Part shown: one piece after another, positions 1 to 46,879 of the stretch | Layout of the letters: each line of letters begins with the position of its first letter | Position numbering within the stretch: the first letter of the stretch is position 1 | Virus record (IMG/VR): IMGVR_UViG_3300015370_000022 | Span: 1-46,879 of that record | Direction: 5' to 3' (one strand) | Origin: a virus | Lineage: Duplodnaviria; Caudoviricetes | Length of the DNA: 46,879 nt | Notes under the pieces: generated by a model | Told to the model about the DNA's origin: nothing | The model's database searches: none | The model's input: only the letters and a program-made list of their open reading frames with translations | Position numbers and translations under genes: made by a program

Positions 1-108
1 AAAGGGAGTGTATGAGAAAAAGGGGTATCTGATTACACCTAAGAGAGAAGATGTCAAGATTGTGCTGGAGGTATTGTGTGCACTGGCTGAAGTGAAAGGA
101 GAAGGTAA

Positions 109-411
109 ATGACCAAGCAAGAAGAGATAAGGGAAGGGGTAAAAGAGAAATTATGGGAATTTTGGATAGCAACTAAGGAGGACAGTCCGAACTGGATATA
201 CAACCCTATTCTTCAAGGTAAGTTTGTTTCGGAAATTCTTAAGTATCTCAGCGAGAACGGAGTAGTAATAAAAGTGGATATAGATTATGGGGGTATGGAG
301 AAATTCCAGTTCGCCTTGCACGGCGATGAAAAAAGGAAGCTGATACATTCTGTAACCGTTAATAATATAAAGTGTGTAGCGGTAGAAAGTCTCATAGAGG
401 AGGTTAAATAG
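109..411 (+). CDS. hypothetical phage protein
   Basis: AGGAGAAGG RBS, 100 aa, coupled to next ORF; ends AVESLIEEVK. Confidence 0.75.
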   Translation: MTKQEEIREGVKEKLWEFWIATKEDSPNWIYNPILQGKFVSEILKYLSENGVVIKVDIDYGGMEKFQFALHGDEKRKLIHSVTVNNIKCVAVESLIEEVK

Positions 412-602
412 TGGAACTTAATCCTGTAGTAATTCACTGTGTGGGATTGATGGGAATATGGGTATTTCAAGATGGATTAGCTAGTATCTGGTATTATCAT
501 AAGAAGGAAACTTGGAGAAGAAATCATAGTTGGCGGTTAGCCAGAATGCTCTTAGGTTTAGGTCTGGTAATAATATCCTCAGTGGCTATAGCGAGGATAT
601 AG
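411..602 (+). CDS. small membrane protein
   Basis: GAGGAGG RBS, GTG start overlapping the previous stop, two hydrophobic segments. Confidence 0.65.
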   Translation: MELNPVVIHCVGLMGIWVFQDGLASIWYYHKKETWRRNHSWRLARMLLGLGLVIISSVAIARI

Positions 603-797
603 TTGAACAAGCAAGACCAGATAGGGTTTAATGTATGTGTTGATGCGACAAGGCACATGGAGAAGCACATGGCTGAAGAGGCTTACGAGAATTGTGCTCG
701 TCATGGGAAATGTTATGAGCTTTGTTTTAAGAAACATCAATGTGTAATTCCCATAGTTATCACGTATTACTGGACTAAATTGGCGATGAGGAATTGA
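603..797 (+). CDS. hypothetical Cys/His-rich protein
   Basis: Fills the gap between coupled genes; stop overlaps the methylase start. Confidence 0.5.
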   Translation: MNKQDQIGFNVCVDATRHMEKHMAEEAYENCARHGKCYELCFKKHQCVIPIVITYYWTKLAMRN

Positions 798-1237
798 TGA
801 AACCATACTATCAAGATAATCACATCAGGATATTTTGTAAAGACTGCCGTTCAATGGAGGAGTTGGGGGACGAAAGCGTGCAGATGTGCGTTACTAGTCC
901 CCCTTACTGGGGACTTCGCAAGTATTCTGGTGAGCAGGAATTGATATGGGGTGGAGACTGTCCGCATGAATGGGGTAGTTTGATACCCAATCCTATGAGC
1001 AAATCAGGTAAGCACGGTCCCGCTAGTATCTTAACAAAGACGGCAGATGAGCAACATGCAGTTAGAAAGGAAAGCAATCAAGGTAGCTATTGTCAACTAT
1101 GTTCTGCGTGGCGTGGAAGTTATGGATTAGAGCCACAACCAGATTGCGGGAGACCATTTGTGAAACTCCGAAGTGATTTAACTGAGAAAGAATTGGATTA
1201 TGCGAAGGGGGAATTAGAGCGATGCGGGTTGCTTTAA
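794..1237 (+). CDS. DNA methyltransferase (N4-C/N6-A, beta class), N-terminal fragment
   Basis: KPYYQD start, DCR, catalytic TSPPYWGLR motif, then GLEP; stops before the rest of the domain. Confidence 0.9.
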   Translation: MMKPYYQDNHIRIFCKDCRSMEELGDESVQMCVTSPPYWGLRKYSGEQELIWGGDCPHEWGSLIPNPMSKSGKHGPASILTKTADEQHAVRKESNQGSYCQLCSAWRGSYGLEPQPDCGRPFVKLRSDLTEKELDYAKGELERCGLL

Positions 1238-1765
1238 CTTTGGGCGTGGGTGATTACGCTTTGTCTTATTGTGGCAAGGGAAACATAGAGTCTGCCCATT
1301 CGGAATATCATATCGTAGGTCAGGGCGTTCAGCGTAAGGGATTATATGATGAGCTTGAAGTAGAACATTGTGTCCGTTCCCGTTCCTATTGCCACAATCT
1401 TGGCAGGTATAATTATCCCTTTCAAGCACTCCATTCACGAAGGCTCGGTATTCAGGGCTTTGAAAATCCTTCTGCCTTGCGGTTGATAAACCTCCCTTCC
1501 AATTCGGATGTAACTCACCTTTGCCGTGAGCTAGATTTGCTTTGCCTGCTTCAACAAACTTGGCAATCACTTCGGGAGTTGGGCGTCTGCCTGTCGGTTT
1601 ACCTGTTAAGGATGCAGAAATCTTGGCTCGCTTCTCTGGGGAACAAGGGATACCAGTTGATGTTGGCTTCCCCTTTCGGCTGGCTGAAATCTTTGCCCTT
1701 ACTTCGGGTCGCCAAGCAGGATTATCAGTCTTATTTCTTAAAGCTAAATCAGGTCGTTTTCTCAT
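1214..1765 (-). CDS. HNH homing endonuclease with NUMOD3-like repeats, antisense insertion in the methylase
   Basis: Repeats EVRAKISASRKGK and EKRAKISASLTGK, HPNWKGG, RDNYTCQDC...AHHI...NGQTLCFPCH. Confidence 0.92.
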   Translation of the reverse strand: MRKRPDLALRNKTDNPAWRPEVRAKISASRKGKPTSTGIPCSPEKRAKISASLTGKPTGRRPTPEVIAKFVEAGKANLAHGKGELHPNWKGGLSTARQKDFQSPEYRAFVNGVLERDNYTCQDCGNRNGNGHNVLLQAHHIIPYAERPDLRYDIPNGQTLCFPCHNKTKRNHPRPKLKQPASL

Positions 1766-1806
1766 ACCTTATTATACCACAAACGGGGGTAGGTTGTAAA
1801 CCTTAA
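1222..1806 (+). CDS. shadow/bridge ORF antisense to the HNH, linking the two methylase halves
   Basis: 194 stop-free codons; ATG lies within the end of 794..1237 after GAAGGGGG; stop overlaps the next start (TAATG). No recognisable protein family. Confidence 0.4.
   Translation: MRVALTLGVGDYALSYCGKGNIESAHSEYHIVGQGVQRKGLYDELEVEHCVRSRSYCHNLGRYNYPFQALHSRRLGIQGFENPSALRLINLPSNSDVTHLCRELDLLCLLQQTWQSLRELGVCLSVYLLRMQKSWLASLGNKGYQLMLASPFGWLKSLPLLRVAKQDYQSYFLKLNQVVFSYLIIPQTGVGCKP
1771..1800 (-). promoter_or_regulatory. sigma70-type promoter for leaderless HNH mRNA
   Basis: TTTACA-18nt-TATAAT with TG extension; ATG 5 nt downstream of the -10 box. Confidence 0.7.
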
Positions 1807-3920
1807 TGAATATAAGACTAGAAAAATCACGAGTACCAGCACACCTAACGAAATACTTTGAGACGGATACTTGCTCGTCCTGTTATGTGTGCCATACCAT
1901 AGAGATATTAAGGGAGATACGCCGGGTTTTACGCAAGGATGGATGCGTTTTTTTGAACATCGGAGACTCTTATGTGTCTGGCAAGTCTAGGTATTCAAGC
2001 AAGCCTCACTCTATAGCAGGTGGCAAGGATAGGGGTGATAACCACAGCCAGAAGCCAGACCAATATTACCATAAGTATCTAAAGCCCAAAGACCTCTGCC
2101 TCATACCCTTTAGAGTAGCCATAGCAGCCCAAGAAGATGGTTGGTGGGTGAGGTCAGTAATTATATGGAGCAAGCCCAATCCTATGCCTGAGTCGGTTCA
2201 CGGCTCGCATTTTATCAGGCATTGTGTTACAATAGAAGAGTATGAGAAGTTGTCAGGTATGCGGTCAACTAAAGGTAGCAACAAAGACGGGTCCGCCGAC
2301 TTGCCCAGAATGTCGCCGAGCCAAGTATCTGATTGTGAAGAGGCGTTATCGGAACAGTCTCAAAGGACAAGAGACCGAGAAGGCTTACGAACAGAGACCC
2401 GAAGTCAAAGAGAACCGCCGTCAAGCCAGCCGTTCACGGCAAGCCAAACAGAGCAAGGGAAGGCACAAACCAACAAAAGAAGAACGGAAGCAACAGAAGA
2501 AAGAAGCCAATCAACGCTACTGCAAGACAGTGAAGGGCAAATACAGGAAGCAACGAGACTATGCGAGGCGGAAACAAGCAATAGTAGTAGACCAACCAGT
2601 AACAGCAGAGGACTGGCTAGAGATACTGAAAGCTCACAAGAACCGCTGTCATTATTGCCACAAGAGGAAAGTGCTAACGATAGACCATATAATACCAATC
2701 AGCAAGGGGGGCAAACATATCAAGATGAACATAGTGCCAGCCTGTCGGAGTTGCAACGCCAAGAAGAAGGACAATCTGGTGATGCTCTTATAGAGTGCCC
2801 CGGCTGTCCGAAATGCAAACGATATAATGGCTATATTCGCATAAAAGGTTCAGGCAGACCTACCGAGTCTCACGAATACATCCTTATGCTCACCAAATCA
2901 GATGACTACTTTTTTGACACGGATGCGGTGAGAAGGGAATATACCGAACCGTTAAATCGTTGGGGTGGTCCCACATTTAGGGATTCAAGCCATAAGTATA
3001 TTGAAATGGGCGGACACGATGGTGAGCAGAAATACGGGGCAACAAGTATGTTCCGCAAGGGGCGTCCAGTTAGACCAAATGAAGGTGGGGCTAATATCAG
3101 GTCAGTATGGGAGTTCCCCGAAGAGGTTATTGGTGAGGCTCAAGAAGTAGAACCTAAAGAGTTCCGTTATGAGGGACAAGCCACAAAGGATTATAAATCT
3201 GCTGGTGCTCAAGACCCATCCGAGACAAAGAGAAGGATATTGAGAGGGCTTAAAACAAAGGGACAGCAAGAAATAGGCAACCAAGAACAACATCACGGGC
3301 AGGATATATTCCCTCAAAGTGGTAGCCGTAATCTTAGGTCTGTTTGGCACTTTCCGACCCAACCCTTTCCGCAAGCCCATTTTGCAGTATTCCCTGAGAA
3401 GCTACCTGAGTTATGTATTAAGGCAGCCACGCCAGAAGTAGGGTGCTGTAGTAAGTGTGGGGCACCGTGGGAGAGGATAGTTGAGAAGATACCCCAGAAT
3501 GTTCGTAGCCATAAACTAGCAAAGGGTAAAGTCAAAGATGCCGTTGATGGGAATAATCCTGATATGGCGGTGGGCGGTGGCTTCTCAAGAACGGGAGTTC
3601 AGTTTGAGTGGCAGGTTAATACTTTGGGTTGGAAACCTCAATGTAAATGTGGTAAATATACTTGCGTTAATTGTCAAAGTGTGGTATTATATCCTTTTCC
3701 TGATAAAAAAACTTGCCCGAACTGTGGCTCGCTAGACTTTAATTTTGAGCCTGCTGATAAAGCCCCATCAATAGTCTTAGACCCCTTCGCTGGAGCAGGC
3801 ACAACTTTATGGGTAGCTAAGAAGTTAAATCGTAAAGCAATAGGATTTGAGATTTCAGAAGAGTATTGTAACCTTGCCATAGAGAGATGCTCACAACAAG
3901 CTATGGGATTAAGTTTATGA
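1806..3920 (+). CDS. DNA methyltransferase, C-terminal part, with large in-frame insertions
   Basis: REIRRVLRKDG, NIGDSY, KPKDL, WSKPNPMPES, RPTESHEY, RSVW, HFAVFPEKL, VLDPFAGAGTT, GFEISEEY. Confidence 0.92.
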   Translation: MNIRLEKSRVPAHLTKYFETDTCSSCYVCHTIEILREIRRVLRKDGCVFLNIGDSYVSGKSRYSSKPHSIAGGKDRGDNHSQKPDQYYHKYLKPKDLCLIPFRVAIAAQEDGWWVRSVIIWSKPNPMPESVHGSHFIRHCVTIEEYEKLSGMRSTKGSNKDGSADLPRMSPSQVSDCEEALSEQSQRTRDREGLRTETRSQREPPSSQPFTASQTEQGKAQTNKRRTEATEERSQSTLLQDSEGQIQEATRLCEAETSNSSRPTSNSRGLARDTESSQEPLSLLPQEESANDRPYNTNQQGGQTYQDEHSASLSELQRQEEGQSGDALIECPGCPKCKRYNGYIRIKGSGRPTESHEYILMLTKSDDYFFDTDAVRREYTEPLNRWGGPTFRDSSHKYIEMGGHDGEQKYGATSMFRKGRPVRPNEGGANIRSVWEFPEEVIGEAQEVEPKEFRYEGQATKDYKSAGAQDPSETKRRILRGLKTKGQQEIGNQEQHHGQDIFPQSGSRNLRSVWHFPTQPFPQAHFAVFPEKLPELCIKAATPEVGCCSKCGAPWERIVEKIPQNVRSHKLAKGKVKDAVDGNNPDMAVGGGFSRTGVQFEWQVNTLGWKPQCKCGKYTCVNCQSVVLYPFPDKKTCPNCGSLDFNFEPADKAPSIVLDPFAGAGTTLWVAKKLNRKAIGFEISEEYCNLAIERCSQQAMGLSL
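2225..2233 (+). promoter_or_regulatory. extended -10 promoter inside the methylase CDS, for the nested HNH
   Basis: TGtTACAAT 8 nt before the HNH ATG; the same tgtgttacaat string occurs in the promoter at 38365-38375. Confidence 0.55.
2242..2793 (+). CDS. HNH endonuclease nested in the +1 frame of the methylase
   Basis: CQVC/CPEC zinc motif, basic helix, HKNRCHYC...TIDHIIPISKGG...NIVPACRSCNAKK. Confidence 0.92.
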   Translation: MRSCQVCGQLKVATKTGPPTCPECRRAKYLIVKRRYRNSLKGQETEKAYEQRPEVKENRRQASRSRQAKQSKGRHKPTKEERKQQKKEANQRYCKTVKGKYRKQRDYARRKQAIVVDQPVTAEDWLEILKAHKNRCHYCHKRKVLTIDHIIPISKGGKHIKMNIVPACRSCNAKKKDNLVMLL

Positions 3921-3983
3921 AACCATTTTTAATTGCACTGGGTATAGGTGGTATGATATATTTAGTTAGGTCTGGGTGATTGA

Positions 3984-4217
3984 ATGAACGATGAAGCAAG
4001 TGATTTTCGGGAGAAGTGTCCCATACTGGTAATGCCAAATGCGGGGAAGGAGAGAGTGCTTGAGTGTATCAACTGTCCTGTAAGAACGTGCATTGATGAT
4101 ATTAGGTTGACGAATAAACCAATTCTCCCTACTTTCCTTAAAGAAGTTAATGCGACCATAGCTGAACTAGAGGATATTAAGGATTATATTAAAGAGAAGA
4201 TGAAACAGGAGGATTGA
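3984..4217 (+). CDS. hypothetical protein (CINCPVRTC)
   Basis: 77 aa ORF in a coupled run of genes. Confidence 0.6.
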   Translation: MNDEASDFREKCPILVMPNAGKERVLECINCPVRTCIDDIRLTNKPILPTFLKEVNATIAELEDIKDYIKEKMKQED

Positions 4218-4390
4218 TGGAACCTGAAATACAACCCAATGACTTAGAGGAGAGGCTGAAAACAACGAGAAACAGGTGTGATATAGCACTCCTTTTAATT
4301 GAGCATAATCCTGAGCTATTGCCCACTATATTGGAGGATATGTTCTATGGGGTGCAAGAGATACTACGATTATATTGTATTAAGGGTTAA
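4217..4390 (+). CDS. hypothetical protein (MEPEIQPND...YCIKG)
   Basis: GGAGG RBS and TGATG overlap; 57 aa, translated manually. Confidence 0.6.
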   Translation: MEPEIQPNDLEERLKTTRNRCDIALLLIEHNPELLPTILEDMFYGVQEILRLYCIKG

Positions 4391-4422
4391 GTATGTGCTA
4401 TTATTAGAGAAAGGAGGAAGGT

Positions 4423-4662
4423 ATGTTAAAAAATGTTTCAGCTGAGAAAGAAGTAAGGGTTTGTGATGAATGCGGGAGTGAAATTATTTCATTTTGGAAA
4501 TGCGGTTACTGTGAGAAGGAGTTGTGCCAGTTTTGCACAGCTTTTGTTACTTGCTTGAAAAAGGATATTGTAAGAGGGCATACACTCGTTTGGAAATATC
4601 GTAAAGCAATGTGCCAAGCTCATTTACCAATAGAACTCGATTGGAGCGACATTAAGGAATGA
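4423..4662 (+). CDS. zinc-finger protein
   Basis: AGGAGG RBS; CDEC, CGYC and CQFC motifs. Confidence 0.75.
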   Translation: MLKNVSAEKEVRVCDECGSEIISFWKCGYCEKELCQFCTAFVTCLKKDIVRGHTLVWKYRKAMCQAHLPIELDWSDIKE

Positions 4663-4877
4663 TAGATTTACCCGATAAGGCGAAAGTTCCACACGAAGAA
4701 GTAGAGGAAGGTGGTAAGAAAACATACTGGCATCCAGGCTATATGGTAAAGAGGTGCGAGACTTGTAATAGGGAGTTTGTATGTAGCGTGCAATCGCTAG
4801 TTACCTTTTGTGGTTATAAAGATTGTGGAAAGGAAGGTGAAAATGATGAAAAAAGAAGCATTGTGCCCAGTATGTAA
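4659..4877 (+). CDS. zinc-binding hypothetical protein
   Basis: ATGA overlap; CETC...CGYKDC. Confidence 0.6.
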   Translation: MIDLPDKAKVPHEEVEEGGKKTYWHPGYMVKRCETCNREFVCSVQSLVTFCGYKDCGKEGENDEKRSIVPSM

Positions 4878-5136
4878 TGGTAAGGGAGTAGTTTATGGTA
4901 TAGCCGAAGGGGGAATGTATCCTTCAACGCCTTGTCATGGTTGTGCTGAATGGGGTAGCAGGGGTTGGATAGTAATTCCAGTGGAAGATACTATTAACTT
5001 GGAGTATGAATTGACTGGGCGAGATTTAGGGAAAGATTGGACTGATAAATGTCCTGCTTGTGGTGGCGATAGATACGCTCCTGTTCTAGCTGGTTGCCCT
5101 AAAGGAGAGGTCTCAGCTAATTGCGGAGAGAAATAA
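4843..5136 (+). CDS. DnaJ-type zinc-finger (CxxCxGxG) protein
   Basis: AGGAAGG RBS before ATG 4843; CPVCNGKG, CHGC, CPACGG. Confidence 0.7.
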   Translation: MMKKEALCPVCNGKGVVYGIAEGGMYPSTPCHGCAEWGSRGWIVIPVEDTINLEYELTGRDLGKDWTDKCPACGGDRYAPVLAGCPKGEVSANCGEK

Positions 5137-5177
5137 ACTTTACAAGAAAATAGCTGAGGCTATGGAGGTCTTGGTAG

Positions 5178-5657
5178 ATGAGTAGGATTGAAGTAAAACA
5201 GCCCATCGTGCATACCCCCTCTTTCAAAGAATATAAAATCGCTGGCTCTGAATTAAAGAAAAAGTATGAGGGGTTAGGTATTAAGGTATGGCCAATGTCA
5301 TACTATTGGTATTATCATACTGATGCTGAGGGATGGGCGAAATTGTTACTTCATCTAGTAATAAAGTCTAACCTCTATGTTGCTGATAGAAGGACTTGTG
5401 CTTGGTATGCTAAAAAAGCCACTGTTCTTTGTAATGAACTCTATAAACTTAATACTCTGCCTGAGACGTGGGGTGGCTCGCCTTTAGGATACCACGCCTT
5501 CAATACCTTCTGGACAGGGGACTCCATAATGATACTTGAGCCTAATGAGGGGTTTGATGATGGCGATAACTACCAAGATATTTGGGGTGCTCTTGACGAT
5601 GATATAGTTTTTGCACTGGGCGATAATGGATACAAGCCAGATAACGTGTTTTTATAG
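5178..5657 (+). CDS. transglutaminase/papain-like cysteine peptidase-fold protein (possible lysis enzyme)
   Basis: Y-x-A-D-x-x-x-C ... HAFN ... ILEPN pattern with Cys-His dyad; lies near a holin-like ORF. Confidence 0.55.
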   Translation: MSRIEVKQPIVHTPSFKEYKIAGSELKKKYEGLGIKVWPMSYYWYYHTDAEGWAKLLLHLVIKSNLYVADRRTCAWYAKKATVLCNELYKLNTLPETWGGSPLGYHAFNTFWTGDSIMILEPNEGFDDGDNYQDIWGALDDDIVFALGDNGYKPDNVFL

Positions 5658-5668
5658 GAGGTAAAATA

Positions 5669-5815
5669 GTGGGTAACGATTTAAGAGATGTGCTAATTGA
5701 ACAGGGGCAGTATAGAGATGTTTGGTATATCAACAAAGATGGTACAGCAGAAGAAAGGCGTTGCTTAGTAGTTCCTGCCATAGCAGTTGAGCCACTGATA
5801 GAGGAGGTAGAATAA
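5669..5815 (+). CDS. hypothetical protein
   Basis: GGAGG RBS, GTG start, 48 aa ending AVEPLIEEVE. Confidence 0.55.
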   Translation: MGNDLRDVLIEQGQYRDVWYINKDGTAEERRCLVVPAIAVEPLIEEVE

Positions 5816-5994
5816 TGAATTCAAAGCGTTGGTTTCATAGTTGGACATTGTGGGCGATGGGGTTGACATTCATTGGGAGTATAATCTCAGGAATTACTGG
5901 CGAGGATTGGCTTGATGGTGAGATGCAATTAACGATACTCTCCATTGTTGGTATTATTTTGAGATTGAAAACTGGGCAAGGCTTGACGAAGTAA
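5815..5994 (+). CDS. holin-like small membrane protein
   Basis: MNSKRWFHSWTLW..., two TM-like segments, basic C-terminus; GAGGAGG RBS; missed by the ORF track (59 aa). Confidence 0.65.
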   Translation: MNSKRWFHSWTLWAMGLTFIGSIISGITGEDWLDGEMQLTILSIVGIILRLKTGQGLTK

Positions 5995-5996
5995 CT

Positions 5997-6236
5997 TTAC
6001 CACCACCCCTGAACTTTAGTTACTATAGCACTAATTATTATGGCGAAAAGTCCGCCTACCATTCCCTTTGAGTCTTTTCGCCATGCTGTGTTTTTGGTAA
6101 CATCCTTCTTGACATTATTAAGGCAGTCTTTAATGGTTTTAACATCTCCAGCCATCCCCTTATCCTCAGTGCCTGCCACGCCATAAATAGATTGATGCAC
6201 TTGCCTTATAAGTTTATCTCGCTCTTGTAGTTTCAT
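5997..6236 (-). CDS. coiled-coil protein with C-terminal TM helix (holin/XhlA-like)
   Basis: Last gene of the late operon; hydrophobic C-terminus. Confidence 0.55.
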   Translation of the reverse strand: MKLQERDKLIRQVHQSIYGVAGTEDKGMAGDVKTIKDCLNNVKKDVTKNTAWRKDSKGMVGGLFAIIISAIVTKVQGWW

Positions 6237-8521
6237 TAGCTTAATGTCACCTTTTGCAAGAGTAATCTAAATCGCCGTTCAACTTTTCCACTTATCTCAT
6301 CTTTAGTTAAATAGCTGAACGGCTTTGTGGGGAGAAAGCGAACATAGATTGTAGTGCCATCAATATCATAGAAAGTAACAGGCCACGTAGCGGTGTTCTT
6401 TGCCTCTTCTAAAGTTGCTTTAATCACTCCAGCATCGGTATCCCTGTCGTGCCCCCCGTCATTCAGCGTTATGTTATCAGCACACCTTACCTCACAGTAG
6501 ATTATATCTCTTCTTGTGGGATACAGAATTCCTCTGCAATCATAGCCGTATAGTATCGGGGTAGTAGTAGCACTATTAGTTGTAGCGGTAATCTTGAAGC
6601 GTATCATAGTGCTTACGGGGTTTGCTCCACTTACATCATCTACTGGGATATAATTCGTTGTAGTCGGTGAGGTCTTGAATGCCCCGATAGTTGTCCAGTT
6701 TGTGCTTCCTTTGAGTTGATATTCCACAGTGAAATAAATATTAGCTGTCGTGCCACTCATTGTGAGAGTCATCTTGATAAATGCTTTAGAGTCCCCCTTG
6801 AAGTTAGCGTGCATCCACGGGGTTACAAAGTATTGGCTGGAGTCGGTAGCAAAGGAACGGTTAGCGTCAGTGGCTATACTACCGTAACTTGTTGGTAATG
6901 GAATGTAATATAAACTATCACCAGCAAGGGTGGAAGCTATCCATAGTCTTTTCTGATAGACACTAGAAACGAACATTGTTTCTACGCCATCCAAAGTAAG
7001 TTCAGCGTGAGGATGCCAGACCCAAGAGGTCGTGCCGTTTATGGTTTCCCTGCGACCTGCCATTATTTCTATCTTTGTGCCGTTGCCCAAAGCAACAAGT
7101 AAATACCTCTCATCACCAGCTACTGCCTGAACATCACCAGCAAAGGCGGATAGGTTGGTGCAGTAATCAGACGGATTTAGCCAGGTAAAAGTTCCATCAA
7201 GATACTCTAATAGGGCTGCCTTATAGGGCATATAGAGACCACCCAGCCACTCAACGGTATTCTTACCACCAGTGGAATTAGTGAGATGCTTTGTAGCTTC
7301 AGTCAGTTTATCTACATTACCCGAACTATCTAAATAAAAGGGTCTATCCTCTTTCATAATATAGAGGGCGTTTTCTACATCTAAGACATTAGTTATATTA
7401 TTAAAGCTGGTATCTACTATGGTCTGAGCTGTCCAAGCCACAGCCCCACCATTTTGGGGGGTTGTCGTTGACCTGATAGTATTAACCGTATCCGAGCCAT
7501 ACATAGTATCCGCAGTTAAGTGAACCATCTTGAGGAATTTCATTGAGTTGTTGGCTAGAGTATTTTCAGTAAAGGCTTCGGCGGTAGTCATCTCCCAATA
7601 AGCATTTGAATAACCCAACTCAATATAAAGTTTGCTATCACTGAATACTTCAAGGTCGGTAATTGTAACAGGGAATGTTTTAACTAAATCAAAACCAGTG
7701 CCTCCAGCATTTAATTTGCCTAAATACAAACCAAAAGAAGCATAAAGCTTATCATTGAATTCAGCAATGGCTATTGTTGTTCCTACTGCTGGCGGGTCAA
7801 AGTAAAGATTTACTTCATTCAAATAAACAGTGTTTATTGCTCCAGTAGCTAAAATTCTTATTCTTACTTTACTAACTCCATAAGTAGCCCCTAAACTCTT
7901 TTCATACCATAGAGATCCTATATCAGTGCCTTGATAAACATCGTGCCACCCTCCGTTATAATAGGCATCTACATCAATTTGGTCGCCTAACTGTGCCCAG
8001 TAACGCACTGAACTAGTAGGTTGAGGAGTTATCGTTAATTCAATAAACTTAGACCAAGTGCTTACCCCTGGTGTGCTCGTAGCATAAGTAGCAGTATTGG
8101 TATCATAGGCATTGGTTCCACTTGTCCACGCAGCATCGGGGTCAACAAATCCAGTTGGACTTACCCAGGCAGCGGAAGGAGCAGTAGGTTTAGTTAAAGT
8201 TGTTGGCTTATAACTACATATCGCCATACCCCTATTACGCAAGTCCATATTATAGGACTCGTAATATCTTTCGGGGTCGCTTTCATCGTAAGTTTCTAAT
8301 CCAAACCCAGACCTCCAGGAGTCCTGACCAATCCTGAATTCCTTCTCTGGAATTAAAGCGTCATAACCAGCTTCTGTAGTTTGTTGTCGAGCTAGGTATT
8401 CATCGTCAAAAGTTTGGTAAATCGGGGTTTTATTCTTATCACAGGCAAGTATAAAACCTACTTTTGTAGTGCCATCCTGTTTCAAGATACCGAAGTCGTG
8501 TTTTGATTTTTGAAAACTCAT
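6236..8521 (-). CDS. tail structural protein (nozzle/stabilisation-type, beta-rich)
   Basis: 761 aa, beta-propeller-like composition, downstream of the adaptor in the virion operon. Confidence 0.65.
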   Translation of the reverse strand: MSFQKSKHDFGILKQDGTTKVGFILACDKNKTPIYQTFDDEYLARQQTTEAGYDALIPEKEFRIGQDSWRSGFGLETYDESDPERYYESYNMDLRNRGMAICSYKPTTLTKPTAPSAAWVSPTGFVDPDAAWTSGTNAYDTNTATYATSTPGVSTWSKFIELTITPQPTSSVRYWAQLGDQIDVDAYYNGGWHDVYQGTDIGSLWYEKSLGATYGVSKVRIRILATGAINTVYLNEVNLYFDPPAVGTTIAIAEFNDKLYASFGLYLGKLNAGGTGFDLVKTFPVTITDLEVFSDSKLYIELGYSNAYWEMTTAEAFTENTLANNSMKFLKMVHLTADTMYGSDTVNTIRSTTTPQNGGAVAWTAQTIVDTSFNNITNVLDVENALYIMKEDRPFYLDSSGNVDKLTEATKHLTNSTGGKNTVEWLGGLYMPYKAALLEYLDGTFTWLNPSDYCTNLSAFAGDVQAVAGDERYLLVALGNGTKIEIMAGRRETINGTTSWVWHPHAELTLDGVETMFVSSVYQKRLWIASTLAGDSLYYIPLPTSYGSIATDANRSFATDSSQYFVTPWMHANFKGDSKAFIKMTLTMSGTTANIYFTVEYQLKGSTNWTTIGAFKTSPTTTNYIPVDDVSGANPVSTMIRFKITATTNSATTTPILYGYDCRGILYPTRRDIIYCEVRCADNITLNDGGHDRDTDAGVIKATLEEAKNTATWPVTFYDIDGTTIYVRFLPTKPFSYLTKDEISGKVERRFRLLLQKVTLS

Positions 8522-8522
8522 T

Positions 8523-9860
8523 TTATAACACTCGAACTTTCATCGTTCCGCTTGGTCTTGGCATACCATGAGTAGCCTTCAGCGTCTGATACTTATAATA
8601 ATGCTTTGCTGCCTGTTGCTCAGTATGACTCCTATCCTCGCTAGATACCTCCGCACTTTCTATGGTTAAGAGGTAATAAGCAGCATACTCGGTAAGTATA
8701 TTTAACCTCTGCCCATCAAGGCTAATGGTCAGGGCAAGGGCAGCAGCTTCTGTAGTGCCAGTTAAATCTTCTAAGGGTTTATTCCCTATCAGCCTTATCT
8801 GTCTTTCAGCACCATATAAGTAGGGGAGATAAAGATACTTGTATGTGCCGTCATCTATAATGTCGTAGCCAAAAACCCTCTCCCAATATCTGGGTAGAAT
8901 ATCATCACAAGCATCATCGGAGTAACCTGAAGTCTGAATATAGACTTTTAATAGTGAGCCATTATAGAAGTCATCGGGTAATAGATATTCCCTTATGTCT
9001 CTACCCGTTACCCGTGCTGCGTCAAAGTAGCAGGTTGCATCTTTGGTATGAACCCTGAAGCGGAGTTGAATTTCTACTATGTCATCGTTAATATCTTGGT
9101 CTTCTAATTCTAATAATGTCCACTTACTCGCAGGACAGGTGGTAGTTGAGTTGAGGGTTTGCTCCGTGCCATCCGCCTGAATTGTGTAAATCGTAAGAAA
9201 GGCATCATCGGCAACTGAGGGGTAAGCCCAGCACTTGAAATCTATATCTTTATCCATTAAATCAAGCAGTCTGGGGTAATCTTTGGAAGTGATAGACATA
9301 TAGCCGTCAGCAGCACTAGCGGTAACTAAGGCTGAGGATGTTCCTCTCTGCCCACGATATAATCCAGCAGTAGTTGTCTGGGCAGCCGTCGCACTGGTTA
9401 CACTGTAGAAATCAGGGTAGCTTGAGCTTGCCCAATCCTCAAAATGCGAGTTGGGTAGTATATTGCCAGTGATTAAAGTTCTATCGTCAAGTGGAAGAAA
9501 GAGATTAGGATAAACCTCCTTAATAGCTTCTATAATAGCTCGTTTTCTGTTCCCCCACTTATAAGGGCATAATCTGAAGTTAGCCTTCTCAGACGCAGCT
9601 TCGGCTGTCCAAGCACTAAGAACAGTAAGCGTGCTTGTGCCGTCATCATTACTAACCAGTCTCTCCTCTCCGATGTTAGCTTCGTCTTCAATAGAAACCC
9701 ACCAATCATTGAAGTGGTCAGCAGTAGAGCGGTGCTTCTGCAGATGCGTTGATACTAAGCTGGTGGAAGCAGCTAGAGCAGTGGTAACTGGATGACGATA
9801 CCTCCAGTAGCCCAGAGTTTCCAATAGTTTTTGGTCAAGACTCAATAGTGTAGTAGCCAT
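8523..9860 (-). CDS. head-tail adaptor-like protein with inserted carbohydrate-binding-like domain
   Basis: AIIEAIKEVYP and EYAAYYL adaptor-like motifs flank an NILPNSHFEDW CBM-like segment. Confidence 0.55.
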   Translation of the reverse strand: MATTLLSLDQKLLETLGYWRYRHPVTTALAASTSLVSTHLQKHRSTADHFNDWWVSIEDEANIGEERLVSNDDGTSTLTVLSAWTAEAASEKANFRLCPYKWGNRKRAIIEAIKEVYPNLFLPLDDRTLITGNILPNSHFEDWASSSYPDFYSVTSATAAQTTTAGLYRGQRGTSSALVTASAADGYMSITSKDYPRLLDLMDKDIDFKCWAYPSVADDAFLTIYTIQADGTEQTLNSTTTCPASKWTLLELEDQDINDDIVEIQLRFRVHTKDATCYFDAARVTGRDIREYLLPDDFYNGSLLKVYIQTSGYSDDACDDILPRYWERVFGYDIIDDGTYKYLYLPYLYGAERQIRLIGNKPLEDLTGTTEAAALALTISLDGQRLNILTEYAAYYLLTIESAEVSSEDRSHTEQQAAKHYYKYQTLKATHGMPRPSGTMKVRVL

Positions 9861-9881
9861 CTAACACCTCAATTAAATTAT

Positions 9882-10115
9882 TTAAGTTTTTTTGTCAATT
9901 ATTTGTTGAGCTTGATAAAGTAATTGTTCCAACTGTTGTTGTATAGCTTCAGGGGTAAAAGGCACAAGGTTTAAGTGCCTTCTATCAAGGTAACCCAATT
10001 CAGGAACTTCAAACTTATAAGTAGCCAAAATCTTCATTGGAACTTCTTCACCATCTCGTGTATAAGCAGGGTGAATCTCAATCCCATTTAATGTTTTCTT
10101 TACTGTAACGTTCAT
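9882..10115 (-). CDS. hypothetical protein
   Basis: GGAGG RBS, 77 aa in the virion operon. Confidence 0.65.
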   Translation of the reverse strand: MNVTVKKTLNGIEIHPAYTRDGEEVPMKILATYKFEVPELGYLDRRHLNLVPFTPEAIQQQLEQLLYQAQQIIDKKT

Positions 10116-10131
10116 TGTTTATCTTACCTCC

Positions 10132-11229
10132 TTATGTTCCGCTTGTAACGATTCCATTAGCCACTGTTACACTTGTGAATGTTCCCGTTGCACCTGCAGC
10201 CCCGCCCACTGTATAGGCATCAGCTTCGCAACTTGTGCCTACATCGCAAGCACCACTCATAGTCAAGGTCGTTCCAGTTAGCCCTCCGTTCAACCAGAGG
10301 TCGCCATCTACATCAACTATGAAAAGTGTTGCTACAGCATTCCCAGTATAGGCTTTAATCCCAAGCACATTCCCATTAGCAGTAACGTTGGCGATAGTGT
10401 TAGAGCCATTATGTTCCTCAATAAAAAACTCAACGAGAGACCTGCCACTGGTTGACTTAGTCGTGCTTGCCTGTCCCCCAGAGGCTTGGATACCTAGCAC
10501 AGTCGTTAAACCAACATCATCTTCTCCAACCCCTTTTATAGTTAGTCCACCTAAATTTGCATCTGATTTTTGGAAACTTCCGTAGCTATCTGTTTCCATC
10601 CACGCAGTTCTGCCATGAGCTATATCCGAACTCTTGAAAGCTAGAATTATGTTATCAGCCGCACCTTGATTGATAGTAAGCCCTAAAGTTACATTGGCAT
10701 TGGCAGTATCACCGATATAAACCGTTCCAAGATTACTTAGTGCTTGTGCCCCACCAGCTACTGCACCACCTAGTGTAATAGCACCAAGAGTAAGCGTACT
10801 TGTGCTAGATATAGTAACAGCTTGCTGGAAGGCGAAAGCACCTGTAGCGTAATCAAGAACTTTAGTGCCTGCGATATAGACATCTGCCGAAGCACCAGAA
10901 GCTGCCATTAAAGCCGTATCACCAGTAGAGCCATCAGCCCAGAAAGCGGTATGCGAGTTACCCGCCTTGCTGACAAGTATAGCAATATCACCATCGTTTG
11001 TGATGTTGGCAATAAGTAATGAATTTGCTGCTGTGCCTAGAGTATCTGCTGTACCCTCAATAACATTTGTTAGCAAAGCATCAGCAGCCAACCCTGCCGT
11101 ATTGAGAACGAGAACCCCATCATTGTCTGTACCCAAAGTTAAGAGAATGTTATCGCTAACTTCAGGCATAGTTGAAGATGCTAATCTTGCAGTTGCCTCT
11201 GAAGCACCGCTAAGGTTTCCACTATTCAT
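10132..11229 (-). CDS. tail fibre/spike-like virion protein
   Basis: G/A/T/S-rich; ends SVTVANGIVTSGT. Confidence 0.65.
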   Translation of the reverse strand: MNSGNLSGASEATARLASSTMPEVSDNILLTLGTDNDGVLVLNTAGLAADALLTNVIEGTADTLGTAANSLLIANITNDGDIAILVSKAGNSHTAFWADGSTGDTALMAASGASADVYIAGTKVLDYATGAFAFQQAVTISSTSTLTLGAITLGGAVAGGAQALSNLGTVYIGDTANANVTLGLTINQGAADNIILAFKSSDIAHGRTAWMETDSYGSFQKSDANLGGLTIKGVGEDDVGLTTVLGIQASGGQASTTKSTSGRSLVEFFIEEHNGSNTIANVTANGNVLGIKAYTGNAVATLFIVDVDGDLWLNGGLTGTTLTMSGACDVGTSCEADAYTVGGAAGATGTFTSVTVANGIVTSGT

Positions 11230-12041
11230 TATTTAAACCTCCCATCTCTTAGTGTAGCCACATTGACTACTAGGTTAGCTGTTCCTGCATCTGTGAGTGC
11301 TTCTACACACCCTATCCCGCCTATCTCACCATGATTTATTCTTTCCTCAAGTGTCTGCCCTGATAAAAGTTCACCGTAAGCAGTGCTCCTGTTAGCAGCT
11401 ACCATGCTATTAAAGGTAATCGCTGTATCAGTTAGTGCCACAGACACACTCCAGCGTGTCCAGTAAAGAGGAACATCAGAGTAATAGGTTTTGGTTGTCA
11501 TGGTGGGGTATAAGTTGACTATACTTTCTGGCTTCCATGTAGCAGGCACTGCCCAGTAAACTAGACCATCTTGAGCAAATACCATAGTAGAGAATGTCCC
11601 ATCCGTATCACTGGCATCAGCCCATGCACCATTCCAATAGTGAACATTAAGTGTGGCTGTTCCAGCAGCGTTAGTGCCATCAACGTCAATGTAAACACCC
11701 CTGAACGGCAGATGCGAACCTACTAAAAGAAAGTCACCATCGGTAAGAGCACCAAGAACTGAGACATCAACATCTGTAGAGGTACTCGCATCCTGTGCAG
11801 CATTGCTGTAATCCGTTGGCGTAGTAATCATATTATCGGTTGTCTTTAATACGACCAGCCAAGGATTAAGTATTACCCTTGCCACCACCGCAGTTGAAAA
11901 GTTGCGTGGTGTTATGAAAATATGGTTTGATTTGAGGGGCAACTGTATATAAGTTGCCGTTGTGGTGAGTGCAGTCCCACCAGAAGCGGTGGAAGCTGCC
12001 CTAAATTCACCAAGTTGTCCTGCTACTGTTTCTGTAGTCAT
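11229..12041 (-). CDS. virion structural protein
   Basis: AAGGAGGAG RBS before ATG at 12041; Thr/Ala-rich beta-type protein. Confidence 0.65.
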   Translation of the reverse strand: MTTETVAGQLGEFRAASTASGGTALTTTATYIQLPLKSNHIFITPRNFSTAVVARVILNPWLVVLKTTDNMITTPTDYSNAAQDASTSTDVDVSVLGALTDGDFLLVGSHLPFRGVYIDVDGTNAAGTATLNVHYWNGAWADASDTDGTFSTMVFAQDGLVYWAVPATWKPESIVNLYPTMTTKTYYSDVPLYWTRWSVSVALTDTAITFNSMVAANRSTAYGELLSGQTLEERINHGEIGGIGCVEALTDAGTANLVVNVATLRDGRFK

Positions 12042-12115
12042 TTTCTCCTCCTTGTGATACCCTTCACTGTCCATCACTCAACTTTTAAGTGAGGAGGTTT
12101 ATTAAAGGGTTCTAT

Positions 12116-12688
12116 TTATTTTTTCTTATCTTTATCACTTACATATAATGGTGGTTTCTTTTCAGCCTTACCCATAACAAGCTGTCGCTGAAACTCACGG
12201 TCTTCTTGTTTTTCCCTCTCTATTCTTTCTTCCTCAATAGCTGACCATTCTACCTTATGACGCTTCTGCATGTGCCGTCTTACATGAAACGATGATAAAA
12301 GATTGTCTTTCGGGCAAACAGGGAATCCCATATCATCATAGTGTTGTCGATTTGGGGCTTTCTCATGCAACATACACGGGAGAGTCCCAACTTGAGGAGT
12401 AACTTTAGGCTTAATCGTAGTGAATACAAAACGACCATCATTATCCTTTAACTGTAGCTTTCGTGGTAGCATATTATTGTTGCATTTACTACGGTCTCCC
12501 GTCTTCTGATTATAGATGTAAACATAGCCAGCACTTTCCATCTTTATAGCTACCATTGGAGGTACTGTATCGTCACCTTTATGCTCTATCCGATTTCGAG
12601 CCATGTCGCCAGGTTCATCTGCTTCCTCAGTATCTCTTACCATTTCTTCATTCATTGTAGTATTTTCAGTTGTTGTATCCTGTACCAT
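12116..12688 (-). CDS. hypothetical protein (C2H2-like CPK...HVRRH)
   Basis: AAGGAGG RBS; 190 aa. Confidence 0.75.
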   Translation of the reverse strand: MVQDTTTENTTMNEEMVRDTEEADEPGDMARNRIEHKGDDTVPPMVAIKMESAGYVYIYNQKTGDRSKCNNNMLPRKLQLKDNDGRFVFTTIKPKVTPQVGTLPCMLHEKAPNRQHYDDMGFPVCPKDNLLSSFHVRRHMQKRHKVEWSAIEEERIEREKQEDREFQRQLVMGKAEKKPPLYVSDKDKKK

Positions 12689-12719
12689 TGTGTCCTCCTT
12701 AACTATTTTCCCTTTTTAG

Positions 12720-13115
12720 TTAGTTCCCGTTTCTTATGCGATTTACCCCAACTAAGTCCAGTAAATCAATGGGTTTCTCTATCCTCATCTCGTTAGCCAT
12801 TTCCCTTAACTCGTTCACTGTGTGCTCCATGTAACTCGGTATGCGAATCTGACAATGCTTAAACTTCTTAGCATCCCCCAAATTCTGCCGATACTCTGCT
12901 TGCTTCCCATCTCGTATCACATGAATGATTTGATACCTGCACCACTTCCTACCATTCGGCTTTATCTCATTCATCTCGTATAAACCGAGTGCTTTCTCAT
13001 CACCTAGTATGTAGGTCGTTCCTAGTATCATCTTACTCCGCATTCTTGGCATAGAGTGGTGCACCACCCCACACCAAGTAGAGGGTAATCCTGCCATCTC
13101 TGACAGGCTATTCAA
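12720..13115 (-). CDS. hypothetical protein (start uncertain)
   Basis: ORF in the operon; the true start may be downstream. Confidence 0.6.
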   Translation of the reverse strand: MNSLSEMAGLPSTWCGVVHHSMPRMRSKMILGTTYILGDEKALGLYEMNEIKPNGRKWCRYQIIHVIRDGKQAEYRQNLGDAKKFKHCQIRIPSYMEHTVNELREMANEMRIEKPIDLLDLVGVNRIRNGN

Positions 13116-13518
13116 CCTCTATAAACTTCTCCAACGCCATCAAAACAGATGCCTCAATCTCTAAAGGCTTCTCTATAATAGCCTCGCACTTTTCGCATTT
13201 TGCGATTACCTTTTCTGGGAGCTTTACCTTATCAAAAACCACTTCAACTTCCTGATTCATAAGTTCCTGAAATTCCTCAGCAAACTTTGAGAAGTTCTCA
13301 TCTTCAGGGTCAACTCTTAATTGCCCCTTCTGCTTAATGTCTTCCTTGCCATAAGTCCTTACCAAGCCGTTCCGAACATCCTCAATTATCTTGAGTTGCT
13401 CATTCAGCTTGTTAGCCATTCTGGCTAGAGCAAGGCTAGACTTGACTGGCAACTTCACCTCAAGCAGTTTCTTCAGTGGCTCTGCACTAGCAAATATCTC
13501 CCCATTGTTAAGTTTCAT
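13108..13518 (-). CDS. hypothetical tail-associated/chaperone-like protein
   Basis: AAGGAGGG RBS; helical, acidic 136 aa. Confidence 0.7.
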   Translation of the reverse strand: MKLNNGEIFASAEPLKKLLEVKLPVKSSLALARMANKLNEQLKIIEDVRNGLVRTYGKEDIKQKGQLRVDPEDENFSKFAEEFQELMNQEVEVVFDKVKLPEKVIAKCEKCEAIIEKPLEIEASVLMALEKFIEVE

Positions 13519-13578
13519 ACATTACCCTCCTTTCTTTTTGGTAGCTGATTAAGGCTCAACTACCGAAGCCTATCAATC

Positions 13579-14913
13579 TTAGAATGTCTTTGCTGTATTT
13601 AGCCCAATGTAGTAGGCAGTCCCCGCAATTCTAATTTTTAGAACGTGGGTGAAGTCTACAGCCCCAGCTGCTACTGTCTCAGCTTCAAAGATACCACCTG
13701 CTGTATCGGTGATGCCTGAGCCAAGCTCAAATAAGTATCCGTTCGTGTTCAGTGTGGTCTTGCCAGTAGAGTCAGTGCCAGCGATATTCATATACAGGAA
13801 GGATGTAGCCGTTCCACTGCTCACAGCAGAGTTAGCTACGAGTTCACTTTCAAGTGGAGCATAAGTCCCAGATGTAGTGCCAACGGACAAAAGTATCTCG
13901 GCACAAACAGCAGACCCCAGCCCCGTTGTCCTGCCCGAAGCTCCATACTCAGTGTATCCCTTCAATGCGTTAGACCAACTACCGAGAGCTACATCGGTAT
14001 AGAGATGGAATCTAGCTCGCCCACCAACACCATTAGCAGCCGTCATGATTGACTTCATATATATTGGCTCAACACTATTAGAAGTATCAGCTGAAGCCGA
14101 GGTGCTGTAAACCTCAATAGCATGGTTAGCGTAGGTAGTAAGAGTCATTGAGGTTGTAGAGTTGCCTAGCCCTAGACCGTCCTCCATCTGGCTCATTACT
14201 GCATATCGGGTGTTAGCCTCTATTAAACATTTGAGTGTCTGTGAGTGTAACGAGGCAAACTTACCCGCAGCAGGTGTTATCCCTGTGCCAATCTGGAACA
14301 GGTAGCCATTGGTATCAAAGGTGCTTGCAGCAGTCCCAGTAGCGTTACAGTACAAGAATGAAGTTGCTGTCCCTGTGAGACCATTCGTATTTATCACTAT
14401 TTCGCTTTCAAGTGGTGCGTATGTTCCTGACGATGTTCCTGCTGATAGAAGTATCTCGGCATTGACAGCAGAACCTAATCCAGTAGTTCTGCCAGATGTG
14501 CCATATACCACATAGCCCTTAATAGCGTTTGAGTAACTACCAAGAGCAGCATTAACTGTCAGGTCTACTTCCCAAGGTCTCCCAGTAGCAGCAGCAGTTG
14601 CCCAAGTAGATGCAACTGCAACGGCTTGACCAGTATTGGTTATAGTTACGTCCCCATTATTAAAGTTGATTACACCACCACTAGCCAAAAACAGGTCAGA
14701 CCACATATAGGTTGATGTCCCCAGTGCATTGCTGTCTGTAGTTGTCGGATATGTAGCATCAGAACCGAAGGTAACTTCTCCTGTTCCCGCTACAGTTATA
14801 TACGCACCAGATGTAGTAAAGTAACCAGCCTCAACTCCGTCTACATAAACGGATAGTTTACTGTTGGCTTCATCCCAATGCCAACCACGTTTTATTCCAC
14901 TTGTATTTGCCAT
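13579..14913 (-). CDS. virion fibre/decoration protein with an internal duplication of about 95 aa
   Basis: ALGSxSNAxKGY...GRTTGLGSAV...GTYAPLESE...TNGYLF occurs twice. Confidence 0.75.
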   Translation of the reverse strand: MANTSGIKRGWHWDEANSKLSVYVDGVEAGYFTTSGAYITVAGTGEVTFGSDATYPTTTDSNALGTSTYMWSDLFLASGGVINFNNGDVTITNTGQAVAVASTWATAAATGRPWEVDLTVNAALGSYSNAIKGYVVYGTSGRTTGLGSAVNAEILLSAGTSSGTYAPLESEIVINTNGLTGTATSFLYCNATGTAASTFDTNGYLFQIGTGITPAAGKFASLHSQTLKCLIEANTRYAVMSQMEDGLGLGNSTTSMTLTTYANHAIEVYSTSASADTSNSVEPIYMKSIMTAANGVGGRARFHLYTDVALGSWSNALKGYTEYGASGRTTGLGSAVCAEILLSVGTTSGTYAPLESELVANSAVSSGTATSFLYMNIAGTDSTGKTTLNTNGYLFELGSGITDTAGGIFEAETVAAGAVDFTHVLKIRIAGTAYYIGLNTAKTF

Positions 14914-15004
14914 TTTATTCTCTCCTTAGATGCAGAAAGGTCTGCACCTGAATCTAAGTTTTTGTGGGGGATTTTCAGGCTCCCCCGAACCTTCTAAATT
15001 GTTT

Positions 15005-15691
15005 TTAACTTCTTCCACCTTCAACGTAGATGTAATCAACATCCACTATCTTTGCAGCCGCCTCACCCTGTGCCTCTAATGCGATTATGGGTGTGCAAGC
15101 AACCGATGCAGTTATGGCATTGTCAACATGACCTTCATACTTTCCGTTAATGAAGAAGTCAGCATGCCCATCCGCACTTACCGCAACCCTTAGTGTCTGG
15201 TATGTTCCCGCTACAGGTGCTATAGTAGTATCAACCTCAGTAGCATCGTTATCTGCCTTAACACCAACGCAATACCATGTATCATTAGTGGAGGCGGTGT
15301 CATACATGAAGCCAACCGCATCAGTAGCCGTTGTGGTTAATGCAGCCGCCAACATCTCAATAGGCATCTCAACTATAGTGCTCGCTGCCAGAACATCAGT
15401 GAACCCCACAAAAAGGGTTCTAAGGGTAATAGCGGTAACATTCTTTAGCCGTGCTTCCATAATCATTCCACCATCGGAAGCCTTCCAGTTGAGTTGATAA
15501 GTCAGGGCAATCCTGTCACCATCTGTCTGGTCGTCAGTTGTTATCCTTAATACACCATTGACCGCAGCCGTTATAGCCGTAGACCCACCAGACCCACCAG
15601 TCTCTGCACCAGTTGAGTATTGGTCTGCAATCACATCACCTAAGAAGTCATCAAAAAGTTTTACTTTTCCAAATCCAGTATCTGTCGCCAT
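15005..15691 (-). CDS. capsid-associated/decoration protein (lectin-like beta sandwich)
   Basis: FDDFLG...FFING...VDVDYIYV; first structural gene after the capsid gene. Confidence 0.65.
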   Translation of the reverse strand: MATDTGFGKVKLFDDFLGDVIADQYSTGAETGGSGGSTAITAAVNGVLRITTDDQTDGDRIALTYQLNWKASDGGMIMEARLKNVTAITLRTLFVGFTDVLAASTIVEMPIEMLAAALTTTATDAVGFMYDTASTNDTWYCVGVKADNDATEVDTTIAPVAGTYQTLRVAVSADGHADFFINGKYEGHVDNAITASVACTPIIALEAQGEAAAKIVDVDYIYVEGGRS

Positions 15692-15727
15692 TTTTCACCT
15701 TCTCCTTTAATTAGTTATTACGCAACC

Positions 15728-16273
15728 CTAATTCCTAGGAGCGTTCTTAACTTGTGGAGCTAGTTTTGAAAGTTCAGCCTCCAACTGCCGAATTCGTTTC
15801 TCGTAGGGTTCAAAGGCTTGTTTAAGATTATGGCATTTTCTAGGCTTTGCTTCCAAGTTCTCAAGGCGGTTATCGTCTCTGATACCATTGAGGTGATGAA
15901 CGAGCCACCCTTTTGGCAATTCGCCGTTAGCTTTTTCCCAAACAATGATATGCTCTGCTTGATAGCGATGTTTCTTGCCTTGTCTCGGATGTAAGATGTA
16001 AATATAGCCCTCGTTATGAGTTCGCCCACCTTTCCAGTTTGGGTTGTTCTCTCCCAGATTGGACTCCACTCTAGACTTGTTATCGCAGAGATGACATCGT
16101 GTTGACCTTCTAATGATTGACTTCCCACAATCAGCACATTTTGCTGGATGAAGCCTTTCATAACGCTGAAGTTTCTCCCTATCTTTGATAACTCGGCATA
16201 GTGAACACCACTTTGCATCAGACCGCTTTGCCTCAAACTCTCCGCCACACTCTTGGCACAATAAGGTTGACAT
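15728..16273 (-). CDS. HNH homing endonuclease
   Basis: CQEC/CADC, NPNWKGG, EHIIVWE, VHHLNGIRDDNRLENL; AGGAGG RBS. Confidence 0.93.
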   Translation of the reverse strand: MSTLLCQECGGEFEAKRSDAKWCSLCRVIKDREKLQRYERLHPAKCADCGKSIIRRSTRCHLCDNKSRVESNLGENNPNWKGGRTHNEGYIYILHPRQGKKHRYQAEHIIVWEKANGELPKGWLVHHLNGIRDDNRLENLEAKPRKCHNLKQAFEPYEKRIRQLEAELSKLAPQVKNAPRN

Positions 16274-16335
16274 ACTACACCTCCTATATAGTTAGTATAG
16301 CATATCGGTTTCGTTGTGTCAAGTATTTTAGCCAT
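15760..16335 (-). CDS. shadow ORF overlapping the HNH in another frame
   Basis: Own RBS (AGGAAGG) and ATG right after the capsid stop; 191 stop-free codons; no recognisable family. Confidence 0.35.
   Translation of the reverse strand: MAKILDTTKPICYTNYIGGVVCQPYCAKSVAESLRQSGLMQSGVHYAELSKIGRNFSVMKGFIQQNVLIVGSQSLEGQHDVISAITSLEWSPIWERTTQTGKVGELITRAIFTSYIRDKARNIAIKQSISLFGKKLTANCQKGGSFITSMVSETITALRTWKQSLENAIILNKPLNPTRNEFGSWRLNFQN
16294..16322 (-). promoter_or_regulatory. sigma70 promoter for the HNH gene
   Basis: TTGACA-17nt-TATACT with TG extension. Confidence 0.8.
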
Positions 16336-16362
16336 AATCCTTCCTATTCTATTACACCAACC

Positions 16363-17235
16363 CTATGATGTGGGAGCTGTTGCATCACTAAAAATTTCAA
16401 CACCCCAAGTATCCAAGCGTTCGCCATAGGCATACTCATCATAAACGAATATGTCAGTGGCTCCGCCACCAATGTTTTCCTTTCTTACTGGTACCGCTCT
16501 TGGTGCTCTACCTTGAACCATAACAATCGCTTCCTGTGCAAAGACTCCACCTTTGGCTTCATTGCTACTTATACTAATGTTGCCATCAGGATAAAGCTGT
16601 GCACCAGCTATCATGCCTCTAAAACCTTCAGTAAAGACACGAGCTGTAAGCCCCTCGCCTATAGGGTAAGTCCCAACACCCGCTATGATTTCATCCTCAA
16701 TGTCTCTAATTTGATAAGGATGCAAAACACATCGGAAAGGCGGGTTTCCTGGCTCGGTAGCATTACCCTGTATGATTGCCATTCCAGCCGAGATATGTCC
16801 GCTAGTTAAGGTTGAACTGCCCGACCCAGGATGCGAGTTGCTAAAACCATCCAAAACAGTAATGCCATCTTCGTCTTTCTTGCGTTGAATTGCGTTCTGT
16901 GCAAGAGAACCAATTTTAGCATACGCATTTTTAGATATGCGTGCAGCTACCCTATCAGTAATGCGGGTCTGAATACCCACAACTGTAGGCGTAATAGAAA
17001 ACAGGGTATCAGTAATTTGTTGTGGGTTTTCCAATTCAGTAGTCTCAGTGATTGATTGAGCCGTGAGTTGAGCCATTGAAACTTCGTTCCAAGTAAGACC
17101 CATACCCTCACCCAACGTCTGCTTTTCTACTAATTGAGGCATAACCCCTTCATGCTCTCTAACAATCCTTGCATTAAAAATTATCGTTGGTAAACTATCA
17201 GCAAGGCTGAGAGTAGTTGTATTTCCACTTGCCAT
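16363..17235 (-). CDS. major capsid protein
   Basis: 290 aa after the scaffold; HK97-like patterns (AIQRKKDED, CVLHPYQIRDI). Confidence 0.85.
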   Translation of the reverse strand: MASGNTTTLSLADSLPTIIFNARIVREHEGVMPQLVEKQTLGEGMGLTWNEVSMAQLTAQSITETTELENPQQITDTLFSITPTVVGIQTRITDRVAARISKNAYAKIGSLAQNAIQRKKDEDGITVLDGFSNSHPGSGSSTLTSGHISAGMAIIQGNATEPGNPPFRCVLHPYQIRDIEDEIIAGVGTYPIGEGLTARVFTEGFRGMIAGAQLYPDGNISISSNEAKGGVFAQEAIVMVQGRAPRAVPVRKENIGGGATDIFVYDEYAYGERLDTWGVEIFSDATAPTS

Positions 17236-17236
17236 T

Positions 17237-17983
17237 TTATCCTCCTATTTGTAACTTATCTCTGATGCTCTTTGCTCTCTTTAGATTGTCAGGTGTCATC
17301 TCAAGTTCCCCACTGCCAATCTTGAGCACAAAGTCTTCATCACTTAATCCTCTTCCAGAGGGCATCCCAGTTTCAGTTTTAAGCAATCCGCTTTCCTCCA
17401 TCCATTTCCGCTTCTCTTCCTCAAGGCGTTTATTGAACTTTACGTCAGCATCTTCCTTAGTAGATTTTGAAGTAGATTCAGCCTTGCTAATCTTTTCCTC
17501 GGCTTTATCTATTCTCCCCAACATTAAGAGGTTTTCCACCTTCTCAAGTCCATCATCATCATCCTTGAAAACTTCCTTAGCACGAATATAAATAGCATCG
17601 GCTTTGCGGTTATATTCGTCTTGTTGTGCCTTCGCTTCAGTTCGCTTTCTCTTCTCTGCTTGCTCTTTTTCAATTTGGTCGTATTTGCCGAGTAAACTAC
17701 GCTTCTCCTCATCTGGCAAATCACCCAAACTTTCATTTCCCTGCATAGCAACTAAGATACGCAACCTTTCATCGAGGTCATCAAGTCGAGTATTAAGTTG
17801 GGATTGCTTTCTAATGTCTTCCTCTTTTTTAGTAATCGTTTGGTGTGCAGTTCTTAATCCCTTCTCGGTCTGTTCTAGTTTAACTTTTATATCCCCAAGC
17901 TCGGCTCGAACTACCTCCAATTCATTTTCTGGGGTAGAAATCTCCTCGATTGTAGTTTCCTTCCCCTCGGTTTCGTCTGACAT
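17237..17983 (-). CDS. capsid scaffolding protein
   Basis: Acidic coiled-coil directly upstream of the capsid gene; AAGGAGG RBS. Confidence 0.75.
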   Translation of the reverse strand: MSDETEGKETTIEEISTPENELEVVRAELGDIKVKLEQTEKGLRTAHQTITKKEEDIRKQSQLNTRLDDLDERLRILVAMQGNESLGDLPDEEKRSLLGKYDQIEKEQAEKRKRTEAKAQQDEYNRKADAIYIRAKEVFKDDDDGLEKVENLLMLGRIDKAEEKISKAESTSKSTKEDADVKFNKRLEEEKRKWMEESGLLKTETGMPSGRGLSDEDFVLKIGSGELEMTPDNLKRAKSIRDKLQIGG

Positions 17984-18107
17984 TATATCCTCCTTTTTTT
18001 TGTGGGAGCGTAGTCCTCTAAACGAAGAAACGGGGGTAACTTCGCATAGCCTGAACTACGCCCCCGTTTTCTTATAGCCCTATTTAATTTTTAATGTTCT
18101 ACTTCTT

Positions 18108-18116
18108 ATTATATCA
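18108..18116 (-). promoter_or_regulatory. extended -10 promoter for scaffold/capsid
   Basis: TGATATAAT in the intergenic region upstream of the scaffold gene. Confidence 0.55.
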
Positions 18117-18121
18117 TACCC

Positions 18122-21100
18122 CTATTGCTGAGTGTAAAACATTTGATAGTATCTTTCGACCTCTGGATTGGTAACTCGCATCTGCTTTCTAACCTTTGAT
18201 ATGAGCCTATTTAATCTCTGCTCCTGCCATTTTGTTTTAGGCTTACCAAGAAGTTTTATTGCCTTATCTTCAACCTGCCAGTATGGTTTTAACACTTCCT
18301 TTGCCTTTTGTAGTTCTTGGAAAAGAGACGGGTAATCAGCATACTTTTCATTCCGATATTCAAGGGCACGCTCAAAGTCATCATCTCCATACTTGCGCTT
18401 TAATCCTTCCAGAAACTCATTATAGGCGTCAAAGTTAAATATGCCAAACTCATCTTCAAACATACCAGAAAAGGTAGCTCGTATAAGCTCGTCAGAGGCT
18501 AATTCCCATCGGTATTCCCTATTGACTTCTCTTGGCTCTTCTACCTTTTTTAGTATCTCAGCGTAGCGAGGATTACGGTTAATATGGTCTAATGTAGCAC
18601 CATAGCCAGTGTTGGCATCTGCAACGGCTTCCTTAAAATCAAAGCCAGTTATCAAACCAGCATCATAGGCTTTCTGTGCGTTCTCAATGGCTTCTTGGTG
18701 TAAAAATCGGGCATCATCTTGGTCTCTACCATGCTCCAACCAAGCAACTCTATCGGCTCGCCCCTGCCGTGTCATCCTCTCTTCTATCTCTTCCTGAAAT
18801 TTCGTAACTTCAGGGGTTTGATCAATTCTTCTCTTTTGTAGTAAATCAAGTTGGTCATAAGGTATTCCATGCTCCTCTTGTGCCAATCTATCCTTAGTCT
18901 CTTCTTGTAATTCCCATGCCCCTTTAGGGAATGTCCGCAAGCCAGATAGCTCCCCAATAAAAACAGCAGGGTTACGATGCTCTGGTTCTAGGATAGCTCT
19001 CTGCATAGCAATGGGTAATGCCTTTTCCGCCAGAAACTTGCCCCATGAAGTGGCATCTTCCAATGGCTCACCAAAGAAATTCTTTTGCTCAATAGCAGCC
19101 CCCACAGCAAATCCAGTTAATACCGAAGACCGAGAAAACATAAACTTGACAAACGGATTATCAAATCGGCTAAGACTGGTAAAATCCATTCTCTTTTCAG
19201 GGTCAGCCGCCGTGCCAATAACATTAGCCTGCAACCTCATTAGAGAATAAAGGATACCGCCAATACCGAGGTGGCTGTCTCCTATCTTGATTGTCATAAA
19301 AGTAGGTGAGTTTATATTCAAGTCAGGTTTCTGTCCTAGAGCGGTACAAGCCCCATAATAATAGGTCATACCCGCAGCCATCAAAGACCCTAATCCCTTA
19401 CGAGCTTCAGCTCCAGCAATTCCACCTCTCATTATATCAGCGACATAAGACATTCCCGCTCTGGTATATCTTGGAGCAAAAAACACAAAAGCACTCTCAA
19501 AGTCTGTCTGCCCCCTACCCATACCTAGTGCTTCCATTGACATTACACCCGTCATGCGGTCAATGCTGCGGACTAATTCCCTACCAGCAGCAACGTCAAG
19601 AACTCCATTTGGCTGGAGGGCTTTAACTCTCAACGCTTCCCACATATAATTACGAGTAGCTTCACCATAACCAGAGAAGGCTATTTCAGCACGCCCATAG
19701 GTTTCTTGTATTCCCCTTCTAAGCCCAGCACCAATTTTAGGTGCTTTTTCTGCTGCCCTCTGCACAGGAGCTAGTGCTTCAAAGAACTCAAAAGTAGAAC
19801 GAGACCCGCCAAGTGTCCATCTCTCGGCAGCTAACGCCCTGACCTTCGGCTGTATCATATACTGGAAGAAGTCATCGGGCTTTACAAAGAAGCGGAATTG
19901 TTTTGCAACACCACTAGCCCACGCCACAGGATTTCTACCCAACACAGCTAACCCCTGAATGAATGGGGCAGAAAAGTCCAATGCAGCTACTGCCAGCCTA
20001 CCAACTCCTGATACCTGAGCCATATCTCTAAGCCACTTGCTACTCTGCTTGCCCATTTGAGCTTCAGCAAGTTTCACAACTTCGGCATCAAATATCCTAT
20101 TTCTAAAAGCAGGATGCCTTTGAAACTTAGCCAGCCTATAAAATATCTGTCCAGTTGCTTCTCTATAAGGTTGAGCTAATTTTCTATACTGCTGTTTTAG
20201 TGGGGTTAATTCTGTTTTAGTAGCTTTTAATAACTCGTCAGCTTCCTGCCTGACTGTTTTCAACGCATCGTCAACAAACTCTTTGCGTGATTGATAAACT
20301 GCCTTATAGGCTTGTCTTATAGCCTTATTAGTTGTAGTGTTGGTTAGGTTCAAAGACCGCACCATATCATCTATTTCACGAGCCAATATCTTACCTTTTT
20401 GTCTGTTAAATTGCCCCATTATTATCTTGAGACTTCGGGCATTTATCTTCGTCTCCTTCCCTATTGTGCGGGCAAGAGCATCCATGAGCTTTGTCGCTTC
20501 TTTCGGGGAGATAGAAAAGGCCTGTTCAATCCTCTCCATGGCTTCAGGCATACCCCGCCTGATTTTAGAGACGACAGCACCTGGGATAGAATCACCACGA
20601 TAACCTTTTAATGTTTTAAGAGTTTTAATTAAATAAGATGCCGACCCAGCTTGTGTTCCCAGTTGAGCCATCTTTTCAATTAGTTGAGGTTCTATAAGAG
20701 ACACCATCTCAGGAATGGTTAATCCCAACTTCCTGACTTCATCATCAAACCTCTTAGTGGCTATATTCTTAAAGTAGTGGTCTATTGTGGCTGCGATACT
20801 TTTTAGTGGGTCTCTACCATACCTGACCCCCGCTGTAATACCTTCCTCCATTGTATTGTAGTGCCGAGCCATCTCAAACCGAGCACCATACTCACTTGCC
20901 TCATATACAGTCCTATCACCTATGGTAACTTCCTTACCCTCAACCATCCTGTGGAAAAAAGGCTTCTTTGGAATGCCTTCTTTAGTAGTCAGTTCAGCTA
21001 ACTCATCAAGTATCTTCCTGCCTTCCCTGACGATAGCCTCAGCTTGTGTAGTCGTATAAGTATAGAGGTCTGGGTTCTCAAATACCTCAGATAACCCCTT

Positions 21101-22186
21101 GCCTAAAGTATTCCCCTCTTCTGGCATAGCTGTCATTACCCTGCCGACATCATCAACTTGTAACGCTTTAGTAACATCACCACGAGAAGCCAATGCCTGC
21201 ATTCTTGGTAATTGAAGACCCTTATAGCCATGCCTCATATCCCGTATGATAGCTTGATTGACAATCTCCCGCCTCACCACATCAGTTACTGGAACTCTAA
21301 CACCTACTTTATTTACAACGACCAATCTCTGAGTAGCAATATCCATAGCAGGATAGACCTCACCCACATTACGAGCAAAAGCAGACTCGCCCCCAACCGC
21401 TTTTACAACACCACCAATGACGCGTTTGTTTTCAGCCCAATGAGCAATGTTTCTAAACCAATTCTGCTTATAACCTGCATTAAGAACCTCTTTAGCTGGT
21501 AATTCTAATGCTTCCCCAACCCTCATTGCTCTAGCAAGTTTCTCCCCTGTAGCCATAGCCTTTGCCCCTTTTATCCAAGTAAACCACGGCATCCACCATA
21601 AAGGCATAGAAAATTCAGCTACTCCCTTTACATAAGTAGGGGCTTTCCAAGCTTCGTATTCCCGCTTTTGATGCTCAAACCAATTCTCTCCCTTTTGCCA
21701 GGGTAAAGATGGCGAGAATGGGGCAGTTATAATAGCTGCCCAAGGTTTTTCCAGTTTCTCATGAATAAATTCAAAGGCTGGAGCCACTTTCTCAAGTCCT
21801 TTGGGTAAAAGGGGAACTTTGCTTAAAGCTCCACCTATTCTAGGCTCAACTGCTTGCTCCCACCATTCTTTAGGTTGCTCATACCAAGGAACTTCTCTCT
21901 CTCCAAGCGAAATAGGTGGCACAGCAGGAGGTTCTGCCGTAGGAGCTTGCGGTATTGTCCACTTTGCAGTTGTGGGTGGTATGGTTGGAGCAAAGGGTTG
22001 ATAGGTAGGAGTTTCAACTTCAGGTATTTGTGGTCTGGGTGGACGCCATTGAGGCGGTTCAACCATAGGAGTTTCGCTTTCTATAGTTGTAGGCTCTTCA
22101 CGCTTCCTGAGTTCCTCAAGCCTTGCTTCTTCCTCAGCTATGCTATCTAAAAGAGTTCTGGTTTTGGGTATCCAACCTACTGGCAT
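18122..22186 (-). CDS. large internal virion / DNA ejection-type protein
   Basis: 1354 aa, Pro-rich N-terminus, mostly helical, between portal and scaffold. Confidence 0.65.
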   Translation of the reverse strand: MPVGWIPKTRTLLDSIAEEEARLEELRKREEPTTIESETPMVEPPQWRPPRPQIPEVETPTYQPFAPTIPPTTAKWTIPQAPTAEPPAVPPISLGEREVPWYEQPKEWWEQAVEPRIGGALSKVPLLPKGLEKVAPAFEFIHEKLEKPWAAIITAPFSPSLPWQKGENWFEHQKREYEAWKAPTYVKGVAEFSMPLWWMPWFTWIKGAKAMATGEKLARAMRVGEALELPAKEVLNAGYKQNWFRNIAHWAENKRVIGGVVKAVGGESAFARNVGEVYPAMDIATQRLVVVNKVGVRVPVTDVVRREIVNQAIIRDMRHGYKGLQLPRMQALASRGDVTKALQVDDVGRVMTAMPEEGNTLGKGLSEVFENPDLYTYTTTQAEAIVREGRKILDELAELTTKEGIPKKPFFHRMVEGKEVTIGDRTVYEASEYGARFEMARHYNTMEEGITAGVRYGRDPLKSIAATIDHYFKNIATKRFDDEVRKLGLTIPEMVSLIEPQLIEKMAQLGTQAGSASYLIKTLKTLKGYRGDSIPGAVVSKIRRGMPEAMERIEQAFSISPKEATKLMDALARTIGKETKINARSLKIIMGQFNRQKGKILAREIDDMVRSLNLTNTTTNKAIRQAYKAVYQSRKEFVDDALKTVRQEADELLKATKTELTPLKQQYRKLAQPYREATGQIFYRLAKFQRHPAFRNRIFDAEVVKLAEAQMGKQSSKWLRDMAQVSGVGRLAVAALDFSAPFIQGLAVLGRNPVAWASGVAKQFRFFVKPDDFFQYMIQPKVRALAAERWTLGGSRSTFEFFEALAPVQRAAEKAPKIGAGLRRGIQETYGRAEIAFSGYGEATRNYMWEALRVKALQPNGVLDVAAGRELVRSIDRMTGVMSMEALGMGRGQTDFESAFVFFAPRYTRAGMSYVADIMRGGIAGAEARKGLGSLMAAGMTYYYGACTALGQKPDLNINSPTFMTIKIGDSHLGIGGILYSLMRLQANVIGTAADPEKRMDFTSLSRFDNPFVKFMFSRSSVLTGFAVGAAIEQKNFFGEPLEDATSWGKFLAEKALPIAMQRAILEPEHRNPAVFIGELSGLRTFPKGAWELQEETKDRLAQEEHGIPYDQLDLLQKRRIDQTPEVTKFQEEIEERMTRQGRADRVAWLEHGRDQDDARFLHQEAIENAQKAYDAGLITGFDFKEAVADANTGYGATLDHINRNPRYAEILKKVEEPREVNREYRWELASDELIRATFSGMFEDEFGIFNFDAYNEFLEGLKRKYGDDDFERALEYRNEKYADYPSLFQELQKAKEVLKPYWQVEDKAIKLLGKPKTKWQEQRLNRLISKVRKQMRVTNPEVERYYQMFYTQQ

Positions 22187-22206
22187 AATTACTCCTTAAA
22201 TAGAAG

Positions 22207-23493
22207 TCATTGTCTGGTGGGTGTCCAGCTTGTGCGACCTACACCACCAGGAGCAGTTGGTCTCATCATTTCCATCTGACCTAGTATATTGCGGTAAGTT
22301 CCCACACCACCCATCCACTCAGCTAGCCCACCGAACTTCTGTTGCGTTGCCCAAGGCGTTTGCCCCCACTGCTGAAGACTTGGCGTTGTAAGTTGCATCT
22401 TCTGGCTTATCGGTTGCCCAGCTTCCCCCCTAGTTACAAACGGGGATAACTCTTCAGGTAATGGCGGAGTAGTAGGTCTTCCAACTTGAGGAGACCAATA
22501 CCCTGTTTCCATACCCTCTTTAGCTATTCTTTGCTGCTCTTGAATTGCGGGGTCGTGTGTTTTGTGTTGCCAATCTAACAACTTTTGTTCATCTTGAACC
22601 AGTTTAGTTAAAGTTTTAGCTCTTTTATATTCAACTGGTTCTTCTCCTGTGATAAACCCACTTTCTCCAGAAATCCAAGAACCTGCTGTTTCAAAGGCTT
22701 TTAAGGCAGCAGCTTCGTGCTCCTTAATCAAACCCTCAGTTCTAGTTATTTCAGCTAAGGCTGACAATGCGTTTTCTTGGCGGGTAGGTGGAGTTGGCTG
22801 CCAGGGTGATGGCATATTTCTCGCCTGCCATAACTTCACCCAGTTTATCGGCCCACCAGCCATCAGGTCTCGTTCTAAGAGAGCTATATCCCTTTCATAT
22901 TCCTCTCTTGAGATGCCAGTGGGGCCAGTAGGTTGACGCATCTGCCACGCCAATTGCTGTTCTTCTAAGGTTTGCCCTCTCTCCCATTGGGCTTGTGATA
23001 CTCCAAATCGCCTTCTACTTTCCTCAGCTTCCATTAAGGCTTGTTCTTTTAACCACTGTTGGTATTCAGACATTGGCTCAATAGGAAAACCATCATCTTC
23101 ACGGGTTATTTGCCATCGCCCACCTGTATATTCACCAGTAGGAGACCACTCAGACCATTCCCACTTCATACCTTCAGGTGGAGTTATTCCAGGTGCACCA
23201 AGTTCCTTTGATTTAATGGCTTCCTCATAAGGTAAGGGATATTTAGCTACTGCCCCTGTCGGTGTCGGTGTAGGTGTCGAAGGTTGAGTATATTGGTCAT
23301 ACAGCCTAGATAAATTTCCTTGAACATAATTCCGTAAAATAGGGGAATTTATGCTTAGATGTTCCAACCCATATACCATCTCCATTCCCCCAGGTAAACT
23401 TGATTCAAGCCACTTCCAGAATTCCTCTGGATAACTACCAAAGCCACCTCCACGAATTGTTTTCCAAGCCCAAGACCGTCTTATATCTGGCAT
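22207..23493 (-). CDS. Pro/Gln-rich virion (ejection-type) protein
   Basis: 428 aa, coupled to the upstream gene (TAATG). Confidence 0.6.
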   Translation of the reverse strand: MPDIRRSWAWKTIRGGGFGSYPEEFWKWLESSLPGGMEMVYGLEHLSINSPILRNYVQGNLSRLYDQYTQPSTPTPTPTGAVAKYPLPYEEAIKSKELGAPGITPPEGMKWEWSEWSPTGEYTGGRWQITREDDGFPIEPMSEYQQWLKEQALMEAEESRRRFGVSQAQWERGQTLEEQQLAWQMRQPTGPTGISREEYERDIALLERDLMAGGPINWVKLWQARNMPSPWQPTPPTRQENALSALAEITRTEGLIKEHEAAALKAFETAGSWISGESGFITGEEPVEYKRAKTLTKLVQDEQKLLDWQHKTHDPAIQEQQRIAKEGMETGYWSPQVGRPTTPPLPEELSPFVTRGEAGQPISQKMQLTTPSLQQWGQTPWATQQKFGGLAEWMGGVGTYRNILGQMEMMRPTAPGGVGRTSWTPTRQ

Positions 23494-23747
23494 TATCTTG
23501 CCCTCCTCTGTTTTAATGCTTCCATCTCATCCCGCCAACCCACCGCTGCCTCCAACCCCTGAGTATTGGCTATCTGCTCAAATTTCTCATAACCCATATT
23601 TTCATATTCGTAAAGAGCTTCATCATTCGATACAGGCTCTTTATCAAAAGGATTAGTCCCTTTGAATTCTTTAGCCATTTTATCGGACACACGCTCAATA
23701 CGGTTGAGCATCTTATCCATAATTCTATCATATCTATTCTTACGCAT
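23493..23747 (-). CDS. hypothetical protein
   Basis: 84 aa overlapping the portal stop; AGGAG RBS. Confidence 0.7.
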   Translation of the reverse strand: MRKNRYDRIMDKMLNRIERVSDKMAKEFKGTNPFDKEPVSNDEALYEYENMGYEKFEQIANTQGLEAAVGWRDEMEALKQRRAR

Positions 23748-25461
23748 TAGCTGTTCTCCTACCCCCTCTCTGATATTCTGACTGCTCTAATCCTTCTGGC
23801 GATTGAATATTACCAGTTCTCGGCTCTCCACCCTGTGAACCGAATTGAGCACCAAGAGGGAATTGCTTAATCTTCTTTTCCAACTCCATTCTCCTCGCTC
23901 TTAACGCTTCTAAATCCTCAGACATACCCGACTTTTCCGCAGCCCTTACCTGCATCAACTCGGCAATATCTGGGCTTTGGAACATATAACGTTCAGCTAA
24001 TATTTGGTCAATTTCATCATCCGCTTCATCTTGAGTTAATCCTTGATAATTAACTAAATTACTACGCAAACTCAACTGCCCCATTTGAACCATAGTGCGT
24101 CCCGACAAAGACTTTCTATCGGCTTCTATGGGGTCTTTCTCTTTGAGTTCTACTTCAATATCAAACTCAGCTTCTAGAAGTTCCTTGCTTATATCACTCG
24201 GCTTCAATGTCGGTACAGTTTTATAAATTGACCACGCCATTTTAAGAGCAGTTGCCCACGCATTTTCAGTATTCTCGATTACAGTATCATACCGCTTCAT
24301 TGCTGATAGCGAAGATAAGTCCTGCTGCCTACCACTTGAACCCGATGGGAAACCCGCCATTGTAAACGGATACCTCTGCATAAGTTCAGCTTTAACATTC
24401 GCATAGCTGATATACATTTCAGGCGGAGGTGCAAGGTATTTATCATCCACGAATGTTGTCCCCGCAGGAACATTCTCTAAAACATTAGCCGCATAAGCTC
24501 CCCACTCAAACTCCTTAAACTGCTCTTTGTTAATCTCACCTGGCGTGAATAAGGTCTTTGGTTTATGAGCAAATATATTCTCAATACTGGCAATGTTACT
24601 CCCCTTTATACATTCCTCCTTGAGTTTATCCCGTGAGAAACGAATATCGCTAACTATTAGATTAGCTAACTCACCATCAGGGGAACGCCTCCCAAACCCA
24701 GAATACTTACGGACAAAGGGCACAAAGCCATAAATATTTGGTTGAATACCACCACTTAATACTGGCTCATCATCCGCCTCGAAATAAACAGAATCCTTAT
24801 CCCAGTATTCAAACCACTTAACTTTCTCTTTACTACCAATACCTACCCCCTTCGGGTTTCTCCAAGAAGGATAGCGAACTATAACATCCTGCGGTTGTCT
24901 CTCGTAAATAATAATCACCCTGTTAGGAATCCCTGCATTCGGCTCCCATCCACAATTATCCTCTTCGGGTGAGCCATAGATAACCATTGGGTCAGGGACA
25001 AGAAATAAAACAGGTAACCCACGCCTATCAAAAGCTGGCTCCCCGTTCTTATCTTTCCCTACAGTGTTAGTAACCCACATCTCGTTATGACAGAGTTTAA
25101 GGTAACTCTCCCCACGACCCAATTCATTCTTTACATATTCCTTAAAGGGGTTAGGATTTTGAAGGCGTAAAATTGGAATCCACTCCTGATTGATTATTCG
25201 GCTAATCTTGTTGGCGAGGTCGGCCTTCCCCTTTCTCATATAGATAGATGCTTGCGGGTTAGAGGTTACAATTTGCTCTGCCGATGAGTTTACTATCTCA
25301 TTCCCAAGACCAGACCTTAAAGGTTTGTGCGGAGACTTTATCTCTGGAACCAAAAAACTATCATTGATATAACCTAAATCTTCTCCCTGTTCCTTTCGTG
25401 TCTGAAGATAAAGCTCCTCATAATGCGTTTTGAACTTCTTTATCTTATCAATTGTTATCAT
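23740..25461 (-). CDS. portal protein
   Basis: 573 aa immediately after terL; LVPDPMVIY and NIYGFVPFV portal-like motifs. Confidence 0.8.
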   Translation of the reverse strand: MITIDKIKKFKTHYEELYLQTRKEQGEDLGYINDSFLVPEIKSPHKPLRSGLGNEIVNSSAEQIVTSNPQASIYMRKGKADLANKISRIINQEWIPILRLQNPNPFKEYVKNELGRGESYLKLCHNEMWVTNTVGKDKNGEPAFDRRGLPVLFLVPDPMVIYGSPEEDNCGWEPNAGIPNRVIIIYERQPQDVIVRYPSWRNPKGVGIGSKEKVKWFEYWDKDSVYFEADDEPVLSGGIQPNIYGFVPFVRKYSGFGRRSPDGELANLIVSDIRFSRDKLKEECIKGSNIASIENIFAHKPKTLFTPGEINKEQFKEFEWGAYAANVLENVPAGTTFVDDKYLAPPPEMYISYANVKAELMQRYPFTMAGFPSGSSGRQQDLSSLSAMKRYDTVIENTENAWATALKMAWSIYKTVPTLKPSDISKELLEAEFDIEVELKEKDPIEADRKSLSGRTMVQMGQLSLRSNLVNYQGLTQDEADDEIDQILAERYMFQSPDIAELMQVRAAEKSGMSEDLEALRARRMELEKKIKQFPLGAQFGSQGGEPRTGNIQSPEGLEQSEYQRGGRRTANA

Positions 25462-25472
25462 GTAACCTCCGA

Positions 25473-26969
25473 CTATCCCTTATATTTGAAATGAAAGCCA
25501 CCTATGTTACCCGTTGTAACATATTTCCTCAGATGCCATACTCTAGCCCAAGCATCGATATAATCGTCATGCCCTCCTCTTGGCTTCTGCGGGTCTGCCC
25601 CCTCTGGCACGATAAATTGATTAAATTCATCAAGACATTCCTTACTGTGCGGTATTATTTGTCCTAACCTGACTGCCTCCTCCAAGTCCCAAATGACAAC
25701 ATCCCATAATGATTTGCTTGTCCACCAACCCTTTTTACCACTGGTAGTATCAAGCGTGAATGGGCGTTTGTTTACATTAAGCGAAGGGCATATATTGGGA
25801 GTATTAAGCTCCTTTAATTTAGTAGCTACAATTCCCCCTGCCCCACCTGGCCCCGACTCATAGCCATTAAAAGCATTATTATATAATCTAACTAAATCAT
25901 CGTGTATCTGAGCACATAAGTCGGCGGGTGTCTTCCCATGAGATTCCGCTACTTCTTCCCCAGTTCTAGCGTCCATTACTATTATAGCATGAGGGTCTTC
26001 CTTCCCCTCAGATGGATCATTAAATAAACAATATCTAGTACCCACTACAGGTAGTCTATAGAGCCTTACCACACCACTATATTTAGTGGATAGTTCATGT
26101 TCTATAGGTTCTTTAATATCCTGATACATCTGAGCCAAATCGCCAAAGAACTTGCGTGTTTGTAGAGTTGTCAGCATATCATCTTCGGTGGCTGGGTACT
26201 CGCCCTCCCTCTGCCATGATGCCATGCCATTAGTTTCGCTCTCATACCATTCCTGAGTCCTGCCAGGACGAATAAACCAGGGTAGAAATATATTGAAAAA
26301 GCCATTCTCCCCAGACCGAGCTTGGGCATACAGAGTCTTAAAAAACGTGCCCATCTTTAACTTATCCGCAGTGGATAACCCAATGAACTGCCCGCCAGCA
26401 CTTATAGTGGGTCTGAGAGCACCATAGTTGGGTTCAGCATAAGGATGTTTCTCCCACTCGTCACATACTACAATACTTGCATCAGTGGAACGACCAGCAT
26501 CCTCAGTTGAGGGAAGTGATTTAATTTCCCCCCTTGTAGATGGAAACGCAATATGACCTCGCTGGTCAGGATTACGTGACTCTTTGAGAAAGTCGGGTAA
26601 ATTGTCATCTATGAACTTGCACTTGTCAACAAGGTCGAAGGCTTCATCTTCCCTGTAGGATAGCATTAAAACTTTAGCATTTTGGAAAAACTTCGCCTTC
26701 CAAAGACAATAAGCCGTTACCAACCAAGATATTCCTAGCTGGCGTGCCTTGCCTATGACGATAAACCGATGAGCAAGAAAGTGCTTGGCTAACCAAACAA
26801 GATAAGCCCAAGACTCCCACTTAATCGTTTGGAGCTTGGCTCTGTCCTGTATCCAAACATAATTCTGGAGGAAGTACAGAAAGCTCCTCTTGCACTTCCT
26901 CCACTCGGTAACCGCCGTCTCTAAGCTCTCTCTCTGCTCTAAGTGAGGCTCTTGCAATAAGACTGCCAT
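25473..26969 (-). CDS. terL: terminase large subunit
   Basis: KARQLGISW Walker A, VVCDE Walker B, LST coupling motif, DPSEG and HDDYIDA nuclease residues. Confidence 0.95.
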   Translation of the reverse strand: MAVLLQEPHLEQRESLETAVTEWRKCKRSFLYFLQNYVWIQDRAKLQTIKWESWAYLVWLAKHFLAHRFIVIGKARQLGISWLVTAYCLWKAKFFQNAKVLMLSYREDEAFDLVDKCKFIDDNLPDFLKESRNPDQRGHIAFPSTRGEIKSLPSTEDAGRSTDASIVVCDEWEKHPYAEPNYGALRPTISAGGQFIGLSTADKLKMGTFFKTLYAQARSGENGFFNIFLPWFIRPGRTQEWYESETNGMASWQREGEYPATEDDMLTTLQTRKFFGDLAQMYQDIKEPIEHELSTKYSGVVRLYRLPVVGTRYCLFNDPSEGKEDPHAIIVMDARTGEEVAESHGKTPADLCAQIHDDLVRLYNNAFNGYESGPGGAGGIVATKLKELNTPNICPSLNVNKRPFTLDTTSGKKGWWTSKSLWDVVIWDLEEAVRLGQIIPHSKECLDEFNQFIVPEGADPQKPRGGHDDYIDAWARVWHLRKYVTTGNIGGFHFKYKG

Positions 26970-27405
26970 CTATCTTTAATGTCGTCTCCTGTTTCTCTAT
27001 TAGCATTCCTAACATCCGTATGGCTAAATCTTTGTCTTTGGCAGACGCATCTTTCAACATCGCATCCCCATAAACTTTGCGGGCAAGAGCTAACTTCTCA
27101 TCACCTGTTATAACAGTTATATTCCGACCAGTAATATCCTTCCTCCGCTCTGGTGGCTCTTTCCCATCAAGTCTTTCCCACGCATCTGTTACTGTTTGTT
27201 TTAATTCCTGTTTGTGATTTTCAACTTCCCTCTTGGTAAGTGCCTTCTTCTCAGCATTATATTGCCCCTCCAATCTGTAAAAGGTCGGCTTCTGGATTGC
27301 GTATCTTTTAAGAAATTGGGGTAAGGCTAATCTCTGTTCTATAGGAGTATTAAGATAACCGTATATAAGTGTCTTTCGATTATTAGTTCCATATTTGTTT
27401 CCCAT
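26821..27405 (-). CDS. putative terminase small subunit
   Basis: Directly upstream of and overlapping terL; HTH-like N-terminus, helical core. Confidence 0.6.
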   Translation of the reverse strand: MGNKYGTNNRKTLIYGYLNTPIEQRLALPQFLKRYAIQKPTFYRLEGQYNAEKKALTKREVENHKQELKQTVTDAWERLDGKEPPERRKDITGRNITVITGDEKLALARKVYGDAMLKDASAKDKDLAIRMLGMLIEKQETTLKIDGSLIARASLRAERELRDGGYRVEEVQEELSVLPPELCLDTGQSQAPND

Positions 27406-27564
27406 TTATTTCTTCTTTTTCCTCGAAGGCACCCACCCATGAGCTACCCCACGAAGTAAATTCGCCTGCTCCTCAGCTTTCTCTTTGGTCGTCTCCTTAG
27501 CAGATACCTTCCCCCCATGCGTGACCCTGTACCCATCTACTTTTTTAATCTTTACTGGACTCAT
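27406..27564 (-). CDS. small basic protein (MSPVKIKKVDGYRV...)
   Basis: AAGGGGG RBS before ATG at 27564; first gene after a late promoter. Confidence 0.7.
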   Translation of the reverse strand: MSPVKIKKVDGYRVTHGGKVSAKETTKEKAEEQANLLRGVAHGWVPSRKKKK

Positions 27565-27586
27565 TGGTAATACCCCCTTTCTTTCT

Positions 27587-27615
27587 ATTATACCATAGCC
27601 CCCTATAATCGGTAA
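27587..27615 (-). promoter_or_regulatory. promoter of the packaging/virion operon
   Basis: TTACCG-17nt-TATAAT with TG extension. Confidence 0.65.
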
Positions 27616-27749
27616 CTTTACATAACCACCAACTGTTTGAAATGTAATTTGTTGGTTCAAGGTTAAACTATAAGGCTCTTCAGCAATTCCCACCAGCTAA
27701 GGCTTCGTAGTTGGCACTACAGGCAAAAGGGTTATTTGAAGCTAGTTAC

Positions 27750-27779
27750 TTGACAATAACACTACACAAGGTATATAGT
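27750..27779 (+). promoter_or_regulatory. sigma70-type promoter, possibly for a small RNA
   Basis: TTGACA-18nt-TATAGT followed by a hairpin at 27783-27831. Confidence 0.45.
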
Positions 27780-27929
27780 GCGACCCAACAGGCACGAATT
27801 GAAGCTAGACTGGTGCCTTTGCGTGTTGGGTGGTGGTTTAACACAGTTGAAGTTAAGACGTGGTTAATCCTGGTGAGGTGATGGTTTAATAACTACAAAG
27901 CTGACTACCCAAAGCTAACGCCATCAGAG

Positions 27930-28100
27930 TTAAGGGATTACATTACCGTCGGCATCCAGGTCAGGGATAACAGTTTCAATTAACCTATTCCCTTGCCTGA
28001 CCATCACCCTATCGCCAATCTTGTGTATAGTGGGGTTATACAGGGGCACTACCGGATTAACTGATTTAGGTGATAGGCCTACTATACGATTGCCTTGCAT
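27930..28100 (-). CDS. small hypothetical protein (MQGNR...PLYNP...PDLDADGNVIP)
   Basis: 56 aa, translated manually; protein-like composition. Confidence 0.5.
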   Translation of the reverse strand: MQGNRIVGLSPKSVNPVVPLYNPTIHKIGDRVMVRQGNRLIETVIPDLDADGNVIP

Positions 28101-28102
28101 AA

Positions 28103-28189
28103 CTAGACCAGAGATAGATGTAACGCCCTGTAACGCCTTACTCTCTCACGTGTAGCCTCTCTCTGCTTTTCCTTATCTCTATATGCCAC
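28103..28189 (-). CDS. leaderless basic peptide (MAYRDKEKQREATRERVRRYR...)
   Basis: GTG 6 nt after TGCTATAAT; basic helix. Confidence 0.5.
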   Translation of the reverse strand: MAYRDKEKQREATRERVRRYRALHLSLV

Positions 28190-28440
28190 GCCTACATTAT
28201 AGCATATGATAGAAATTAGAACTGATGTCTTACTGTAGGATGAATAACTAGGGGTGTTGCTTGGGGGTAGTGATAGTTTAGTATTAAGATGGTCTGAGGC
28301 ACAGCCCGTTTCAACTACTTATGAGCTAGGTTTTCTTATTATGGTATGTCGGTTACCACGAGAGCATTGACAACACAAGTTCATAGCACCGGTCCATATT
28401 GCTATAGTATTCTTAAAGACTCTTGAAAGGGGCTACCTTT

Positions 28441-28469
28441 ATTTTATCATACATCTGGCTCTTTGTCAA
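28441..28469 (-). promoter_or_regulatory. leftward sigma70 promoter
   Basis: TTGACA-17nt-TAAAAT with TG extension. Confidence 0.7.
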
Positions 28470-28538
28470 GTAGAACATTTGTGCTAACTTCATAAAGATT
28501 TCATAAAGAAGTCAAAAATAGTATCCGATAAAGCATTA

Positions 28539-28567
28539 TTGCTTTTGTATATGTGTTATGGTATAAT
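28539..28567 (+). promoter_or_regulatory. rightward (early) sigma70 promoter
   Basis: TTGCTT-17nt-TATAAT with TG extension, followed by AAGGAGG RBS. Confidence 0.75.
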
Positions 28568-28584
28568 TAAGCAAGGAGGACAAT

Positions 28585-28989
28585 ATGATAACTAAAACTG
28601 ATTTAGCCTATATTGCTGGATTGTTAGATGGCGAAGGCACAATCTCTATTTCCAATCAATTTTATATGGCAGTTAGAATACGAAATACTGATAAAGAAGC
28701 AATGCATTGGCTTAAGGGTATATTTCCGCTGGCTCGCCTCTATACAATTATGCCCCGGCAACCAACCCACAAAACAAGTTATTCCCTTGAATTATCAGGC
28801 GACAATGCTTCTGACCTACTTAAACACTTATTACCCTTTTTGAGAATTAAAAAACGTCAAGCTCTTCTGGCAATCCATTTTATCAATGAACGCCATTTAA
28901 GAGCACCCAGACCTGGTCATAAATTACATCATTCAGTTATTGCCAAGCGGAAGCAATACTACATAGAGATGAAACAGTTAAATTCTTAA
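28585..28989 (+). CDS. free-standing single-motif LAGLIDADG endonuclease
   Basis: LAYIAGLLDGEGTI ... LLPFLRIKKRQA. Confidence 0.9.
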   Translation: MITKTDLAYIAGLLDGEGTISISNQFYMAVRIRNTDKEAMHWLKGIFPLARLYTIMPRQPTHKTSYSLELSGDNASDLLKHLLPFLRIKKRQALLAIHFINERHLRAPRPGHKLHHSVIAKRKQYYIEMKQLNS

Positions 28990-29187
28990 CACGTAAGCGT
29001 GTAGTTCAAATTAGGTAGTATCGTTGAGCAATTCGTTAAAAATAGTAACCTGATACAGTTTGAGAGACTTGCTAGGCATCACGCTTTGGTGTGAGTTCCT
29101 GTAACTTGCTGTCAGTCAAGTTGGTAGCTATTGCGTGACAGGGGTAGCCGGTATATGATGGTGGTATCAAAGGAAAGGAGCAAGGGA

Positions 29188-29358
29188 ATGAGGAAGGAAT
29201 GCCCGGAGTGCGGAAGGATGGTGTACCAGTTATTTGTAAAGCAAGCACCGGCCAATATATTAACAATGGCAGATAGAGTCGCTTGTGGCTATTGCCTAAA
29301 TAACCTTTGGGCAATCAATGAAGAAAAGGAACAAGCAGGTAAGGAGGTAAGGAAATGA
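29188..29358 (+). CDS. small zinc-ribbon protein
   Basis: AGGAG RBS; CPEC...CGYC. Confidence 0.6.
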   Translation: MRKECPECGRMVYQLFVKQAPANILTMADRVACGYCLNNLWAINEEKEQAGKEVRK

Positions 29359-29507
29359 CAACTTGGCATAAGGAAATACCCAAAGCAATAGATGGTATTT
29401 GCGTAGATTGCAAAAAGTTTTATGAGTGCTTTATCCGAGAAGCTGCAGAGAATGAACGCAATAGTCATGTAGTAGAATGCGGGCAATTTGAGGAAAGCCG
29501 AAACTAG
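29355..29507 (+). CDS. small Cys-rich protein; its 3' end overlaps the hammerhead
   Basis: AAGGAGG RBS, ATGA overlap, CVDC...C...C, 50 aa. Confidence 0.6.
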   Translation: MTTWHKEIPKAIDGICVDCKKFYECFIREAAENERNSHVVECGQFEESRN

Positions 29508-29565
29508 CTCTTAACCGGGCTAGTCTGACCGAGTTGACATCTCGGCACTGACGAAGGCAAGTCAG
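29497..29565 (+). ncRNA. type II hammerhead ribozyme
   Basis: GCC-GAAA-[stem III ACTAGCTC/GGGCTAGT]-C(29525)-[stem I TG-CCGAG/CTCGG-CA]-CTGACGA-A-GGC; loop TGAC can pair with downstream GTCA. Confidence 0.85.
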
Positions 29566-29592
29566 ACAATCAAAGGAAAGGGGGCAAGGACG

Positions 29593-29970
29593 ATGATAAC
29601 AGAGCTACAAAAAAGGTTGGGCGTAACAAGCGAGTTTATCGATAAGGATAACCACAAGTATTGGATGACTGATAGATGTCAGTTGATAGACCCGGATATA
29701 GCTGGCTCTCCAATGCCAGAGTTATTGGCTAATCTCATCCATAAGTCAATATCGCCAAGCGAGATGATATATCTCATTCAGATAGGGCTTGGTGTGTATG
29801 ATGAGCACGGCAACCGCTTACCAATGAGAGTTGGATTGCCAACCGATGTCCCTAGACCTAAAACATATAAGCTCTTCCGAGATGCGCTGACTTGGCTAGA
29901 AAGCAACTATTTAGGTGGCTGGTTTTATGCAGTTGATAAAATCTGGAAGGAAGCTAAAACCGAGTACTAG
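29593..29970 (+). CDS. hypothetical early protein
   Basis: 125 aa with purine-rich RBS. Confidence 0.75.
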   Translation: MITELQKRLGVTSEFIDKDNHKYWMTDRCQLIDPDIAGSPMPELLANLIHKSISPSEMIYLIQIGLGVYDEHGNRLPMRVGLPTDVPRPKTYKLFRDALTWLESNYLGGWFYAVDKIWKEAKTEY

Positions 29971-30018
29971 TCCCTCTATACAGTGGGGAAGTGCAAGTCC
30001 CCACTAATAGGGAGATTA
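29968..30018 (+). other. long imperfect RNA hairpin
   Basis: TAGTCCCTCTAT/ATAGGGAGATTA outer stem, AGTGGGGA/TCCCCACT inner stem. Confidence 0.65.
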
Positions 30019-30031
30019 GCACCTTAACAAC

Positions 30032-30348
30032 TGAATAGAATCTTACCCGCCTCGCCTTGCTAAATAAAATAAACAGGAGTAGCAACGATGAAACTGTATA
30101 GCTGGATTGGGAATGAACGAGGCACAGGGAAAACGCAAGGTGGAAACAAAGTCATAGAGTTTGGCTTAGACTATGAGGAGAACGGACAGGATTGGAAATG
30201 TAATACCTCTGAACACGAACTCCACCTCAAGTACATGCTAGACGAAAATGGCAAACCAGTAATCTATATCTGGGGCAATAAAAACTATCAGGTCATAGAT
30301 AGAAGGTAACATTGCACTGGCAAGGCGGGGGAGGTAAGATTCTATTCA
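30032..30348 (+). repeat. inverted repeat (31 bp stem) enclosing gene 30088-30309
   Basis: 30032-30062 pairs with 30318-30348: 16 bp perfect, 2x2 loop, then 13 bp with G-U. Confidence 0.9.
30088..30309 (+). CDS. hypothetical early protein (stem-enclosed)
   Basis: AGGAG RBS, 73 aa. Confidence 0.75.
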   Translation: MKLYSWIGNERGTGKTQGGNKVIEFGLDYEENGQDWKCNTSEHELHLKYMLDENGKPVIYIWGNKNYQVIDRR

Positions 30349-30568
30349 CAGCACCTTAACAACTGATAGATTAGGGGGTAGCACTTCCCAAGAGTCTCAA
30401 CACAGTTGAATTTTGTGAGGGTATGAAAAATGACCCCACTACTGGACGACACCGAGTGAAGGGCAATCTACCCCCTGTCTAGCACCTTAACAATAGAATA
30501 GACTGAACACCCGGACACTAGCTGGACCTAAGACACTTACAAGCTGGTTAAGGGTTAGTAGGCAAAAA

Positions 30569-30866
30569 GTCCTTACTCCGTAGGAGTGCTTGAGCACTAC
30601 TAAAATATGGAGGGATAAAGTGATAAGCTGGGAAGAACTAAAGCCAACGCTTGATGAAGTCCTAGAGGATTGTGAACAGTGTGTCGCTTGTTGCACGCCA
30701 CTAACACGGGAGACCGCTTGGGTATTAGATAACATACATGATAAGCGACATTATTGCTACCAACACGCACCAGAGGATGCTATCCGGGTAAAAGACTTAA
30801 TGAGACCACTAAAAGCTCTGGCATAATACTACACGGGAGGTTTGAGCCTCCCTACGGAGTAAGGAC
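30569..30866 (+). repeat. inverted repeat enclosing gene 30620-30826
   Basis: GTCCTTACTCCGTAGG (30569-30584) / CCTACGGAGTAAGGAC (30851-30866) perfect, extendable by GCTTGAGC/GTTTGAGC with G-U. Confidence 0.9.
30620..30826 (+). CDS. small Cys/His protein (stem-enclosed)
   Basis: GGAGG RBS before GTG at 30620; CVAC...YCYQH. Confidence 0.65.
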   Translation: MISWEELKPTLDEVLEDCEQCVACCTPLTRETAWVLDNIHDKRHYCYQHAPEDAIRVKDLMRPLKALA

Positions 30867-30869
30867 AAC

Positions 30870-31460
30870 GCTGATACCTCGTTGACTGGGCGGGTAGGAA
30901 AGGAAGTAACTATGCGACTAATCAACAAAACGAAGCATAGCACCATAGGGCTTAGGGTTATGCTCTATGCCCTGGCTGCTCAAGCCAATATCTCAACAAG
31001 AGGTGTAACAGTAGAAGTCAGGCGGGGTTCTCGAAACTTGCACGGAGTTTGTTACCAGTATGAGAAGCGGATTATTCTCTGGTTACTCAACTCTAGCAAG
31101 ACGCAAGATATATCATTCATCTGGTTGCATGAACTAGCACACCTGACCCCCCGCAATATGAAGCTAGGTGCTAGCGGACACAGCATTAAAGCACAAAGAC
31201 AGGCAGATGCAGTCGCCGAGAAGATACTTGGGATAACACATAAAGACCTAAAATGGCATGAGAAGTCTTGGAGAACTAGGCAGCATCCCAAATATCCCAC
31301 AAAGAAACTAGCATTGGCAAATCATCCCGACCCTGAGGACAAATACCCGGCTTGGCGTTTTAGACTTATTAAAACCAGACATGAGGGTAAAAAGTGGTGG
31401 GTCTGGCAAGAGAAGTTGAAGTAAAATCTAATTTACCCGCTCAGTCACAGGGGTATCAGC
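30870..31460 (+). repeat. inverted repeat (29 bp stem) enclosing gene 30912-31424
   Basis: 30870-30898 pairs with 31432-31460 with G-U pairs and one 2x2 loop. Confidence 0.88.
30912..31424 (+). CDS. HExxH zinc metallopeptidase-like protein (stem-enclosed)
   Basis: HGVC...WLHELAH motif of the SprT/ImmA-like zincin type. Confidence 0.65.
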   Translation: MRLINKTKHSTIGLRVMLYALAAQANISTRGVTVEVRRGSRNLHGVCYQYEKRIILWLLNSSKTQDISFIWLHELAHLTPRNMKLGASGHSIKAQRQADAVAEKILGITHKDLKWHEKSWRTRQHPKYPTKKLALANHPDPEDKYPAWRFRLIKTRHEGKKWWVWQEKLK

Positions 31461-31718
31461 TAACTCAGTGAGCTGCCTTGCTAAATAAAATTAGTGAGGT
31501 GAAAGTATGGTAATGGGAATGAATGTGAGAACCTATATTTATGTCAGGCCCGAAGATGGCAAATGTGTCCATCAACAAGCGTGTGGGGCAATTATGGGTG
31601 AGGAATACGAACACGATGAACTTGACTGGCAACCACCAGATGATTGGCCGTATGAGGTCAAGGATTTACGCAAAGAGTAATTAGCACTAGCAAGGCGGTT
31701 CACTAAGTAGGCTGATAC
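31453..31718 (+). repeat. inverted repeat (31 bp stem) enclosing gene 31507-31680
   Basis: 31453-31483 pairs with 31688-31718 with two mismatches and three G-U pairs. Confidence 0.88.
31507..31680 (+). CDS. small acidic protein (stem-enclosed)
   Basis: GAGGTG RBS; 57 aa MVMGMNVRTY...KDLRKE, missed by the ORF track. Confidence 0.65.
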   Translation: MVMGMNVRTYIYVRPEDGKCVHQQACGAIMGEEYEHDELDWQPPDDWPYEVKDLRKE

Positions 31719-31749
31719 AATTACCCACTAATATAAAGGAGGTAAGGAA

Positions 31750-31896
31750 ATGAAGTGTGTGATTTGTTTGACCAAGGAGACGGGAGATAAAGTAGTATGC
31801 AAGGATTGTTTTGAAAAGGATAAAGAGGAAGCTATACAAGCAATGATGGATGTCATACTCTACGAGAGACCCTATCAGAGGGAGGCAAGGCAATGA
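31750..31896 (+). CDS. small zinc-finger protein
   Basis: AAGGAGG RBS; CVIC...CKDC. Confidence 0.6.
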   Translation: MKCVICLTKETGDKVVCKDCFEKDKEEAIQAMMDVILYERPYQREARQ

Positions 31897-32075
31897 AAAC
31901 TAGAGACGAAGCATTTCAGGAATACCAAGAGACAATGGATAAAATAGACGAGGACAATAACAGGAAACGAGCAGAGGCAAAGCTCATACTCAACGAACAT
32001 TTGGCAACTATCAGGGCTTCACTCCACAAGGAATTGAAAGCTGTCCGTGATTTACAACAATCAAAAGGAAGGTGA
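31893..32075 (+). CDS. small coiled-coil protein
   Basis: GGAGG RBS, ATGA overlap. Confidence 0.65.
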   Translation: MKTRDEAFQEYQETMDKIDEDNNRKRAEAKLILNEHLATIRASLHKELKAVRDLQQSKGR

Positions 32076-32079
32076 AAAT

Positions 32080-32250
32080 ATGCCTGATGAAAGAATGATG
32101 GAATGCCCTTACTGTAGCCTGATATTCTGGATTACAGAAGAGGAGCAATATGACAACGAAACCTTTGAGTGTCATCATTGTAGAGAGGCTAACGCCGGAT
32201 GCACAGACGCCGACGACTATGGCGTGCTAATTGGAGAAAGAGAGGTTTAA
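32080..32250 (+). CDS. small zinc-ribbon protein
   Basis: AGGAAGG RBS; CPYC...CHHC. Confidence 0.65.
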   Translation: MPDERMMECPYCSLIFWITEEEQYDNETFECHHCREANAGCTDADDYGVLIGEREV

Positions 32251-32278
32251 CTGCTTAATAAAATAAAGGAGGAGTGAA

Positions 32279-32506
32279 ATGGGTTTCTGGTCTAAAGAAA
32301 CTAAAGCAAAAGTTAGAGTAACGGCAAAACTACGACGGATTGGAGTTTTAACAAAGCTAGCAGATGACGACCTCAAGGATACCTGTGATGTTCGTGCTGA
32401 GTGGCTACAAGAAGCATTAGCAGCAGCAAAGGAGAAAGGCATTAAATTTACTATAAGTTCTGAAGGTGATGTGTTCTTTGCAGAGCTTGATACGATGAAG
32501 CTATGA
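32279..32506 (+). CDS. hypothetical protein
   Basis: AAGGAGGAG RBS; 75 aa. Confidence 0.7.
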   Translation: MGFWSKETKAKVRVTAKLRRIGVLTKLADDDLKDTCDVRAEWLQEALAAAKEKGIKFTISSEGDVFFAELDTMKL

Positions 32507-32853
32507 GGGGCTAAGCCCCTCTAGGGGGATACTACACTAATAAGAGGAGGTAAGGAGAGAATGGTAAGAACAATAACATATAGTTGCGATAATCCTGAAT
32601 GCCGGCTAATATCAACAAACCCTGATAAATGCCCCTTCTGTGGATGCAAAGAATTGAGCGTTTATGAGGACTATGAGGAGGAGTAATGCCATCAACACAA
32701 ACACTATTGAAAGCCTATGGGAATATACCCATTCCTGACCGAATTGATGAAATGTCTTATCAAGAAGCATTTGACCGAGAACTTGACAGGTATTCCATAA
32801 GGCAAGCCTTAATGCGTCTTTATGAAAGGGATGTTGAAACAATTAAAGAAGAT

Positions 32854-33268
32854 AGAGGGAGTTAGCCTCCCCATAGGGAGAGAAAATCAGGAGGTTATAT
32901 GCTAAGACTAATAACAGATAAAAAGAGGAAAGAGGAAAACCACAAGTTCTATGATGAGGGATTAAACAGGGGATATGCGTTAGGGCGTATGATGGACCGA
33001 GCAGAAGCCACTAACCGGGGATTTATTATAGGAAGCAAAGTAAATAAAGAGCTTGAGGATATTCTCAAGCAGGAGAAATTTTAAGGAGGTAAGGAGTAAT
33101 GGAAGTAATTAAGTGGGCGAGTGGTAAGGGTCTGAAACTAATCCTATCACGAAAAGAGGCAGAGGATTTACAAGAAGTGGTACGCCTTGCACTGGGGTCA
33201 TATGTCAGGGAAGCCGAAAGTGATTTCTTTGAAATAGAAATAGAGAGGGAGTTAGCCTCCCCATAGGG
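32854..33268 (+). repeat. 25 bp direct repeat AGAGGGAGTTAGCCTCCCCATAGGG (32854-32878, 33244-33268)
   Basis: Exact match; contains a GGGAG/CTCCC hairpin; brackets two small genes. Confidence 0.9.
32899..33084 (+). CDS. hypothetical protein
   Basis: AGGAGG RBS; YDEGLNRGYALG motif. Confidence 0.65.
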   Translation: MLRLITDKKRKEENHKFYDEGLNRGYALGRMMDRAEATNRGFIIGSKVNKELEDILKQEKF

Positions 33269-33285
33269 GGGAGTGAAAGGAGCCA

Positions 33286-33546
33286 ATGAAACGGCAATTA
33301 TACCAATGTCAACAAGCTAAGGCAATATACGACTATAAGATTGAGGAATGCCGAATTACTTGCGTTGCAGGACACCGATTATTTAGCGGTAGTATGGACG
33401 GCACAGTAAATATCAGGTGTCTGAGAAGAGGCGAACCACTAGAATATCAGGCGTGCCAAACCTGTGAGAGCTATGATTGCAACGGAGCACCTATCCCAAA
33501 ATCAGAGCGTGGCTGGTATAACTTGGAGAAAACTGAAGCAAAGTAA
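33286..33546 (+). CDS. Cys-rich hypothetical protein
   Basis: AAGGAG RBS; 86 aa. Confidence 0.7.
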   Translation: MKRQLYQCQQAKAIYDYKIEECRITCVAGHRLFSGSMDGTVNIRCLRRGEPLEYQACQTCESYDCNGAPIPKSERGWYNLEKTEAK

Positions 33547-33656
33547 AGCATTAAAGAGCAAACAAGAGCTATAAAGACCTGTAATTACCTGTCAATAAAC
33601 TTGTCAAGATATAGCCAATAGGCATAAAATTAAGTAAAGGAGGGATAAATTTAATA

Positions 33657-33870
33657 GCTGGTGTCCTGAGAGGCTGAAAAAAGCCAGAGGCGAAAGTCAT
33701 ATCGGTTATGGTTGGAATGCTTTTACTTAATCCTGAACAGGCAGTGTTGAAATACCGAGCCAGCAATCTTGCCTACCCTTGAAAAAGTGGTAGGCGTTAG
33801 GTTCTGCGGGGTATGGCTAATAAATGATATGGTGGAATTCGAAAGGAACCCCAGACCAGCCCCGCAGGAC
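33657..33870 (+). ncRNA. candidate structured non-coding RNA
   Basis: Intergenic; stems GCTGGT/GCCAGC, TCGGT/ACCGA, GCCTACC/GGTAGGC, GTTCTGCGGGGT/GCCCCGCAGGAC. Confidence 0.5.
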
Positions 33871-33891
33871 ATTAAATAAGTGAGGTTTAGA

Positions 33892-34194
33892 ATGTTAAGA
33901 AAACTTAGTCAGCAAGAGCAGGAAACTATAATCACTTTTAACCAGGCAGATAAAGAGGCTTTTATATTTACATATTCCAAAGTCTGGCAGAAACACCTTG
34001 AAGATAAGCTCGGATTGAAGCCAGTAATGGACAACAGATATGGGGGTAAAGAATATGAGCTACCCAAGAGCAGAATTAAGCCACCAAGAGCACCTAGAAA
34101 GTTATCTGCTTCGGCTAGAAAAAAACTAGGCGACAGGTTACGCCAGACCCGTGTTACAAAACTGGAAAATAGCAGAACTAATAGAACACAGTAA
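33892..34194 (+). CDS. hypothetical protein (EQETIITFN motif)
   Basis: GAGG RBS before ATG at 33892; basic C-terminus. Confidence 0.7.
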   Translation: MLRKLSQQEQETIITFNQADKEAFIFTYSKVWQKHLEDKLGLKPVMDNRYGGKEYELPKSRIKPPRAPRKLSASARKKLGDRLRQTRVTKLENSRTNRTQ

Positions 34195-34229
34195 ATAAAG
34201 TTGTCAATAAGGTATGGTATAATAGAACT

Positions 34230-34412
34230 ATGGGGAAATATGATAATATGCGTAAGCACTCTCGTAACAAAATGATTGCAGAGTATCGGTATTCCCATCC
34301 CGAACTTAGCTTGCAAGAACTAGCAAGCCTGTTTAACATTTCCAAGCAAAGAGTCTGGGCGATACTAAAAGCGCATCAAGGGAAATCAGTTAATGGAGGC
34401 AACAAAACATAA
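34230..34412 (+). CDS. helix-turn-helix DNA-binding protein, leaderless
   Basis: LSLQELASLFNISKQRVWAIL; TGGTATAAT 6 nt upstream of the ATG. Confidence 0.8.
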   Translation: MGKYDNMRKHSRNKMIAEYRYSHPELSLQELASLFNISKQRVWAILKAHQGKSVNGGNKT

Positions 34413-34809
34413 ATTAGGCGTACCTTTTAAGGATAGATTGGGTTATATACAAGTATCAATAGACCGAAATCACCCATACGCAGGAATGGTAAATTGGAGA
34501 GAGCGTTCAAATCAAGTTGCAGTAGCCGAGCACCGCCTTATAATGGCAAAACATTTAGGCAGATGTCTTGAGTGCTGGGAAGTAGTCCACCATAAGAATG
34601 GAATCAAAGACGATAATAGAGTAGAAAATTTAGAGGTTGAGAGAAAAGGTGAACATACAAGGATGCACAATAAAGGATACCAAGATGGATTTAATACTGG
34701 ATATAGAGAAGGTTTATTCAAAGCAAGTGTTATCTTAGTATTAATATCTAGCGTGCTTTTAACGTCCCAAAACACAGTTCCTGTGCAGAAATCAGGAGCT
34801 AGAAAGTAA
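34393..34809 (+). CDS. HNH endonuclease
   Basis: EHRLIMAKHLGR...VVHHKNGIKDDNRVENL. Confidence 0.9.
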   Translation: MEATKHKLGVPFKDRLGYIQVSIDRNHPYAGMVNWRERSNQVAVAEHRLIMAKHLGRCLECWEVVHHKNGIKDDNRVENLEVERKGEHTRMHNKGYQDGFNTGYREGLFKASVILVLISSVLLTSQNTVPVQKSGARK

Positions 34810-34876
34810 AAGCAATAGTAGGATACCTTGTATAAGGGGGAACAACAAAAATGTCCACTAGATTAAGAGGGCTAAA

Positions 34877-35467
34877 ATGGAACTAGGTAACACTGTTTTT
34901 GGCAATTCAAGGGGGGAATACCCGCTAAAGCGTGGCACTGGCTTTGAGGCAGAATTTGAACGCCTTAATAATCGCTTTGAGCCAAATGGATATGTTGAGG
35001 AATTTGAAAATGATGTCTTTACGATATTCCCGTATTATTGGGGGGAATGCACTTGTGGGTATGAAGATTTGCCAGATGAACAGCAAGATATACGAACCCA
35101 CACTGATGACTGTAAATTGCTGAAGCCAAACTTTTGTTTTAAGCCAACTAATTTTCAAATCCAATGGTATAAATATCCTTTCAGGGATTCATATACTAAT
35201 CAGCAGGTTGCATTAAAGGAATTCTCTCAAATAATTGATGCCTGCATAGACTCACTCAAGGATGATGGAAAGTATAAAAGTTTAATGCGAGGCAAACATA
35301 TCAGTTCAGCATATTGGCGGAGAAAGAGAGAGGCCTTAGATAAAGAGGGCTGGCTATGTCATAAGTGTATACAGGGTATGCCCTTAAAAAACAAAAAGGT
35401 TATTTGTGATACCGTTGAGCGTAATTGGCGTAAGGAATGCGAACATTTTATTGCGTGGGAGGAATGA
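34877..35467 (+). CDS. hypothetical phage protein
   Basis: 196 aa; PYYWGECTCG and WYKYPFRDSY motifs. Confidence 0.75.
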   Translation: MELGNTVFGNSRGEYPLKRGTGFEAEFERLNNRFEPNGYVEEFENDVFTIFPYYWGECTCGYEDLPDEQQDIRTHTDDCKLLKPNFCFKPTNFQIQWYKYPFRDSYTNQQVALKEFSQIIDACIDSLKDDGKYKSLMRGKHISSAYWRRKREALDKEGWLCHKCIQGMPLKNKKVICDTVERNWRKECEHFIAWEE

Positions 35468-35667
35468 AGAAAATGTCCACTAATCTTAGCACCATAGAAT
35501 ACTGTAAGGAATGTGGAAAGGATGTGGAGGCGTGGAAGTCATTTCACAGGAAGAGGGATGGTGGTTTTGAGGTAGAGCTTTCCTGTAATGTGTGTGGTCA
35601 TACTATAGAATTTTGGGACTATGACGAGAGGGGTAATAGGATAGAGGTGCAGGAGGTGAAGAAATGA
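35464..35667 (+). CDS. zinc-ribbon protein
   Basis: GGAGG RBS; CKEC...CNVC. Confidence 0.65.
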   Translation: MKKMSTNLSTIEYCKECGKDVEAWKSFHRKRDGGFEVELSCNVCGHTIEFWDYDERGNRIEVQEVKK

Positions 35668-36350
35668 AAGAACCGAAGACACAAAAAGAATTTGATAAAT
35701 TGGCAGAAGGTAAAGATTGGATATATGTTAGTAAGGGATATTGGGAGGCAAGCGGGTCGGCTCATGTTGAGGCACGGGGGTCGGCTCATATTGAGGCAAG
35801 GGGGTCGGCTCATATTGTGGCACGGGAGTCGGCTCATGTTGTGGCACGGGAGTCGGTTTATATTGTGGCACGGGGGTCGGCTCATGTTGTGGCATGGGGG
35901 TCGTCTACCTGTGCTAAACACTCAAGTTTAGTAAATGCCCATGGGAATGTAATTGATTTTACAATCTATCCCAAAACTGTGGACGGATGGCTCAATAAAT
36001 ATGAATGTCCAATAAGGCGAGGTAAAGTCATTCTTTATAAAGCAACCGATGAGAACTATCGGACTAGAAATGGTTTTCAATATACCATTGGTGAAATGGC
36101 TATCGCCCCAGACTGGGAAGACATAGATATTGAATGTGGTAAGGGACTGCATCTATGTCATCATCCCGTCTGTTGCAAGGAATTTATTACTGCTAGACAC
36201 TACTTAGCTTGTGAGGTCAAAGTTATAGATTTGCGGATTTATTCTAGCAAGCCTGAGTTCCCCGATAAACTAAGAGCAAAATCATGTAGAGTGCTTTATG
36301 AAGTGGATAGATGGGGTAATAAAATTGAGGTTCAGGAGGTTAAGCTATGA
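35664..36350 (+). CDS. phage protein with 8-aa beta-helix-like repeats and a CGKGLH domain
   Basis: Six SAHVEARG-type repeats followed by YKA...ECGKGLH...KLRA. Confidence 0.8.
   Translation: MKEPKTQKEFDKLAEGKDWIYVSKGYWEASGSAHVEARGSAHIEARGSAHIVARESAHVVARESVYIVARGSAHVVAWGSSTCAKHSSLVNAHGNVIDFTIYPKTVDGWLNKYECPIRRGKVILYKATDENYRTRNGFQYTIGEMAIAPDWEDIDIECGKGLHLCHHPVCCKEFITARHYLACEVKVIDLRIYSSKPEFPDKLRAKSCRVLYEVDRWGNKIEVQEVKL
35757..35900 (+). repeat. 24 nt coding tandem repeat, 6 copies
   Basis: TCGGCTCATGTTGAGGCACGGGGG-like units starting every 24 nt. Confidence 0.9.
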
Positions 36351-36519
36351 AGTATGCAAAATGGGCTTCCCTTATAATGTGGGGTGGATGTTTTGGGTTT
36401 GCCATGATGAAGTTTGTTTCACAAAGCGATTGGGGAATGTTCGCCTTTGCATTGGGGATAGTTTTTGCGGTTTTCTATCTTATAAGTTGGATGATAATTA
36501 TAGCGGAGGAGTTATTGAG

Positions 36520-36711
36520 ATGAAATGCCCAATAATAGGTGTATATTACCCGTCTATTGGAGCTAAACCTGAAATCTATAAGTGTATTGAGAAGGAGTGT
36601 CCATTATGGGATAATAAGCAGTGCAACCTAGGGAATATGGGGGAAGAGCTAAAGAAGATAAGACAGGCAATACAAACTTTGGCTCAGGAAATTACACTAC
36701 TAAGGAGGTAA
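36520..36711 (+). CDS. small Cys-rich protein (MKCPI...CIEKECPLW)
   Basis: GGAGGAG RBS before ATG at 36520; the longer ORF-track call is probably over-extended. Confidence 0.6.
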   Translation: MKCPIIGVYYPSIGAKPEIYKCIEKECPLWDNKQCNLGNMGEELKKIRQAIQTLAQEITLLRR

Positions 36712-36712
36712 G

Positions 36713-37105
36713 ATGAGGCTATTAAAGTTTCGTGCGTGGAATGAGCGTGAAAAGATAATGGAAACCCCAGACAATATAGCCAACGACATTGATGGGGAGA
36801 AGTACCAGATAATGCAGTTTACGGGGTTGCTAGACCGCAACTCAAAAGAGATATACGAAGGGGATATAATAATTCGTAAAGACAAACATACTTCCTCAAG
36901 GGATGAATATCAGGTAAAGTGGCATTTTGGGGGCTTTCTGCTATGTCGCAATTTGAGCGATTATCGCTCCTCAATGCCATACAGTGATGAAGATGAAATA
37001 GGGTTTTTACCGATAAAACTTCCCAATATTGCTTGTGAATTGGAAGTCATCGGCAACATATATGAACCAGAACTATTAAAGGAGGATAAAAATGGAAGAG
37101 AGTAA
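36713..37105 (+). CDS. YopX family protein
   Basis: KFRAW...MQFTGLLDRNSKEIYEGDI...EVIGNIYE. Confidence 0.9.
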   Translation: MRLLKFRAWNEREKIMETPDNIANDIDGEKYQIMQFTGLLDRNSKEIYEGDIIIRKDKHTSSRDEYQVKWHFGGFLLCRNLSDYRSSMPYSDEDEIGFLPIKLPNIACELEVIGNIYEPELLKEDKNGRE

Positions 37106-37298
37106 AGTAATCCATGAGTGGGTAAAAACTGACGCTACAAAGAAGGTCAAGCTGATGAAGATGAGCAAGGATAACTGGCAATGGGGAATCACTTACGAGG
37201 AGACAAACTCTAGGGAACTATTGGACGAAATCTACAAAATAAACGATGAGTTGATAGAAAGGTTCAAAAAGGAGGACACAAATGAAGCGGGAGCATAA
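37092..37298 (+). CDS. hypothetical protein
   Basis: AAGGAGG RBS; 68 aa. Confidence 0.65.
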   Translation: MEESKVIHEWVKTDATKKVKLMKMSKDNWQWGITYEETNSRELLDEIYKINDELIERFKKEDTNEAGA

Positions 37299-37494
37299 CA
37301 TAACATCGGAGGCTGGGTGGGTTTGGGTTGCTTGTGCAATTGATGGCGAAGGTTCAATCGGTCTATTCGACAAAAGGGATGGCACAGGTAGAATAAATAT
37401 ACAAATTGGTTGCTATAATAATAACCGTGCTTTCCTAGAAAGGTTATTCTCTATATGCCAAGCTGGGAAGATTTCTGAGGTTTCCTCAAAATGA
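37282..37494 (+). pseudogene. truncated LAGLIDADG endonuclease
   Basis: WVACAIDGEGSIG motif but only 70 aa; lacks the C-terminal half seen in 28585-28989. Confidence 0.65.
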
Positions 37495-37524
37495 GAAGCT
37501 ACAACATGAATATAACAAGGAGGA

Positions 37525-37980
37525 ATGATGGCTGAAAAACTCATAGTAATTGACAAGGTGGAGGAACTGCACGATAATGATGGGAATGTGGTGGGCAGGA
37601 CTGTTTACGATAAAAAAGGGGACACGATAAAAGTCAAGTCGCCACGTGGGACTAACCTCAAAGAGAGGTGGTCTGAGCTAGATGAGGGGATAGGGCTGGC
37701 GTTTAGATTTACTATGGCGGATTATAAGACTCCGCAAGGTAAAGTATTTCCCTATGTAAGCAACTTTGAAAAGGTAGCCGGTGTCTTTGAGCAAGAAGCA
37801 GCCCAGAAGGTAGCCGAGCAAATGAGTGATGGTAAAAATCGCAGCTATGCACTTTCGTATTCTAAGGATTGGTGTATCGCTTGCAAGCAGGCAGGGGACG
37901 ATGTTAAAACCACACACATATTAAGTATTGCAGCAATCTTTGAAGTCTATCTGGATAAAGGTATTACAAAGGAGGAATAA
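37525..37980 (+). CDS. hypothetical protein, possibly ssDNA-binding
   Basis: AAGGAGG RBS; beta-rich N-terminus plus helical tail; function inferred from context only. Confidence 0.5.
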   Translation: MMAEKLIVIDKVEELHDNDGNVVGRTVYDKKGDTIKVKSPRGTNLKERWSELDEGIGLAFRFTMADYKTPQGKVFPYVSNFEKVAGVFEQEAAQKVAEQMSDGKNRSYALSYSKDWCIACKQAGDDVKTTHILSIAAIFEVYLDKGITKEE

Positions 37981-38346
37981 AGATGGCAATAATAGTGATT
38001 AAAGAGGGCGATAAGCACGAACAGGGCAATGCCAAATGCCCACAGTGTAATGAGCAAGTTCTTATTGAGCAACATTGGGGCAACCCTCCAAATTGTCCCC
38101 ATTGTAGAGTGCCCTATTCCCCTATTATCAGACCAGCCAAATATAGTTAAGGGAGGAATAAAATGAAAGCACTAAAGCTATTCTTCACACCCAAGTTACT
38201 CAAGAGATTTATTAGAATGAGGCTGAAGGGGGTAATTTAACAGAGATTGCTGGTGTCTGGGAGTGTGGTGATTACTACACCGCAGGTATATTGGTGGCGA
38301 ATAGCTAACACCAAGAACCTAGCTGAATCAGGATGACCCGCCCCTC

Positions 38347-38375
38347 TTGATAATCACTTCTTATTGTGTTACAAT
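38347..38375 (+). promoter_or_regulatory. sigma70 promoter for the HNH gene
   Basis: TTGATA-17nt-TACAAT with TG extension. Confidence 0.7.
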
Positions 38376-38397
38376 GGTAGGAGGAGGTAATGGGAAA

Positions 38398-38823
38398 ATG
38401 TCAGGTAAAGGAATGAAAGGAAAGAAAAATCCAAGCTGGAAAGGTGGTCGCAGGATGTTACCGACTGGATATATCAGTATATGGATTTCGCCCGATAATC
38501 CTTTTTATCCAATGGCTCAAAAGGGCAATTATGTGAGAGAACACAGATTAGTAATGGCTAAACATTTGGGGCGTTGTTTATTGCCTGAGGAAATAATCCA
38601 TCATAAAAATGGTAACAGAAGTGATAACCGCCTTGAGAATTTGGAACTTGTAGTTTCAGCAAACGAACATAAAATAGCCTTCATTGAAAACATTAAAAAA
38701 CAAGAGCAGAATAGATTGCTAATTTTCTTAAAGGGATTGCTGGAACTTAACCCGAAAGCTAGTTTAGAGGCTACCATTGACTTAATAGAAACTACTGACC
38801 CTGAAAATTATGGGGGTGATTAG
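38398..38823 (+). CDS. HNH endonuclease
   Basis: [35 protein letters not shown]; start placed after the GGAGGAGG RBS. Confidence 0.9.
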
Positions 38824-39039
38824 GGTGAGCCTAATGGAATAGCCTCCCAGCAAGATGCCAGCTACCTAATTAAAGGAGGAATAGATGAGTGGTAAAGACC
38901 GAATCAAATACCTTAGTTTAGATTTCATCTCAATGGTAGAAGACATTGTTGAGCCAAAGTCTGGAGTTGGTGACTTTGTGGGGGATAGAGAAGCTATTAC
39001 CCAGAGTGAGCCAGAACCTGTTGAGGAATTGAGGGAAGT

Positions 39040-39309
39040 ATGAAACTAGAGATATTGAATGATGAGGCGCTACAAGATGCTGCTGAATGGTTCTTTGAGC
39101 GCTCTGATGAACGCTCAATTCTACGAATAAGGCAAGTAGCCCAAGCCCAACTAAAAAGTGATTTGAAGCAGTTTATAAGTTGGATTAAAAAGCACAAAGA
39201 TGATGAGATGGGTTATGCCTGGGGGCAAAGGCAAGGTGCTCCAACAATAGTTATTACTCTTGACCCGTTAGAGTGGCAATCCCTGCAATCCCAGTTAGAG
39301 GAAGTATAG
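39040..39309 (+). CDS. hypothetical protein
   Basis: GAGGG RBS; 89 aa. Confidence 0.7.
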   Translation: MKLEILNDEALQDAAEWFFERSDERSILRIRQVAQAQLKSDLKQFISWIKKHKDDEMGYAWGQRQGAPTIVITLDPLEWQSLQSQLEEV

Positions 39310-39363
39310 AGGTAATGATGGTAGATAAGAAGTATCAGGGAATATGTAGAAGGGAGGCAACCA

Positions 39364-39729
39364 ATGGATGAGAAGGAACAGGCAATAAAAGACCTAGCTG
39401 AGACTATAGACAAATTTCGTTCCCCAATCCCTGAGAATGTAAGGGAGGAGCTAATCACATCTATTATAGAGTATAAGGGATTTGACCGTGCTCCTACAGA
39501 ATGGATGGTTGATAAAGCTATTTTGCCTCTAATAGCTCCCCTGATAGAGCAGGCTAAAAAGAAAGAGGAAGAGAGAATACTTACATACTTGGAATACTGG
39601 TGGCGGAGTTATGAAGTTACTGATGATGGTTCTGTATCAAGACACACATTCGCTTTGCCAAGAGACTGGAAGTCAGCAATTCGTAAAGGAAAACCGCCAT
39701 ATACAAAAGCTGATTGGGAGGATAAGTAA
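39364..39729 (+). CDS. hypothetical protein
   Basis: GGAGG RBS; 121 aa. Confidence 0.7.
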   Translation: MDEKEQAIKDLAETIDKFRSPIPENVREELITSIIEYKGFDRAPTEWMVDKAILPLIAPLIEQAKKKEEERILTYLEYWWRSYEVTDDGSVSRHTFALPRDWKSAIRKGKPPYTKADWEDK

Positions 39730-39739
39730 GGTATCTATT

Positions 39740-40654
39740 ATGGCTGAGAAAATATTGTTGCTGAATATTGATAGTAAGTTGACTAATATAGCTCTGAAGA
39801 AGATTGAGATGTGGCATACACAACGAGGCGATAAAGTTATTTGGGATATGCCTATGATGTTAGGAATGACTGATAGAGCCTATGCTTCTTGTATCTTTAC
39901 CAAGAATGCTAGTATTGTGGCGAATTACAAAGGACTCTACCCCGAACTTATCGCTGGTGGAACTGGCTATGATTTAACTATTAAATTGCCCTCTGAAATA
40001 GAAGCTATGAAACCCAAAATAAACTATGGCTTCACTACTAGGGGATGTATCAGAAACTGTGCGTTTTGCCTTGTCCCTCAAGCGGAGGGTAACATTCACA
40101 TCGTGGGAGATATTTATGACATCTGGGATGGTAAAAGCAAAACTCTTATATTACTTGATAATAACATCTTGGCATTACCTACCCACTTTGAGATGATATG
40201 TGAACAAGTGTGGTCAGAGGATTTAGTTGTGGACTTTAATCAAGGATTAGACATAAGATTGCTTACTCCAACAGTTTGTGAGTTATTGAAGTCAATAAAA
40301 ATTAAGGAACTGCGTTTTTCCTTTGATAGCCCAAAACTTGAACCCATCATCCGTAAGAAGGTATCTTTGCTCAATGATTACGATGTAGCAAATCGCTATT
40401 GGTTCTTTGTGCTAGTTGGTTTTGATACCACATTTGAAGAAGATTTACATAGATTGGATGTGTTGAGGGAATTAGGCTGTGTTGCGTATGTTATGAGACA
40501 TGAGAATACCCCAAAAGAAGAGAGATATATACGACTAGCTGAATGGGCTAATCAGATTTGGACTTTTTGCCAATGGGACTTTGAGGAACACTGCAGAAGA
40601 AATAAATTAAGAAGTAGAAAGTGGCATAGTATTGTAGGGTGCTATTATGGCTGA
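39740..40654 (+). CDS. radical SAM protein
   Basis: TTRGCIRNCAFC (CxxxCxxC), LLDNNILA, DFNQGLDIRL; start at MAEKILLL. Confidence 0.9.
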   Translation: MAEKILLLNIDSKLTNIALKKIEMWHTQRGDKVIWDMPMMLGMTDRAYASCIFTKNASIVANYKGLYPELIAGGTGYDLTIKLPSEIEAMKPKINYGFTTRGCIRNCAFCLVPQAEGNIHIVGDIYDIWDGKSKTLILLDNNILALPTHFEMICEQVWSEDLVVDFNQGLDIRLLTPTVCELLKSIKIKELRFSFDSPKLEPIIRKKVSLLNDYDVANRYWFFVLVGFDTTFEEDLHRLDVLRELGCVAYVMRHENTPKEERYIRLAEWANQIWTFCQWDFEEHCRRNKLRSRKWHSIVGCYYG

Positions 40655-40832
40655 GAAGGTTGTATCTTGTGATAGTTGTGTCCACTCTTTAGTTTGCCGA
40701 TTACTGGAAGGTGAAAGGGACGCTAGCTTTTCAGCCCAGAATAGAGGCGATATAATTAAGGAGGTCAATACACTAAAGATGGAGTTGGCTCAAGCCTGTA
40801 GATTTTACAAGATGGTGAAGATAGATGGCTGA
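40647..40832 (+). CDS. small Cys-rich protein
   Basis: CDSCVHSLVC...CRFY. Confidence 0.6.
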   Translation: MAEKVVSCDSCVHSLVCRLLEGERDASFSAQNRGDIIKEVNTLKMELAQACRFYKMVKIDG

Positions 40833-40993
40833 TAGAGAGGGGAAGATAACAGCGGTGGGGTTATATTGCCACAAGACAGGTTTAGCCTATGAGACTAAGG
40901 AGATACCAGAATGAAACCACTAATCTATATCCTATGTTTTATACTTATGCTCCCTGTTAAGGTTTTAAGATTGATTTGTGGTATGGAGGCGAG

Positions 40994-41257
40994 ATGACAG
41001 ACCTTAGAAAGTTAATAAACCAGTTCCCAGAGTTGGGGGATTGTTTCGCTGAGTGGGAAAATCGCATCAGCTTTCTTGAAAACTCATTACCTTATAGCCG
41101 ACCACCAGAACCTCAGCCAGCACAAGAGCCTGAAGTCTGGAAGCCTAGAGCTTGGGATAGACTACAACAGTTAGAGGCTAGAGTCCTCCATATTGAAAAG
41201 AAAAGTATGGAACAACGAGCCGAGAGAGCTAAGAGAAAACAAGTTAAACCTTTCTAA
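40994..41257 (+). CDS. hypothetical coiled-coil protein
   Basis: GGAGG RBS before MTDLRKL. Confidence 0.65.
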   Translation: MTDLRKLINQFPELGDCFAEWENRISFLENSLPYSRPPEPQPAQEPEVWKPRAWDRLQQLEARVLHIEKKSMEQRAERAKRKQVKPF

Positions 41258-41420
41258 TAGATATATATAAAAATATAATATATATACGCATATAGGAAAA
41301 TTGGAACTAGGCGTGAATTTATAAGAATCGCCAGTCGTGAGACTGAAATTTATAAGAATTTTTATAAGACAGTTATAAGAATTATAAGCCTATAAGAATT
41401 ATAAGAATTATAAGGAGAAT
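41258..41420. repeat. putative replication origin: AT-rich tract plus eight TATAAG iteron-like repeats
   Basis: TATAAG at 41320, 41351, 41363, 41374, 41383, 41391, 41400, 41409; TA-rich tract at 41258-41293. Confidence 0.65.
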
Positions 41421-42410
41421 ATGGAAGACAAGGGGCTTTATGCGAGAGCACATGGCAAGGTTATAGAGCTATTGCCTGTATTAAAGGGTAGGCACTTTGC
41501 TAGCAAGGATGTTTGGGATTTAATTGGGTTGGGTAATTTACCTGAACATGCACCTTACAAAGAGGCTATCGCAAAGGTTTTATATAATATATCTCAAGTA
41601 AATAAAGAGCCGTTGCTTAGGCAGGTAGGGAAGCAATACAGGATTATTGAGAAGGATATTCCTGAGATAGAGTGGTGGATACCGAGTGGTAAGAAGCCTT
41701 TGGAATTAAGGTGGCCTAGGGGGGTTGATGATATGACCTACTTTGGGTTTGAGGACTCCACAGAGATATATCCTAGAGATGCTCTGGTCTTAGCAGGGGA
41801 GGGGAATAAAGGGAAAACAACATTTGCCTTAAACTTTTTGGTGGAAAATATGGATAATTACCCATGCACTTATTTCTCCAGCGAATTTAGCGAATTGAAA
41901 TTCCGTAACAGGATAGAGAGATTTGACTGGGTGGATATAATGAAAAATGGCAGACCAAAGTTTGAATTGTTGCCACGCCAGCAATATTATGAGGATGTCA
42001 TTAGCGATAGGAAGGATAATATAAATATCATTGATTGGATAAGAATGGATGATGACCCTTGGAAGATAAGGGCAGTTATAGATAGCATAATGCAACCATT
42101 AGATAAGGGGATTTGCTTGATTGTTCTCCAGAAGCGGTCATATAAGAGTGTGGGTGAGGGTGGAGAGGGAAGTGTTGACCTTAGCAGTGCTTATTTTATA
42201 CTATCAAACCAGAAACTGAAGGTTGAGAAAGTAAAGGTGCCAAAGGCGTATGACCCGAATTATAAGACTTTTGGTTTTGAGATAATAAAACATGGTAGCA
42301 GATTTAATAATATCAGGGAGATAATAAAGTGCAAAAATTGTAGTGGGTCTGGCAATCATCGTGGTGCTGAATGTGAGGACTGTTTTGGGATTGGCTATAT
42401 TGATAAGTAA
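41421..42410 (+). CDS. RecA/DnaB-fold ATPase (replicative helicase-like) with C-terminal CxxCxGxG zinc finger
   Basis: GEGNKGKT Walker A, YFSSE, IIDW Walker B, VLQK; CKNCSGSG...CEDCFGIG. Confidence 0.8.
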   Translation: MEDKGLYARAHGKVIELLPVLKGRHFASKDVWDLIGLGNLPEHAPYKEAIAKVLYNISQVNKEPLLRQVGKQYRIIEKDIPEIEWWIPSGKKPLELRWPRGVDDMTYFGFEDSTEIYPRDALVLAGEGNKGKTTFALNFLVENMDNYPCTYFSSEFSELKFRNRIERFDWVDIMKNGRPKFELLPRQQYYEDVISDRKDNINIIDWIRMDDDPWKIRAVIDSIMQPLDKGICLIVLQKRSYKSVGEGGEGSVDLSSAYFILSNQKLKVEKVKVPKAYDPNYKTFGFEIIKHGSRFNNIREIIKCKNCSGSGNHRGAECEDCFGIGYIDK

Positions 42411-42422
42411 GGAGAAGGAACA

Positions 42423-42617
42423 ATGGATAAAGAAGCAATAAAAAGAGCTAGTGAGATAGCGGTTAAGGATATGCGGGAAAAGATGAAGGAGATGAGGGCT
42501 GTTAATCCTCAGCGTTTCAGTCAATTTGTAGCTTTGGGTAAGGCGACTTTCACGCCAAACAAACTCCATAACATTGATAAGCCAGTTAAGGGTAAGAAGG
42601 GGGGAAAGGATGCTTAA
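42423..42617 (+). CDS. hypothetical protein
   Basis: AAGGAG RBS; 64 aa. Confidence 0.6.
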   Translation: MDKEAIKRASEIAVKDMREKMKEMRAVNPQRFSQFVALGKATFTPNKLHNIDKPVKGKKGGKDA

Positions 42618-42948
42618 TACAATAAGAGATTTTATCCAACGAGGCAGGAAGGGGTATGCTTCCCGTGATTTATGGAGCTTTAGCAACTGGTTAAGCACAC
42701 TCATAGCTAGTGGCTTGCGAGAATTTAAGAAGAATTGTCGTACCTATCCTAGCGATGGCATATCGTGGGAAGAATGGATGACTACGCTTGACGAAATGAT
42801 TGAATGTTTTGAGGAACAAGCAAGGTCATTGAATAATATCGGAGGGGAAAACTTTATGGATAACTGGCGTAAAAGGCGGGAAGTTCAAAAGAAAAAGCTA
42901 CATCGGGGGCTAGAACTTTTAGGGAAGTATTGGTGGGATTTGAGGTAA
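42610..42948 (+). CDS. hypothetical phage protein
   Basis: GYASRDLWS...WEEWMTTLDEMI...GLELLGKYWWDL; start at MLNTIRD. Confidence 0.7.
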   Translation: MLNTIRDFIQRGRKGYASRDLWSFSNWLSTLIASGLREFKKNCRTYPSDGISWEEWMTTLDEMIECFEEQARSLNNIGGENFMDNWRKRREVQKKKLHRGLELLGKYWWDLR

Positions 42949-42961
42949 TTAAGGGGGTGAA

Positions 42962-43639
42962 ATGCTAGAGAAAGACCTAAAACTTGCGGTGGAGGAGTAT
43001 TTACAATATCAACAAAACTTAGGCTTAAAGAAGTTGATGTTGATTATTGAGCAAAGCTTCAAGCTCTTGGATACGCTTGGCTTTTGCTTGAAGGACAAGG
43101 CTATGTTTTTTATTTGGCAAGGCTATAAGGTTACTAGAACGGTTATCATCAGGTATGCCATTCAAATGGTGAATAACCCAACCCGTAGGCAATGGTTTAT
43201 TATTAACTTGCTCCCATATAAGAATATGCTCCCAAACATATTTGTGCTTGTCTGCTCTTGGATGGTCAGGGTTGTAAATTTTAATATAACCGCCCTTCTG
43301 GATTACCCTTCCCCCTTTCCATCTTCTGGGATGAAGGATAAGACTACACTGGAGACAATAAGTTTGGTAGGCAGAAGTAAGTTTGCCACAATTAACACAA
43401 TAATAGGGATGATTCGCCATCCATCGTTTATGTGCAGCATTTGCCCCGCCTTTCCAGCGTTTGTTTTGCTCGCCTCTAGAGTAAGAACGATGCTTTTTAC
43501 AACCTTGAGATTTAAGCAATATAGGTTTTCCGCATACGGGACAAGGTTTTTGTTTTTTGTGCTCCTTATAATACAAACTCCAATATTCTTTTATCTCCAT
43601 AGTAAAATTATATCATTAAGGAGGGAACTTGTCAACTAA
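42962..43639 (+). CDS. original VRR-NUC N-terminus fused to a shadow ORF antisense to the HNH
   Basis: First 21 aa match the N-terminus of 43629..44003; frame stays open across the HNH and stops within the VRR-NUC start region. Confidence 0.5.
   Translation: MLEKDLKLAVEEYLQYQQNLGLKKLMLIIEQSFKLLDTLGFCLKDKAMFFIWQGYKVTRTVIIRYAIQMVNNPTRRQWFIINLLPYKNMLPNIFVLVCSWMVRVVNFNITALLDYPSPFPSSGMKDKTTLETISLVGRSKFATINTIIGMIRHPSFMCSICPAFPAFVLLASRVRTMLFTTLRFKQYRFSAYGTRFLFFVLLIIQTPIFFYLHSKIISLRRELVN
43025..43600 (-). CDS. HNH homing endonuclease, antisense insertion
   Basis: CPVC/CVNC, WKGG twice, EHILIWE, IHHLNGIPDDNRSSNL. Confidence 0.92.
   Translation of the reverse strand: MEIKEYWSLYYKEHKKQKPCPVCGKPILLKSQGCKKHRSYSRGEQNKRWKGGANAAHKRWMANHPYYCVNCGKLTSAYQTYCLQCSLILHPRRWKGGRVIQKGGYIKIYNPDHPRADKHKYVWEHILIWEQVNNKPLPTGWVIHHLNGIPDDNRSSNLIALPNKKHSLVLQAKAKRIQELEALLNNQHQLL
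43607..43635 (-). promoter_or_regulatory. consensus sigma70 promoter for leaderless HNH mRNA
   Basis: TTGACA-17nt-TATAAT with ATG 6 nt downstream; overlaps the RBS and TTG of VRR-NUC on the other strand. Confidence 0.85.
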
Positions 43640-44003
43640 AATACCATTATCAGAAGCAGATATAAAAAGAGCAATCGAGGAGTTCCTAGCGTGGCAACAA
43701 AACTTGGGGAAACTATGGTTTACCAGATTAAATAGTGGCAAGGCATTTGTTAAGAAAGGCGACAGGTTCCACAAGATACAGCTATGTCCTGCGGGCACAG
43801 CAGATTTGTTAGTAATAACCAATAATGGTAGATATGATGCCCCTAATAAATTTTATGCAATCCCGATTTTCTTGGAACTCAAGAGTGATAAGGGGGAAAC
43901 TTCAAAGGCTCAAGATAAGTTCGCTGAGCTTGTGCAGAAACAAGGGGCAAGCTACTTTTTGGTGAAAAGTGTAGATGAAGTAAGGGAGATTATTGGAGGT
44001 TAA
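43629..44003 (+). CDS. VRR-NUC domain nuclease (resolvase-like)
   Basis: SEADI...GTADL...FLELKSDKG...Q...VKSVDEV PD-(D/E)xK pattern; AAGGAGG RBS with TTG start. Confidence 0.88.
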   Translation: MSTKIPLSEADIKRAIEEFLAWQQNLGKLWFTRLNSGKAFVKKGDRFHKIQLCPAGTADLLVITNNGRYDAPNKFYAIPIFLELKSDKGETSKAQDKFAELVQKQGASYFLVKSVDEVREIIGG

Positions 44004-44004
44004 A

Positions 44005-44241
44005 ATGGGTCAACGGGAACTCACTAAAAGAATTTCCGATAGGCTACATAAGCAGGTAGCTTTTGGAGGGTTGACAAGAAGAAAAACAACTGAAGGGGAG
44101 GTCATACTAAAATGTCCAGTTTACAATGGGCAAGGGGATTTAGAACCATTGGCATCAGACCTTTCCAACATCTTTATAAGTTATATTGAAGAGGAGGGAC
44201 TTAAACAAATTAAAGCTATAATTAAGGACATACTTAAATGA
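44005..44241 (+). CDS. hypothetical protein
   Basis: GGAGG RBS before ATG at 44005. Confidence 0.65.
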   Translation: MGQRELTKRISDRLHKQVAFGGLTRRKTTEGEVILKCPVYNGQGDLEPLASDLSNIFISYIEEEGLKQIKAIIKDILK

Positions 44242-44534
44242 GGAAAACACCATTAAGAAAGGTTAGTAGCAAGCAGGCAATTCTGGATAAAGAGTGGCGT
44301 GAGACGACCCTTTTGAAGTGGGCTGAACAGGGTCGCAAGTGCTCTTGGTGTTCTCGCCATATTACATATCCTGTCGGGCATCACATTAAGAGGCGAAGTA
44401 GGGGAAGGAATGATAGTTTAGAAAATTGTTATGTATGCCATTATGTTTGCCATTCCGAAATCCACGACAATAATGTAGATGTATCTTTTTATAAAACTAG
44501 GCAAGAATGGCTTGATAGGAATAAAACTACTTGA
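44238..44534 (+). CDS. small HNH nuclease (NinG-like)
   Basis: MRKTPLRKVS, CSWC, HHIKRRSRG...N...CHYVCH. Confidence 0.8.
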   Translation: MRKTPLRKVSSKQAILDKEWRETTLLKWAEQGRKCSWCSRHITYPVGHHIKRRSRGRNDSLENCYVCHYVCHSEIHDNNVDVSFYKTRQEWLDRNKTT

Positions 44535-44639
44535 CATCTGTCATTATAGAAAGGTTATTGATGTGAGTGAATATCCCAATGTTGGTTCATTGCCACTAGA
44601 CCTAAAGGAGAAATGGGAGAAATTTATAGGAGGTTAACG

Positions 44640-44909
44640 ATGCTCATACCATATAAACTTGTTTTAACAGACCTTCCGATAGAGATTGATGGTAAACTCT
44701 ACAAAGCCAAAGTAGATGTAATTCTACCTCAAACAGCGTTTAGGCGTGCAATAAAGGGGCTTACTCTGGAGGAAATAATAGTAGAAAATGATGATGATAC
44801 CATTGAAGATGGGTTTGGCTCTGCTTGGTCAGCTGTGTGCCCAGAATGTGGGCTGAGGACTATGAGTGTAGTGAGACCAGGGAAAGTTCAATGTAATTAT
44901 TGTGGATAA
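44640..44909 (+). CDS. zinc-ribbon protein
   Basis: AGGAGG RBS; CPEC...VVRPGKVQCNYC. Confidence 0.7.
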   Translation: MLIPYKLVLTDLPIEIDGKLYKAKVDVILPQTAFRRAIKGLTLEEIIVENDDDTIEDGFGSAWSAVCPECGLRTMSVVRPGKVQCNYCG

Positions 44910-45075
44910 AGGAGGGTAACAATGAAAGCATTTGCGGTTGAGCTATCTGAGGAAGCAGTGGCAGAAATTAGGGAGCTATACAATCTCAAAACTGATGCTG
45001 AGGTGAGGGAGCGATTACAATACTGGGTTGATTTAGCAATAGATAAAACCATTATCAAAACAGTGGAGGCTAAAG

Positions 45076-45339
45076 ATGAATGACAAACCTTCGTTCGGGG
45101 ATATGCCGAGTGCGGGGATTTGGAAAGACCATCCTCAACATGAACGGGAGAGGACAGAGATGTGGCGTCCCGGTAATTGGGAAAATCCACACGATACACC
45201 AATGGCAAGTTTGGCTAGTATCTATGAAGCTGGAGCAGATGCTATCTTGACCTGCCTAATAAAAGATGGTATACTTGATATAAATAAGCTAAAGGAGCAA
45301 GGGTATGGCAGTCAGAATACACAGGGACAAATTGAATGA
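45076..45339 (+). CDS. hypothetical protein (WRPxxWxNP...YEAGADA)
   Basis: GGAGG RBS; 87 aa. Confidence 0.65.
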   Translation: MNDKPSFGDMPSAGIWKDHPQHERERTEMWRPGNWENPHDTPMASLASIYEAGADAILTCLIKDGILDINKLKEQGYGSQNTQGQIE

Positions 45340-45994
45340 GCTTTACTGGGACAAAGGATTATCCACAATCCAAATAGCGAATATGTATGAAACATCTCAC
45401 TCTACAATTCGTAATAGAATGATTGAACTTAGTATCCCACGCAGATTAAATACTAACCATATAAAAGGGAAACATCATAGCGAGGAAGCGAAGCGTAAAA
45501 TGTCCGAAACTCAACTCGGAGAAAAATCTAATAATTGGAAGGGAGGACGGAGTATAGATGCCCACGGCTATATTAGAATTTTAATTGATGCTGACAGTCC
45601 ATATTATCCCATGGCTCACAAAGCCAAGAATAGGAGAAGAACTAGAGACATAACAGAACATCGGCTTATAATGGCACAGTATTTGGGAAGGTGCTTATAT
45701 CCGTGGGAAGTGGTTCATCATATCAATGGTAATAAAACTGATAATCGCATTGAGAATTTGCGATTGATGTCGTCTGTAACTGAGCATATGCCCTCCATGA
45801 ATCACGAAAGATTTTTAGAGCAATTGAAACGAGAATCTTATGAGCAGGGCGAACGTGATATGCACGAAGCAGATGTGGAGTGGTTAGAGGAGCATAGAGT
45901 TGCTGGCTTTTCTTTGGTTGAAGGTATCGGTAAGTGCGTAGTTATACCTTATACAGACTGGCAAGAGTTTACAGGAGAGAAGGATGCCAGATGA
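45305..45994 (+). CDS. HNH endonuclease with HTH and NUMOD3 domains and a C-terminal extension
   Basis: LYWDKGLSTIQIA HTH, HSEEAKRKMS, NWKGG, EHRLIMA, VHHINGNKTDNRIENL. Confidence 0.9.
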   Translation: MAVRIHRDKLNELYWDKGLSTIQIANMYETSHSTIRNRMIELSIPRRLNTNHIKGKHHSEEAKRKMSETQLGEKSNNWKGGRSIDAHGYIRILIDADSPYYPMAHKAKNRRRTRDITEHRLIMAQYLGRCLYPWEVVHHINGNKTDNRIENLRLMSSVTEHMPSMNHERFLEQLKRESYEQGERDMHEADVEWLEEHRVAGFSLVEGIGKCVVIPYTDWQEFTGEKDAR

Positions 45995-46841
45995 CTTAAA
46001 GGATAACATTGTAAAAGGCGAACCAATTTATTACGCCCATACGTTAAGCCCTAAATTTAAGGAGTTAATTGTTGTTCCTATCTCAGACGCTCATTATGGC
46101 AACCCATTATTCTCAAAACATCACTTTGCAAAGACCATCAATCTAGTAGAAAGTAAGCCTAATATCTACATTGTTTTGGTTGGCGATTTATGCGAATCAT
46201 CTTTGAGAACTTCTAAGGGGGAGATTTATAAGCAAGTGGGTTCACCACAAGAGCAGAGGGATTGGATAATTAAACAGTTAGACCCTATCAAGAAAAAGAT
46301 ACTAGGTATGGTTACAGGCAACCATGAGCAGAGAATTTGGAATGAGGCTGGTATAGATATAAGCAAGGATATTGCTGTGTCTCTTGGTATTCCCTACCGA
46401 CCAGAGGGGATATTATTAAAAATCTCTTTTGGGGATGGTAATAAAAGTGTAGAAGGCAGACCTTTTGTTTACTGGGGCTATTGCACTCATGGATATGGGG
46501 GAGCGAGAACTAAATCAGCAAAGGCAGTTAAGGTTGAGAGAGTAGCTAATTGGATTCACTCGGATTTTTACATAATGTCGCATGACCACGTAGTCAATGT
46601 TGCTCCTGATGTTTACTTACTACCAGATAATCGGACTAGAGATGAATTAGATAGTGATGGCAATAAGACTGGCTTTTCTATAGGGAAAGTGGTAGCTCAC
46701 CGCAAGATGCTGATTAAAACAAACGCCTATCTAAAATTTGGCGGATATAGCGAAATGGGTGGCTTCCCGCCAGTGGACTTAGAACCAGTGGTAATAAAAT
46801 TAAGTGGTCAAGGAAAACCAAACGTGAGAGTAGAGGTCTAG
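45984..46841 (+). CDS. calcineurin-like metallophosphoesterase
   Basis: SDAHYG, GDL, GNHE, THG and SHDH motifs. Confidence 0.9.
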   Translation: MPDDLKDNIVKGEPIYYAHTLSPKFKELIVVPISDAHYGNPLFSKHHFAKTINLVESKPNIYIVLVGDLCESSLRTSKGEIYKQVGSPQEQRDWIIKQLDPIKKKILGMVTGNHEQRIWNEAGIDISKDIAVSLGIPYRPEGILLKISFGDGNKSVEGRPFVYWGYCTHGYGGARTKSAKAVKVERVANWIHSDFYIMSHDHVVNVAPDVYLLPDNRTRDELDSDGNKTGFSIGKVVAHRKMLIKTNAYLKFGGYSEMGGFPPVDLEPVVIKLSGQGKPNVRVEV

Positions 46842-46879
46842 TTAGATGCACAAAGTAAGAGATGAGTTTATAGACTTGG

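Follow-up and report, generated by a model that had tools for sequence, protein, structure and literature searches.

The window, that is the whole analysed stretch of 46,879 nucleotides from a Caudoviricetes virus (IMG/VR record IMGVR_UViG_3300015370_000022), contains four endonuclease genes, H1 to H4, all matching Pfam HNH or HNH_3 and each overlapped by a long open frame in the host direction. Where this frame is a separate ORF it is called a filler. The features are listed below, with the support for each in brackets.

794..1237, plus strand: N-half of a split beta-class DNA methyltransferase (TSPPY motif; PHROG 67)
End of 794..1237, plus strand: added tail (CGRPFVKLRSDLTEKE...) closing the N-half (pN 0.17, pS 0.85, 12 loci)
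1214..1765, minus strand: H1, NUMOD3-HNH endonuclease, backward (Pfam HNH, NUMOD3)
1222..1806, plus strand: filler ORF 1, 194 codons (recoding nulls, homologues)
1771..1800, minus strand: H1 promoter, TTTACA-18-TATAAT with TG (11/12 matches)
1806..3920, plus strand: methyltransferase C-half, bearing the H2 passenger loop (Pfam N6_N4_Mtase)
Start of 1806..3920, plus strand: added head (MNIRLEKSRVPAHLTKYF), then CxxCxxC (pN 0.30, pS 0.93, 10 loci)
2198..2861, plus strand: in-frame insert of ~221 aa (DNA contig with the empty-allele joint 2197-2862; 8 homologues)
2242..2793, plus strand: H2, HNH in another frame within the insert (Pfam HNH, E 1.3e-11)
15728..16273, minus strand: H3, zinc-finger HNH_3 endonuclease, co-oriented (Pfam HNH_3)
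15760..16335, minus strand: filler ORF 3, 191 codons, +1 frame (recoding nulls, homologues)
16272..16306, minus strand: predicted hairpin in which the H3 SD and AUG pair with the -10 box region (-18.0 kcal/mol, z -4.3)
16322-16294, minus strand: H3 promoter, TTGACA-17-TATACT (11-12/12 matches)
42962..43639, plus strand: filler ORF 4, 225 codons (recoding nulls, homologues)
43025..43600, minus strand: H4, zinc-finger HNH_3 endonuclease, backward, codon-aligned (Pfam HNH_3)
43607..43635, minus strand: H4 promoter, TTGACA-17-TATAAT (12/12 matches)
43629..44003, plus strand: VRR-NUC nuclease with replacement N-terminus (SD AGGAGGG, TTG; Pfam VRR_NUC)

The four HNH ORFs and their stop-free overlaps, reported in the preliminary description, were recovered by the ORF check, and recoded controls of the kind it had proposed contained more stops than any of the four frames. 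Two recoding nulls, synonymous permutation and genome codon usage, were applied with 3000 replicates each. The H1 overlap contains 0 stops versus 7.7 expected under permutation and 9.8 under genome codon usage, and the H2 overlap 0 versus 9.0 and 19.1; in neither case was any of the 3000 recodings open. At H4 there are 0 stops versus 10.0 under genome codon usage (0/3000 open), the permutation null being uninformative there because the frame is codon-aligned. H3 is the weakest case, with 1 stop versus 2.9 under permutation (41/3000 stop-free) and 8.6 under genome usage (0/3000). None of 432 windows of 180 codons from 30 other genes was open in any alternative frame. The HNH genes H5-H7 (34393, 38398, 45305), correctly described as lacking a long frame, and the LAGLIDADG gene carry 3-27 stops in each alternative frame. 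The orientation split was likewise borne out, H1 and H4 lying backward and H2 and H3 on the same strand in another frame. Two further claims held in part: a promoter of its own was found for H1, H3 and H4 (11-12/12 matches) but not in full for H2, which has an extended -10 alone, and a position inside or at the start of another gene applies to H1, H2 and H4 but not to the intergenic H3. The control genes H6 and H7 also have promoters (10/12 matches), and H5 and H7 overlap operon neighbours; therefore, the discriminating property seems to be whether the HNH gene itself is read from the host message. The four overlaps represent three designs, namely H2, H1 together with H4, and H3, and the single mechanism originally proposed does not extend to all of them: H2 lies within a host protein with a loop, and H3 lacks tight coupling to the next gene and has a predicted hairpin.

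The open frame over H2 is the methylase frame 1806-3920, stop-free across the insertion, and it encodes the host protein, into which a passenger loop, predicted to be disordered, is set. The ends of the insert are conserved (HGSHFxRHxV, ECPGCPKC) and its middle is rich in S/E/Q/R/T; the His and Cys residues of the ends might form a zinc clasp. The H2 ATG sits 8 nt past the extended -10 TGTTACAAT, a signal unlisted by the promoter scan, and the intron and intein search at H2 gave no Rfam hit and no Pfam Hint domain. This design is already known as the ShiLan type, hidden out-of-frame HNH insertions in phage methylases (Arsenault, Gosselin, Gogarten 2025, PMC11855218), H2 being equated with ShiLan gp65 by architecture alone. 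Both place an HNH gene in another frame of a stop-free, in-frame methylase insertion without intron or intein signs, and the leaderless start and disordered loop proposed for ShiLan would apply to H2 as well (PMC11855218). H2 differs in its conserved His/Cys ends and in the extended -10 inside the insert. The other three genes fall outside the ShiLan definition, as their fillers are separate ORFs, off-frame from the flanking host ORFs; the main text of that work contains no backward cassettes, separate-cistron fillers, split hosts or intergenic cases like H1, H3 and H4 (PMC11855218).

At H1 and H4 the HNH cassette lies backward and is spanned by a filler ORF, which begins at the upstream stop or the old host start and reaches the downstream start. 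Filler ORF 1 opens with an SD and ATG 16 nt upstream of the N-half end, and its stop overlaps the start of the methyltransferase C-half (TAATG). The ATG of H1 lies 5 nt past its -10 box, suggesting a leaderless transcript. H1, like H2, is optional, alleles with and without the element being known; natural alleles include one with tail and head fused (L083) and one that is split without an insert, with a 28-nt gap (L082). The methylase halves modelled as a complex scored 0.80, the best control reaching 0.01, although resemblance to solved beta-class methylases may account for this pass; 116/157 solved pairs and 2/215 mismatched pairs attained the mark. Contact agreement between runs was at least 82%, partner pLDDT was at least 71, and the tail and head peptides were placed in the modelled interface. 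The model thus points to halves that likely reassemble through the added tail and head, and the H1 split is likely tolerated for this reason.

At the H1 site, every one of the 13 complete backward inserts carries a bridge. Three different frames are used, A1, A0 and, in two-ORF relays at two inserts, A2+A1. An unrelated HNH (L097) is among the bridged cases, as is L084, whose insert is without the HNH core. Filler identity among homologues is 43-47%. Outside the 13 stand four inserts cut by contig ends (L090, L094, L098, L103); the window itself (L088) and the false hits L100-L102 were excluded, as was L027, where a co-oriented HNH precedes a head-like start. Cultured phages contained no close H1 relative (all <60% identity), and when genomes were scanned with the split head, the seven loci inspected all proved to be intact methylases.

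The VRR-NUC gene likely once began where filler ORF 4 does, its first 21 codons now opening the filler; over 19 aa this beginning shares 63% identity with the VRR-NUC restart, and homologues such as P0033 start MLESDL. The filler runs 11 nt into the gene that begins at the new TTG, a restart with a strong SD. The H4 ATG lies 6 nt past the -10 box. The gene contains no TTA, CTA or TCA codons; TTA and CTA make up 0/19 of its Leu codons versus 251/564 in ordinary genes, and stop counts over H4 by frame are 0, 14 and 15. Filler identity among homologues averages 36%. For H4, optionality is suggested by protein homologues with a single N-terminus, no empty-allele joint being found in reads mapped over the gene. 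Single-protein scans of viral contigs with H2, H4 or the VRR-NUC gene had no finds.

H3 is flanked by the major capsid gene (16363-17235, Pfam Phage_capsid_4) and by 15005-15691. Filler ORF 3 begins 27 nt past the capsid stop, spans the H3 promoter, SD and gene, and closes early, leaving 32 nt to the HNH stop and 68 nt to the next start; the statement that the frames end at or near the host restart is thus accurate for H1 and H4, which overlap the next start, but not for H3. The hairpin is predicted to hide the H3 RBS on the capsid message, as in the I-TevI/mobE type. Transcripts from the H3 promoter would lack its 5' arm (predicted folding -18.0 vs -4.4 kcal/mol). Predicted folding gave z <= -2.2 in 7/7 members of the H3 family; the alignment-based fold was weak, with 5 pairs, 1 of them with a two-sided change. 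A long +1 filler occurs in 6/7 members, and in L176 the hairpin is present with a filler of just 66 codons. A hairpin also occurs in 4/31 co-oriented genes without filler, and 5/6 cases combining hairpin and open frame come from one clade.

The influence of orientation was followed across related loci, a frame counting as open when at least 80% of the last 150 codons were. The opposite-strand frame was open in 24/36 backward versus 6/53 co-oriented HNH genes (Fisher 1.3e-7), a pooled test on which the H1-site loci weigh, as they were fetched via the split tail, and from which 14/103 genes of mixed or unknown context were excluded. At GC <=55% the counts were 21/32 and 3/49, recoding expecting 2.0 and 5.0. 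At most two ORFs sufficed to cross 28/36 backward (5.8 expected) and 7/53 co-oriented genes (8.1 expected). Among HNH_3 genes alone, collected with a profile whatever their context, the frame was open in 13/22 backward versus 3/40 co-oriented cases, counts that are not independent because the backward members group together in the tree (7 changes; single origin possible). Openness among homologues, which the preliminary description had named as a check, therefore holds for most backward genes but not for all: 12/36 fail on the single-frame and 8/36 on the two-ORF test, and neither L104, the sister of H4 (97/89 support; 10 stops), nor the backward T4 segD (9/26/12 stops) has a bridge. Of 28 bridged loci, 25 had the filler stop at -20..+15 nt relative to the next start (9.6 expected), the nearest start codon being taken and 4/28 distances set by hand; this set contains neither L010, with no downstream gene called, nor nine loci that are barely or not at all bridged. 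Downstream SD strength did not differ between bridged and unbridged loci (L010 left out), and a search for host-direction promoters at eight unbridged loci clearly explained none. The pS of the HNH genes is 0.63-0.89, on par with their flanks. With filler proteins unconserved and HNH synonymous sites saturated, selection likely acts on translation of the filler, not on its product. The host strand over backward inserts is 54% pyrimidine versus 40-45% in neighbours, and Rho was found in 5/5 Dehalococcoidia-labelled genomes, a host assignment that is weak (90% over 30 residues).

These elements are probably cassettes of free-standing homing endonucleases whose harmlessness needs no splicing, the host-direction frame having been purged of stops so that ribosomes on the host message would read over the insert and restart at the next host gene. 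Filler translation is what we infer from the frames, and the act of translating would be what selection keeps. It may preserve termination-reinitiation coupling, and it may keep the pyrimidine-rich insert covered against Rho; avoidance of polarity and kept coupling would look alike at the level of sequence. Open frames go with HNH genes that are themselves unreadable from the host message: H1 and H4 because they are backward, H3 through its predicted hairpin, and H2 because it is nested out of frame. The earlier reading of harmlessness by an open frame is retained as far as host-direction openness appears selected, splicing signs are absent and 3' coupling recurs in homologues. Somewhat more tentatively, the cassettes may represent a third general route to neutrality beside introns and inteins, a self-overprinted ribosome bridge in any available host-direction frame, repaired by relays and accompanied by a replacement start or reassembly peptides, which would permit backward or silenced landing anywhere in a coupled operon. 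If so, selection on translation itself, rather than on protein, shapes overlapping frames of 200 codons, and the unspliced invasion of operons by free-standing endonucleases is explained. The fillers would then offer a natural gauge of what phage operons pay when coupling is lost or a stretch goes untranslated. Long antisense ORFs, which remain puzzling in bacterial genomes, would gain a concrete reason unrelated to any protein product. There is also an annotation hazard, as the filler gets called or the HNH gene missed.

Other explanations were weighed against this bridging by translation. Programmed frameshifting or bypassing could yield one fused protein of N-half, filler and C-half, and has a precedent in the ribosome bypassing of T4 gene 60; moreover, the same methylase tolerates in-frame passengers of the H2 type. 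However, no X XXY YYZ slippery heptamer was present at the four junctions tested, junction offsets differ among homologues, start codons recur at every junction, L082 is split without any insert, and H4 is followed by a second complete N-terminus, which makes a fused product decidedly unlikely. That the fillers are real proteins, such as inhibitors of their own endonuclease, is very improbable. They do begin with start codons, in most cases preceded by an SD, their lengths are alike (about 190-230 aa), and the H4 filler contains one hydrophobic stretch, but fillers at the same site use different frames and relays split the product, identity is as low as 36-47% although HNH synonymous sites are saturated, the three products (H1, H3, H4) have no Pfam or PHROG match, and L084 keeps its filler despite the absent HNH core.

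A codon-bias by-product inherited in a few HNH clades is very unlikely as well. It would fit the clustering of backward HNH_3 genes, and chance alone often leaves frame A0 open in GC-rich genes (null P up to 0.69); against it, one frame is purged while the others keep normal stop counts, as at H4, TTA is the commonest Leu codon of this genome, co-oriented members of the same clades are closed (L114, L016), the frame remains open while third positions saturate, and filler stops are placed at the next start. Unusual self-splicing introns with incidental open frames are extremely unlikely. Divergent introns can escape Rfam, and if everything between DC and YVCH were excised, the product would match the empty allele in length. 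Yet no intron family was found in the window at E<=1 or on 10 homologous loci at gathering score, nor a group I or II catalytic RNA core in either set, the tail and head are conserved at the protein level, HNH genes occupy nearly the whole insert, and an intron leaves the stop purging and coupled junctions unexplained. A split intein found no Pfam Hint match and no terminal Asn, the tail being ~30 aa and the head ~22 aa; the endonuclease ORFs H1-H4 lie outside any detectable intron or intein.

The backward and intergenic filler design of H1, H3 and H4 appears to be new, that of H2 being known; the open-access literature, covered as listings and abstract starts, held no description of filler frames over endonucleases. 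T4-type free-standing endonuclease genes include the gene-splitting mobE (Aeh1 nrdA), mobA (gene 60) and seg43(25), and in the passages covered (PMC2988022) they resemble the present cassettes in having no splicing element, in host genes that may be split into reassembling halves and in coupling to neighbours. An RBS-hiding hairpin from which their own promoter frees I-TevI, segB and mobE (PMC2988022) is the arrangement predicted for H3. In the same passages the T4-type genes differ in being co-oriented and themselves the translated link, and no filler frames over the endonuclease are mentioned there (PMC2988022). The sole backward gene, segD, is unbridged by the stop counts given above. According to the part of the integron work covered, the relay ORF-11 works nearly whatever its sequence, and ORF-11 and the short attC ORFs likewise deliver ribosomes by termination-reinitiation to the next gene (PMC8876359). 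Those ORFs have 11-18 codons and lie in recombination sites (PMC8876359), whereas the fillers have ~200 codons and are overprinted on a gene, and there is no integron in this phage. Inteins with antisense or out-of-frame endonucleases, as far as covered in bioRxiv 10.1101/2025.01.02.630785, also leave the host frame open; there the open frame is the splicing domain, whereas H1-H4 are without a Hint match or intein ends. Two of the studied loci, L007 and L183, resemble inteins of this kind.

Filler frames, second stop-free ORFs running in the host-gene direction across HNH inserts, are real and selected, and represent a variant of free-standing homing endonuclease genes. All seven HNH genes listed in the preliminary description are present in the window, together with one LAGLIDADG gene. 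Its claim that four of them are each overlapped by a second open frame was borne out; H3, placed inside or at the start of a gene, proved to be intergenic.

1214-1765 (-): H1, HNH gene between the halves (794-1237 and 1806-3920) of a beta-class DNA methyltransferase
2242-2793 (+): H2, HNH gene
15728-16273 (-): H3, HNH gene
43025-43600 (-): H4, HNH gene
34393, 38398 and 45305: H5, H6 and H7, comparison HNH genes

Stop depletion was measured against recoded controls, and all four frames exceed chance. No stop occurs in the H1, H2 and H4 frames, for which recoding gives 7.7-9.8, 9.0-19.1 and 10.0 stops, respectively, and an open frame in 0/3000 cases each; the H3 frame has one late stop, and recoding gives 2.9-8.6. 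Among 180-codon control windows from 30 other genes, 0/432 were open in any alternative frame. H5-H7 are closed, as had been claimed, but the contrast drawn with them needs amending, since H6 and H7 carry promoters too and H5 and H7 lie within operons.

The effect of orientation was determined in 125 HNH ORFs from loci L001-L183 and the window. Removing redundancy at 90% left 103, of which 36 are backward (opposite to the host genes), 53 are co-oriented and 14 are unclassified. Backward genes had an opposite-strand frame open across ≥80% of their final 150 codons in 24/36 cases vs 6/53 for co-oriented genes, and at GC ≤55% in 21/32 vs 3/49, where recoding expects 2.0 and 5.0. With two ORFs permitted, 28/36 and 7/53 were crossable (expected 5.8 and 8.1). 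The filler stop falls -20 to +15 nt from the next start in 25/28 bridged loci vs 9.6 expected, four distances being hand-set. Kin share states in these counts, and the 7 changes on the tree are compatible with one origin. A bridge across backward HNH genes is common rather than obligatory: L104, a sister of H4, is backward but closed, and the backward segD of T4 has 9, 26 and 12 stops. SD strength showed no relation to whether loci were bridged.

At the H1 site, the methylase is split after GLEPQPDC; the relative in L083 is a fold match to M.RsrI and M.BceJIV. Among relatives the methylase occurs intact, either plain or with a small Cys loop (L052, L184, L186), as a split gene lacking any insert (L082), as one ORF containing both the added end of the N-half (tail) and the added start of the C-half (head) (L083), or split by a backward insert. 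The host strand bears a bridge across each of the 13 complete backward inserts, in frame A1 for six (window, L001, L084, L089, L093, L096), in frame A0 for five (L010, L017, L085, L097, L099) and for two (L091, L092) by a relay in which a 41-45-codon third-frame ORF is followed immediately by a long A1 ORF. The L097 insert carries an unrelated HNH, and that of L084 (4097-4473) lacks the HNH core, retains a zinc-finger and NUMOD3-like part, and still has a TAATG-coupled filler. An empty allele, joining 1135 to 1893, occurs with 80% likeness on a DNA contig that is likely from another organism. The complex model of the methylase halves, with tail and head in the interface, scored 0.80 (best control 0.01; the mark is reached by 116/157 solved and 2/215 mismatched pairs); runs share at least 82% of contacts, partner pLDDT is at least 71, and this pass may be owed to resemblance to solved methylases.

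The H4 filler starts with MLEKDLKLAVEEYLQYQQNLG, matching the beginning of VRR-NUC homologues, and stops 11 nt beyond the start of a second N-terminus, which was likely brought in by the H4 cassette. L105, compared with L106, has the same old-start-to-new-start design in a different gene. In 80 loci fetched by the HNH_3 profile search, backward copies occupy many distinct positions in host genomes, mostly with a filler running from the upstream stop to the downstream start.

H2 has the design of the ShiLan architecture (PMC11855218). Eight homologous methylases, 37-71% identical in this region, carry the insert in frame; its ends are conserved and its middle varies in length, and the His/Cys ends may form a zinc clasp that closes the loop. 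L085 has a shortened H2-type loop without HNH, and other loops of the same methylase hold in-frame HNH inserts, co-oriented (L096, P0010) or backward (L001, L036, L084). At ~3100-3350 (+), the N[IL]RSVW motif is repeated around an extra stretch of ~80 aa missing in most homologues, possibly another in-frame insert with duplicated target. Separately, a cytosine methylase-like ORF (L048, 3707-5851) has an HNH nested out of frame within a stop-free insert, and terminase-like ORFs in L007 (5156-7246) and L183 (~5702-6349) combine intein-like ends (…LVHNC) with a shifted-frame HNH, resembling published non-canonical inteins.

Each of the seven members of the H3 family occupies the gap that separates the capsid gene from the gene after it. 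A long +1 filler starts shortly past the capsid stop in 6/7 (L176 has 66 codons only), and a hairpin pairing the -10 region with SD and AUG is predicted in 7/7 (z -2.2 to -4.3), of the kind described for I-TevI/mobE (PMC2988022); H5-H7, folded likewise, gave no such hairpin (z 1.1, -1.5, -1.5). With the hairpin, the HNH would go unread on the capsid message, and the filler would cover the ~550 nt thereby left bare. In the co-oriented set, the hairpin is present in 6/7 genes with an open shifted frame and in 4/31 that lack such a frame; five of those six belong to one clade.

One rule fits H1-H4: wherever the HNH itself is untranslated from the host message, a frame in the host direction stays open. 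Codon bias is a less likely cause of the open frames: the three antisense frames of H4 have 0, 14 and 15 stops, and H4 has zero TTA or CTA codons, which elsewhere make up 251/564 Leu codons. The stop purge is limited to a particular frame, and four different frames are kept open in H1-H4 together. That the fillers are functional proteins is also less likely. In the window, L001 and L089, HNH identity is 79-82% (pS 0.63-0.71, flanks 0.60-0.84) vs 43-47% for the filler, and therefore the H1-type frame is maintained open while its product is unconserved. Selection on the overlapping frames and the lack of conservation of their products are both shown. Splicing of the inserts is less likely as well, because the methylase tail and head are conserved at the protein level, which argues against it at H1; Rfam searches of the window and of ten homologous loci found no intron. 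Frameshift fusion across the inserts is likewise a less likely reading.

We infer that the selected fillers are translated. This would permit termination-reinitiation at the next start, as for integron ORF-11 (PMC8876359), and ribosome cover would shield the insert against Rho. Such cover is plausible because the host strand is 54% pyrimidine across backward inserts and rho is present in 5/5 Dehalococcoidia-labelled genomes; purine bias is linked with Rho in PMC13323073. Reinitiation is also plausible, and the sequence does not separate the two benefits.

The H2 design is known in kind (PMC11855218), as are gene splitting and hairpin control in T4-type phages. Searches of the open-access literature gave no account in which a filler ORF bridges a backward or silenced endonuclease. 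The present analysis adds the switching of frames and the relays of two ORFs at a single site, the series of split and fused alleles, the within-family control for orientation together with its exceptions, and the design that pairs a hairpin with a filler.

The 46.9 kb phage encodes a terminase, capsid, helicase-like protein and methylase. The closest intact methylase core in a genome scan (90% over 30 residues) is from a Dehalococcoidales bin, a weak clue to the host. A small HNH-like ORF (44238-44534 (+), 98 aa, by motif match), absent from the preliminary description, is co-oriented and has no filler. The free-standing LAGLIDADG gene (28585-28989 (+)), close to the genome divergence point, has a TG-TATAAT and an SD of its own, and its alternative frames are all closed. 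A Glu/Lys-rich scaffold-like gene (17217-18077 (+)) is overlapped by antisense ORFs (124 and 157 aa; frame A2, 1 stop/248 codons) that are likely compositional. Just 5' of ORF 29593, positions 29496-29566 (+) weakly match hammerhead type II (30.9 bits vs gathering 37, E 0.02), and an identical hairpin-like sequence occurs twice, at 32854-32872 and 33240-33264, among short ORFs.

Follow-up and report, generated by a model that had tools for sequence, protein, structure and literature searches.

We found that a phage genome carries an array of four small genes, each enclosed by its own long-range stem, and that this array is headed by a boxA motif identical to that of Chloroflexota ribosomal RNA (rrn) leaders. 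The stretch of DNA analysed, hereafter the window, is an entire virus record of 46,879 nt that carries terminase, capsid, helicase and methylase genes. The array belongs to a series of small + strand genes beginning opposite the terminase genes, and it is from this position that we call these genes early, as they presumably are. The array is real and conserved. Since a boxA of the Chloroflexota rrn type is combined with one stem per gene, and since this layout recurs, the messages are likely folded and cut by the machinery with which the host makes ribosomes. In the reading that we prefer, with a probability of about 0.65, a complex of the rRNA type would form on boxA, the arms would pair and RNase III would cut them, leaving end-clamped, exonuclease-resistant single-gene mRNAs; we infer all of the enzymatic steps.

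The first-pass annotation of this DNA had described four genes, each inside a distinct inverted repeat. All four repeats were recovered at the positions listed in Table 1, and they are less distinct than claimed, as stems 1 and 4 share an inner part of ~10 bp and their flanks. Among the long-range stems of the window, the four rank 1 to 4, with scores of 24, 23.5, 21 and 19, the next one scoring 14.5. When the window was shuffled with dinucleotides preserved (n = 12), the best score of each shuffle lay between 14.5 and 19.5, so three stems exceed 12 of 12 shuffles and stem 2 exceeds 11 of 12. The predicted fold of 29960-31760 contains all five stems, with inner pairs at a modelled probability near 1. 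The helices measure 29-31 bp in stems 1, 3 and 4 and 16 bp in stem 2, their internal loops are 1x1 and 2x2 only, and the arms lie 204-537 nt apart, flanking the gene. Each of the four stems holds one ORF with a Shine-Dalgarno-like site upstream, just past the 5' arm, and the stop codon stands 7-24 nt from the 3' arm. The fifth stem had been reported to enclose no clear gene, and indeed its loop is structured and non-coding; variants of it occur in runs X1, X2 and X5. The units had also been said to abut within a few nucleotides. This is the case for stems 2 and 3, which are separated by 3 nt, and for stems 3 and 4, which overlap by 8 nt (31453-31460), but not for stems 1 and 5 (18 nt) or stems 5 and 2 (87 nt). 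Because of their overlap, the outer ends of stems 3 and 4 compete, with predicted pairing of about 0.8 vs 0.15. A scan of the window with Rfam gave no match at the gathering score, and the loops contain ORFs, not rRNA. When the motif of the inner part of stems 1 and 4 was searched, four of the five matches were due to chance. A ribozyme in the spacer 30500-30565 was considered and rejected, with no Rfam match and a fold z of 0.05.

Table 1. Features of the array and of the region upstream, in window positions.
Feature	Positions	Strand	Evidence or remark
Type II hammerhead ribozyme-like RNA	29496..29566	+	Rfam RF02276; predicted cut after C29525
125-aa ORF outside any stem, downstream of the hammerhead and upstream of the first boxA	29593..29970	+	no Pfam/PHROG match
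Local hairpin immediately 5' of boxA copy 1, boxB-like position	29967..30019	+	fold z=-3.79 (29962-30035)
boxA copy 1, 20-nt motif; 12-nt core 30019-30030	30019..30038	+	identical to Chloroflexota 16S/23S leader motif
Stem 1, 5' arm: 16 bp, 2x2 loop, 13 bp	30032..30062	+	homologous arms in L256, L269, L312, L308
Gene 1, 73 aa	30088..30309	+	ORF inside stem 1
Stem 1, 3' arm	30318..30348	+	inverted repeat, fold
boxA copy 2, 12-nt core	30351..30362	+	exact core match
Stem 5, short, 5+9 bp around ~90 nt structured non-coding sequence	30367..30481	+	fold z=-3.52; no Rfam match
boxA copy 3, 12-nt core	30482..30493	+	exact core match
Stem 2, 5' arm, 16 bp perfect	30569..30584	+	inverted repeat scan
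Gene 2, 68 aa from GTG (78 aa from TTG 30590), Cys/His-rich	30620..30826	+	ORF inside stem 2
Stem 2, 3' arm	30851..30866	+	inverted repeat scan
Stem 3, 5' arm: 11 bp, 2x2 loop, 16 bp	30870..30898	+	commonest stem family among relatives
Gene 3, 170 aa, HExxH motif (HELAH)	30912..31424	+	ORF inside stem 3
Stem 3, 3' arm; final 8 nt common to stem 4 5' arm	31432..31460	+	inverted repeat, fold
Stem 4, 5' arm; inner part common to stem 1	31453..31483	+	homologous arms in L003, L312
Gene 4, 57 aa	31507..31680	+	ORF inside stem 4
Stem 4, 3' arm	31688..31718	+	inverted repeat scan

A direct repeat stands before stems 1, 5 and 2. Its 12-nt core is present in three exact copies, which fall within 463 nt and all on the coding strand; everywhere else in the window it meets at least 2 mismatches. 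Neither stem 3 nor stem 4 is preceded by a separate boxA, and stem 2 begins 87 nt after its boxA. GTDB genomes were scanned with the 20-nt motif, and at least 120 stretches matched. Among the matches listed, 76 of the 80 titled genome matches were from Chloroflexota, strict primer tests placed 53 of 121 before a 16S gene and 14 before a 23S gene, and by wider tests 54 of 74 distinct genome matches ran into rRNA. In 30 distinct host 16S leaders, the motif makes up the 5' arm of a ~28-bp stalk that closes ~1,700 nt away, after the 16S gene. Positions 8 and 9 of this stalk are each unpaired in 15 of the 30 leaders, and a 2x2 loop is often found there. From its position and its likeness to the E. 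coli consensus, we take the 20-nt motif to be boxA. In E. coli, according to PMC4807359, PMC8632103 and PMC10250234, boxA precedes both 16S and 23S and binds NusB/E, and the proposal there is that it keeps the 5' arm attached to the polymerase, which allows the helix to form and RNase III to cut it. The analogy with boxA-led rRNA operons, drawn in the first-pass annotation, is thus borne out at the level of sequence by the identity between the motif before stem 1 and the Chloroflexota rrn leader motif. The phage boxA is very probably used by Nus factors.

The same layout was found in other contigs. For this, a stem was counted when it scored at least 16 and started within 110 nt of a motif outside rRNA operons, and 46 loci offering less than 400 nt of room were left out. 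A stem followed the motif at 31 of 77 distinct non-rRNA loci vs 7 of 462 control positions, counts that are not independent, since the loci are relatives of one another and the motif served as the query for finding them. By source, these were 11 of 20 viral, 19 of 44 metagenome and 1 of 13 genome loci. No stem reached the threshold at the other 46 of 77 loci, including 12 of the 13 in cellular genomes, so boxA often stands alone. In a genome (L129), an IS-like element has one boxA-like terminal repeat. Stem 2 had no homolog among the fetched loci. Several viral stems are near letter-for-letter copies of the host stalk (for example L214, L216, L218 and L226), some including its loop, and derived stems retain the shape, not the outer sequence, of that stalk. 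In the boxA-adjacent stems spanning at least 200 nt (n = 48), the medians are 28 bp for the arm, 16 nt for the arm-to-start distance and 9 nt for the stop-to-arm distance, and in 37 of them a single ORF takes up 80% or more of the loop, as against 136 of 2400 random intervals. In L256, L269, L308 and L312, the genes inside arms of the stem 1 type encode 54 to 162 aa, and arms of the stem 4 type surround other genes in L003 and L312. The order in L312 is promoter, boxA, stem, boxA, stem, boxA, stem, and L269 has three boxA-stem units; many contigs contain just one. Several metagenome contigs have other genes in common with the window.

These counts bear on the idea that copies of boxA and stalk flood the cell as decoys, diverting Nus factors and RNase III from the synthesis of host rRNA while the genes ride along. 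Three boxA copies in 463 nt would serve such a purpose, as would short stems that enclose no gene, of which stem 5 of the window and those of L047, L236, L252, L261, L310 and L346 are examples. A decoy would hardly need, however, a loop into which one ORF, complete with ribosome-binding site, fits exactly, as seen in 37 of the 48 stems, or stand as a single unit in so many contigs, and we regard this explanation as very unlikely.

The 50 cargo proteins fell into 33 clusters of unrelated families. None of the stem-enclosed proteins scored above the curated cut-off of Pfam except that of L319, and the PHROG matches were only to families of unknown function. L319, an IS200-like transposase in a 32-bp repeat, was taken out of the wobble and cargo-cluster counts and kept among the 48 stems. 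Gene 4 of the window matched phrog_10154 (E=0.008), also a family of unknown function. For gene 3, a match to DUF6782 (E=0.026) and row 2 of the Atlas, SprT-like on 36% of members with a score of 0.89, give a weak lead towards a metallopeptidase-like protein, as far as sequence likeness can suggest it.

The stems almost certainly act at the RNA level. At 42 of 95 loci, where stems were picked by a score blind to the type of wobble, G-U exceeded A-C on the coding strand by 52:20 (p=2e-4 under independence, which does not hold). This agrees with the RNA-level rather than dsDNA-level function put forward in the first-pass annotation. Its statement that most mismatches are G-U proved wrong, as with strand-neutral trimming these make up only half, 6 of 12, of the non-Watson-Crick positions in the window. 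An earlier G-U count of 98:28 was set aside because its stems came from a G-U-friendly score. A second line of evidence came from L292, where a homolog of gene 3 is 84% identical. Over the 27 positions of stem 3 compared, 11 are the same, 10 changed on both sides (8 of them paired in both sequences) and 6 changed on one side, 5 of which still pair while one breaks. The arms are identical at 12/27 and 16/27 positions, vs 385/513 for gene 3. Compensatory change was found for stems 1, 3 and 4. A column tally for stem family B (25/28), inflated by register shifts, was discarded, and the L292 pair count replaces it. Stem covariation and different cargo in relatives, for which a search had been proposed, were therefore both seen, the former in the eight both-side changes that stay paired in L292.

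The repeats might instead belong to mobile or invertible cassettes that work on DNA, as recombination or transposon ends. Such an origin could explain why the same arms surround different genes and why the stem 3/4 junction has an 8-nt sequence in common, and the boxA-like terminal repeat on the IS-like element of L129 would fit it. It does not explain the G-U bias of the coding strand or a motif identical to an RNA processing signal, and the cargo genes, as searched, are all in sense orientation. No integrase, recombinase or transposase was found among the scanned ORFs of the window (75 with Pfam, 48 with PHROGs), most of which have no annotation. The DNA inversions that the first-pass annotation had proposed to look for left no trace either, with no strand-changing joint in the contig rows (best 15 of 17; contigs drop rare variants). 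We consider DNA cassettes highly improbable.

The array region appears to be soundly assembled. Positions 28400-33400 are tiled with zero differences by contigs of X1, the probable source run, and one of these contigs spans 30056-31504, which is not independent support; in the small-share runs X2, X4 and X5, contigs mostly carry conserved arms of relatives. The phage host is likely to be found among Chloroflexota bacteria. This assignment, which we infer, leans on a single named terminase relative (P0109, Dehalococcoidia) and on terminase matches in 4 of 401 Dehalococcoidia genomes, one of them strong, at 32% identity. As a query for related loci, the terminase returned one locus, and gene 3 returned no relative among viral contigs. 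Neither boxA nor a stem was seen in the 13 kb of the closest terminase relative, L006 (63%), a sequence cut off inside the early region, nor in 40 kb of a provirus-like, distant relative found in G324. A promoter search upstream of the array gave nothing prominent (17 sites vs 12.5 expected), and a promoter picked by eye at 29131-29159 was rejected, its -35 box matching at only 3/6.

Upstream of the first boxA, we observed a hammerhead-like RNA and a hairpin that are absent from the first-pass annotation. A hairpin similar to the latter is present in L006. The window copy resembles type II hammerheads (RF02276) in its putative core and three stems; it differs from them in scoring 30.9 bits, below the gathering score of 37 (E=0.0028), and in having one extra A after the CUGACGA core. 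An extra core A is reportedly tolerated in a viroid hammerhead. The RNA overlaps the stop codon of ORF 29355-29507 and has a fold z of -2.98. Its predicted lowest-energy fold locks the core in an alternative hairpin, so the hammerhead may be slow or inactive. When 17 loci were scanned, 5 of them preselected by a pattern flag, four more hammerhead matches were obtained at 29.3-38.4 bits, one above gathering (38.4), and those of L070 and L301 begin 55 nt before boxA. Judged from these matches, the hammerhead is a recurrent yet optional part of boxA units.

According to the processing model that we favour, NusB/E on boxA would keep the 5' arm close to RNA polymerase until the 3' arm has been transcribed, and the same complex would shield the RNA from Rho. 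RNase III would cut every stem close to the loop, and the leftover clamp of ~15 bp would block RNase J at the 5' end as well as 3' exonucleases, giving fast and long-lived expression of small early proteins. The hammerhead may add a further cut upstream, free of protein, and the shared flanks could double as recombination handles for swapping cargo genes. In five incomplete Dehalococcoidia genomes, NusB, Rho and RNase J were each found in 5/5, RNase III and RtcB each in 4/5, and inositol-monophosphatase genes of the SuhB family in 3/5. Mini-III, which had been mentioned as a processing enzyme, is unlikely, as PF00636 matched once in each of 4/5 of these genomes and every match was a full-length RNase III. 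For the 16S stalk of E. coli, PMC4807359 and PMC8632103 describe Nus-driven looping and cutting by RNase III. Several observations weigh against the model: the motif loci that have no stem, the missing boxA before stems 3 and 4, the shortness of stem 2, the terminase relatives in which no such unit was seen, and the loss of the outer stalk sequence in derived stems, given that the reactivity of RNase III depends on the proximal-box sequence (PMC3074117). Cutting of the phage stems by RNase III is nevertheless probable.

The stems could also stay uncut, with boxA acting in antitermination and the paired arms either insulating the folding of the gene or joining stop and start for ribosome re-use. 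Start and stop codons lie at short, conserved distances from the arms, the outer arm sequence diverges freely and stem 2 is short, all of which would suit an uncut clamp, as would some loop motifs that, according to PMC3074117, permit RNase III binding but block cutting. Many units nevertheless keep the host stalk sequence itself, and the median arm, at 28 bp like that of the host stalk, exceeds what a clamp needs; we hold this alternative to be unlikely. In another variant, suggested in the first-pass annotation, the adjacent ends would be ligated after cutting, as for archaeal pre-rRNA, to give circularised single-gene mRNAs. The stem does hold the ends together, and RtcB is encoded in 4/5 host-class genomes. 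Hammerhead cleavage yields ends of the RtcB type, and RtcB is not known to join 5'-phosphate/3'-OH ends. It is the latter that RNase III leaves, according to PMC3074117, and no bulge-helix-bulge motif was found in the stems; the only hammerhead lies outside them, and no RNA ligase was found by Pfam among 75 or by PHROGs among 48 window ORFs. Circular mRNAs are on these grounds very improbable. An extension of this idea, a portable 'pre-rRNA cassette' from which any enclosed gene would be transcribed by a polymerase complex of the rRNA type and excised as a covalently circular mRNA, with hammerhead cuts feeding a host ligase and gene-less mini-stems releasing small RNAs, is a long shot.

Should host processing be confirmed as the role of these stems, boxA and the leader-trailer helix, treated until now as a ribosome-making device, would be reused here gene by gene for phage mRNAs, on a scale of some forty contigs and 33 cargo families. 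This indicates a means of host takeover for which the phage need not supply a protein. The stems would also provide natural substrates of 250-600 nt for the question, left open in PMC4807359, of whether the Nus complex serves mainly in RNA looping or in antitermination. The enclosed small proteins are likely the first-expressed effectors, boxA units may serve as a host-prediction signal for uncultured phages, and their build offers a compact blueprint for making bacterial mRNAs stable.

Early RNase III sites in T7/T3 and in the Bacillus phages SP82/SPO1 are local hairpins between genes. The likeness is in the expected outcome, stabilised single-gene mRNAs that host RNase III would release from a polycistronic early transcript; here, in contrast, the arms flank the gene and boxA accompanies them. 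With lambdoid nut sites, as described in PMC4807359 and PMC8632103, the array shares a phage boxA that would recruit host NusB/E in an early transcript. Nut sites have a boxB hairpin after boxA and act with the phage N protein. The array differs from them in the order of hairpin then boxA, which is the rrn order, in its host rrn motif and in the long stems around genes, and no protein of the N family, whose members are small and divergent, was matched among the scanned window ORFs (75 with Pfam, 48 with PHROGs). Archaeal circular pre-rRNA, made through a bulge-helix-bulge motif, EndA and RtcB, is alike in its long enclosing stem and adjacent ends; here there is no such motif, the host is bacterial and no sign of ligation was seen. 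A search of mostly open-access literature found no description of boxA-led stems around phage genes, and such gene-enclosing stems are apparently undescribed in print. The present case contributes a family from Chloroflexota that comprises many units, together with tandem arrays, exchange of cargo, a covariation test between orthologs and the hammerhead. The closest parallel is with rrn leaders and spacers, which have the identical 20-nt motif and a long-range stem of ~28 bp with a small loop often 8-13 bp from its outer end. The phage set has both rrn arrangements, boxA inside the 5' arm as for 16S or before a separate stem as for 23S, and in L312 and L269 boxA precedes each unit. The phage units differ from the rrn operon in enclosing protein genes of 170-550 nt, on phage DNA, in tandem, with exchangeable cargo and a hammerhead nearby. 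Because they enclose protein genes, they are not members of the rrn processing units, though they would work like them.

We looked at stems that enclose no gene. Such stems, spanning 108-141 nt, were observed at L047, L227, L236, L252, L261, L310 and L346 (other contigs or genome loci, as are all L-numbers here) and at 30367-30481 in the window. They hold a structured sequence of 50-90 nt, and the majority of them lie directly 3' of boxA, the motif shared with Chloroflexota rRNA leaders. The gene-less stems are candidate small RNAs, which would be released in the same way as the stem-enclosed genes. When four of these loci were searched against Rfam, 0 matches were obtained.

A further family of stems, with a span of 840-980 nt, was found 3' of boxA at L115, L259 and L332, and also at L097, L126, L145, L296, L323 and L329. 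Several copies are carried on contigs of Dehalococcoidia genomes, and the family perhaps represents integrated elements. In L003, a DUF5049-like stem-enclosed gene (3796-3984, minus strand) has an apparent ATA start.

Weaker alternative pairings were also seen in the window: 29503-29518, in stem III of the hammerhead, can pair with 30544-30559 in the spacer before stem 2, and 29986-30001, in the boxB-like hairpin, with 30374-30389 inside the gene-less stem. Short repeats and genes outside the array are listed in the table; an intron or intein may interrupt the methyltransferase region.

Short repeats and genes outside the array
Feature	Window position	Remark
24-nt tandem repeat (8-residue unit)	35723-35914	within DUF7666 gene 35664-36350
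30-nt direct repeat, short hairpin	32849-32878 and 33239-33268	two gene ends
DNA methyltransferase similarity	794-3920	across ORF 794-1237 and a 704-aa ORF matched in three stretches
Endonuclease genes, four HNH and one LAGLIDADG-like	28585-28989, 34393-34809, 38347-38823, 44238-44534, 45305-45994	in a 47-kb genome

An element of ~1,265 bp was found at L098, L129, L155, L173 and L194, recurring at contig ends of a single genome. Its 17-bp terminal inverted repeats match the boxA motif, and it is possibly an insertion sequence with rRNA-stalk-like ends. Finally, L031, L054, L073, L105, L220, L224, L228 and L300 each carry a sequence, judged tRNA-like by eye, on the strand opposite to boxA; the motif is directed at its 3' end, an arrangement resembling integration sites.
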